Part shown: piece by piece, positions 1 through 43,826 of the stretch
Layout: the number at the start of each line of letters is the position of its first letter
Numbering within the stretch: position 1 is the first letter of the stretch
Assembly (NCBI GenBank): GCA_000375685.1
Contig: AQVQ01000001.1
Coordinates: 1 to 43,826 of the forward strand
Reading direction: 5' to 3'
Length of the DNA: 43,826 nt
DNA from: a crenarchaeote SCGC AAA261-N23
GTDB lineage: Archaea; Thermoproteota; Thermoprotei; Gearchaeales; Gearchaeaceae
Notes under the pieces: model-generated
The model's input: only the letters and a program-made list of their open reading frames with translations
Told to the model about the DNA's origin: nothing
Database searches by the model: none
Made by a program: the position numbers and the translations under genes

Positions 1-119
1 TCTTCTATTGTTTCAACTTCAACTTTAACCTTCAAATTAACAGCTAAAGAACATCCAATTCCGTTAAATATGCCGTTCAAAACTGATATTGCTCCAGAAG
101 TAGTTGCTTTTGAGCTCAT
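1..119 (-). CDS. N-terminal 39 codons of a GHMP-kinase-like protein (archaeal-type shikimate kinase-like); the gene runs off the window start
   Basis: Reverse-strand ATG at 119-117 gives MSSKATTSGAISVLNGIFNGIGCSLAVNLKVKVEVETIE, open to position 1. The Gly/Ala-rich SGxIxxxNxIxxGxG...LKV pattern recalls N-termini of archaeal GHMP shikimate kinases. The fragment is too short for certainty. Confidence 0.35.
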   Translation of the reverse strand, partial: MSSKATTSGAISVLNGIFNGIGCSLAVNLKVKVEVETIE

Positions 120-140
120 TTTATAAACTTTGAAGTTATC

Positions 141-652
141 TTTGATGAAGTTATCCTCGTTACAGGTGGGAATGGATCATAAATTTGTGTAACATAATTT
201 GTTCTAACAGGAGGATTGTTCTGGAATATCACATCTGCATAAGAGACAATCCATTAAATTACACAAATGGAAATTTAACAAACCTATTTACTGTAGGTTT
301 TGAAAACGAACCTAACGCTACATTACCAGCCTTTAATATTACCGTTATTATTCATTTAAAAGAATTGCAGGAAGAACATCCTATAATAGGAGAAGTAAGG
401 GGAAAAGGATTGCTAATTGGAATCGAGCTTGTTAAGAATAGAAAAACAAAGGAACCTGCATCGAAAGAAACAAGCGATATCTGTTTAAATAAAGCCCTTA
501 AAAAGGGATTGCTTGTTGTCCCCAGTGGTTGGTATGGAAACGTAATTAGATTTGCTCCTCCCTTTATCGTTACTAGAGAACAAATAGATGAAGCAGTAGA
601 CATACTTGATAAGTGCTTTTATGAAGCAGAAAAGGAAAGTAAAATTCAATAA
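141..652 (+). pseudogene. Decayed class-III (GabT/ornithine-type) aminotransferase; only the C-terminal ~100 codons are intact
   Basis: ORF 185..652 matches aminotransferase class III only from about 356 (HPIIGEVRGKGLLIGIELV...GNVIRFAPPFIVTREQIDEAVDIL). Upstream there is a DEV..TG.G-like relic (FDEVILVTGGNGS, 141-179) in another frame followed by a stop. The spacing is about 100 nt too short, and the N-terminal ~300 codons are absent. Confidence 0.5.
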
Positions 653-660
653 TGCCTTTA

Positions 661-1890
661 TTAAGTTTCAAGGAACCAAGGTAAAAGTTCTATTTCGACT
701 ATTTCGTTTTCTTTACATATTTCTTTGCTTTTATCCACAACAATAAAGCAATTTGCGTCTGCAAAACTTTTCAATGCGTGTGATTCTTGAAACCCTGAAG
801 ATCTAACGAGATACTCACCGTCCTTGTATGTAGCAAAGGCTCTAATAAATTCAAGTCTGCCCGGTTTCCTTTTTATTTCTTCAATCAATCTTCCTTTTCT
901 CTTTGGTAAGAAAATGTTGTTTCTTCCGCTCATTTTTAAAAGAGCTGGTCTTACAAATTTATAATAACATACCATTGCTGAAGCAGGATTTCCAGGCAAG
1001 GCAAAAAACAAAGCCCTATTTTGCTTACCTAGAAAAATCGGTTTACCTGGCTTTATAGCAACTTTCCAGAACAATTTTTTGACTCCTAGCTTATTTAAGA
1101 CCTCCCTAACATAATCTTCTTCTCCTTCTGAAGTTCCACCACTTATTAGTATTACATCAAAATCTTTTGCAGCTTTTTTGACCAAGCTTTCAAATAACTC
1201 CTTATCATCACCAGTTAACCCTAAATTTGCGCACTCAAAACCATCCATTTTCAGTGAAGCTTCTAAAGAAAAAGAATTTGAATCCCATATTTTTCCTTCC
1301 TCTAATGATTTGCCTGGAGAAATCAGTTCCTTACCTGTTATTATCAATGCTACTTTTGGTTTCCTGTAAACTATAACTTCATTATAGCCCAATTTAGCCA
1401 ACAATCCAACAACGGAAGGAGTAATTAAAGTATGTTCGTTCAAAGCAAGCTCTCCTTCTTTAATTTCCTCTCCTCTAAATCTTATGTTTTCATATTTACG
1501 AACTTTTTCATATATTATTACTTGACCGTTATTCTCTTCTGTAAACTCAACCATACATACAGCGTCAGCTCCTTTTGGAATCATAGCTCCTGTCATTACT
1601 TTTGCTGCTTCTCCTCCTTTTATCTCAAAATTTGCATAATCTCCTGCAGCTACTCTTCCTACCAACCTTAAAACAACAGGATTTTCTCTACTTGCACCTT
1701 TAACATCTTCACTTTTAACAGCATAGCCATCCACCGCTGAATTATCAAAAGGAGGTAAGTCATGAATTGCGAATACTTTCCTAGAAGTTACATAACCTAG
1801 GGAATCGGAAATTTTTAGCTTTATTTCATCTAATAAGTTAACTTCATTCAACAATATACTTATAGCTTCTTCAAACTCTATCATAACCAA
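661..1890 (-). CDS. moeA: Molybdopterin molybdenumtransferase MoeA
   Basis: 409 aa with the MoeA N-domain motif PPFDNSAVDGYAV, a central MoCF-binding domain (ALIITGKEL...ILISGGTSEGEEDYV) and a C-terminal beta domain. Confidence 0.9.
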   Translation of the reverse strand: MVMIEFEEAISILLNEVNLLDEIKLKISDSLGYVTSRKVFAIHDLPPFDNSAVDGYAVKSEDVKGASRENPVVLRLVGRVAAGDYANFEIKGGEAAKVMTGAMIPKGADAVCMVEFTEENNGQVIIYEKVRKYENIRFRGEEIKEGELALNEHTLITPSVVGLLAKLGYNEVIVYRKPKVALIITGKELISPGKSLEEGKIWDSNSFSLEASLKMDGFECANLGLTGDDKELFESLVKKAAKDFDVILISGGTSEGEEDYVREVLNKLGVKKLFWKVAIKPGKPIFLGKQNRALFFALPGNPASAMVCYYKFVRPALLKMSGRNNIFLPKRKGRLIEEIKRKPGRLEFIRAFATYKDGEYLVRSSGFQESHALKSFADANCFIVVDKSKEICKENEIVEIELLPWFLET

Positions 1891-1979
1891 TTGAAAAATC
1901 TTTCATTCTTAAGATAAACTTAATTCTGTTAAAAATATAATACATCTCAAGATTTGTATTGTTAAAATAATTTATCAGA

Positions 1980-2573
1980 ATGTTAGGTGCTGTCATACTA
2001 GCAGGGGGTAAAAGTAAAAGATTCGGTTCAAACAAAGCTTTTGCTAAGCTTAAAGGTAAAGAGATAATTCTTTGGTGCATTGAAGGATTAAATGGCTTAG
2101 TTCAAGAAATAATTTTATCTGTGAAAAAAATCGATGATAGGTTTCTAAATATTGGAAAATATAACGTAAAGATTGTAGAAGATTTGTATGTACTTGAAGG
2201 GCCTTTAGTTGGTTTATATTCATCTTTGCTTTTCATGAAGTCTAAATATGTTTATATCCATCCTGTTGATTCTCCTTACATTATTAGAGAATATGTGAAT
2301 TTTATGTTTAATTGTGTAAAAGAATGTAACGGATGTGCAGTAGTTTTTGAAAATGGAACATTTGATCCAACACACTCAGTTGTAGAAAGGAATGCAGCAT
2401 TAGATTATTCAAAGAAATTGATTGAAAATGGGAATACAAGTTTGAAATCCTTATTCCTAGAATTGCCAAATGTAAAGTTCATCAAACTTGAAGAATTGAA
2501 TATAAAATCAATTGATAAAGTATTCATCAACATTAACACAAAAGAAGATTTAGAAAGAGAAGATAGCAAATGA
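1980..2573 (+). CDS. mobA: Molybdenum cofactor guanylyltransferase MobA
   Basis: 197 aa with the N-terminal LAGGKSKRFG..K nucleotidyltransferase signature typical of MobA. It is divergent from moeA. Confidence 0.8.
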   Translation: MLGAVILAGGKSKRFGSNKAFAKLKGKEIILWCIEGLNGLVQEIILSVKKIDDRFLNIGKYNVKIVEDLYVLEGPLVGLYSSLLFMKSKYVYIHPVDSPYIIREYVNFMFNCVKECNGCAVVFENGTFDPTHSVVERNAALDYSKKLIENGNTSLKSLFLELPNVKFIKLEELNIKSIDKVFININTKEDLEREDSK

Positions 2574-3166
2574 AGAAAATATCAGCAATAATTCTTGCAG
2601 CTGGAGTCTCATCAAGAATGGGAAAATTAAAACAAATTACAGAGATTAAAGGAAAGATTATGATTGAAATCATATTGGAAAAAGTTAAGGCTCAACCTTT
2701 TTATGAAATTATTTTGGTGCTGGGTTACAAGCATGAATTAATACAAAAAAGTTTGAAAACAAGAGTTGATAAAGTTGTTATTAACAATGAGTATGAAAAA
2801 GGAATATCCACTTCTATAAAAAGTGGCGTTCTTAGCATCTCTGACGATTCTGAGGCCTTTGCAATTTTTTTAGCTGACCAGCCTTTTATAAAAGGAGAAA
2901 CCATAAAGAAGATTATTGAAGAATTTAACAAAAGGGAATGTCTAATATTAGCACCTTTATACAATAACGAAATAGGACATCCAGTGATTTTCCATAGAAA
3001 ATTGATTCCTGAAATAATGAAACTAACAGGAGATGTTGGTGCAAAAACGATAATTAAAAAGTTTAAAGAAAATGCTTACTTTTTGGAAGTTGATGATGAA
3101 GGTGTTTTTATTGATATCGATACTCCCGAGGATTTAAATGAGGCTTTAAAAAAGTTAACCAGCTGA
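2570..3166 (+). CDS. MobA-like NTP transferase, MocA-type (molybdenum cofactor cytidylyltransferase-like)
   Basis: 198 aa with ILAAGVSSRMGKLKQ and a LADQPFI motif as in MocA/CoxI-type proteins. There is a 4-nt start/stop overlap with mobA. Confidence 0.7.
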   Translation: MKKISAIILAAGVSSRMGKLKQITEIKGKIMIEIILEKVKAQPFYEIILVLGYKHELIQKSLKTRVDKVVINNEYEKGISTSIKSGVLSISDDSEAFAIFLADQPFIKGETIKKIIEEFNKRECLILAPLYNNEIGHPVIFHRKLIPEIMKLTGDVGAKTIIKKFKENAYFLEVDDEGVFIDIDTPEDLNEALKKLTS

Positions 3167-3430
3167 AACTACAGGAAAGAATGCTATAGTATCATCGTTT
3201 TTTAACTTAATTTTGTTGAAATCTTCTCTTTTAACAGTTACAGCATTATGAGCAACAGTTATTTCTTTTTTAAGCTCATTGCTACCAAAAAGAACTTCCT
3301 TTATTTTACCATCTTCAGAAAGTTTCTTTATAAAATCGCTTAGTGTAAAATTATCTTCAACTTCTATTTCATCTTCTGACTTACCCAATTTTTCCCTTAA
3401 TGAAGCAAAATAAAGAACTTTTATTTTCAC
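3155..3430 (-). CDS. moaD: Molybdopterin synthase sulfur-carrier subunit MoaD (ThiS/MoaD fold)
   Basis: 91 aa with MKIKVLYFASLREKLG... and the ending ...TIAFFPVVSAG, the typical MoaD layout. The C-terminus is Ala-Gly rather than Gly-Gly. Confidence 0.8.
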   Translation of the reverse strand: MKIKVLYFASLREKLGKSEDEIEVEDNFTLSDFIKKLSEDGKIKEVLFGSNELKKEITVAHNAVTVKREDFNKIKLKNDDTIAFFPVVSAG

Positions 3431-4044
3431 AACAATAATCTATTCCAATCATCTATTAATTTTATTGGCCATTTCAGTCTTCTCTTTAGAGAATTATACA
3501 TTAAAATTGTCCAAGCATCGATTACCAAAATTCCCAATGTTTCAGCTTCAGCTGCGGATAATGGAGCCAAAATAGCAACTATCGGAGAAATTATTCCTAA
3601 GATTATGAAAATTTCACCATATTTTTTCAGTTTTGACAAGTAGATTCCAATCCCCCAAGTTATTATACTTAAGTCAGATTGTACAAAAAAATAAGTAGAA
3701 ACAAAAACATGCGGCCTTGTACCTGCAGGGAATATTCCTATTAAGATTAAAAATATTCCTGCTATAAAAAAGAAGGCGCTTCCAGCAACTTCTATCTTAT
3801 TCAATGAATAATTTATTAATGAAATTGAATATAAGAGAATAAGTATCCCAACAAAGATAAGACCATTGTTGTAAATCCAGGGCATATTTGCTTGACTTGA
3901 ACCCAAATCACTGAATGCGCCTGTTGTATAGTGGGAAACCCACCAAGGATTTGCTGATATACTAATTAAAATTACGATCCATGCAAGAACTACATCGACT
4001 ATCCCTAGATAAAATAATCCTTTAAAGATTTTTTCTTGCATCAT
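3427..4044 (-). CDS. Polytopic membrane protein (about 6 TM, DUF998-like guess), co-oriented with moaD and overlapping it by 4 nt
   Basis: 205-aa hydrophobic ORF with no recognisable catalytic motif. The 4-nt overlap suggests one transcript with moaD. Confidence 0.55.
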   Translation of the reverse strand: MMQEKIFKGLFYLGIVDVVLAWIVILISISANPWWVSHYTTGAFSDLGSSQANMPWIYNNGLIFVGILILLYSISLINYSLNKIEVAGSAFFFIAGIFLILIGIFPAGTRPHVFVSTYFFVQSDLSIITWGIGIYLSKLKKYGEIFIILGIISPIVAILAPLSAAEAETLGILVIDAWTILMYNSLKRRLKWPIKLIDDWNRLLL

Positions 4045-4093
4045 TAGAAAATTATCTTGTTATATACTTATATTCTAAACCTTTAAATATATT

Positions 4094-4442
4094 TTACACA
4101 AATGAAAGCATCGCCCTTAAGGACGGGATGAATAGGCTTAAATAATTAAAATTTAAATTTTTCTTAGGAAATTCAGTGACGCTCCTCCTAAGCTCGATAG
4201 AGGGCTTTATGGGACTAGGAAGGAAAATTCAGTTGTACTTTTTAATGAAGGATTCTTTATAGAATCCAGAATTTGGGTTGGCAACCCTTTTAATGAGGGT
4301 TTATTTAAACCAGATAATATGGGGAAGCTGTGATTCTTAAAATGTCCAGCAAATGCGATATGTAGCTCCGAATTAATGCTGGAAACCTTTGAGCTACTCT
4401 AAAAGGAAAACCTTCATCCTTCTAGGGTAGCGAGGAGGTCAG
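4094..4442 (+). mobile_element. R1: copy of the ~350-bp non-autonomous IS200/IS605-like element (orientation defined as TTAC->TCAG)
   Basis: TTAC at 4094-4097, then ACAAATGAAAGCATCGCCCTTAAGGACGGGATGAA... through ...CTTCTAGGGTAGCGAGGAGGTCAG ending at 4442. It aligns end to end with the reverse complement of R2-R7. It lies in the divergent intergenic region between the 3427..4044 (-) and 4511..5098 (+) genes. Confidence 0.85.
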
Positions 4443-4510
4443 ATCTATTTGAAGCCTAATATTTTAGGCAAAATCAATAAACTTAAATATTTGCAAAAAA
4501 GAAAATCTTA

Positions 4511-5098
4511 ATGAAATCCGAAGAAGAAAATAAAGTTTCCTTTCCTCCTTATGTGAAAAGATTCTTAACAATAAGTCTATCTCTCTCCATTGTAGTAATA
4601 GCTGGCTTCTTAGTTGCTTACTTTTTGAATAATTTAATGGTTTTAGATTACGTTCATGTAATAACTGGTGGAACATGGACAGGCATAGATTTGTTCATGG
4701 GAACAATAATGAGTAGAATAATGCTATCGCTAGATGTAAACAGCAGGGTAGAAGTTGCAAAAAGGTTAACTCCTCTTCTTATGATTTTTATGCCCACTCT
4801 CTCAGCAGTCGTAATTACTGCAGGCTACTATCTTGCAAACAGATTAGGATGGTTTATAATAACTTCACCTTGGATAATTGCTGCAGGTGTAATCGTTATA
4901 ATACTTACTGTTCAAGGTTTCGGAATTCTCATGAGAAATGAAATAAGAGTGTTCCTTGAATTAAACAAACAGAAACCCAATGTTGAAAAGATAGTGAGAC
5001 TTACGAATATAAATTTAAAAACAGCGGGAAGTCAAGCTATTTTCCAACTTGCAATAATATTTGTTATGGCTCATCTTGCAATTTTTGGTCCTTTCTAA
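4511..5098 (+). CDS. Membrane protein, unknown function (about 5 TM)
   Basis: 195-aa hydrophobic ORF with no recognisable family motif. Confidence 0.5.
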   Translation: MKSEEENKVSFPPYVKRFLTISLSLSIVVIAGFLVAYFLNNLMVLDYVHVITGGTWTGIDLFMGTIMSRIMLSLDVNSRVEVAKRLTPLLMIFMPTLSAVVITAGYYLANRLGWFIITSPWIIAAGVIVIILTVQGFGILMRNEIRVFLELNKQKPNVEKIVRLTNINLKTAGSQAIFQLAIIFVMAHLAIFGPF

Positions 5099-5315
5099 TT
5101 TTTCAATTTATACATTATGTATCATGCTTAGATAGGATAAAAATTTCATATTGACAACTATATAAAATTTTCGTTATTTGAAAATTCAATAAATAATTGG
5201 ATTTATAACTAAATATTACCTTATTTAAAAAATCAGAATTTTTAGGAATAGAAAATGATTTATATTTATTTTGTAATAATTTCTTGCGAGAAAACAAGAT
5301 TCAAGTAAAGTATCG

Positions 5316-6242
5316 ATGCGCACATTTGTATCTACAATAGCTATTTTATTAATCATAATAATAATCGCATTTACATTATATTCAACTAAGCCAATCCAAA
5401 TAAATCAACCAACGCAAACTAAGATTATAATAAAATATGTGAAAATGAAAATAAGCGGAGCTTTTTATAATGGTAAGGTTATTAGCTTTGTTTATATAAA
5501 TACCACATGTCTTTCACAACAAGTAAACCTTACTCAACAAAATGTTGCATCCTATGAGAACTCAATAAAGTTCGCTAATTACTGTGGTACTTTTATTTTA
5601 AATGCTAGTGTGTTCCCAAAAGGCGCTCAACCTCTATTTGTTTTACTTCCGGTCTTTGCAGGGCCATCGATATTTGGCCTAAAAGAATTGAACGCTTCTC
5701 GAGAAGGATTCCCTGTTTTCAATAATCAAACGGTACTAACTCAATGCGGTGCAACAAATACGCAAGCTCAATGTCCTGATAATTTGACTTTAGTTTTCTC
5801 AGGGGGGATTTTATTATATGAAAAATATGTAAATCGTACTTTTGCTGGTTTACCGTTGGGCGTTCTTTACTTTCCTGCTCACGATATTTTAGTTAATTCA
5901 ATAACTCAAAATGAAACAACTGCTTGCTATTTAGTAATAGTTAAAGTTTATGATCCAAATATATTTCCCAATCCGTTAACAGGCAGATGTCAGCAGGTTG
6001 TGCCATCAAATCTAACCAACGCAACAGGCAATTGTCTAAATAATATTAATGCATTAATTAGAGCTATGAAGACAATCACTGCAGCTTCTGTTCAATATTA
6101 TTCTGCACTTCCTCCTAATTTAGGTACTGAAGTGGAGACTCAAGCAATAGTTCCAGGAATTTATAATACAAATCTTTTATTCTCATTATCAAATACCAAT
6201 ATAGTAATATTCGGAAATACAACAAATGAATATCCTATCTGA
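5316..6242 (+). CDS. Secreted or surface-anchored protein with an N-terminal TM/signal anchor and many N-glycosylation sequons
   Basis: 308 aa. The N-terminal hydrophobic stretch is TFVSTIAILLIIIIIAFTLY. About a dozen N-x-S/T sequons follow (NTT, NLT, NAS, NQT, NRT, NET, NAT and others), plus several Cys. This is the typical look of an archaeal extracellular glycoprotein. Confidence 0.55.
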   Translation: MRTFVSTIAILLIIIIIAFTLYSTKPIQINQPTQTKIIIKYVKMKISGAFYNGKVISFVYINTTCLSQQVNLTQQNVASYENSIKFANYCGTFILNASVFPKGAQPLFVLLPVFAGPSIFGLKELNASREGFPVFNNQTVLTQCGATNTQAQCPDNLTLVFSGGILLYEKYVNRTFAGLPLGVLYFPAHDILVNSITQNETTACYLVIVKVYDPNIFPNPLTGRCQQVVPSNLTNATGNCLNNINALIRAMKTITAASVQYYSALPPNLGTEVETQAIVPGIYNTNLLFSLSNTNIVIFGNTTNEYPI

Positions 6243-6533
6243 TTCAGCTAAACATAGTTATTTATAACTCACAAAATCTATTGAAAAATTAACTTCAAGT
6301 ATTTCTATGTAGATCTAAGAAAATCAAAATAAACATAATGATTGAAAAATTCAATTTTGAGATAATTGGAAATACATAATATTAATTATTTAATCTTCAA
6401 TAATGCCAAAGAAAGAACTTACTCAAAAGGCACATATAAGAAAAATCTTTGATACAAAGCTAACAAGCGGGTACTTGACATCAATTTCAATGATAATTGA
6501 ACATTCATTAATTTGAGGATAGATTTTTAATAC

Positions 6534-6974
6534 TTATTGATAAAGCAAAATAAGTCTTCCTTCAGAAGAAACTTTGAAAGTAATCTCCCTTACTGTTCTA
6601 CCTTTCCTTATACAAGGAGGATTAGCAAGCTTTACCATTCGAATTATCTCTATTATATTTGTTTTAAGATGGATTCTCCTTTTATCAGCAGCTTTTAAGA
6701 CAACTAAAGGAATTTCAGCTAAACGTGTACCTTTCCTTATTACAATTAATTCTTGTGATTGAATCAAAGAAACTATTTTTAAAGTTTCTTCAGCAGCTTT
6801 TATCTTACGCTTAGCTCTAAGCTCTATCATAGAAACATATGATCTGCTCAAATTTAATCTTTTAGCAATTTCAGCTTGTGTTAATCCTCGAGCTCTTAAC
6901 TTTAATATTTCAACTTGCAATTCATTAAGTAATCCATATTTTTTAGCATGAGACACAACAATAATTAGTGGCAA
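6534..6974 (-). CDS. tfx: Tfx-family DNA-binding transcriptional regulator
   Basis: LNELQVEILKLRARGLTQAEIAKRLNLSRSYVSMIELRAKRKIKAAEETL matches the sigma-70 region-4/LuxR-like HTH N-terminus of Methanothermobacter Tfx, followed by a Tfx-type C-domain. The true start may be a GTG a few codons inside the ORF. Confidence 0.7.
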   Translation of the reverse strand: MPLIIVVSHAKKYGLLNELQVEILKLRARGLTQAEIAKRLNLSRSYVSMIELRAKRKIKAAEETLKIVSLIQSQELIVIRKGTRLAEIPLVVLKAADKRRIHLKTNIIEIIRMVKLANPPCIRKGRTVREITFKVSSEGRLILLYQ

Positions 6975-7160
6975 AATTTTTAAATATTAACAAAATCTGT
7001 TGCAGTATATGATAAAAAAATGTTATGAGCTAGCTATTAAACTAAATAATTTTCTTATGGCTTATTTAGATAACTTTTCATTAAAGTCTTTGCTAAGCAC
7101 CAGTAATTTATTTGAAGAGTACATTCGTAAATATTTCTCATCTCATTCCCTTTGTAAAAA

Positions 7161-8474
7161 ATGAAGAAAACTTCTGCAAATTTTTACGTTAACGAAAAGC
7201 CAACTTTTGGTATAATACTATCGGCGACCATAGGGTCCGTAATTGAATGGTATGATTTGTTTGTATATGGATCGTTAATTGTAATTTTATCCCATGTGTT
7301 TTTTCCTATGACAAATTATTTCATTTCAGTTCTCTCTTCTATAGGTGCTTTTGTTGCAGGCGCTGCAGTTAGACCTTTAGGTGGTTTAATATTTGGAAGT
7401 ATTGGCGATAAATTAGGTAGAAAATACTCGTTCACTTTTACCATAATAATTATGGGATCATGTTCGTTTTTAACGGGCCTTTTACCAACTTATTCTTCAA
7501 TTGGAATAATTGCTCCGATATTGCTTGTAATTTTAAGGATTATACAAGGATTAGCCTTAGGAGGCGAATGGCCTGGTGCATCCATATTTTTAGCAGAAAG
7601 TTCTCCAAAAAACAAAATAGGTTATTGGACAAGCTACGTTCAAGCAAGCGCAACTACTGGGCTATTATTAGCAAGTCTAGCCTCATATTTATCCAACTTG
7701 TTTTTAGGATATGAAGACTTTTTATTATGGGGATGGCGCATTCCCTTTTTATTTTCCTCAATCCTTTTAATAGTTGGAATTGTTTCTAGATTAAGACTTA
7801 GCGAAACTCCTATATTTATAGAATTGATAAGGAGAAAAGAAATTTCAAACAATCCAATAAAAGAGAGTTTGTTGGATAAAAATAATTTAAAATTAATAAT
7901 GATTATTATTTTAATAGCTGGCGGCTCAAGCGTTGTTTGGCATACAGCTCAATACATATCCTCAATTTTCATGCAAAGTTATTTGCATTTGAATTTTTTA
8001 ATTGTGACTGAAATAATGATTTTGTCCTTTGCTTTATCAATTCCATTTTTTATATTCTTTGGCTGGTTATCAGATAAGATTGGTAGATTTATAATCTTAG
8101 CATTAGGTAATTTATTATTTTCGATTATTGTTATACCCGTATATTATTTAATTCCTATTTTTGTAATTCAGAAAAATTACATAGGAATATTTTTCTTAGT
8201 TTTTATTCAAATATTTTTGTCTAGTATGACTTATGGACCATTGGCTGCATTCATGATAGAAATCTTTAAATCAAAAATAAGATATACGTCAATTTCTATT
8301 CCTTATGGTATAGCTACAGGTGATATAGGCGATGGTTCATTACTAATAGTACCGATTCTAGGTTCAATTTTAGGTTCTTTCTATTTGGGATTAATATGGT
8401 CATTTTTGCTACCTCTAATCTCTTTCTTAATCTTGGTTCTATTTAGAAAAAGCTTCGAGATTAAAGAAAATTAA
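7161..8474 (+). CDS. MFS transporter, metabolite:H+ symporter (MHS/ProP/KgtP-like) family
   Basis: 437 aa, 12 TM, with GSVIEWYDLFVYGSL and GGLIFGSIGDKLGRK motifs characteristic of MHS-family MFS proteins. Confidence 0.8.
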   Translation: MKKTSANFYVNEKPTFGIILSATIGSVIEWYDLFVYGSLIVILSHVFFPMTNYFISVLSSIGAFVAGAAVRPLGGLIFGSIGDKLGRKYSFTFTIIIMGSCSFLTGLLPTYSSIGIIAPILLVILRIIQGLALGGEWPGASIFLAESSPKNKIGYWTSYVQASATTGLLLASLASYLSNLFLGYEDFLLWGWRIPFLFSSILLIVGIVSRLRLSETPIFIELIRRKEISNNPIKESLLDKNNLKLIMIIILIAGGSSVVWHTAQYISSIFMQSYLHLNFLIVTEIMILSFALSIPFFIFFGWLSDKIGRFIILALGNLLFSIIVIPVYYLIPIFVIQKNYIGIFFLVFIQIFLSSMTYGPLAAFMIEIFKSKIRYTSISIPYGIATGDIGDGSLLIVPILGSILGSFYLGLIWSFLLPLISFLILVLFRKSFEIKEN

Positions 8475-8511
8475 TTTAATTGTTTATAAGAACAAAAATA
8501 TTTAACAATCA

Positions 8512-8655
8512 GTAGTGCTGAATTCCTCATCATTCTAAAAAGACAAGCTTTTCAATAATTCTGACTTCCTCCCCGCCTTGAAAAGTTCGAGAGTTCCCTT
8601 TTCAAAGCGATTCATCGTTCCCCTCAATTGATTCGGAGCTACATCTCGCATGTAA
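8512..8655 (-). repeat. Two abutting fragments of the element: the TCAG-end ~95 nt (8561-8655) joined directly to a weak TTAC-end-like ~50 nt (8512-8560)
   Basis: 8561-8652 (CTGACTTCCTCCCCGCC...CAATTGATTCGGAGCTACATCTCGCATG) aligns with the first ~95 nt of R3/R7 read on the + strand. 8512-8560 (GTGCTGAATTCCT...CAAGCTTTTCAATAATT) resembles the other terminus at about 60% by eye. Confidence 0.55.
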
Positions 8656-8664
8656 AGTCTTGCT

Positions 8665-9579
8665 TTAATGTCCTCCTCCTTCTATCATCTTAAATGCATG
8701 AAATATTGCTGGAAAAAGAGAATCCATATATTCTTTTGCTGCTCTTGGGCTTCCGGGAATATTTATTATTAAGGTACTTCCTCTAACCCCAGCAACGGCT
8801 CTCGATAACATTGCTAATGGAATCCTTCTTTGACCGTAATTTCTTGCGGCATCTATTATCCCTTCAACTTCCCTTTCTATTACATTTTTTGTTGCTTCAG
8901 GGGTTACATCTCTTGGTCCTAATCCTGTGCCTCCTGTTGTAAGAACTAAATCAACCTTAAGCTCATCTGAAAGCCTTATCAATTCTTTTTCAATTTTCTC
9001 TCTTTCATCTGGAAGAATTTTATAAGAAACGATTTCAACGTTCCATTTCTTTAATTCGCTTTCTATCGTCCTTCCTGATTTATCTTCTCTTGTTCCTGCA
9101 GATACAGAATCACTAATTACTACAATGCCGGCTTTAATAGGTCTATCCAATTCTATTTTAAAGTCGCTTTTTCCTCCTTTTTTGTAAATTAGTTTAATTT
9201 CCCTTATAACTATGTTTTCATCTATAGGCTTGAGCATATCATAAACAGCTAAAGAAGCAATTGCTACTGCTGTTAGAGCCTCCATTTCTACACCTGTCTT
9301 CCAAACAGATTTAACAATTGATTTTAATATTATTTCATTTTCTTCAAGTTCATAATCAACTGATACATAATCAACAGGGATATTATGACATAAAGGAATT
9401 ATCTCTCCTGTCCTTTTTGCTGCCATGATTCCAGCAGTCCTAGCTACGGAAAGCACATCCCCTTTAGGAACTTTACCAGTCTTTATCGCTTCAATACTTT
9501 CCTTTGATACTAAAATCCTTGCCTGAGCGCTAGCCTCCCTTAAGGTATCATACTTCCAACTTACATCAAACATCATCAA
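8665..9579 (-). CDS. Bifunctional MoaC (cyclic pyranopterin monophosphate synthase) / MoaB-MogA-type MoCF-binding protein
   Basis: 304 aa. The N-terminal half carries MoaC motifs (GDVLSVARTAGIMAAKRTGEIIPLCH...GVEMEALTAVAIASLAVYDM). The C-terminal half is MogA/MoaB-like (GIVVISDSVSAGTREDKSG...LVLTTGGTGLGPRDVTPEAT). Confidence 0.88.
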   Translation of the reverse strand: MMMFDVSWKYDTLREASAQARILVSKESIEAIKTGKVPKGDVLSVARTAGIMAAKRTGEIIPLCHNIPVDYVSVDYELEENEIILKSIVKSVWKTGVEMEALTAVAIASLAVYDMLKPIDENIVIREIKLIYKKGGKSDFKIELDRPIKAGIVVISDSVSAGTREDKSGRTIESELKKWNVEIVSYKILPDEREKIEKELIRLSDELKVDLVLTTGGTGLGPRDVTPEATKNVIEREVEGIIDAARNYGQRRIPLAMLSRAVAGVRGSTLIINIPGSPRAAKEYMDSLFPAIFHAFKMIEGGGH

Positions 9580-9640
9580 CTAATTAATAAAAGACTAAAT
9601 AGTTATTTGTTAAGAAGAGTTTAAAGAAAAATTAAAAACA

Positions 9641-10084
9641 TTAAGCTCCTTCAATCCATAGAGCACTCATGTCTTCATACACTTCTTTTTTGAAGAGGGC
9701 TGGTTCTCTTTTATATCTTTCAACAGCTTCCTTCAATCCATCAATTGCTTCCTCTCTATGCTTTGCAGAAACTGCAACAATAACCAAAGGTTCTCCAACC
9801 TCAAACTTACCTATGAAATGCCAAATATAAATTTCATTCAAAGAATATTTTCTCTTTATTTCCTCACATATTTTTAAAATCGCATTATTTGCATGTTCAA
9901 CGTAGCTTTCCATTTCTATGTATTTTACGTTAATTTCCTTTTTACCAGTTTTCCTCGCAATTCCTATGAAAAATAATGTAGCTCCGCTTTCTCCATTACT
10001 GCACAAGCTTAAGAAATTTCTAATAAGATCTAATGCGCCTATTGAATTTTTATCGTATACGCCAGGCTTAGGCAAAGATACCAT
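9641..10084 (-). CDS. moaE: Molybdopterin synthase catalytic subunit MoaE
   Basis: 147 aa with the MoaE pattern (GATLFFIGIAR..., YVEHANNAILKI, VIVAVSAKHREEAIDGLKEAVERYKREPALFKKE). Confidence 0.8.
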   Translation of the reverse strand: MVSLPKPGVYDKNSIGALDLIRNFLSLCSNGESGATLFFIGIARKTGKKEINVKYIEMESYVEHANNAILKICEEIKRKYSLNEIYIWHFIGKFEVGEPLVIVAVSAKHREEAIDGLKEAVERYKREPALFKKEVYEDMSALWIEGA

Positions 10085-10109
10085 GTTTTTTATTTATTTA
10101 ACGAAATAA

Positions 10110-10520
10110 TTATTCTTCTTTCAGTTTTTCGCCCATACTCTTTAAAATCGATAAAATTAGCCTTATGCTTCTGTTTATATCAGGATCTCTTAAAGCCCTC
10201 AATAAACCTACTACACCTATCTTATTTTCTTTTTCAATTTCTTCGTATCCCTTATTTATTCCGTATGCTAAGGCTTTAAGAATCTTTTTGAATTTTTCAA
10301 ATTCTACATTCTTTGAAAATCCTACAACAAGCAGCAAATTCTGGACTATGTTTGTGTTTTCAGGCCTATTAATCCAAGATAGAAATGCATCTAGAATTTC
10401 ATCTGATTTTTCCAAGAAAGAATTTAAAAACTTTATTGCATTCTTATTCTGAAGATTCTTTAAAAGTTTTATTATTTCATTAAGGGATTCATCACTAATT
10501 TCCTCTTCTTTAAGCATCAT
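10110..10520 (-). CDS. DUF1641-domain protein (small helical partner often encoded next to FdhA/YrhE-type enzymes)
   Basis: 136 aa with the C-terminal GVVGLLRALRDPDINRSIRLILSILKSMG, typical of DUF1641. It lies 1 nt downstream of the FdhA-like gene stop. Confidence 0.55.
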   Translation of the reverse strand: MMLKEEEISDESLNEIIKLLKNLQNKNAIKFLNSFLEKSDEILDAFLSWINRPENTNIVQNLLLVVGFSKNVEFEKFKKILKALAYGINKGYEEIEKENKIGVVGLLRALRDPDINRSIRLILSILKSMGEKLKEE

Positions 10521-10521
10521 T

Positions 10522-13446
10522 TTAATTTAACCTCTCTGCAATTGGAGAATATTCAGGTCTCTTCCACTTTTCTTCTACCTTTATCCCAATTTGGGATACT
10601 CCTTTATAGCGTCTTGGATTTATTAAAGGCAATGGTTCTATTCCCTTTCCTTCTTCTATTTTTTCTATCCTTACAGGAAGTTCTTTATATGCAGGTGTTT
10701 TTACAACCGGATCTCTTACATTTGTTGTTAAAGTGTTTATGGTTTCTTCCAAATTGTTGTGTATAGCAAGGAAAAGAGTATTTCCTTGAACTCTATTCGT
10801 TATAACGACTCTTGCCTTTATTGATCCTACAGGAGAAACTACTCTTACTAAATCTCCTTCATTTAACCCTCTTTCTTTTGCTAACTCAGGTGAGACTTCT
10901 AGAAAAACGTTAGGCACTTTTTCTTTAATACCAGCTGTTCTATAACTTACGTTTCCCCAATGGAAATGCTCAAGCATTCTTCCATTATCCAAATATAAGT
11001 CAAATTGCCCATTTGTTTCCAATGGTTCAATATATTTAGGAGGATAAAATCTAGCCTTACCGTCTGGAAAGTTAAATCTATCTTTATACAAATAAGGAGT
11101 GTCTGTTCCATCAGGAGCAACAGGCCAGAGCAGGCTTCTATAGCCTTCCAATCTCTGATAATTAACTCCAGCAAATACAGGACAAAGCCTTGCTACTTCG
11201 TCCATTATTTCTGAGGGATGTTTATAATTCCAATTTGCACCCAAACCATTAGCAATATCTTGGTATATTTGCCATTCAGGTCTGCATTCTCCAGGAGGAT
11301 CAAGAGCTTTATAGAGTCTTTGTATCCTTCTTTCTGTATTAACAAACGTTCCATCTTTCTCTACAGAAGCTGCTGCAGGTAAAACAACATGGGCTAAAGA
11401 AGCTGTTTGGGTCATGAATATCTCTGTAACAACCAATAATTCAAGCTGTTGCAAAGCCTTTGTTGTTCTTTGTCTATTTGAATCAGCTAATACTTTGTCC
11501 TCTCCAAATATAAGTAGTGCCTTTAACTTCCCTTCGAAAATCGCATCAATCATCTCTGTACTTGTTAAGCCAGGCTTTGTAGGAAGCTTTACTTTCCATC
11601 CTTCTTCATACCTCTTTCTCACTTCAGGATCATCAACTTTTTCATAACCTGGCATGTACATTGGTAAAGCACCAAAATCACTTGCTCCTTGAACATTTGC
11701 ATGGCCTCTCAAAGGATAAGCGCCACAAGAAGGCCTTCCATAGTTTCCTGTTAACAATAATAAGTTTGAAATTGCTGTTGAGGTTTCACTACCAGATTGA
11801 TGTTGTGTTATACCCATTGCATAGCATATGCAGGTATTTCTCGCTTCATGTATCATTTCAGCCATCTTTATTATATCTTCCTTTTTAACACCTGTTTTTT
11901 TCTCAGCATAATCTAAGGTAAACTTCTCAAGATATTTTTTGAATTCTTCAAATCCTACTGTTCTTTCTTGAATGAACTTCTTATCCTCCCATCCCTTATC
12001 TATAATATACTTAGAAACAGCATTGAGTAAAATTAAATCGGTGCCAGGATTAACCTTTATAAACAAGTCTGCTCTTTCAGCCATTTCATGTTTCTTAACA
12101 TCAACTACGATTAACTTTTGTCCTCTTAGCTTCTTTGCCCTTTTTATTTTTCCGGCCAATACGGGATGAGATTCAGCAGTATTAGAGCCCATTGTAATAA
12201 CCAAGTCAGCATTGTAAATATCCTGCATTGTTCCTGCATCAGCACCGATTCCTACTGTTCTAAATAAGCCCGTAGTTGCAGGAGCTTGGCAATATCTTGC
12301 ACAATTATCAACGTTGTTAGTTCCTATTACAGCTCTTGCTAATTTTTGCGCAAGATATGCTTCTTCATTCGTTCCTGTACAGTTTGCGATTATTCCAATT
12401 GCATCAGGCCCATATTTTTCCTTTATCTCTTTAAGCTTATTTATTATAAGATTTAATGCTTCTTGCCATGTAGCTTCTCTGAATTTTCCATTTTCCTTTA
12501 TTAAAGGCTTTTTCAATCTATCAGGATCGTTTACAAAATCCCAACCAAACTTACCCTTTATGCATGTGGCCAATCCATTTGCTGGAGAATTTGGTGAAGG
12601 TTGAACTTTAATTATTTTGTTGTCTTTTGTCCAAACTTCAAAGCTACAACCAACTCCACAGAACATGCAAACAGTTTTTGTTCTTTTTACAAGAGTTCTA
12701 AGCTTTGCATCTATTTCACTAATTTCTAGAATGGGTTGGAAAGTATCAATACTCTTTTCTATTTGCTTTGTTATCTGTATCAAGCCTTGCTTAATTTTGG
12801 GATTAAGACCTGTAAAGTATCCCATTTCTCCAAGGACTTTCTTTTCCATCAATGCGTTAACAGGACAAACAGTTACGCATGTTCCACAGGAGACACATGA
12901 GGATTGATTGATTGGTGCCCCTCTATCCCAAACTACTCTCGGTGGATTTAGATTCCAATCTATATGAATTACCTCGTTAACAACTAAGTCTTGGCAAGCT
13001 TCAACACATCTTCCACAAAGTATACATTGATTTGGATCATATATATAAAAAGGATTTGAATCATCTATCGGATAGTTTTTACTTTTATAATCTTGATGCT
13101 CTATTCCTAGATGCAAAACCCAATATCTTAAATAACAATATGAACTTTTGTCACATAAAGTACAATATAAATAATGATCTCTTAATATTCTGTCAAATGC
13201 CTTTTTCCTTGCTTCATAAACTCTCTTTGATGAGATTGATATTTTCATTCCCTCTCCTATTTTTGTTGAACACGCTCTTACTAGATGACCATTTGCCTCT
13301 ACAATACATGTTTCACATGATTCAAGAACATCAAGACCTGGTTGATAACAAATAAAAGGAATATGTATATTATTTCTCAGTAAAAACGTTAAGATTGTTT
13401 CGTTAGGAATAGCTTCTAAAATCTTATCCTCTACAACAACCTTCAC
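10522..13446 (-). CDS. Formate dehydrogenase alpha-like molybdopterin oxidoreductase with fused N-terminal 2Fe-2S and 4Fe-4S domains (FdhA/YrhE/NuoG-like architecture)
   Basis: 974 aa. It has a 2Fe-2S motif (CYQPGLDVLESCETCIVE...AC), HxxxCxxCxxxxxC, two 4Fe-4S motifs (CILCGRCVEAC, CVSCGTCVTVCP), the MopB cluster CMFCGVGC, active-site region NCARYCQAP (Cys, not Sec) and a C-terminal molydopterin dinucleotide-binding domain. Confidence 0.85.
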   Translation of the reverse strand: MKVVVEDKILEAIPNETILTFLLRNNIHIPFICYQPGLDVLESCETCIVEANGHLVRACSTKIGEGMKISISSKRVYEARKKAFDRILRDHYLYCTLCDKSSYCYLRYWVLHLGIEHQDYKSKNYPIDDSNPFYIYDPNQCILCGRCVEACQDLVVNEVIHIDWNLNPPRVVWDRGAPINQSSCVSCGTCVTVCPVNALMEKKVLGEMGYFTGLNPKIKQGLIQITKQIEKSIDTFQPILEISEIDAKLRTLVKRTKTVCMFCGVGCSFEVWTKDNKIIKVQPSPNSPANGLATCIKGKFGWDFVNDPDRLKKPLIKENGKFREATWQEALNLIINKLKEIKEKYGPDAIGIIANCTGTNEEAYLAQKLARAVIGTNNVDNCARYCQAPATTGLFRTVGIGADAGTMQDIYNADLVITMGSNTAESHPVLAGKIKRAKKLRGQKLIVVDVKKHEMAERADLFIKVNPGTDLILLNAVSKYIIDKGWEDKKFIQERTVGFEEFKKYLEKFTLDYAEKKTGVKKEDIIKMAEMIHEARNTCICYAMGITQHQSGSETSTAISNLLLLTGNYGRPSCGAYPLRGHANVQGASDFGALPMYMPGYEKVDDPEVRKRYEEGWKVKLPTKPGLTSTEMIDAIFEGKLKALLIFGEDKVLADSNRQRTTKALQQLELLVVTEIFMTQTASLAHVVLPAAASVEKDGTFVNTERRIQRLYKALDPPGECRPEWQIYQDIANGLGANWNYKHPSEIMDEVARLCPVFAGVNYQRLEGYRSLLWPVAPDGTDTPYLYKDRFNFPDGKARFYPPKYIEPLETNGQFDLYLDNGRMLEHFHWGNVSYRTAGIKEKVPNVFLEVSPELAKERGLNEGDLVRVVSPVGSIKARVVITNRVQGNTLFLAIHNNLEETINTLTTNVRDPVVKTPAYKELPVRIEKIEEGKGIEPLPLINPRRYKGVSQIGIKVEEKWKRPEYSPIAERLN

Positions 13447-13541
13447 ATGGGAAAAATTCCTATTAAATATTTAAATCTATTTTTTAACGCTTTTAAATAC
13501 GATTTTTTGCAATTTTCGATTTAGAAATATTCTTATTTTTA

Positions 13542-13887
13542 TTGACCTACTCACTGCCCTAGAAAGTTGAGTGTTTTCTTCTAGAGAAGTTCACAGGTTT
13601 CCAGTATTGATTCGTAGCTACATATCTCATTTGCTGGCAGTTGGAAGAATCAGAGCTTTTCTCATACCATTTGGTCTTAAAAAGGAACCTTCATTAAAAG
13701 GGCAGCTATCCCTCAATCTGGATTCCATTAAGAATCCTTCATATAATAGTTGCCATGCTGATTGCTCCTCCTAAGCTTGATCAAGCTTAGGAGGAGAGTT
13801 GCTGAATTTCCTAAGAGAAATTTAAATTTTAATTATTTAATTCTATTCATCCCCGCCATAAAAGGTCGAGGCTTTGAATTGATGTAA
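13542..13887 (-). mobile_element. R2: copy of the ~350-bp element, about 96 bp upstream of the FdhA-like start codon
   Basis: On the + strand it reads TTGACCTACTCAC...CCAGTATTGATTCGTAGCTACATATCTCATTTGCTGG...GAGGCTTTGAATTGATGTAA. It is collinear with R3/R7, but the central hairpin loop is replaced by a perfect palindrome. Confidence 0.85.
13765..13796. repeat. Perfect 32-nt palindrome inside R2
   Basis: CTCCTCCTAAGCTTGA/TCAAGCTTAGGAGGAG; the two halves are exact reverse complements. It replaces the stem plus 22-nt loop seen at this position in the other copies. Confidence 0.95.
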
Positions 13888-13919
13888 AACCTCAACACAA
13901 TCCTATTTAAGAACAAATT

Positions 13920-14585
13920 TTAAATCGATTTCAATACTACTGTTGGTTTTTCTTCCAACTTTATTTCCGCAAAAAACCCATCCTTCAATGGACCTGGATT
14001 AACTATTATTGTTTCATTTATTTGGTCTACTGACCTTGCTTCATGAACATGTCCGGAAATTACTAATATTGGTTTTACTTCTTCAATGTATTTTCTTAGG
14101 ATTTTACTTCCAACATGAATACCGCTTTTTGTAAGATCCAATTTTGTATTATAAGGAGGATTGTGGGAAACTATTAACAATCCCTTGTAACTTTCTTTTG
14201 ATATTCTTTTATAGACTTCTTTAATAATTCTTTCCACATCTTCCTCAGTGATTTCAAAAGGGGTATTAAAAGGAGTTTTTAATGAACCACCTATACCGAT
14301 TATTGCATAACCTAAGAATAAAACATAATTGCTATGCAAGTTACGTCTTAATTGATTTTCATTAAATTTGTTAACGTAATCACAATTTCCTGGAACATAA
14401 TAGTATGGCTTTTTAGTTTCTTCCAACAAACTTATGACTGAAGAGATTTCCTTCTCGTCTCCAAAGTTTGTTAAGTCCCCTGCTATTAAAATCAGATCGC
14501 ATGTTGAAAATGATTCGGATTTAAGTATGTTGTTTAAGTTTTTAACATTGCCATGTATATCCGTTAATGCGATTATGTTAACCAT
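13920..14585 (-). CDS. Metallophosphoesterase (calcineurin-like phosphoesterase family)
   Basis: 221 aa with the ordered motifs DIHGN, GDLTNFGD, GNCD, SHNPP and GHVH. Confidence 0.85.
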   Translation of the reverse strand: MVNIIALTDIHGNVKNLNNILKSESFSTCDLILIAGDLTNFGDEKEISSVISLLEETKKPYYYVPGNCDYVNKFNENQLRRNLHSNYVLFLGYAIIGIGGSLKTPFNTPFEITEEDVERIIKEVYKRISKESYKGLLIVSHNPPYNTKLDLTKSGIHVGSKILRKYIEEVKPILVISGHVHEARSVDQINETIIVNPGPLKDGFFAEIKLEEKPTVVLKSI

Positions 14586-14735
14586 CTAACGAATAATTTT
14601 TATTTTTCAAATAATAAATTTTATTTGTTGATTTAATGATAGAGGTCCAAAGCTCTGAAAAGATGATGAGACACTTAAATGATAAATTAATAAGTTCAAT
14701 GTTGCATAATATATTGAGGTATTTTTAATTCATAA

Positions 14736-15275
14736 ATGGAAAAGAAGATTGAAGATTCGGTGAACAAGAAAAGTAAATTCTTTCCACTAGGAATTAAGAT
14801 AGAAAGCATATTAGGATTGATCAAAGCTTTGAACGATGTTTTTAATAAACATGCTGACGTGTTTGCTCTGGCAAATCATTTTGACCTTGAAGCAGATGAC
14901 CTTCTACCTTTATTAGATGTAATAGAATTACTTGGATTTGCGGTAATTCATGGAGGTGATGTAATTTTGACTCCAGAAGGGGAAAAATTCTTAAAATCAT
15001 CAATGGCTTTAAAAAAGCAAATTTTGAGAGAAAAGTTAAGGGAATTTGAACCTTTTAAATCGACAATTTCAATATTAAAAAATTCTAAAGAAGTAAAGCC
15101 TGAAGATATTGCAAAGGAATTAGAAAAGCTTGGTTACAGTGAGGTTAATGAATATGGTTTTATAGAAAAGCTAACTCAAACAATTCTTGAATGGGGAGTT
15201 TACGCAGGACTTCTAATATATTCAAGTGAAAACCAAGCTTTTAAATTGAATAAAAAGAATATTAAGCTCAGCTAA
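14736..15275 (+). CDS. Stand-alone AAA-associated (AAA_assoc_C-like) domain protein related to the C-terminal extension of NitT/TauT-type ABC ATPases
   Basis: 179 aa. The pattern LPLLDVIELLGFAVIHGGDVILTPEGEKFL recalls the helix-rich domain usually fused to nitrate/sulfonate-type ABC ATPases. It is convergent with, and overlaps by 8 nt, the ABC ATPase gene. Confidence 0.4.
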   Translation: MEKKIEDSVNKKSKFFPLGIKIESILGLIKALNDVFNKHADVFALANHFDLEADDLLPLLDVIELLGFAVIHGGDVILTPEGEKFLKSSMALKKQILREKLREFEPFKSTISILKNSKEVKPEDIAKELEKLGYSEVNEYGFIEKLTQTILEWGVYAGLLIYSSENQAFKLNKKNIKLS

Positions 15276-16041
15276 GGTATTCATAAATTGTATCGACATA
15301 GCTTGTAAACTTAGGTAGTCTCATACTTCTTGGTCTAGGCATGTCTATTATTATTTCCTTGACTATAGTAGCAGGCCTCTTTGACAAAATTATAACTCTA
15401 TCTGCTAACTCAACTATCTCTTCTATATTATGGCTAACAAGGATTACAGACTTCAAAGAAACATTTGGATTGAATAGCATGCTTAAAATTTCAGATCTAA
15501 GGTTGCTCGCTGTTAATTGATCAAGATTAGAAAATGGTTCATCCATCAACAAAATTTCAGGATCCGTCATTAAAGCTCTTGCAATTGCAACTCTTTGCCT
15601 CATTCCTCCGCTCAATTCTCTAGGATATGAATTTTCGAAACCAGCCAAACCTACCAATTCGAGTAATTTTAAAGCTTTTTCCCTCCTTTTTTCTTTATCT
15701 TTAATCAAATTTAAAGCTGGAAGTTCAACATTCTCTAAAGCTGTTAGCCAAGGTAAAAGAGCAAACTGCTGGAAGACCATGGTAATCTTAAGTGTTGGTC
15801 CTGTTAAAGGCTTATCTTTTAATATTATCTGACCTTCAGTAGGCTTTATCAAACCAGCTATCAATCTTAACAAAGTACTTTTTCCACAACCACTCGGACC
15901 TGTTATCGCTAAAAATTCTCCCTCATATACATCAAAACTCAATCCTGAAATTATTTCAAATTTAGATGATTTGCTTGGTATAGAAAAATGTAAATTTTTA
16001 ATAGTCAAAATAGGTTTTCTTAATTTTACTTCATTGCTCAT
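15268..16041 (-). CDS. ABC transporter ATP-binding protein (NitT/TauT family-like)
   Basis: 257 aa with Walker A GPSGCGKST, signature LSGGMRQR and Walker B ILLMDEPFS. Confidence 0.88.
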   Translation of the reverse strand: MSNEVKLRKPILTIKNLHFSIPSKSSKFEIISGLSFDVYEGEFLAITGPSGCGKSTLLRLIAGLIKPTEGQIILKDKPLTGPTLKITMVFQQFALLPWLTALENVELPALNLIKDKEKRREKALKLLELVGLAGFENSYPRELSGGMRQRVAIARALMTDPEILLMDEPFSNLDQLTASNLRSEILSMLFNPNVSLKSVILVSHNIEEIVELADRVIILSKRPATIVKEIIIDMPRPRSMRLPKFTSYVDTIYEYLS

Positions 16042-17645
16042 ATTTCATACCTGAATTTGCTTGTTGTGTAATCGTATAGCTTTTTCCATATGGTTCTATC
16101 GAGCAAAACAACTACAAGTACCATTATTATTAATGCGGCATAAAGCAAATTCAAGTTTCCTACGCTTGCAGCTTCATCTATAACTGCGCCTAGACCATTA
16201 ACAGAGTATACATTGTCACCTACTTGTATCCATTCAGCAACCATTAAAGCATTCCATGCACCCCCCACAGCTGTTATTGAACCAGTTATAAGTGCTGGAA
16301 GCAATGCGGGAAAATAAAATTTAGAGAACCTTTGTAAAGGAGAAAGATTTGAGAGAGACATGACTTCCTTGATATCAGCCGGCATAGATTCTATAGCTGA
16401 AAATACATTATAAAAAATATACCATATTGAACCTGAAATTATTACCAATATAGAGATTGCATCTATTTGAGGCCCAAAAACAAAAATCAACAAAGGTATG
16501 AAAAGAGGAGCAGGTATTGAAGCAACTATTAATATTATAGGAAGCAAAACTCTCTTAGCTAACTTATTCAATGCAACGAAAATTCCTAAAAAAAGGACAA
16601 GCATCATCAACGCCACCGATATAAGTATTCTTAAAGCTGAATATCCTGTAGCTAAAAGTAAGTTTATTAAAACTGGAGTCTGTAAAAGCAAGTTCAAAGC
16701 TTGACTGATAGGATAATAAATTAAATAAACAAAATACGCTACTATTGTTAATAGTAAAAAATAAAGAACAAACTTCAATAATTTTTTTATCGGAATTAAA
16801 ACCTTTTGTTTGGCATAATTCTCATTTATTTCCTCAGTTGTTAAGGTATAGGTAGGTTCTAAGTTTTGCTTTTTGACGAAAGGTGATATTGGAATTCTAG
16901 GAACTATTATTCTTCTAGCAAAAGAACGTATAGGTCTTGTTGTTCTAACGAATGTACTTATAAACCAAGGTGTTCTGTAGGTCTCTTCTGCTTTAAGTTC
17001 ATATTTAAACTTTTTTGCCCATTCATTTAAAGGTCTGAAAAATAAAACATGCGTAGCTATTATAGCTAGAATAAGAAAAACAAATGATAAGAGAAGATCG
17101 TTAATATCATTCATGCTGAATAAGTTAAAAATCAATGAACCTATTCCTAAAAGCTGGTATGTCGTTGTGCCTAAGCTAATTATCTCGGAAGATGATAAAA
17201 AGAAAAGTCCTATTGCCCAAGATATAGGAAAGTTTCCTATTACTTGAGACCATGAACTAGGAATGTAAATCTTGGATATTTTTTGAAAAATGTTTAAATT
17301 AGAAAGTTCTGCTTGCTCCATAATATAGGCTGGTATCGACCTAACAGATTCGTATACTGCAAAAATTAAATTCCATAATTCGCTTGTTATTATGAGAAAA
17401 ATAGCAGCCAATTCAGGACCGAGAGAAGGAACAAAATAAATAAAGAAATAGACCGCAACAGGAAAGAAGCCTAATATAGGAATTGATTGTAATATATCTA
17501 CAATTGGAATAATTATTTTTTCAGCTGTTTTGTTAATACCTGCTAAAATACCAACAAAGAATGAAATGACAACTGAAATAGCTAGACCTATGGCTAATCT
17601 TAACCATGATAAAGCAAGAGCGTATAATATCTCTAATATTGACAC
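16038..17645 (-). CDS. ABC transporter permease with two tandem transmembrane (BPD-type) domains
   Basis: 535 aa, hydrophobic throughout, with an internal duplication of the permease fold. A 4-nt overlap links it to the downstream ATPase gene. Confidence 0.75.
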   Translation of the reverse strand: MSILEILYALALSWLRLAIGLAISVVISFFVGILAGINKTAEKIIIPIVDILQSIPILGFFPVAVYFFIYFVPSLGPELAAIFLIITSELWNLIFAVYESVRSIPAYIMEQAELSNLNIFQKISKIYIPSSWSQVIGNFPISWAIGLFFLSSSEIISLGTTTYQLLGIGSLIFNLFSMNDINDLLLSFVFLILAIIATHVLFFRPLNEWAKKFKYELKAEETYRTPWFISTFVRTTRPIRSFARRIIVPRIPISPFVKKQNLEPTYTLTTEEINENYAKQKVLIPIKKLLKFVLYFLLLTIVAYFVYLIYYPISQALNLLLQTPVLINLLLATGYSALRILISVALMMLVLFLGIFVALNKLAKRVLLPIILIVASIPAPLFIPLLIFVFGPQIDAISILVIISGSIWYIFYNVFSAIESMPADIKEVMSLSNLSPLQRFSKFYFPALLPALITGSITAVGGAWNALMVAEWIQVGDNVYSVNGLGAVIDEAASVGNLNLLYAALIIMVLVVVLLDRTIWKKLYDYTTSKFRYEI

Positions 17646-17839
17646 TGATTAGATATATATTAATGAAGTATAATATAACTCCTTTTCTAATGAAAATTTC
17701 TAAGTTTATCGTTCGCGGAAACTTAGATATTCCTTAAACTTAATAGAAATGAATTATTATAATCTTTGCTTTTTCAAATCGCATCCTGTTTTCTAATTAA
17801 TGTTCCTGATTTTTCAAATTTTTTATCTTTACAGACACA

Positions 17840-17953
17840 GTACTTGCTGAACTGCTTCGAAACCTAAGAGACCTAGGTTCTCCTGATAATTTGTAACTAA
17901 ATTTATCATGACCTAGCCCCCTCCTAAACGGGCAGGCTTTCGTATTTATAAAA
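17840..17953 (-). repeat. Degenerate fragment (~110 nt) of the element retaining the TTAC-proximal end (approximate left boundary)
   Basis: ...AACCTAAGAGA...GCCCCCTCCTAAACGGGCAGGCTTTCGTATTTATAAAA aligns with ...TTCCTAAGAGA...CATCCCCGCCATAAATGACGAGGCTTTCATTTATGTAA of the full copies. Confidence 0.5.
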
Positions 17954-17986
17954 TGGACCTAGAAATAATTTTCGAGTAATACGCTG

Positions 17987-18778
17987 CTATACTCCGCTTA
18001 TCGTAATTAATAAATCTGTTAGAGCGCTTACTAAAAACCCTAGAAAGATTCCCGACATGAACAAATGCCCACTTATTTGCCTTCTTCCAACATTATAAAG
18101 AATCAGTATAACATAAATTAAAGCCCCCCCTGCTATTGATAAAAAGAATATGTAAGTTAAAGTTGAGAAATACATGCTTCCTATTATTGTTCCTAAAAAT
18201 GTAGGAGCCCCGCCTAGAGTTAAAATACCTAAAATAAAAGCGTAATTTATTTTTTCTTTCATTCCAGTCAAAGGAGCAAGTATTCCAAATCCTTCTGTTG
18301 CATTGTGTGCACCAAAACCAACAATAAGAAGCAAGGCTAAACTTATTGCCCCTGAAGCATATGATTGCCCTATTGCAAGACCCTCACTTAAATTATGTAC
18401 CCCTATACCTAGTGCAATCATTGTGGCTAATCTACTTCTTAAGTTTGTCTCGGATTGATTTGGATTCATATATCTGCTTTCATAGTAAGCCAATCCTATT
18501 AGTCCTATGGCTAAACCTAGAAAAAGTATAGTTAGATCTTCTAAAGGAATAAACATTGATACATTTCCTTCAAATGCTGATTTTAAATCATCAACAGCAA
18601 TTTCCCATGTATCGGATATTATTTCTATCAATAAGAAAACTAAGATTCCTGCAGCTAAAGCATTCAAAAATCCTTTTGTTATATTGCCAATAGTTTTAGA
18701 AATAATAAGGGGAAAGCCTAAGAATATGGTAAACCCTGCTATTGCCCCTAAAGCAAGAAGTTGAATGAAGTCAACCAT
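17987..18778 (-). CDS. ZIP-family divalent metal (zinc/iron) transporter
   Basis: 263 aa, 8 TM, with HNLSEGLAIG and GAHNATEGFG motifs typical of ZupT/ZIP proteins. Confidence 0.8.
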   Translation of the reverse strand: MVDFIQLLALGAIAGFTIFLGFPLIISKTIGNITKGFLNALAAGILVFLLIEIISDTWEIAVDDLKSAFEGNVSMFIPLEDLTILFLGLAIGLIGLAYYESRYMNPNQSETNLRSRLATMIALGIGVHNLSEGLAIGQSYASGAISLALLLIVGFGAHNATEGFGILAPLTGMKEKINYAFILGILTLGGAPTFLGTIIGSMYFSTLTYIFFLSIAGGALIYVILILYNVGRRQISGHLFMSGIFLGFLVSALTDLLITISGV

Positions 18779-18871
18779 TTCTAATCACCGAATTTTGAAA
18801 CATATAAAATGAGAGTGTAGCTGAACATTGGTTTACATTAAATATTCCCATATTTTCTTTTTATAACACCG

Positions 18872-20893
18872 TTATAAATCTTTTCTCCTAAGATTTATAA
18901 ATTTATATGTATCAGATTTGATTAGAAATCTTTCCTTAAACCAATTCCTAAAATCATAGGCATACTCATTATCATAAGGGCATGCAGAGATGCAAAATCC
19001 ACATCCTATGCACTTATGCGACTTAAACTCACCCTCTTCAATAAATTTCTCAGGCATATCTGTTAAGCTTGTGGGACATGCCTTTGCACAATCCCATGTA
19101 GGGCATTTTGCACATACATCAATACTTTTCACCTTTAATTTAAAGAAACCCAATTTTCCAACATATTGGGCGAATAGGCCATAATGGCAAGAGCCTGTTG
19201 TTACACAAGAATATACACCAACAAAAGGTGTTAGAATAAATAGTATTTGTACTATAAAGTGAAAGTAAAATTCAGTAGTAAAATTCATTATATCTTCATT
19301 GTATAAACTTAAGTTTATGAAACCGACAGAGTTCAAATAAGATAATACAGCAGCGAAAATAACCCAAATCCATACAAAGTTACTTATAACTCTATATGCT
19401 TTATTTATTCTGCTTGTTGCAAACTTCTTTGCTACCTTGGCATTAGTGTTATAATATTTAAGCGAATCAAAAAATGTGCCTTGATAATAAGCTGCTATAT
19501 GGCATGTTACAGAACAAAGCCATTTTGGACCAAATAATATTGAAAGAGCGCCTGCACCGAAATAAGTTATTGCCAGAGCAATTAAAAAAGCAGGTGCAAC
19601 AGGGCCACTCGATCCAATACCATGAATATATCCTAAAAAAGGTATTGAAGGAAGCTGATCTTCTGAGAACAAAAAGTATGATGGTATGATTGTATAGAAA
19701 ACATACGCTAATACCAATAAAATAAGCCTGATTTTTGTTTCAATTTGCTTAACATCTTTTATTTTCAACAAAACCAATGCGCCAAACCAAAGGGCCATTG
19801 TCATAAAGCTACCTGCTGAATCCATTAGATAAATAAAGTAGATTATAAAGTTGTATAGAGAGTTTGCTAAGATTACGTAAAGATTACCTTGAAGCGGTGC
19901 AAGGGTAATGCCTTCCACGAAATCCTTTCCGTAAATTACAATATCGATCGCACCGCCCATGAATAACATCGAAACATAGGAAGTAACTAATATTGAAAAT
20001 ACCCACCATGGCTTAAACAACCAGATAAATTTCTTAGAAAGTATGAATTTTGACCTGTTAACTATGTAGAAAAAGTAAAGTGACATTTCAGCGATGAGTG
20101 ATAAAGCTAATATTGTAGCGTTACCATCTACCATCCACTCGTAAATTCCACCCATCATGAAAGCAAAGATTATGAATAGAATGAGCAAGTAGTTCGAGAA
20201 TTCCTGATTAACTTCCTTAGTTTTATACAGGTCATGTAAAATGAGTATAAACAAAATGGTCATAACAACAGAACCTACAACTGTACTCAAATTCATCCAC
20301 AAATCTGAACTTATTGCTGTTGGTGTAAATATCATGATTAATGCTTGGAACAGGGCAACGATTAAAAAACCTCTGAAAGTCCCTTTTTTAAGTAAATATG
20401 TTGTAAGAATCATTTCAGTTCCCATAGGAAATATGAACCAATAAGAATTGATAACGTTGGCAAACAAAGTTAAAGGAGAACTTAGCATTAAATTAATACT
20501 ATAAAGATCAGGCTGTGTTATCAATCCAAATGCCCATCCCATGAAAAATTCATTGACTAATACAAGAAAAATTAAAGCCGTAATACTCTTTCTTTTTATA
20601 GGTTTTCCCCTTTCCTCACCTATCAAACTTGAAAGAATTGGGATTGCAGCGATCCACATAACAAGTTGGTTAAATCCAATTGCAATCCAAAGATTTTGAA
20701 AACTTGGCTGAAGATAATAAATTGTTGCTCCTACAAACATTGAGGCCATCATGGCCAAAACAAATATATTTATAGCGTATCTCAAGTAAGATTTAGCTTG
20801 TTCAAACCACTTCACGGAATATGCAATATAAACAGCCATTAAGGCTGCAATGATTATAAGAGGTAAATTTATCATCAAGTCAAATTCCATCAC
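18872..20893 (-). CDS. Large polytopic membrane protein fused to a NapH/CcoG-like module with two 4Fe-4S ferredoxin motifs
   Basis: 673 aa. The first ~450 aa are an orphan multi-TM domain. Then come CSVTCH and CVTTGSCH membrane-proximal Cys motifs, followed by CAKCPTWDCAKACP and CIGCGFCISACP. Confidence 0.6.
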   Translation of the reverse strand: MMEFDLMINLPLIIIAALMAVYIAYSVKWFEQAKSYLRYAINIFVLAMMASMFVGATIYYLQPSFQNLWIAIGFNQLVMWIAAIPILSSLIGEERGKPIKRKSITALIFLVLVNEFFMGWAFGLITQPDLYSINLMLSSPLTLFANVINSYWFIFPMGTEMILTTYLLKKGTFRGFLIVALFQALIMIFTPTAISSDLWMNLSTVVGSVVMTILFILILHDLYKTKEVNQEFSNYLLILFIIFAFMMGGIYEWMVDGNATILALSLIAEMSLYFFYIVNRSKFILSKKFIWLFKPWWVFSILVTSYVSMLFMGGAIDIVIYGKDFVEGITLAPLQGNLYVILANSLYNFIIYFIYLMDSAGSFMTMALWFGALVLLKIKDVKQIETKIRLILLVLAYVFYTIIPSYFLFSEDQLPSIPFLGYIHGIGSSGPVAPAFLIALAITYFGAGALSILFGPKWLCSVTCHIAAYYQGTFFDSLKYYNTNAKVAKKFATSRINKAYRVISNFVWIWVIFAAVLSYLNSVGFINLSLYNEDIMNFTTEFYFHFIVQILFILTPFVGVYSCVTTGSCHYGLFAQYVGKLGFFKLKVKSIDVCAKCPTWDCAKACPTSLTDMPEKFIEEGEFKSHKCIGCGFCISACPYDNEYAYDFRNWFKERFLIKSDTYKFINLRRKDL

Positions 20894-20993
20894 TGAATAT
20901 TAATTCTTTGTGTTTAAAAAAAGTAATATCGGATATTATTATATGCAAATTTATGTATGGTAAATTTTAAATCGAGATGATATTTAAAATCCG

Positions 20994-21560
20994 ATGGATA
21001 TAAGGTTTAAAAGATATACCGCTGATTTTTTAGTTGCTGTTTTGTTTATAGTCATCTTTGTTAATCCCTATGTAGAAAATTTAATGTACTATGATCCATT
21101 ACTTTATATGTTATCACATTATTCAATTTATGCTGCAGGACTTATTTTGGGCTATAGATTTCTTAAAACAAACCAAATTTACTTTTATCTAGGCATTGTT
21201 CCTGCAGCAATTTGGCATCTGCCTTATCCTTTTATTTTAGGCGCCTCTAACTTTTATTACAGATTGCTTTCAGAAGTCACTTTATTCTTTGGAGGAATAA
21301 GCACTGGAAGTTCTATAAACTCTGTAAGTTTTAAAACTAAAATAACCTTCTTAACCTTATGGATGGTAGGAGATACATACTTATCTATTTTATTCCTTTT
21401 GGGAACTAAAGAGTACACGAAGTTGGTTTATAACTTCTCTTATTATCTTCCCCAACAGCTCCCTATAGTAGGAATTTCAATGCTTATACTAATGAACTTA
21501 GTAATCGCATATGTTATATACGTTTATGTGAAAAGTTACCTGAGACATGGATATACATGA
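20994..21560 (+). CDS. Membrane protein, unknown function (about 5 TM)
   Basis: 188-aa hydrophobic ORF with aromatic-rich loops. There is no confident family call. Confidence 0.5.
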   Translation: MDIRFKRYTADFLVAVLFIVIFVNPYVENLMYYDPLLYMLSHYSIYAAGLILGYRFLKTNQIYFYLGIVPAAIWHLPYPFILGASNFYYRLLSEVTLFFGGISTGSSINSVSFKTKITFLTLWMVGDTYLSILFLLGTKEYTKLVYNFSYYLPQQLPIVGISMLILMNLVIAYVIYVYVKSYLRHGYT

Positions 21561-21727
21561 ACTTTGAATTAAGAGATTTTTTACTACCTATTTAAGTAAA
21601 ACTTATTGAACTTTCCTTTCTTAATAATAACCTTAAGCGGACTTAGTTTATCTTGCGAAGTAAAAAATTGTGTAATTATGTACAGATTTAATCATGTTTG
21701 CTCTAATGAGACTTTACTCTAATTCTT

Positions 21728-22084
21728 CTGACCTCCTCCCCACCCTAGAAGGGTGAGGGTTCCCTTTTAGAGTAGCTCAAAGGTTTCCAGCATTGATTCG
21801 TAGCTACATGTCTCATTTGCTGGACAGTCGGGAGGATCAGAGCTTCCCCCATTTTATCTGGTCCTAAAAAGAAACCTTCATTAAAAGGGTTGCCAGCCCT
21901 GTATCTGGATTCTATTAAGAATCCTTCATTCAATAATTGCAACGCTGAATGCTCCTTCCTAAGTCCCATAATGCCCTCTATCGAGCTTAGGAAGAGCGTC
22001 ACTGAATTTCCTAAAAAAATTTAAATTTTAATTATTTAAGCCTTTTCATCCCCGCCATAAATGACGAGGCTTTCATTTATGTAA
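21728..22084 (-). mobile_element. R3: near-consensus copy of the ~350-bp element (357 bp)
   Basis: On the + strand it reads CTGACCTCCTCCCCACCCTAGAAGGGTGAGGG ... GAGGCTTTCATTTATGTAA. It is about 89% identical to R7 by hand alignment and lies between convergent genes. Confidence 0.9.
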
Positions 22085-22198
22085 AAAATATCATAAATAG
22101 CCGAATTGGTATAAATAATTTTTTAATTCTTTTAGTTCAAACAAAAATAATAGAATCTGAATAATATTGATGCTATAAAGATGAAAAGTTGATGAAAG

Positions 22199-22999
22199 TT
22201 ATAACCTAGTACTTTGTATATATATATTTGAACACTGTATTCTGTTTAATTGCCTTAAATTCAATTTCAATGCTATAGCCGTCACAGATGGTAAAATTAT
22301 GTAAAGAGAAAATAAAGTCCAATAACCTACAGGAGTAAGCAAAATACCCAATGCAATGGATGGAAGAAATATAGTAATTAAGTAAGGTATAGATAAGCAG
22401 CATGTACTTCCACTAATCACGCCGAAAAGAGGTAATAGAGCTATATATTTAAAGCTTTTACCTAAAGAAAATAATTCTAAGGCCCTTATTATATTTGAAG
22501 AAACCAAGAAAGCAACTATTAATCCTAAAACAATGCTGTAAAAGGATAGTATAATTCCGAAGTAGGGAGGAGTAATTATTGCTATTACAGGATTATAGGT
22601 TAAAGTAATCAAAGCTCCGAAGAAATCTGAATTTATAATAGGATTTAATGCGAAGGATATTCTAAAATCGCTTACTTTAATGTTTCCTGGGAAAAGGAAA
22701 AGAAGTAAAGCTTCCAAGGCAATACTATACACAAAATAATGGATTACCAGGTATACTCCTAAAATAGTTATTGCGAGTTTCCTTTTATAAGCCCCAAAAA
22801 TGATTTCGATCGTGTCTTTTAAAGGAAACTGGAATACAGCAAGAGAGAAAATTGCCCAAAATAAGGTAATTAAAATCAATGTCTCTACTGCATATTCTAC
22901 TTCATTCAAATATGATAAAATTATATAAATTGATGCTAAGATAGCAATGTAAAAGCTAAGGAGTACCTTTGAATTCACAAAAGAAAATTCCTTAACCAT
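22199..22999 (-). CDS. Membrane protein, unknown function (about 8 TM)
   Basis: 266-aa hydrophobic ORF with no recognisable motif. Confidence 0.5.
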   Translation of the reverse strand: MVKEFSFVNSKVLLSFYIAILASIYIILSYLNEVEYAVETLILITLFWAIFSLAVFQFPLKDTIEIIFGAYKRKLAITILGVYLVIHYFVYSIALEALLLFLFPGNIKVSDFRISFALNPIINSDFFGALITLTYNPVIAIITPPYFGIILSFYSIVLGLIVAFLVSSNIIRALELFSLGKSFKYIALLPLFGVISGSTCCLSIPYLITIFLPSIALGILLTPVGYWTLFSLYIILPSVTAIALKLNLRQLNRIQCSNIYIQSTRL

Positions 23000-23049
23000 T
23001 TATTTAAATTAAATACACAAGATTGAATTAATTCAATTACAAATATAGA

Positions 23050-23907
23050 TTGATGGAAGTTAAAATATTTCCTACGAATGCGCCTGAATTACTAAAAGAA
23101 GGAGTAAATATCATTTCAAAATCATGGGGAAGCAATGATTTTGCCACTTTTCTTAAAGATCTCTTAGTAGCAATAACTCATAATGGAGGTTTAGCTCTTA
23201 TAGCTTATCATGGAAATGAAATGGTGGGTTTTTCCTTTGCTATAAGAGCTTTTAGAAAGGGAAAGTATTATTTATATTCTCACCAAACAGGGGTAATTCC
23301 GGAATATAGGAATTCAGAGATAGGTTATCAATTAAAATTAAAGCAGAGAGAATGGGCGATTCAGAATAATATAGATTTAATTTCATGGACCTTCGATCCA
23401 CTACAGGGTCTAAATTCTAGATTTAATTTGCACAAATTAGGAGTCATTGTTAGAGTTTATCATAGAAACCATTATGGCATAATGACAGATGCGCTGAATA
23501 AAGGAATGCCCTCAGACAGATTTGTAGCGGAATGGTACATAAATACTGACCATGTAAAAAAGAGATTGAACAAAGTTTTTGAGAAATACAAGGCTGAGAA
23601 AAGCGCTATTAAAACAAGGGAAAAAAACGGTTATAGGATTGTAGAAGATATCGATTTAAGTATTGATGATGAGAACTTTCTTATCGAAATTCCTTATGAT
23701 ATTAATCTTATTAAAAAGAAAGATATGGAAGAAGCTTTGAGATGGAGAAAGCTAACTGCAGAAGTTTACATAAAGTATTTTAAGTCTGGATATTTACTCA
23801 TTGATTCAATCACCACAGATAATAGGAATTTCCAAATAGCGACTAAAACTATTCCAGCCGGCATAGAAAAAGAAAGCATTTTTTCAGATTTACTTAACGA
23901 AGGGTAA
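23050..23907 (+). CDS. GNAT-superfamily acetyltransferase-like protein (COG3375-like)
   Basis: 285 aa. The segment GFSFAIRAF...YLYSHQTGVIPEYRNSEIGYQLKLKQREWAIQNNIDLISWTFDPLQ resembles the predicted GNAT family with a conserved TFDPL motif. Confidence 0.45.
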   Translation: MMEVKIFPTNAPELLKEGVNIISKSWGSNDFATFLKDLLVAITHNGGLALIAYHGNEMVGFSFAIRAFRKGKYYLYSHQTGVIPEYRNSEIGYQLKLKQREWAIQNNIDLISWTFDPLQGLNSRFNLHKLGVIVRVYHRNHYGIMTDALNKGMPSDRFVAEWYINTDHVKKRLNKVFEKYKAEKSAIKTREKNGYRIVEDIDLSIDDENFLIEIPYDINLIKKKDMEEALRWRKLTAEVYIKYFKSGYLLIDSITTDNRNFQIATKTIPAGIEKESIFSDLLNEG

Positions 23908-24120
23908 GAATGTTAGAAAAACAAAATTGGTATTAGATCCATAATAGTCTTTCTAATTTTAAACTAATTATCAGAAGCGGACAATTTCATCATAGATTCA
24001 GTCTGTGGAGTTTCCTTCCTTAAATATATATTATAGCTCGAAATATTTCAAAGTAATTTAACAAAAGATGGGATATTGTATCCCTCAAAAATATATACAT
24101 TAAGGATAAAGAGAGAATTA

Positions 24121-24473
24121 CTGACATCCTCCCCACCCTAGAAGGGTTAGGGTTTCAACTTCTAGAGTAGTTCATAAGTTCCCAGCATTTATTCGGAGCT
24201 ACAACTCGCACTTGCTGGACATTGGAAGGATCAGAGCTTCCCCATGCAATCTGGTCCTAATAAGGAGCCTTCATATAAAGGGTTGCCATCTCAAAATCTG
24301 GATTCTAAAAAGAATCTTTCATTCAATAAAAATACTGAACGCTTCTTAATAAGTCCCATCATTCCCTCAATCAAGCTTAGGAGGAGCGTTACTGAATTTC
24401 CTAAAAATTCTTATAAAATAAATGTTTAAGTCTATTCATCCCGCCATAAATAGCGATGCTCTCATTTATGTAA
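24121..24473 (-). mobile_element. R4: copy of the ~350-bp element (353 bp)
   Basis: On the + strand it reads CTGACATCCTCCCCACCCTAGAAGGGTTAGGG ... GATGCTCTCATTTATGTAA. It is collinear with R3/R7 and more diverged (about 75-80% by eye). Confidence 0.88.
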
Positions 24474-24661
24474 TATAAGGGAATTCTCTTTAAAGTTTCT
24501 AGAATTTAGGATTAAAATGAATCTATAAAGCTTTTCTTTAAAATTTATAGAAAAAGTTAAATAGAAATAGCTTGACAAATTAAAAGAATAAATTTCTTAC
24601 GTGCGAAAACCGAGTTTTGTATTATTAAAATTAATATATTCCATGTAGGAAGAAATGATAA

Positions 24662-25180
24662 ATGAGCGTTTTTGATCATGTTAAAACGAAGCTAGATTTC
24701 AGAGAATTTTCAGAAAAAGAGGTTCCTAAAGATATCAAGTTGAAAATTCTTGAAGCTGCAAGATACTCAAGTAGCGGCATAAATTCGCAACATTGGAGAT
24801 TCATTTTAGTTCAAGATAAAGAGAACTTGAAAAAACTTGCTGATGACAGCACAACAGGAAAATGGGTAGCTAAAGCTAATTTTGCAATTATAGTCGTTAC
24901 AAATCCAAAATATAACTTCCATTTAATAGATGCAGGAAGAGTTGCACAGAACATGCAGCTTGTTGCTTGGGAAAACGGGGTCATTTCTTGCATCTTCACC
25001 GGTTTTAAAGAAGACCAGCTTAAAAAAGACTTTAACATTCCAAATGATCTCAAACCATCCGTTGTAATTGGATTTGGTTATCCACCGAGAAAGATTATAG
25101 GCAAAAAGAATAGGAAACCTTTAGAAGAATTGGTTTTTATTGAGAAGTATGATAATAAATTAGACTTACAAAAATTTTAA
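24662..25180 (+). CDS. Nitroreductase-family (FMN-dependent) oxidoreductase
   Basis: 172 aa with the nitroreductase-fold pattern (ILEAARYSSSGINSQHWRFILV ... DAGRVAQNMQLVAWENG). Confidence 0.7.
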   Translation: MSVFDHVKTKLDFREFSEKEVPKDIKLKILEAARYSSSGINSQHWRFILVQDKENLKKLADDSTTGKWVAKANFAIIVVTNPKYNFHLIDAGRVAQNMQLVAWENGVISCIFTGFKEDQLKKDFNIPNDLKPSVVIGFGYPPRKIIGKKNRKPLEELVFIEKYDNKLDLQKF

Positions 25181-25289
25181 TGATCTTTTATTAAAGAAAG
25201 ATTTATTTTTTATTAAAACTTAGTTTCTTAAAAATATTCTATATTTAATTATTCATCAAATAATTCTATAGTATAAAACTGTACTAAAT

Positions 25290-25350
25290 TCAATTAAAAG
25301 TTAGATTCTTACCTTCTCCCCTAAATGATGAAGGCTTTCAATAGTTGTAA
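25290..25350 (-). repeat. ~60-nt fragment of the element retaining the TTAC-proximal end
   Basis: AATTAAAAGTTAGATTCTTACCTTCTCCCCTAAATGATGAAGGCTTTCAATAGTTGTAA aligns with AATTTTAATTATTTAAGCCTTTTCATCCCCGCCATAAATGACGAGGCTTTCATTTATGTAA. Confidence 0.55.
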
Positions 25351-25542
25351 GCAGTTCCATTTATTAAGATGAATGATGATCAGCTCTTGATATTAATGGA
25401 TTTGGTAAATATTGTGGAGATGATTATTTTCTAACCCTACCATGTTGAATGATAACTTAGCAACAGTAAATAAGTATATAAAAAAGTGTCAACCATAGAT
25501 AAAGCTAAGCCAACCGTTTCTAATTGAAAGTTAATACAATTA

Positions 25543-25839
25543 TCAGCTTGATCTCAGTATATGAAATCCTACAATTATGCTAGATAATGACGAAAAAACA
25601 AAGCCTATAATATAACCAAAATTATAAGTAATCAAAAGTCCTTCAAAAATCGGACCTATAAAAGCTCCAATCCCAAAACTGGTTAGAAGAATGCCAAATA
25701 TTGTGCCATATTGAGCTGTTCCGTAGTTTTTTCTTATAATCAAAGAGAATTGAGGAATATAGAATAATCCATAAGTTAAAAAAACTCCTACACAGGAATT
25801 ATATAAAAATAGTGCTATTATTCTTAATGAACTTCTCAT
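25543..25839 (-). pseudogene. C-terminal remnant (last ~3 TM helices) of an MFS transporter
   Basis: The 98-aa ORF looks like the tail of an oxalate/formate-antiporter-type MFS protein (GILLTSFGIGAFIGPIFEGLL). There is no upstream coding continuation. R5 lies about 90 bp beyond its start. Confidence 0.5.
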
Positions 25840-25926
25840 CTAACGAGATATTGAAAAATAAGATTTTTTTAATTCTTCTAAGTTCATTATATTTTCTGAT
25901 TTTCTAAAATTTAATTAACGATTCTA

Positions 25927-26249
25927 TCTGATTGCATTTCATGGTTCCCAACATTGATTCGGAGTACAGCTCTCATTTGTTTAGCATTCTTATAGTTAGA
26001 TTAGAACTCTCCACATCTTATCAAGTTTAAATAAACCTTCCATTTAAAGGGTCGCTAACCAAGATCTGTATTTTAAAAAGAACTCCTCATTTAAATTTAA
26101 TAATTGGAATGCTGAATGCTCCTCCTTAGTCTCCTAAAGTCTTCTATCGAGCTTAGGAAGATTTCACCGAATTTCATATAGATTTTTTAAATTCTCAGAT
26201 ATTTAATCTTTTCATCCCCGCTCTTAAGAGCAGGCTTTCATTTCAATAA
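25927..26249 (-). mobile_element. R5: degenerate copy of the element lacking the TCAG-end hairpin (~323 bp)
   Basis: On the + strand, CTGA at 25927 is joined to TTGCATTTCATGGTTCCCAACATTGATTCGGAGTACAGCTCTCATTTGTT ... GCTCTTAAGAGCAGGCTTTCATTTCAATAA. About 45 nt are missing after CTGA, and the terminus reads ATAA instead of GTAA. Confidence 0.7.
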
Positions 26250-26357
26250 CCTTGATTAGAATAATTGAAATATAGCCAGATATGAAAAGAGAATTATTTT
26301 GTAAAGATGTGTATGAATAATCATTGAAAATATTATTATTTATTTATGCTAATAAAC

Positions 26358-28796
26358 TTACCGTAGTATTTCAATTTGACTAAAGTTATTATCATCCTTC
26401 CAAACTTTAATTACTGTATCAAAAATGGGATTATCTTGAATATCTTCAACATGCGATATTATGAAAATCTTATCATAATCGCTTTTTAGTTCAAGTATAG
26501 CTTTAAGAACAGCTTCTCTAAACTCCTTGCTTAATGGTCCGAAACCTTCATCAATTATCAACAATCTAGGAACTATACCTAGTCTTGAAGATGAAAGAAT
26601 CTTGGCTATGCCTAATCTGAAAGCTAATCCTATTATAGTTTTTTCTCCTCCTGAATAAGTAGCTAGTTCTCTTACATACCCATTCTGAGCTACATTTATT
26701 TCAACTTTATCCTGCTCTGTTTTAATTTCAACAGAAATATCTGGCTTAACCTTAGGTAGAAAATAAGAATTGATGTAATCATTCAGTTTTTCAATGTAAT
26801 CTTTCAAAAGCTTCAAAGGAAAGCCTCTATCGTTGAATATATCCTCGCAGATTATTTCATATGCACGGAGATTAATTTTTTTGTTATTCAAATCTCTTTC
26901 TTTTTCTTCAACTTCTTTCTTACTTTTTTCAATATACTTAAGCTGTTCATCTGCGTACTTTATTTTCTGATTCAATCCACCAATTTCTTCATTCATGTAT
27001 CTGATCCTTTCCTGTAAGTTTTTTCTAATTCTGTTCTTTTCTTGAATTTCAGAATCAATTTTGTTTAGTTGTAGTTTGAGATCTTTTTCAGCCTGAACTT
27101 TCTTGTTTAATTCATCAATCTTTTTTTCCAGTTCTTTTAGCTTCTTTTCCCTCTCAGGCAAAATCTTTTTATATTCATTTATATTTGCTAGTTCATTGCT
27201 TATTCTTATTATTTCATTATCACATTTCCTAATTTCTTGCTCAATATTTCTAGCTTCAAGCTTATACCTTTGCAATATATCTTCGCTATTTAGTTTATGA
27301 ATTTCTTCCTTCAATTTATTCAGGTCAATTTGCTTATTTTTAATTTCCTCCCTTAATTCTTCTTCATTACTTGCAAGGCTTTCTAACAATTCTATTGAGC
27401 TTGCTTTTCTCTCATATTCTTTCTTTCGCACATTTAGTTCTTCTTCTTTTTTCTCGATTTCTTCAAGCAACTTCTCTTCAGCTATTCTTTTACTTCTAAT
27501 AGCCTCAATTTTTCTTTCGTAATCTTGAATTAGCACAAGTCTATGTTCTTTCGTCAGATCCCTTTTACAAACTGGGCAAACAGTAGAAGTATCACTTCTT
27601 AGAATTTCTAGAATTCTATTGATTTCTTCCTCTTGCGACCTCATAATTGCAATTTCTTCATTTTTGCTTCCTATCTCATCTTGAATTTCTTTTATCTCCT
27701 TTTCATATTCAGCAAGAATATCTTTAGCCTTCTTAGCCTCTTCAAGATCGATTTTATATTTCTGCTTTTTATTTAGTTCATTCTGAAGATTGTGAAGTTC
27801 TCTTTCAAGAAATTCAACTTCCTTTCTCCTTAAATTGATTTCATTGAGTATTGCTTTAACTTTATTTAAATCTTCTCTAATTAATTTATATTTTTCTAAA
27901 TCTTTTCTATACTCGCTTTCATTTTGTAATCTTTTGGTATAATCATTTATTTCTTTAATTAAATTGAATTTTTCTTTAGTTAAATCTTCTATTTCTTTTT
28001 TTATAATTTCTAACTGTTTGACTTCGTTCTCAATTATAGATTTTGTTCTAGTTAAACTTTCTATTTCATTTTCAAGTTCTCCTAGGTTTTTATTAAAGTT
28101 ATCCAATTCCTCTTTTATTACTTGAATATTCTGATTTGCTTCTTCAAGTTCTTTCCTTATCTCTCCTTCTTTACTAATTTCCTTTTTCAACTCTTCTATA
28201 TTTTCTTTAATATTTTTAATTTCATCACTAAGCTCATTTCTTAATTCCTTTGCTTTTTCCAAGTGCTTTGAAAAATCAAGGTTGAAAGCTTTAAGCAATA
28301 TTTCTCTTCTTTCCTTAGGACTTGCTTCTAGAAATCGCATCACATCTCCTTGTCTAACCATTATTGAATTTAAGAAGGTAGTATAATCGAAATTGATCAT
28401 AGAATTTATTATTTTATCAACCTCTTTAACAGATACAGCTTTCTTAATTAAATTGCCATCTTTTTCTTCATAAAGAATCGCGTTTGCAGGTGCGTCTTTG
28501 TAAACTATTCTTGAAATCTTATATCTCTTTCCGGATACTGAAAATTCCAGCTCGCACTTTGCTTCACTAAACATAGGGTTTATGACGAGCTTTGTTGTTC
28601 CTTGCCTATCCATATTGTAAGCGTTTCCAAACAAGCAAAATGTTATTGAATCAACTATTAGAGTTGTTTTACCACTTCCAGTAGCACCATAAATGTTAAC
28701 AAGATGACCTAATTTATCGAGATCAAATGTTAACTTTCTGTAGCTTGCAAAATTTTCAAGTGTAATACTATGAATAGTAATTTCACTGAGCTTCAT
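26358..28796 (-). CDS. rad50: DNA double-strand break repair ATPase Rad50
   Basis: Walker A GATGSGKTT, a long heptad-rich coiled coil, zinc hook CPVCKR, signature YSGGEK and Walker B LLIIDEGF. I place the start at MKLSEITIHS (ATG 28796) rather than the upstream ORF extension, giving a 14-nt overlap with the mre11 stop. Confidence 0.92.
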   Translation of the reverse strand: MKLSEITIHSITLENFASYRKLTFDLDKLGHLVNIYGATGSGKTTLIVDSITFCLFGNAYNMDRQGTTKLVINPMFSEAKCELEFSVSGKRYKISRIVYKDAPANAILYEEKDGNLIKKAVSVKEVDKIINSMINFDYTTFLNSIMVRQGDVMRFLEASPKERREILLKAFNLDFSKHLEKAKELRNELSDEIKNIKENIEELKKEISKEGEIRKELEEANQNIQVIKEELDNFNKNLGELENEIESLTRTKSIIENEVKQLEIIKKEIEDLTKEKFNLIKEINDYTKRLQNESEYRKDLEKYKLIREDLNKVKAILNEINLRRKEVEFLERELHNLQNELNKKQKYKIDLEEAKKAKDILAEYEKEIKEIQDEIGSKNEEIAIMRSQEEEINRILEILRSDTSTVCPVCKRDLTKEHRLVLIQDYERKIEAIRSKRIAEEKLLEEIEKKEEELNVRKKEYERKASSIELLESLASNEEELREEIKNKQIDLNKLKEEIHKLNSEDILQRYKLEARNIEQEIRKCDNEIIRISNELANINEYKKILPEREKKLKELEKKIDELNKKVQAEKDLKLQLNKIDSEIQEKNRIRKNLQERIRYMNEEIGGLNQKIKYADEQLKYIEKSKKEVEEKERDLNNKKINLRAYEIICEDIFNDRGFPLKLLKDYIEKLNDYINSYFLPKVKPDISVEIKTEQDKVEINVAQNGYVRELATYSGGEKTIIGLAFRLGIAKILSSSRLGIVPRLLIIDEGFGPLSKEFREAVLKAILELKSDYDKIFIISHVEDIQDNPIFDTVIKVWKDDNNFSQIEILR

Positions 28797-29982
28797 AGGA
28801 GGACATCTCTTCAATAATTTTAAAGGAATATTCCTTAACTTTTTCCAGAACTTCCTTTGGCTCTTTTTTATATTTTGTATATATGTATTGCTCAAGCATT
28901 TCTCTTATGTTTGATGAAACTTTAAATTCAATTTCTTTCTCTTTAAACTCTTCTTTTATTTCTTCAATCTTGAATGCAAGAACCTTCCTTTTTTCGTATA
29001 AATAATCTTCAATTGACTTTCTTGAAATACTTTTGATAATTCCATAACCCTTTATTCTTATTCTTAATAATGAACCTTCTTCAATTTTTTGTTCATTAAG
29101 AAATTTTATTAAAGATTGTGTTAAGTCAAGCGAAGACACCAGCGAATCTTTTTCAATATAAATTGTCTTCATGGGCCTGAGTTTTAACTTTATTTGATTT
29201 ACGTTTATTTTGCTACCCAAATTTATCTCAAAGAAAGATTTTTCTTCATTTTCTTCGCCAAAATCTATTCTTTCAATTGAACCGGCATAGTAAATTTTAT
29301 CTCCAAGCTTTTGGGGCATATGTAAATGCCCTAGGCAAACAAGATCGATGTTTTCCTTTTCAAAAACATTCTTGGGAATTGGATAATCTTTCAATGAAGC
29401 TACTCTTTGCTCCGAACCTAATTTTCCTCCCTCAACGTATAGATGACCAACTATTACGTTATAATCAGCTTCGCTCTTTTGAATAAGATCATTTATTTTT
29501 CTCTCAATAACTTGAACGAACTCATCGTATCTTAAAGTAGATTGAAAATGAGGATAAGGTATACCAATGAAATTAACTTTTTCATTTGAATCTTTAGATT
29601 TTAGGCTAATCATTGAAGCTTCATCAAAAAGATAGAAATTATTCAAATTCACATTTTCAAAGCTTTTAATGTAACTAAGCATTTCCCTAGTTTTGAAAGT
29701 ATCATGATTTCCAAGAACGACAATTACATTTATATTATTCTTTAATAAATCACCAATAATTCTTGAAAATTCATTGTAAGCCTGTACAGCAGGTCTTGGA
29801 TGATGAAATACATCTCCTGCAATTATAAAAAAGTCGACATTTGAACTTATTGCGTATTCTTTTATAAAATTAAAATTGCTAACGAAATCATTGAATCTTT
29901 GCTGAATTAAATATGAACTTTCGTAGAGCTCATATGAACCTATTCCAAGATGTAGATCAGCAGTATGTATGATTTTTACCAT
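28783..29982 (-). CDS. mre11: DNA double-strand break repair nuclease Mre11
   Basis: Phosphoesterase motifs occur in order: ADLHLG, GDVFH, GNHD, GHLYV and GHLH. The start is taken at MVKIIHTADLHLG (ATG 29982); the ORF also allows 29997. Confidence 0.9.
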   Translation of the reverse strand: MVKIIHTADLHLGIGSYELYESSYLIQQRFNDFVSNFNFIKEYAISSNVDFFIIAGDVFHHPRPAVQAYNEFSRIIGDLLKNNINVIVVLGNHDTFKTREMLSYIKSFENVNLNNFYLFDEASMISLKSKDSNEKVNFIGIPYPHFQSTLRYDEFVQVIERKINDLIQKSEADYNVIVGHLYVEGGKLGSEQRVASLKDYPIPKNVFEKENIDLVCLGHLHMPQKLGDKIYYAGSIERIDFGEENEEKSFFEINLGSKINVNQIKLKLRPMKTIYIEKDSLVSSLDLTQSLIKFLNEQKIEEGSLLRIRIKGYGIIKSISRKSIEDYLYEKRKVLAFKIEEIKEEFKEKEIEFKVSSNIREMLEQYIYTKYKKEPKEVLEKVKEYSFKIIEEMSSYEAQ

Positions 29983-30622
29983 AAAATAATCACCCATGAA
30001 AACATTATGTTTTTACTATAAAGGTTCTTCATTGAAGAATCTAATCCTTTTTCGCCAAGTCCTTTATTAATCAGTTTAACAATTTTTTTAAAGGTATTCA
30101 TGCTTTGGATACTATTTTGAATATGCATCTGATTGTAGTGATAAAATAATTGCTATAAAAGTTTTGAGTATCCACAATAGATTTAGCGCCAGGGCGAATC
30201 CATTTTGACAATCCAATTCAAAAAAGGTCAATGGTTTTGTTTTTAAAATACATTGTAAATTTATTTTAGACAAACTGGAGTTTGAATTTAATAGTTTAAC
30301 TGTTCTTATTTCTGTATCCTTAAATATTTCTAGTATGTTTTCGCCCTCCTGAAATCTCAGGAATCCTGGGAATTGCTTCGGTTCGGGTACTATATCCCAA
30401 CCGCTCATGGCTGAGCTAAAAATGGGTTTTGGGGTTTATAAATCTGGGGTTAAGCATGGTTTTTCCGCATGCAAACGGGCTGGGGTCTATTAGTCTATGT
30501 CCTTTTTTCAAAAAGCAAAGCTAATATTAAACTTGAAATTACAAAAATTAGTTAATTGGATTTAGAAAACTACTTTATGTGATTCTTCTGAAATTTTAAT
30601 TTTTTGTAAATTAACTAAGAGT

Positions 30623-31531
30623 ATGGTTTTAGATCCGCATAGAATAAATTTAGGCGTTAATATAAATCCCAACATAATTGAATTAGAAGAAATTCTTAAA
30701 GCAGCAAAGATTGCTGATTCAAATTCCATTGATATCATAGGAATACAGGATCATCCTTACATTGGATTTTTCTTTGATACATGGACTTTAATCTCTTTTT
30801 TAGCCTCCTTAACAAGCAAGGTTTCTTTCATGACAAATGTAGCAAATCTCCCTTTAAGAACACCACAAATAATTGCTAAATCTTTTGCATCACTGGATAT
30901 ACTTACGAAGGGAAGAATAGAACTTGGAATAGGAGCGGGTGCTAATCGTGATGCAATTGAAGCTTATGGAGGACCAAAAAGAAGTACAAAGGAAGGAATA
31001 GAAGCGTTGGAAGAGGGAATAAATGTTATAAAAATGCTCTGGGGTGTTGGTGCAAAAACAAAAATAGTAAGTTATAATGGGAAATATTATTTTTTAAAAA
31101 ATGCATACCCTGGTCCAAAACCTTTTCATGATATAAAGATTATAATTGGAGCGAATGGGCCTAGAATGCTTGATCTTACAGGGAAATTGGGTGATGGTTG
31201 GTCAATTTCAATGTTTTATTTCTTACCTGATGAATTAAAAGATAAAATAAAAATTCTTGAAGAATCTTGCAAAAAATACGGAAGAGATGTTAACAGTCTT
31301 ATCAAAATCTATAACATAGCTGGTGTAATAACAGAAGAAAGAACAGGAATTCAGATAGATAAAAACAATTTGCTTTTTGCTAATCATGAAGAATGGGCTG
31401 AATTTATTATTAAGATTTACAAAGATCTTAAAATGAATACTTTCATATTTTGGCCTTCTTCAAAGAATAAATCTGAACAAATAAAAACTTTCTCTGAGAA
31501 AGTAAAAGAGATTATAAAGAACAGTATATGA
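30623..31531 (+). CDS. Luciferase-like monooxygenase (LLM) family oxidoreductase
   Basis: 302 aa with a TIM-barrel LLM pattern (GIQDHPY, RIELGIGAGAN, GPRMLDLTGKLGDGW). The cofactor (FMN or F420) cannot be told from sequence by eye. Confidence 0.6.
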   Translation: MVLDPHRINLGVNINPNIIELEEILKAAKIADSNSIDIIGIQDHPYIGFFFDTWTLISFLASLTSKVSFMTNVANLPLRTPQIIAKSFASLDILTKGRIELGIGAGANRDAIEAYGGPKRSTKEGIEALEEGINVIKMLWGVGAKTKIVSYNGKYYFLKNAYPGPKPFHDIKIIIGANGPRMLDLTGKLGDGWSISMFYFLPDELKDKIKILEESCKKYGRDVNSLIKIYNIAGVITEERTGIQIDKNNLLFANHEEWAEFIIKIYKDLKMNTFIFWPSSKNKSEQIKTFSEKVKEIIKNSI

Positions 31532-31642
31532 TAAACAAAAGGAAGATTCTAAAGAAAAATCAACTTTCGATAAAAGAAATAGTCAATATATAATTAAAGT
31601 AAAAAAGATATAACCCCTTTATTACTATTATATATAGGAAAT

Positions 31643-31729
31643 ATGAGCGAAAAGAAAGAAGAAAAGAAGGAAGAAGGAAAAGAAGAAAAGAAAGGTAAAA
31701 AAGGTAAGAAACAAGAAACTAAGAAATAA
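31643..31729 (+). CDS. Possible 28-aa Lys/Glu-rich micro-protein
   Basis: ATG at 31643 to TAA gives MSEKKEEKKEEGKEEKKGKKGKKQETKK. An A/T-rich TATA-like stretch (TTTATTACTATTATATATAGG) lies just upstream. It could equally be a chance ORF in purine-rich DNA. Confidence 0.25.
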   Translation: MSEKKEEKKEEGKEEKKGKKGKKQETKK

Positions 31730-31845
31730 TTTTTTTATATCTTAAATTTTTTATTTTTTCTTAAACCCAGAAGAGGATTGAAAGCAAGTTTAGAATCCTT
31801 TATTCTGTTGTGAATTACCTTTGCTACCCTTGGCGTTACTTCATC

Positions 31846-32321
31846 CTGACTTCTTCTCGCTATGAATTACGAGAGTGCTCTCAATTGATTTGGAGCTACA
31901 TATCGCATATGAGGGGCAGTCGAGAGACTTAGAGAACCTCTCCCATTTAAGTTTTCTATTGCTATTACATCTCTATCATTTTCATAACCGCTGTATACTG
32001 ATAATGCATTTCTATAACAATCTTCAGCTATTTTTGAAGGAAGATTGAAACTCTTGAGTTTATTATATAGTTCTTTATAAACAATGCTTATTACATTGTT
32101 TTTGTTTGGATTATTCTTTTTTCTTTTAACCAATAAAGAACATATCTTAAAGCTTCTAAATAGTCTTTGGAAAAGACTAGGAGGGATTCTGATATTGCGA
32201 TATTCATTGAAACAGTAGCTCTTATCGCATTATTCCTCCTAGTCATTGAGAAACTTTAGAAAATAATTACTTAAGTCTATTCATCCAAGCCCTTAAAAGG
32301 CGAGGCTTTCAATTGATGTAA
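31846..32321 (-). mobile_element. R6: divergent, longer (476 bp) member of the element family carrying a TnpB-like coding remnant
   Basis: The termini (CTGACTTCTTCTCGC... and ...GGCGAGGCTTTCAATTGATGTAA) and the core (CAATTGATTTGGAGCTACATATCGCAT) match the family. The interior ~270 bp is unique and encodes, on the - strand, ...[36 protein letters not shown]... Confidence 0.8.
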
Positions 32322-32490
32322 AGTTATTAAACTTGTATATGCATCTTTTGCATAAAATATTTTATAGTAGATTTTTATGCCAAAAACATTAAAAAACCTT
32401 CTTTAAAACTCATTGTCTAAGTATTTTGACGCATATATATAAAATTTTCTTAATTAATCTTATAAGATACAAAAAGAATATTTTAAAGTC

Positions 32491-33729
32491 ATGCAAATTA
32501 AGATCACCAAATTTTACAAATTTTATCTTCCTGGTAATGCTTGGGTATTAGCTTTATCTGCTGCTATATGGAGCATAGGAGGAGCTATCGTTACACCTTT
32601 CCAATCCATTTATTTCTATGCGGTTGGGATGCCAACACAGCTTATAGGATTTGCCAATGCACTGAGCAGCATAATAACAGCTTTTATGTATCTTTTGGGA
32701 GGATACATAGCGGATAAATGGGGTAGAAGAAAAGTCATAGTGATTTTCAGTTTCGTAGCAGTAATCAATAACTTATTTTATTTTCTTGTCAAAGATTGGC
32801 TTTGGCTTTTTATACCCATTATAATAGGGGCAATTTCTGGAATATATGTTCCAGCTTTCAATGCTACTCTAAATGATTCAATGGAACCTAATAAAAGACA
32901 CATAGGTTTTGCTTATTTCCTTATCGTAACAACGATCCCTTCAATTTTTCTACCGACCGTAGGAGGACTACTTATAGAAAGATTTGGAGCCGACTATGGA
33001 CTAAAGATCGGATATCTAATTACAACAATTACAGGTATTGCAGGAGTTACATACAGAGCCATTAAGCTTAAAGAGACTTTCGTAAACAAAGAGAATAATG
33101 ATGCAAATAGGAATTTAATTTCACACGTTGTTTATGTTTTTAAGGATAATTTGCAGGCCCTTAAAATGATCGATTACAATGCAAAAAATCTAGTTATATA
33201 TTCATTCTTATCAAGCATAGCAACAAGCTTAACAACGATTTACTTAGCACTATATTTGATTAATGAAGCAAATTTACCGCCGATATTGTATGGAATACTC
33301 ATAGGAATAAGCTCTTTAATTACCATAGTGCTTGTATTGCCTTCAATTTACTTAATAGATAGAATTGGAATAAAGAAAGCAGCAATACTCGCTGCATTGA
33401 CCTCACCGATTAGCATGATATTTTTTGTATCTGCGAACGGAATGAATGACTTGATTGCTTGGAGTGTTATAGGCGGCATAAGCGGTGCGGTTTTAACACC
33501 TACGATTCAAAGTTTACAAGGAAACTTAATACCCAGGAATTTAAGAGGAAGATTAATGGCTGTTTTTAGTGTGTTCCCTTTAATTATATCTACTCCTGTA
33601 CAAGCTGTCTCAGGCATTATTTATACAACAGTCCATCCATTAGCTATATTCATTGCATCAATTCCTTTTTATGTTGCTTCTATAATTTTTCTATCAAGAA
33701 TAAATCCTAAGATTAAGGGATATGAATAA
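32491..33729 (+). CDS. MFS transporter
   Basis: 412 aa, 12 TM, with GGYIADKWGRRK (MFS motif A). Confidence 0.8.
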   Translation: MQIKITKFYKFYLPGNAWVLALSAAIWSIGGAIVTPFQSIYFYAVGMPTQLIGFANALSSIITAFMYLLGGYIADKWGRRKVIVIFSFVAVINNLFYFLVKDWLWLFIPIIIGAISGIYVPAFNATLNDSMEPNKRHIGFAYFLIVTTIPSIFLPTVGGLLIERFGADYGLKIGYLITTITGIAGVTYRAIKLKETFVNKENNDANRNLISHVVYVFKDNLQALKMIDYNAKNLVIYSFLSSIATSLTTIYLALYLINEANLPPILYGILIGISSLITIVLVLPSIYLIDRIGIKKAAILAALTSPISMIFFVSANGMNDLIAWSVIGGISGAVLTPTIQSLQGNLIPRNLRGRLMAVFSVFPLIISTPVQAVSGIIYTTVHPLAIFIASIPFYVASIIFLSRINPKIKGYE

Positions 33730-33861
33730 TAGATTTATTCGTATTTTTTATACAATCAACTATTTTTATTGGCTGCAAAATTAATATTAGCTTGAAAACA
33801 CATAAACTAATTATTTAAATTCAATTATTTTGTCGAATAAATAACTTCACATCGTCTTCCA

Positions 33862-34215
33862 CTGACCTCCTCCTCACCCTAGAAGGTTGAGGGTTCCCTT
33901 TTAGAGAAGTTCATTGGTTTCCAGCATTGATTCGTGGCTACATCTCGCATTTGCTGGACAGTCGGGAGGATCAGAGCTTCCCCCATTTTATCTGGTTAAA
34001 ATAAACCTTCATATAAAGGGCTGCCAGCCCAAAATCTGGATTCTAATAAGAATCCTTCATTCAATAATTGCAATACTGAATGCTCCTCCTTAAGTCCCAT
34101 AAAGCCCTCTATCGAGCTTAGGAGGAGCGTCATTGAGTTTCCTAAGAGAAATTTAAATTTTAATTATTTTAGCCTTTTCATCCCGCCCTAGAAGACGAGG
34201 CTTTCATTTATGTAA
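33862..34215 (-). mobile_element. R7: near-consensus copy of the ~350-bp element (354 bp)
   Basis: On the + strand it reads CTGACCTCCTCCTCACCCTAGAAGGTTGAGGG ... GACGAGGCTTTCATTTATGTAA. It is about 89% identical to R3. Confidence 0.9.
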
Positions 34216-34258
34216 TATGTTTAAGAATCCTTTTGGAATCAAAATAAATAACCAAAGA

Positions 34259-34657
34259 TTATATACCCCAACTTACTTTCTTCTCAGGGATAACTTTTAT
34301 CAAGGGAGCTTCTCCTTCATTCCAAGGATCTGCTCTTACCCAGCCAAATTTTTTATAGAATAAATTGTATATTTGTCTGTATTCTTCACCTCTTTCCAAT
34401 ATATCAGCTTTCCCTATTATTAACACAGCCTTATTTTTAGGAGTTCTATAAACATCTATCAATAAAGCAACCTTGGGATTCTCTTTTATGTTCTTTATTT
34501 TCTTTGTTTCATAGTCAGCGAAGATGTAGAAGAAGCCATTTCTGAAAATGTAGTTTACAGGTACTACATGTGGAGTATTTTTTGAATCTGAAGTAGCAAG
34601 CCTGCAAAGCTCATTATCCTCGATAAACTTTATCTCTCCAGTTGTGAAATTTACCAT
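34259..34657 (-). CDS. Pyridoxamine 5'-phosphate oxidase-family (split-barrel FMN/F420-binding) protein
   Basis: MVNFTTGEIKFIEDNELCRLATSDSKNTPHVVPVNYIF...VALLID is the typical PNPOx-like fold signature. I chose the start at ATG 34657; the longer ORF to 34717 would overlap the divergent EamA gene. Confidence 0.65.
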   Translation of the reverse strand: MVNFTTGEIKFIEDNELCRLATSDSKNTPHVVPVNYIFRNGFFYIFADYETKKIKNIKENPKVALLIDVYRTPKNKAVLIIGKADILERGEEYRQIYNLFYKKFGWVRADPWNEGEAPLIKVIPEKKVSWGI

Positions 34658-34692
34658 TAATTTAAATTCTATTCTTATTTTTTTAAAATTAA

Positions 34693-35535
34693 ATGAGTTT
34701 AAAGAAATATCTCCCAATTTTTACTACAGCTATAGTATGGGGCTTAGCATTCCCTTTATCGAAAATCGTGCTATTTTTTATGTCACCAATGATTCTTTCT
34801 TTAATTAGATTTTTAATAGGTGGAGCTGCATTATTACTAGTTTCAAGAAAGATTTTGCTAAGTTTCAAAGTTTTTATCAACTCACTTCTAAACATAGGAA
34901 TAGTTATTACCTTGCTTAACATAGGCTTAGCTATAACATCTGATCCGGCCTTTGCATCTGTTATACTGTATTCGCAACCTCTATTCGTTTTATTGATTTC
35001 ATATCTTTATTTAAAGCAGAAAATTTCAATTCTACAAAAGATAGGAACAGCATTGGCTCTCTTAGGATTAATTATCGGTGTAGGAAGTTACGAAATTGAT
35101 TTAGGAGTGATTTTAATACTGATAGCTGGATTTACCTGGGCCGTTGGAACAATATATTACAGGAGAAACTTTTACAATCAAAATCTTCTAGCGCTTAATT
35201 CAGCTATGGCCTTCTTTTCGGCATTTTTTGTTTTACCTTTGTTACCCATTGATTATTATTTTATTCCTTCCATTTTTGCAATAGCTTTAGCAATTCTAAT
35301 AGGGTTGCTTGTACAAGCTACAGGGTGGGCCCTTTGGTTTAAATCTATAGATATAATAGGAACAATAAATACAAGTCTATTTTCTTTACTTGTTCCAGTT
35401 TTTGCTTATATATTTACATTCTTAATATTCTTCCAAATTCCAAATAGTTTAAGAATACTTGGCTCAGCTTTGGTTATCCTTGGTATCTTTTTAAGCGAAT
35501 ACGAATCCTATAAGTTTAGTAAAACTCTTTCATAA
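34693..35535 (+). CDS. EamA/DMT-family transporter
   Basis: 280 aa, 10 TM, with two EamA-like repeats (AIVWGLAFPLSK..., FTWAVGTIYYRR...). Confidence 0.75.
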   Translation: MSLKKYLPIFTTAIVWGLAFPLSKIVLFFMSPMILSLIRFLIGGAALLLVSRKILLSFKVFINSLLNIGIVITLLNIGLAITSDPAFASVILYSQPLFVLLISYLYLKQKISILQKIGTALALLGLIIGVGSYEIDLGVILILIAGFTWAVGTIYYRRNFYNQNLLALNSAMAFFSAFFVLPLLPIDYYFIPSIFAIALAILIGLLVQATGWALWFKSIDIIGTINTSLFSLLVPVFAYIFTFLIFFQIPNSLRILGSALVILGIFLSEYESYKFSKTLS

Positions 35536-36382
35536 TCTCTTTAATTTGTTCTTTGTTTGGGAAATCATGATAGACCAATGGCTTTCCTTTATAAATATCT
35601 TCAAAGTATTCCTCATAAGAAGGCTTTTCAGCTTTATAAAACAGCCCTATAGGTATTTTATCTCCAAATTCATAGGCTCTCTTGATCGCTAATTCAAAGT
35701 TTGTTGGATCGTGGCCAATGCTTTCAAGCTTATATATCCTCTTTCTAAACCATTCATATGTGTTGAGCTTGTTGAAAGTGACACAAGGACTAAATACATC
35801 TACTAAAGCGAATCCTTTATGTAAAATACCATTCTTTATAAGCTGTGCTAAGTGAATAGGATCTCCAGAGAAACCTCGAGAAACATATGTTGCCCCTCCA
35901 GCAATTGCCAATGCTATAGGATTAATAGGATCATCAATTACTCCGAAAGGAGTAGATTTAGTAACATGCTTCTTCATGCTAGTAGGTGATGCTTGACCTG
36001 TGGTTAAACCGTAAACTTGGTTATTCATGACTATTACTGTGATATCAGGATTTCTTCTCATAGCATGAATGAAATGCCCCATGCCTATTCCGTAGCAATC
36101 CCCATCTCCTACCGTTACAATTACAGTCAATTCAGGATTTGCAAGTTTTGCTCCTGTTGCTACAGGAATTGCTCTTCCATGTATCCCATGGAAACCATAG
36201 GTGGAAATAAAGCCTGGAAGATTTGAGGAACAACCAATTCCTGAAACAATCAAAACATCCTTAGGATCCAAGTTTAGCTCGTATAGGGCTCTTTGAATTG
36301 CGTTCAATACTGCAAAATCTCCGCAACCTGGACACCAATCAGGTTGAACTTCTCCCTTATAAATTTTGAGTACGGATTCCAT
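35516..36382 (-). CDS. 2-oxoacid:ferredoxin oxidoreductase beta subunit (TPP-binding)
   Basis: 288 aa with WCPGCGDF, GIGCSS and GDGDCYGIG (TPP motif). There is a 1-nt overlap with the alpha subunit gene. Confidence 0.88.
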   Translation of the reverse strand: MESVLKIYKGEVQPDWCPGCGDFAVLNAIQRALYELNLDPKDVLIVSGIGCSSNLPGFISTYGFHGIHGRAIPVATGAKLANPELTVIVTVGDGDCYGIGMGHFIHAMRRNPDITVIVMNNQVYGLTTGQASPTSMKKHVTKSTPFGVIDDPINPIALAIAGGATYVSRGFSGDPIHLAQLIKNGILHKGFALVDVFSPCVTFNKLNTYEWFRKRIYKLESIGHDPTNFELAIKRAYEFGDKIPIGLFYKAEKPSYEEYFEDIYKGKPLVYHDFPNKEQIKEIMKEFY

Positions 36383-38154
36383 TATCTAATCACCTCATAA
36401 CTTTTTAAATTAAGAACTTCTTTAGCCTTGTTTACAATTTCTAAAGGCATAATGGGCATTCCGTCATACTTCAAGAGCTTATTTTTGATAAAAATACCTG
36501 TATGCTGCGCTATTAAACCTCCTACTTGTCCGCTGTAGTTGTTTTCAACTAACAAAATTTCTTTAGCTTTTTCAAGAATTTCTTTTATTTCCTTTCCTTG
36601 GAAGGGATGTAAGTACTTGATTTCAAGTGAATTTGCAATTATGCCTTCATTTTCAAGTATTTGTAGAGCTTCTCTTACAGCTCCTCTTGTTGATCCCCAA
36701 CTTACGATTGTTATATCTGCATTTTGAGGACCGTATAATGTAGGAGGTTCAAGCTCCTTTAAAATGTATTGCTCTTTCCTCATTCTCTTTTCCATCATAG
36801 CTTTCCTTATTTTTAGCATATAAGGTAATCCTGCTAATACATCGCTTACTAAATGACCTTTTTCATCGTGTTCGTCGCTTGCAGCAACAAAGTTGTAACC
36901 CTTCATTCCTGGCAAGGCTCTTGGAGATACACCATTTTCTGTGATAAGAAATCTTTTATAATCCTTTATTTCTCCTTCCTTTACTATCCAGCCCCTATCT
37001 ATTTTTATGTTTTCTATATCAAATTCATTTTCCAAAGTTGTTGCTGATTCGTTCATATAAAGATCTGAAACGATTATGACAGGAATTTGATATTTTTCTG
37101 CAAGATTGAATGCCTCTATAGTTGAATAGAATAGTTCTTCTATATCTCTAGGAGCAATAACGACTTTTGGATAATCACTCTGGCCAGCACCTAAGACTTG
37201 CCTTACATCTCCTTGTTCAGTGTTTGTTGGCAAACCTGTAGAAGGTCCGCCTCTTTGTCCTTCAACTATAACTAAAGGTGTTTCCGTCATTCCAGCTAAA
37301 CCCACAGCTTCCGACATCAAAGCAAAACCGCCACCTGATGTTGCAACCATACTTCTAACACCTGCAAACGAAGCACCGATTGCCATGTTTATTACCGCAA
37401 TTTCATCTTCAGGTTGTAAAACTATCATTCCTGCTTTCTTTGTATGCTCAGCAAACCAATGTAGAATTGGAGAAGAAGGAGTCATTGGATAAGCTGCATA
37501 AAACTTACATCCAGCAACATAACCGCCAAAAGCTATCGCACTTGTGCCGTTTAAAAACATTCTTCTTCTAGGACCCTTCTCTATTTTTATTCTTACATTT
37601 TTGTAAACTTCGCTAGCATATTCATAACCTTTTCTTGCAGCAGCAATATTCTGCTCAACTATTTCCCTTCCTTTATCTCCAAATTCATACTCTAATACTT
37701 CTTTTAATATATTGAAATCTAAATCAAGGATGTAAGCAATCGCACCATAAGCAACAACGTTTTGCATTGCAGCTATTCTTGAATAAAGTTGAGCAATCTC
37801 TGCCAAAGGAATATTCAAATCTATGAACTTTTTACCTACTTCTGAAGGATCAAACTTTACCTTATTTGCATCATAAATTATTATACCGCCCTCTCTAAGT
37901 TGAGCTGAATCATAAACGATACCATCTTTATTTGTAGTGACCATTATATCGTAGTAATCTCCAAAGGAAGTTAGTTTCTTATTATGCGCTCTTACTTGAT
38001 ACCAAACATGTCCTCCTCTTATCACAGATTGATAGTTTCTATAAGCATATACATGCAAACCAGATCTTGCAAAAGTTCTTACCATTATACTTCCAATTGA
38101 TTCAATACCATCTCCTGCTGCACCACAGAATCTAACAGCTATAGGATTTGTCAT
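36382..38154 (-). CDS. 2-oxoacid:ferredoxin oxidoreductase alpha subunit (fused gamma-alpha type)
   Basis: 590 aa. The N-terminal gamma-like domain reads GAAGDGIESIG. The alpha domain follows (YPMTPSSPILHW, ATSGGGFALMSEAVGLAGMTETPLVIV, RGGPSTGLPT). Confidence 0.88.
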   Translation of the reverse strand: MTNPIAVRFCGAAGDGIESIGSIMVRTFARSGLHVYAYRNYQSVIRGGHVWYQVRAHNKKLTSFGDYYDIMVTTNKDGIVYDSAQLREGGIIIYDANKVKFDPSEVGKKFIDLNIPLAEIAQLYSRIAAMQNVVAYGAIAYILDLDFNILKEVLEYEFGDKGREIVEQNIAAARKGYEYASEVYKNVRIKIEKGPRRRMFLNGTSAIAFGGYVAGCKFYAAYPMTPSSPILHWFAEHTKKAGMIVLQPEDEIAVINMAIGASFAGVRSMVATSGGGFALMSEAVGLAGMTETPLVIVEGQRGGPSTGLPTNTEQGDVRQVLGAGQSDYPKVVIAPRDIEELFYSTIEAFNLAEKYQIPVIIVSDLYMNESATTLENEFDIENIKIDRGWIVKEGEIKDYKRFLITENGVSPRALPGMKGYNFVAASDEHDEKGHLVSDVLAGLPYMLKIRKAMMEKRMRKEQYILKELEPPTLYGPQNADITIVSWGSTRGAVREALQILENEGIIANSLEIKYLHPFQGKEIKEILEKAKEILLVENNYSGQVGGLIAQHTGIFIKNKLLKYDGMPIMPLEIVNKAKEVLNLKSYEVIR

Positions 38155-38296
38155 TTATCAAAATCTTTTAATATACTATCGTGTATTTATTTCCTTTCTT
38201 TTAGATTTTAAAATAAGAAAATCTGACCAAAAATAAATACGGTATATATTCTAGTTCATAATCTATTTATAGATAACTAAAAATATTGTATTAATA

Positions 38297-39307
38297 ATGA
38301 AAGAAATTAGAAATGTACAGGTAACAGGAAGAGGAACGTTTATAGTTTCCTTACCCAAAGAATGGGTAAAAAGTAACAATTTGAAACCGCAGGACAAAAT
38401 TGTAGTAATAGAGCAAGAGGACTCATCCTTAGCAATATATGTCTGGAAAGAAATGAAGGAAAAGGAGGATAAAGTTATTAGTCTAAATTTAGAAGAGTAC
38501 AAAGATTTCGATTCAATGATTAGAGAATGTATTGCATGCTACTTAGTAGGTTACAATAAGATTAATTTAAAATTCGGTAAAAGATCCATTGAATACAAAG
38601 ATAAGTTAAAAGAAGTTTTAAGGAATAGACTTGTAGGAATTGAATTTCTTGAAGAGAACATAGATAGTCTATTAATTCAAGTTTTCTCCATGTTTGAAAT
38701 GTATTTGGATAAAGCGTTTAACAGATTGTATAGCATCGTATACTTGATGTTGGAAAATTTAAGTTCTGCAATTAAGGAGAAGGTTAATCTTTTTCCAAAA
38801 ATTTCAAAGCTTGATGATGAAGTCGATAGATTCTACAACTTAATCACTAGGCAAATAAATATAGCTCTAAGCAACATTTACCTAATGCCTGACCTTGGAA
38901 TATCAAGAAGATCAGAGCTTATAGAGTACAGACTTAACGGAAAGACTTTAGAAAGAATAGCTGACCACATCCAAAACATTTCAGACGAGTTAAATACTAC
39001 ATATAATAAATTGGATGAAAATATTTTAAAAATCCTATATGAATTAACTGAAACTTCAAAAGTAATTTTAAAAAAAGCAATAGAAGCTTTCTTTAATAAA
39101 AATAAATTCATAGCAAACGAAACAATAAATTATTGCTATGATAACTTAAATAGGATTATAGATTTCGAAAAGTCGATTTTTGGTTACGAATTGGAACAAA
39201 CATTAATGGTCTCATTGAGGGTAATTTTGGATAGTTTCAAAAGAATAATAGAATATTGTGTGGATATATGCGAATTTGCTATAGATAAATCAGTTTGGAA
39301 TGCCTAA
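38297..39307 (+). CDS. PhoU-domain phosphate-uptake regulator with an N-terminal AbrB/SpoVT-type DNA-binding domain
   Basis: 336 aa. The N-terminus VQVTGRGTFIVSLPKEWVKSNNLKPQDKIVV is a SpoVT/AbrB swapped-hairpin. Two helical PhoU-like repeats follow (DDEVDRFYNLI..., ERIADHIQNI...). Confidence 0.7.
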   Translation: MKEIRNVQVTGRGTFIVSLPKEWVKSNNLKPQDKIVVIEQEDSSLAIYVWKEMKEKEDKVISLNLEEYKDFDSMIRECIACYLVGYNKINLKFGKRSIEYKDKLKEVLRNRLVGIEFLEENIDSLLIQVFSMFEMYLDKAFNRLYSIVYLMLENLSSAIKEKVNLFPKISKLDDEVDRFYNLITRQINIALSNIYLMPDLGISRRSELIEYRLNGKTLERIADHIQNISDELNTTYNKLDENILKILYELTETSKVILKKAIEAFFNKNKFIANETINYCYDNLNRIIDFEKSIFGYELEQTLMVSLRVILDSFKRIIEYCVDICEFAIDKSVWNA

Positions 39308-39317
39308 ATTATGTATA

Positions 39318-39356
39318 CTGACGTTCTTATTGCTCACGAGGCTTTCATTTGTGTAA
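39318..39356 (-). repeat. 39-nt mini-fragment with both element termini (CTGAC ... GAGGCTTTCATTTGTGTAA)
   Basis: CTGACGTTCTTATTGCTCACGAGGCTTTCATTTGTGTAA. The last 22 nt match the TTAC-end consensus well. The CTGAC could be coincidence. Confidence 0.45.
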
Positions 39357-39373
39357 CTAATTAGAAAGCTAAA

Positions 39374-40165
39374 TTAGATTACTTTTAGTTCTCTCCTTGA
39401 ATAAATAATATAAGCTATTAATAATGAGAATATAAGGTATCCAACCATTATGGCTACCGACTCCCATACATAGGGTGTAAAAACTGTTATTTTTACTGTT
39501 GGAGAACTTAAAGTGCTAATATGTGGCGGATAATTTTGAAGAGCTAGAGAATTTATCGAATCTCCTGCATAACTTATTAAAAACCAAGGCTCAATACCTA
39601 AGAATTGAAGTATACCAACAATTGCGGGCATAATAAGCCATAATGCTAATACAGTTAAAATAATGCTTACTGTTGAACTTCTGAATACAGAACTAAAAAG
39701 CATCGCAAAAGCTATTAATGAAATATTATACAATACTGCGATACCTGCTATCTGCCAAAGAGTTGGTACAACAGTAGAATATAATAATTGGCTAAAAATT
39801 ACGTAGGGTACAAAATAGGATAACATTATCGTAACTAAGGCAACAATTATTGCAGCTAAAAACCTGCTAAACATTATTTTATACCTCTCTACAGGTTGTG
39901 TCAAAGTAAAAAAGCCTTCTCTGCTAAAGTCCCTTGAAATTGCATCTCCAGCAAAAAGGGCACAAACTAAAGCAGATGCTGCTGCAAAGTTACCAAGCCC
40001 TTGGTAGGTAAATGAATATACATCGACTGGTTTTGGAATATTTCCATTTAGAACTAAGATAGGAAATATTATGGAAATCACCAAATAAAGTGGAAGTATT
40101 ATTATGAAGCGTTTAGTTTGAAAATAAAATTTCAAATTAGAAATTAATAATGCAGAGAAGCTCAT
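39374..40165 (-). CDS. ABC-2-type transporter permease
   Basis: 263 aa, 6 TM, with a 4-nt overlap with the upstream ATPase gene. Confidence 0.7.
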   Translation of the reverse strand: MSFSALLISNLKFYFQTKRFIIILPLYLVISIIFPILVLNGNIPKPVDVYSFTYQGLGNFAAASALVCALFAGDAISRDFSREGFFTLTQPVERYKIMFSRFLAAIIVALVTIMLSYFVPYVIFSQLLYSTVVPTLWQIAGIAVLYNISLIAFAMLFSSVFRSSTVSIILTVLALWLIMPAIVGILQFLGIEPWFLISYAGDSINSLALQNYPPHISTLSSPTVKITVFTPYVWESVAIMVGYLIFSLLIAYIIYSRRELKVI

Positions 40166-41073
40166 TGTTCTTCCCTTATTAATTTAAGATAGGCTTCTTC
40201 CAATCCTAAGGTGCTATCGAAAAAGCTTCTAAGCTCATATTTAGTAAGAATTTGAATTATGCTTCTTCTAGTTTCATCTTTGCCATCATATTGTAGAATA
40301 TATGAAAAATCATTTTCCTTTTTATACTGTGTTATCAATTGGGAATCAATAAGCGAACGAATTACTTGTTCATCTACTGGCTTAGAAAATTCTACTCTTA
40401 AAGATTTTGAAGTAAACTTTGAGGATATTTCACTAACATAGCCTTTTTCAATTATTCTTCCTTTATTCAAGAAGAGAACGTAATCACATACCTGTGTTAC
40501 TTCATAAAGAAGATGAGAAGATAAAAATATCAACTTTTCTTTCTTCATTTCAGCCAAAATGTTCCTTATAATTATTGATTCTTCAGGATCCAAGCCTGCA
40601 GTAGGTTCATCAAGAATATATATATCACTATTTTGAGCAAGTAGTCCTGCTAAATACACTCTTCTTTTTTGACCTTTAGATAGTTTTGCACACTTTGAAT
40701 TAAGTGGAGGAAGTTTTAGCTTTTCGGAGAGATCAAGCAAAGTTTTACTATCTATTTGGGTTCCTCTTAACTTGCAAGCAAATTTGATGAATTCTTCTAC
40801 TTGCATGTATGAATAAGGTTCAGGATCTTCAATTAAAGCATTAACATATCTCAAAGCTTTAACCGGCTCTTTATTAACATCAATACCGTTTATTAAAGCC
40901 TTCCCTTTAGTAGGTCTTAGCAAATTGGTAAATATTTTCATCGTCGTTGTCTTACCAGCACCGTTTGGTCCAAGGTAGCCATAGCAACCTTTACCTTCAA
41001 TATTAAAATCAACGTTATCAAGAGCCTTAAAGTTTCCAAAAATTTTTGTCAAACCCTGTGCAACTAATTCCAT
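40162..41073 (-). CDS. ABC transporter ATP-binding protein (ABC-2/exporter type)
   Basis: 303 aa with Walker A GPNGAGKTT, signature LSKGQKRR and Walker B IYILDEPTAGLD. Confidence 0.88.
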   Translation of the reverse strand: MELVAQGLTKIFGNFKALDNVDFNIEGKGCYGYLGPNGAGKTTTMKIFTNLLRPTKGKALINGIDVNKEPVKALRYVNALIEDPEPYSYMQVEEFIKFACKLRGTQIDSKTLLDLSEKLKLPPLNSKCAKLSKGQKRRVYLAGLLAQNSDIYILDEPTAGLDPEESIIIRNILAEMKKEKLIFLSSHLLYEVTQVCDYVLFLNKGRIIEKGYVSEISSKFTSKSLRVEFSKPVDEQVIRSLIDSQLITQYKKENDFSYILQYDGKDETRRSIIQILTKYELRSFFDSTLGLEEAYLKLIREEQ

Positions 41074-41160
41074 TACTAATAGAAGACTGTATTATGTTTA
41101 TATATTTTATGTTAAATCGAATTTTTTTCCTTTTAAGTTGTTGTAAATATAAGTTTAAAA

Positions 41161-42303
41161 ATGGACAAAGAATTATTCCGTAACAGTATATCGATAATTT
41201 CTTCAAGAGCTATCTATGGTTTGAACTGGTACAATGTATCTCCTATTGTGATACTGATTGTTAATACTTTCTTTATAAAATTTGAACAATCTGGATTAAT
41301 ACATACTGCATTTCTATTAGGTGCAGCTTTAATGAACATACCTTCTGGGTATATAGCTAATAAAATTGGGGCAAAAAATACAGCTATGGCTGGAATGTAT
41401 ATTTTGTCCATAGCTACAATTCTTTCAGGATTTTCTTGGGATTTCTATTCTTTACTAATTTTTAGATTTTTAGTAGGCGTAGGAGCTGGACTTTATTTTG
41501 CACCGGTTATTAAACTCCTTAGAATAATTTTCCCTAGAGAAAGACAAGGATTCGCACTTGGTTTATATAGTGCAGCCTTTAACTTAGGAGCTGGATTTGC
41601 TATAGCAACATGGTATCTAGTGGCTTCAGTTGTTGGATGGAGATTTTCGTTAGTTATTGCAGGCATTGTTGCTCTTTTAATTACCATTGAGAACCATATT
41701 GTACTTCCCAATGATAAGCCAGGATCCAATTTTAGAGTTTCACATATATTTAAAAATAAGAATGTTTTGGGAATAGCGTTCGGTTGTGCTGGTTTTTGGG
41801 GGGCGTACTTTACAGCCTCACAGTTTTATGATGCATACGTAGTTAAAGAGTTAAATTTAGAATCAAGCATAGCAGGTATAATCTCCTCGGCAATTTTGAT
41901 AGCGGGAATATTAGGTGGGCCTTTATTCGGTTTTGTTTCAGATATTCTAAAGAAAAGAAGAACAATATTAATCCTATTAACATCAGCTATGGCTATAGAT
42001 TTTATTATCGTTCCTTTCTCAGGCTATTATTTAGCGATATTTAATTCATTTTTAATCGGAGCAATTTCTGCAGGAGTCTTTTCAATAATGTACGCTGTAC
42101 CTTCATTAGACAATAGTATACCAAACGAATTGATACCATTGGCTTTAGGAATATTGAACTCATTTCAAATAGCAATAGGCTCCTTGATTCCTTATGTCTT
42201 TTCTTTTATAGCAGATAATTTTTCATTCTTCTACGCATGGATATTCTTGGCAATTTATGCAATTGCTACTTTACCAATTCTTAAGATGTTAACTGTGCAT
42301 TAG
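41161..42303 (+). CDS. MFS transporter
   Basis: 380 aa, 12 TM, with the typical MFS loop GYIANKIGAKN. Confidence 0.75.
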   Translation: MDKELFRNSISIISSRAIYGLNWYNVSPIVILIVNTFFIKFEQSGLIHTAFLLGAALMNIPSGYIANKIGAKNTAMAGMYILSIATILSGFSWDFYSLLIFRFLVGVGAGLYFAPVIKLLRIIFPRERQGFALGLYSAAFNLGAGFAIATWYLVASVVGWRFSLVIAGIVALLITIENHIVLPNDKPGSNFRVSHIFKNKNVLGIAFGCAGFWGAYFTASQFYDAYVVKELNLESSIAGIISSAILIAGILGGPLFGFVSDILKKRRTILILLTSAMAIDFIIVPFSGYYLAIFNSFLIGAISAGVFSIMYAVPSLDNSIPNELIPLALGILNSFQIAIGSLIPYVFSFIADNFSFFYAWIFLAIYAIATLPILKMLTVH

Positions 42304-43502
42304 ATTTCCTGTTTGCCCATTCCTTTAAAAAGTAAAGCCAAAGGAGAAAATGCGAAAAACATTGTACCTAATATCATGAAACTTGTGTCAGCACCGAAAG
42401 AGCCTGAAATTATTCCTGCAGCAAGCCTTCCAACAAAACCTATTGCCAATATAAAAGAACTCATGAATCCTTGAACTCTTGCAAGCATTTCAGTAGGAGA
42501 AAGTTTTGTGATCAAAGTTAATGTTATAGATGAAAGAAAGCCGAAGAAAAATCCGGCAAAGAAAGAAGAAATGTAGGATAATATAAATAATGGCATAATG
42601 GGCAAAGTAAGAAAGGAAATTCCTATCCCTATCATAGAAAACAAAGAAATTCTTCCAACTTTACCTTTAATCATGCCTAGAACAAATCCTCCTGTTGCTA
42701 AGCCTAAGATTTGCGATATAAAGAAACTGCCTAAATAAACTGAACTGAGACCTTTGAAATAAACTAAAGTTGCATACAATACAGGTGCCATTTCGAAGAT
42801 TACGTCATAAATCAGAATGAATGATAAGACTTGGAAAAGTGTCCTTTCACTTATTATGAATCGCATAGTTTCAATTATAGCAGAAGTCAAACTTTGTTCC
42901 TTTATAAATAAAGATGACTCATCATATTTTATCAACATCAAAGGTATTAATCCTAAACCAAAGATAATAACAAGTAATAAATTTGGGAATACGGGACTAT
43001 AAGTTAGTAAAAAACTCGATAGTCCATATCCTATTGCTTGAAAAATAGTTTGGGAATATATAACTAATGATACGCCTTTTTTATACATACTTTCACTTGT
43101 TAAGAAGATTTTAACCCATGAAGCCCTTATTGCGCTGAGAAAATCAGAAGCGATTGAACTTAAAAAAGTGGCCAAAGCTAGTAAAAATACATCGATTATC
43201 GTATTATTAGCATATATGCTTAATATAACAAGACTTGGTATCATCATTTTGAAAATATTTGCAGTATAGGCGGTTACTTTCTTCTTTCTTGTTTTATCCA
43301 CGATTGCGCTAACAACGATGCTTAAAAAATAGGCAATTAACCCCATGGATGATACGATGCCTAAATAAAAAGAAGAACTTGTTATCAGCAAAGTTATCCA
43401 AGTAATCACAATACCAAAGTAAGAGTCACCAAATCTAGAAATGCTAGTGTTTAAAACCATTAGCTTAAAATTTTTTGGAAGATCCCCTAATATTTTGGGC
43501 AT
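42300..43502 (-). CDS. MFS transporter
   Basis: 400 aa, about 12 TM. It is convergent with the preceding MFS gene and overlaps it by 4 nt. Confidence 0.7.
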   Translation of the reverse strand: MPKILGDLPKNFKLMVLNTSISRFGDSYFGIVITWITLLITSSSFYLGIVSSMGLIAYFLSIVVSAIVDKTRKKKVTAYTANIFKMMIPSLVILSIYANNTIIDVFLLALATFLSSIASDFLSAIRASWVKIFLTSESMYKKGVSLVIYSQTIFQAIGYGLSSFLLTYSPVFPNLLLVIIFGLGLIPLMLIKYDESSLFIKEQSLTSAIIETMRFIISERTLFQVLSFILIYDVIFEMAPVLYATLVYFKGLSSVYLGSFFISQILGLATGGFVLGMIKGKVGRISLFSMIGIGISFLTLPIMPLFILSYISSFFAGFFFGFLSSITLTLITKLSPTEMLARVQGFMSSFILAIGFVGRLAAGIISGSFGADTSFMILGTMFFAFSPLALLFKGMGKQEI

Positions 43503-43587
43503 TTAAAATATTAAGAAATTAAAGGCTTTTAATTCTAATTTTTTAAAACAAATTAAGAATAAATTCAAGGAAGAATAAATTTCAATT

Positions 43588-43826
43588 GTGAAAAAGCTTT
43601 CAAAGATTATCTTGATTTCATCCATCATCTTATTTTCATTCATCGTAATAAATCTATCTTCAATTGAAATAAATTATAGCAGCCATGGAAATTCGAGTCC
43701 GCCTAAATATACGAACGTTATCTCAACTACAATCACAAATACAACACAGACCAATTCAACACAGGGGAGCTCAGTATTCCTAGTACCAATTATTCCCTAT
43801 TATATAATTCTAATAATTTTCGCTTT
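43588..43826 (+). CDS. Possible 5' part of a secreted Ser/Thr/Asn-rich protein (GTG start), running off the window end
   Basis: GTG at 43588 gives VKKLSKIILISSIILFSFIVINLSS (signal or anchor-like), then NSSPPKYTNVISTTITNTTQTNSTQG..., open to the window end. Confidence 0.3.
   Translation, partial: MKKLSKIILISSIILFSFIVINLSSIEINYSSHGNSSPPKYTNVISTTITNTTQTNSTQGSSVFLVPIIPYYIILIIFA

Follow-up and report, generated by a model that had tools for sequence, protein, structure and literature searches.

Short protein-less elements with IS200/IS605 ends in a crenarchaeote as likely stand-alone TnpB guide-RNA genes

The class of element described here has been known since 2011 from Acidianus hospitalis W1, a crenarchaeote with multi-copy, protein-less, MITE-like repeats that derive from orfB, lack inverted ends and hold at one end a short ORF that matches OrfB (TnpB) over its downstream end (You et al. 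2011, PMC3119797). The orfB elements of A. hospitalis insert after TTAC, and repeats of the same type were reported in other Sulfolobus and crenarchaeal genomes, in a study that appeared before guide RNAs were discovered and that gives no evidence that the repeats move (PMC3119797). The PATEs of haloarchaea and Geobacillus stearothermophilus likewise have subterminal hairpins and no protein gene and are mobilised in trans, and PATE RNAs are transcribed in Halobacterium (PMC3119063, PMC4615843, 10.1101/2023.03.14.532601); they are said often to encode ωRNAs, which TnpB uses in trans (10.1101/2023.03.14.532601). By definition, an ωRNA is a sense transcript that runs past the right end of the element, takes ~16-20 nt of the flank as its guide and is bound by TnpB. 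SisTnpB1 of Sulfolobus islandicus, a characterised IS200/IS605 TnpB from a crenarchaeal thermophile, uses such a right-end-derived ωRNA with a guide from the flank (10.1101/2023.03.06.531077). The TnpA of IS608, for its part, requires only the subterminal hairpins and the guide and cleavage tetranucleotides (PMC3201880).

We analysed a stretch of 43,826 nucleotides (44 kb, hereafter the window) from the crenarchaeote SCGC AAA261-N23, for which the original prediction had announced seven long copies and at least four fragments of a non-coding repeat. The family in fact consists of five end-to-end copies of about 350 bp together with a decayed copy, a longer relative and three fragments; 9 of these 10 lie on the minus strand and, as predicted, all are intergenic. 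This density of 10 copies or fragments in 44 kb compares with 10 full copies in 2.1 Mb in A. hospitalis. A profile search of the window placed the complete copies R3, R7, R1, R4 and R2 where they had been predicted (E-values 1e-104 to 1e-125) and also recovered R5, both ends of R6 and the right-end fragment at 8561-8652, while reading the letters directly added the remnant at 39318-39352 and the left-end fragment near 25300-25347. The left-end motif (20 nt) was observed five times in the window against 0.03 expected, and the right-end motif six times against 0.17. The features are as follows; the earlier coordinates had counted TTAC, which is flank, as part of the element.

4098..4442, plus strand: R1, complete short element (profile positions 1-357, E 5e-111); flanking TTAC at 4094-4097, terminus GAGGAGGTCAG
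8561..8652, minus strand: solo right-end fragment of a second subfamily, encoding …HMRDVAPNQLRGT…, terminus GGAGGAAGTCAG
13542..13883, minus strand: R2, complete short element; TTAC at 13884-13887, variant tail GAGTAGGTCAA
21728..22080, minus strand: R3, reference short element, from the profile search; TTAC at 22081-22084
22070-22073, minus strand: guide tetranucleotide AAAG of R3
22050-22069, minus strand: left hairpin of R3
22020-22040, minus strand: TATA-like AT stretch of R3
22002, minus strand: GTG starting the 85-codon frame of R3
21997-21787, minus strand: helices H1 to H6 of R3
21738-21762, minus strand: GAAC and right hairpin of R3
21728-21737, minus strand: 10-nt tail of R3, AGGAGGTCAG
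24121..24469, minus strand: R4, complete short element; TTAC at 24470-24473, tail GGAGGATGTCAG
25300..25347, minus strand: degenerate left-end fragment, tentative (weak profile match, E 3.7); TTAC at 25348-25351, AACTATTGAAAGCCTTCATCATTTAGGGGAGAAGG
25927..26245, minus strand: R5, decayed copy; TTAT instead of TTAC at 26246-26249
31846..32317, minus strand: R6, internally deleted tnpB element; TTAC at 32318-32321, right end GAGAAGAAGTCAG
33862..34211, minus strand: R7, complete short element; TTAC at 34212-34215
39318..39352, minus strand: 35-nt remnant with both termini kept (ACAAATGAAAGCCTCG, 14 nt, GTCAG); TTAC at 39353-39356

R3 and R7 are 90% identical, close to the 89% estimated by hand, and the remaining full copies are 72-86% identical among themselves, a range put earlier at 70-80%. 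Collinearity from end to end holds for the full copies but not for R6, which is ~50% identical to the other copies and has the ends alone in common with them. The start after TTAC stands, with TTAT in one long copy only (R5) rather than in two; the common terminus proved less uniform in the window, where R2 ends in TCAA and the tails of R4, R5 and R6 are also variant. A hairpin was found at both ends where it had been placed, except in R5, whose right-end hairpin is gone and whose profile match covers 25941-26243 only (profile positions 7-306). Helix H1 of R2 contains a 14-nt deletion. The copies are old, with a median pairwise identity of 80% and with R5 and the fragments in the window decayed. 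The R1 locus is also present in a public MAG (L005), with an identical 3' flank, and the R6 locus in a metagenome contig (L007).

The left hairpin (CCTCGCCA-TTTA-TGGCGGGG) and the right hairpin (CCTCACCC-TTCTA-GGGTGGGG) are similar to each other; the former shows both-sided changes in 6 of its 8 pairs and the latter is 81.5% paired. The left hairpin is preceded by AAAG, TCAG ends 10 nt past the right one, and by analogy with IS608, AAAG is predicted to pair with TTAC. The left cleavage site and guide are TTAC/AAAG in both systems, whereas on the right IS608 has TCAA/GAAT and the short elements TCAG/GAAC, the final base departing from IS608 in cleavage site and guide alike (PMC3201880, PMC5934647). 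The right cleavage site lies 10 nt 3' of the hairpin foot in both, and top-strand specificity in the absence of terminal inverted repeats and target-site duplications is also IS608-like (PMC3201880, PMC5934647). In contrast, TTAC is 11 nt from the left hairpin in the short elements and 19 nt in IS608, and IS608 belongs to a bacterium, Helicobacter pylori, whereas the host of the short elements is archaeal and the elements have no internal tnpA or tnpB.

A scan of metagenomes gave 85 full-length short copies at 44 distinct sites, the five of the window included. TTAC precedes the element at 42 of the 44 independent sites (TTTAC at 25 of them), so the predicted conservation held in a larger set of copies, and the terminus is TCAG at 41 of the 44. 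At none of 43 sites is the element flanked by direct repeats (target duplication) of at least 3 nt, and no terminal inverted repeats were found in the 44 copies: set against the last 20 nt in reverse complement, the first 20 nt agree at a mean of 5.5 positions (maximum 7), the level of chance; both absences had been predicted. The comparison of empty sites that the original prediction proposed yielded two occupied/empty pairs (L066/L080 and L085/L118), which differ by the element alone and set its boundaries within one base, directly after TTAC and at TCAG.

Consistent with an IS200/IS605 origin, relatives with the same ends carry TnpB, in one case next to a Y1 gene, and no DDE enzyme was found among them. 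An intact 387-aa TnpB is encoded at L079:1388-2639, the left end of which is almost identical to that of the short elements; L006 holds a similar tnpB element inserted within a gene, and TTAC lies 5' of both. L048 has a Y1_Tnp gene (PF01797, 98 bits; profile positions 1-32 are absent) beside a TnpB of 451 aa. Over the last 37 nt, the right end of L048 agrees with the short elements at 35 positions, and its left hairpin is similar, but its flank is TTGAC, not TTAC; its Y1 gene is the sole one found among the relatives. PF07282 is present in the TnpB of L079, L006, L108 and L048, and PF01385 exceeds its cut-off in L048 alone; in all four, tnpB extends into or through the right end. Within the 44-kb window neither tnpA nor an intact tnpB was found, as predicted. 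R6, however, proved to be a deletion derivative of tnpB, in which the start codon and N-terminal codons are joined to the RuvC-III motif and the C-terminus; in a protein search its matches were TnpB fragments from Sulfolobales and from hot-spring metagenomes (70-97% identity), and R6 was also compared with full TnpB by tblastn. Within ~0.8 Mb of sampled loci, L108 (intact) and L004 (decayed) are the only tnpB-bearing elements with the exact right-end pattern, compared with 85 short copies, or roughly 40 short copies to one such relative. In none of the tnpB-bearing elements found was the 3' scaffold a close match. Overall, TTAC at 42 of 44 sites, the absence of duplications and inverted repeats, the empty sites and the gene-bearing relatives support the predicted reading of the family as non-autonomous IS200/IS605 elements.

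A short element has three parts. The left end (~90 nt) holds AAAG, an 8-bp imperfect hairpin and an AT-rich tnpB promoter region up to the tnpB start codon, and is of the same kind as in tnpB-only elements from the same community; a putative TATA-like stretch lies ~37 nt upstream of the GTG, the tnpB promoter position as in L079. A structured middle module of ~135 nt with helices H1 to H4 follows, for which no counterpart was detected in any tnpB gene found, so that a simple origin by internal deletion is unproven. The last ~130 nt are a decayed tnpB 3' end together with the right end: H5, H6, the right hairpin, the 10-nt tail and TCAG. By blastx, this 3' third matches the TnpB of L108 over 43 residues at the C-terminus (E as low as 6e-8), and profile positions 229-357 are collinear, with the stems kept, with the tnpB 3' ends of L108, L004, L079 and L006. 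Across short and tnpB-bearing elements, H6 shows covariation (CCAGCA/TGCTGG, CCCGCA/TGCGGG, CCCTCA/TGAGGG). Derivation from a tnpB 3' end plus right end is a feature of ωRNA scaffolds. Ten helices are backed by covariation, with 87.7% of cells paired compared with 40-59% in slid controls. Double-change pairs number 26 compared with 13.6 in shuffles, a control that takes no account of kinship, and none of 500 shuffles reaches the observed value. The RNA fold of R3 has a z-score of -2.76. G·T outnumbers A·C (288:133 in total, 145:40 within the 3' part), which favours folding of the TTAC-to-TCAG strand; in the middle module the two occur at nearly the same frequency (93:78) and point to neither strand.

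These data bear on the idea that the short elements are inert relics, that is, internally deleted IS200/IS605 copies that TnpA can move or once could, with an RNA that has no role and an interior kept through shared descent and single-strand DNA folding rather than guide-RNA function. Such a reading, which we consider improbable, would fit the absence of partner genes from the window, the median identity of just 80% with decay of R5 and three fragments, the pN/pS of about 1 in the middle module, the similar frequency of G·T and A·C there and the disregard of kinship in the shuffle control. It fits less well with an interior of ~260 nt that is collinear in 44 diverged copies, although the ends are all that IS608 TnpA needs (PMC3201880), and with the compensatory changes in the four middle helices. 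Further, two short subfamilies whose tnpB-derived 3' parts differ have the H1 module in common, and the core of H5, H6 and the right hairpin fits the scaffold of tnpB elements, with covariation.

No Rfam family reached its gathering score in the window, in agreement with the expectation that the repeats are not a known housekeeping RNA. HgcC (RF00062; gathering threshold 50 bits) gave sub-threshold matches to R3 (26.8 bits, 21715-21850), R7 (22.3) and R4 (20.1), and the L048 tnpB 3' end matched HgcC at 36.8 bits (E 3.6e-5) and sot0042 (RF02656; threshold 88 bits) at 30.9 bits (E 1.5e-4), the latter in L048 only. Membership in either family was rejected under the Rfam criterion, with scores of 20-37 against 50 bits and 31 against 88 bits. 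The matches cover the last ~135 nt and some flank and span the whole HgcC model, from its first stem through the right-end hairpin and the GAGGAGGUCAG motif to an unconserved tail, which is the place of the would-be guide. HgcC has been linked earlier to the right-end tetraloop of IS1341-type tnpB transcripts (PMC4615843); it and sot0042 are RNAs of the IS1341-type tnpB 3' end, now taken as TnpB ωRNA. HgcC is expressed in other archaea, where its function is unknown (PMC4615843, PMC5732400), and every copy of the repeat is intergenic, many adjoining gene starts or ends, as might be expected of HgcC-like structured small RNAs that the host has domesticated, that no longer move and that regulate genes near their insertion sites. 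We regard this as exceedingly improbable: copies are present or absent between related strains at exact TTAC and TCAG boundaries, their orientation relative to neighbouring genes is mixed, and the Rfam scores are far below gathering. In addition, the flanks are unrelated, with no second TTAC-adjacent match in the window, and the would-be guides are therefore unrelated as well.

The description of the repeats as non-coding needs qualification. R3 retains an 85-codon frame (21745-22002), intact within the window in this copy only; the mini-ORF of R7, which begins with ATG, is interrupted by a single premature stop. Across the 44 copies the frame (83-88 codons) is open in about half. It has no Pfam match, its C-terminal 43 residues align to TnpB C-termini, and it runs from the former tnpB start codon to a stop in the loop of the right hairpin, the same positions as in the intact L079 TnpB. 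A mobile gene for a small protein, in which an 83-88-residue 'ΔTnpB' peptide is made or translation is required for the RNA to work, would account for these positions, for the open half of the copies and for the short ORF of the A. hospitalis elements (PMC3119797). Moreover, 16 copies depart from L118 solely through indels whose length is divisible by three, and the frame is open in 15 of these compared with 6.0 expected under random substitution, although the copies are related and this excess is thus no clean probability. Of 89 indel events, 45 have a length divisible by three. However, differences are spread evenly over codon positions (0.19, 0.17, 0.19), pN/pS is 1.0 for the first 45 residues and 0.6 for the tail, Pfam yields no family and R3 is the sole window copy with an intact frame. 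A search of 1.84 billion representative proteins gave only 18 matches, of which 14 are peptides of 42-85 aa, apparently products of the same elements, and four are longer proteins (215-2489 aa) matched over short stretches. Overall, a small-protein gene appears very unlikely.

The short elements combine both transposon ends, no transposase or nuclease gene between them and multiple copies, the features of a PATE or non-autonomous IS200/IS605 element. We think it probable that they are protein-less, non-autonomous derivatives (PATE/MITE-like) of IS200/IS605 single-strand ('peel and paste') transposons that are moved by TnpA in trans and whose transcript is a TnpB ωRNA; their host is an uncultured hot-spring archaeon of the Thermoprotei, probably a near relative of the Sulfolobales. 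The repeats are most likely stand-alone TnpB guide-RNA genes, their transcription and use by TnpB being inferred. The sequences indicate the likely route of movement: a Y1 TnpA made elsewhere recognises both similar hairpins on the top strand and cuts directly after the flanking TTAC and after TCAG, and the single-stranded circle then re-inserts 3' of another TTAC and leaves no duplication. The inherited promoter would drive a ~280-nt RNA across the right end into the flank, and this RNA would be a TnpB ωRNA with the adjoining host sequence as its guide. By analogy with published work on bacterial IS605, TnpB from a tnpB-bearing relative may load the element RNA and, after excision, cut the empty site composed of TTAC plus flank, and recombination with a sister copy may restore the element.

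The likeness to the A. hospitalis repeats, whose short ORF matches the downstream end of OrfB, is judged from the published description; the present data add the boundaries and empty sites, the geometry of the ends, the structure of the RNA and the connections with tnpA and tnpB. Published PATEs are mostly fused minimal ends, whereas the short elements retain ~260 nt of interior; unlike PATEs, they have a 135-nt structured module that is missing from the tnpB relatives found and often an open frame of ~85 codons. SisTnpB1, likened by description only, differs in its motif, TTTAA rather than TTAC, and is encoded together with its RNA. The origin of R6, the 3' third as a TnpB guide-RNA scaffold, the mini-ORF and the A. 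hospitalis precedent (PMC3119797) had escaped the original prediction.

If the reading of the repeats as guide-RNA genes served in trans is true, the elements would persist and multiply without encoding a protein. Whether they could in addition form a self-standing, long-lived lineage of 'guide-RNA-only' transposons is a separate matter, which we judge doubtful. Three observations leave room for it: the ~40:1 excess over tnpB-bearing relatives, the H1-H4 module and the frame being open above chance. The module is common to two subfamilies with differing tnpB-derived 3' parts and is absent from the tnpB genes found. If such a lineage exists, the RNA, and possibly its translation too, would be under selection, the TnpA and TnpB of others would be hijacked, and guide-only elements would be hyperparasites of the OMEGA system.

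Repeat finding, multiple alignment and a profile search all recovered the repeat family claimed in the original prediction, which is therefore real, and returned five complete copies in the window (R1, R2, R3, R4 and R7). The same searches also recovered the decayed copy R5, a right-end fragment and both ends of R6, a longer relative, so that of the seven long collinear copies claimed five stand as complete, but R5 is decayed and R6 matches at its ends. A short remnant and a left-end fragment were read directly from the sequence.

Reference copy and fragments of the family in the window
21728-22080, minus strand: R3, the reference short element (~350 bp, protein-less, from the TTAC flank to the TCAG end)
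8561-8652: right-end fragment
near 25300-25347: left-end fragment
39318-39352: remnant of 35 nt that retains both termini

The 20-nt left-end motif occurs five times in the window against 0.03 expected by chance, and the right-end motif six times against 0.17. R3 and R7 are 90% identical and the remaining full copies 72-86%, in keeping with the identities first estimated by hand (~89% and ~70-80%), but R6 reaches only ~50% with all others. Counting fragments, nine of the 10 copies are on the minus strand. As predicted, every copy is intergenic, and the surroundings (G+C ~31%) are ordinary chromosomal genes, among them genes for molybdenum-cofactor synthesis, a molybdopterin oxidoreductase, Rad50/Mre11, a 2-oxoacid:ferredoxin oxidoreductase and transporters. 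A tRNA and tmRNA scan of the window found none, and the window holds neither tnpA nor an intact tnpB, again as predicted. The gene pair for Rad50 (with zinc hook) and an Mre11-like phosphoesterase, at 26358-29997, directly adjoins R5; because the two listed frames overlap by ~110 nt, an upstream start codon was probably miscalled in the mechanical ORF list.

To follow the family outside the window, we scanned sequence collections with the right-end pattern. One genome per species yielded only five loci, all from Thermoproteota MAGs, one of which (L005, Thermoprotei archaeon CPBay_Spr30G08_23) is the R1 locus with an identical flank. An origin in Methanococcales, to which the HgcC match and the G+C of 31% had pointed, was discarded because all related loci belong to Thermoproteota. 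Metagenomes yielded 112 contigs, most with JGI (Ga…) identifiers and a few with ENA-style accessions. The scan of viral contigs returned no locus, and there is thus no sign of carriage on known viruses. A profile search then gave 85 full-length copies at 44 distinct insertion sites; in the resulting 44-copy set every pair is <97% identical and the median identity is 80%. TTAC precedes the element at 42 of the 44 sites (TTTAC at 25 of those), the two exceptions reading ATAC and having one flank in common, and TCAG terminates 41 copies. None of 43 sites has a flanking direct repeat of at least 3 nt, and inverted repeats sought at the termini of the 44 copies were not found. The TTAC target and the absence of terminal inverted repeats and direct target-site duplications, both claimed from the window, therefore hold on the larger set, and a DDE-type MITE is ruled out because neither inverted ends nor duplications are present.

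Comparison of related strains revealed two pairs of occupied and empty sites, both of which fit the TTAC start and the TCAG end. In one pair, L066 carries the element and the empty L080 reads TTTTAC joined directly to ATTGTTAAAC; in the other, L085 carries the element and L118 lacks it and nothing else, to within one base. Together with the site survey, these pairs indicate that the element starts directly after TTAC and ends at TCAG, and that its presence varies among related strains.

Several loci have more complex surroundings. At L066:4900-5290 an imperfect direct repeat of ~16 nt surrounds the element (TTTTAAGCATATAATTTA / TGTTAAACATATAATTAA; compared with L080:2425-2575 and L087:3165-3304), and of the "empty" relatives of this site one keeps TTTTAC and another lacks 13 nt that include it; this repeat is not a regular target duplication, since none of the 43 sites surveyed has one. 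A single 5' flank (TTATTCCATTCTTAACATCC followed by TTAC) is joined to three different 3' flanks at L118:3114-3470, L009:5292-5652 and L079:3001-3351, and a single 3' flank (AACATCAAGAATATCG) lies behind copies with two different 5' flanks at L107:103-459 and L117:5662-6018. Either copies have recombined with one another, or the metagenome assemblies are chimeric at the repeat. At L021:9078-9460, L044:5655-6035 and L105, a second right-end-like sequence (AAAGGGAACCCTCGCCATTTAAGGG) directly follows a short copy, which suggests insertion beside, or into, an older element. Finally, L001, L003, L015, L031 and ~20 further loci in other Thermoproteota contigs match the profile at positions ~300-357 alone, so that of the element only the final 40-60 nt are present, comprising the right hairpin and GAGGAGGTCAG; in L015 and L031, for example, this stretch lies 50-75 nt past the stop of an unrelated host gene. 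These loci may be solo right ends or independent uses of the hairpin.

The ends themselves were compared with those of IS608, the paradigm of the IS200/IS605 family. As had been predicted, there is a subterminal hairpin near each end; the two are similar, imperfect C-rich/G-rich hairpins on the same strand. The left one (CCTCGCCA-TTTA-TGGCGGGG) begins 11 nt past TTAC, and the right one (CCTCACCC-TTCTA-GGGTGGGG) is followed by a 10-nt tail, AGGAGGTCAG. The 4 nt 5' of the hairpins are AAAG on the left and GAAC on the right, and would pair, as guides, with the cleavage sites TTAC and TCAG, respectively. The right cleavage site and its guide each differ from those of IS608 in the last base.

End geometry of the short elements and IS608 (IS608 values from PMC3201880 and PMC5934647)
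Left cleavage site / guide: short elements, TTAC / AAAG; IS608, TTAC / AAAG
Right cleavage site / guide: short elements, TCAG / GAAC; IS608, TCAA / GAAT
Position of right cleavage site: 10 nt 3' of the hairpin foot in both

Relatives that share these ends and encode proteins were also found. R6 begins with the left end of the short copies, followed by a start codon and a TnpB-like peptide 70-97% identical to TnpB fragments of hot-spring metagenomes and Sulfolobales, the nearest bearing the names Acidianus, Sulfuracidifex and Saccharolobus; from about residue 97 its frame passes directly into the RuvC-III motif and C-terminus. Because the peptide has no significant Pfam or NCBIfam family, its identification as TnpB required homology search. 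L079:1388-2639 is an intact version of R6: after TTAC comes a left end that barely differs from that of the short copies, then a TnpB of 387 aa (PF07282 match, weak PF01385 match) and a tail ending in GTCAG, and a short copy lies 360 bp away. The parent of R6 and L079 may be ISC1316, a guess based on the ~1.25-kb size of L079. In L006 a gene is interrupted by an element similar to that of L079, and in L108 the frame of an intact TnpB of 407 aa continues through a right end with exactly the pattern of the short copies. L048 carries a 451-aa TnpB and a Y1 transposase gene (PF01797, 98 bits), the only one seen and truncated (profile positions 1-32 are missing); the left hairpin is of a similar kind, and 35 of the last 37 nt at the right end agree with the short copies. 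These parents place the family in IS200/IS605, as originally proposed, with no DDE enzyme involved. Among the loci retrieved, no tnpB with a scaffold closely matching the short copies was found.

The TnpB frames of this clade extend through the transposon right end (L079:2600-2625, L108, L048:7380-7437, L004:4600-4650). The stop codon lies in the right-hairpin loop in L079 and in host DNA beyond TCAG in L108, L048 and L004, so that the last TnpB residues of these three depend on the insertion site. A decayed tnpB element in a Desulfurococcus MAG (L004:4536-4628) has its right end immediately beside a tRNA gene (56 bits), at 8 nt from its 3' end.

Alignment with these relatives divides the short element into three parts.

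Parts of the short element (profile positions 1-357)
1-90: left end, running to the former tnpB start codon (ATG or GTG, position 83)
~95-228: middle module (~135 nt, helices H1 to H4), with no DNA or protein match in any tnpB found
229-357: tnpB-derived 3' part, collinear with the tnpB 3' end and right end of L108, L004, L079 and L006

Positions 229-357 still translate to the TnpB C-terminus, frameshifted in some copies (blastx E down to 6e-8). For the middle module, a DNA profile run against all loci gave no match within any tnpB, and the best match to four TnpB proteins by blastx was unconvincing (E 0.03). Helix H1 of this module recurs in a second short subfamily (L066, L022, L116 and L086), whose 3' part derives from an L079-type tnpB. 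Sequence similarity links the 3' arm of H1 (AAGGAGGAGC; H1 at window 21951-21997) and the right-end tail (GGGGAGGAGG; 21728-21741), at the same positions in all copies, so that the 5' arm of H1, CUCCUCC, could pair with either; in the second subfamily all three segments change together (GCTTCTCCC / GGGAGAAGC / GGGAGGAAG). This likeness could represent an alternative pairing or a pseudoknot beside the guide.

In about half of the 44 copies a frame of 83-88 codons is still open; it begins at the old tnpB start codon and terminates within the right-hairpin loop, and both positions are those of the L079 TnpB. A neutral simulation was run against copy L118. Selection on the frame is favoured by 15 of 16 copies being open against 6.0 expected, in a set differing from L118 only by multiple-of-three indels, and by 45 of 89 indel events being multiples of three. 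Evidence against a conserved protein is that all three codon positions vary to the same extent and that pN/pS reaches 1.0 N-terminally and 0.6 in the tail. Pfam found nothing in the product, and an exhaustive search of 1.84 billion representative proteins with the R3 frame gave 18 matches: 14 short peptides (42-85 aa), apparently products of the same elements, and four longer proteins matched over short stretches only; no TnpB was among them. We read the mini-ORF as a frame inherited from tnpB, perhaps kept open for translation, and not as a conserved protein.

We next considered the element as an RNA. No Rfam family matched the window at gathering thresholds. At relaxed thresholds, the whole HgcC model aligned to the last ~135 nt plus ~20 nt of flank at 20-27 bits (gathering score 50), and the tnpB 3' end of L048 scored 36.8 bits with HgcC (E 3.6e-5) and 30.9 bits with sot0042 (E 1.5e-4). 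Published work of 2015 connected HgcC with the right-end tetraloop in sense transcripts of IS1341-type tnpB and with a PATE-derived RNA (PMC4615843); these sense transcripts are the RNAs now called ωRNA, the guide RNA of TnpB. Global RNAalifold on the 44-copy alignment gave implausible long-range pairs and was set aside for a hand-built structure of ten helices, tested by pair counts on the same alignment. Its positions are 87.7% paired, compared with 40-59% when partners are slid, and 26 pairs changed on both sides compared with 13.6 in shuffles (observed value reached in 0 of 500), a control that ignores relatedness. Helix H6 has undergone compensatory change, with three variants among the short and tnpB-bearing elements, and the R3 fold has a z-score of -2.76. 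The ratio of G·T to A·C is 288:133 overall, 50:15 in the left hairpin and 145:40 in the 3' part, an excess that favours the TTAC-to-TCAG strand as the folded one; at 93:78, no strand preference can be read in the middle module.

Overall, the sequence comparisons establish the target, the boundaries and the geometry of the ends, a relationship to tnpB and to tnpA-tnpB elements, and conservation of the fold. An AT-rich stretch in the left end (~28 nt upstream of the ATG in L079, ~37 nt upstream of the GTG in R3) would act as promoter, and the transcript would run on into the flank. TnpB supplied in trans would use each copy's RNA to cut that copy's emptied TTAC-plus-flank site, which would restore the copy, by analogy with bacterial IS605 (10.1101/2023.03.14.532601). 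In the window, second targets of the would-be guides were low-complexity chance matches only. Taken as a whole, the explanation that these are non-autonomous IS200/IS605 elements whose RNA is a TnpB ωRNA used in trans is, in our judgment, probably correct; we are more confident of the IS200/IS605 identity and less so of the trans-acting guide function.

The class of element is already known, from Acidianus hospitalis repeats and from PATEs, the protein-less IS200/IS605 derivatives. In the MITE-like elements of A. hospitalis and other crenarchaea, a short ORF matches the downstream part of OrfB, and there was no evidence of mobility at that time (PMC3119797); according to a 2023 study of TnpB homing, PATEs often encode ωRNAs, necessarily used in trans (10.1101/2023.03.14.532601). 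The present results leave the known workings of IS200/IS605 elements unchanged and add exact ends, empty sites, an IS608-like guide and cleavage logic, the HgcC/sot0042 link, a covariation-supported fold, the middle module and a high density in the core chromosome. They connect three lines of work reported separately: the Acidianus repeats described as "MITE-like" in 2011, HgcC as an orphan family of Rfam, and OMEGA guide RNAs. For annotation, the elements occupy the intergenic space of the core chromosome in this lineage at a density of one per ~5 kb, and would otherwise be called as hypothetical small ORFs. With dozens of diverged, structurally conserved, protein-less putative ωRNA genes and a few tnpB/tnpA elements with the same ends, this community is a natural test case in which the idea that TnpB uses PATE guide RNAs in trans, and thereby secures the retention of the PATEs themselves, so far stated in passing only, is open to direct test.
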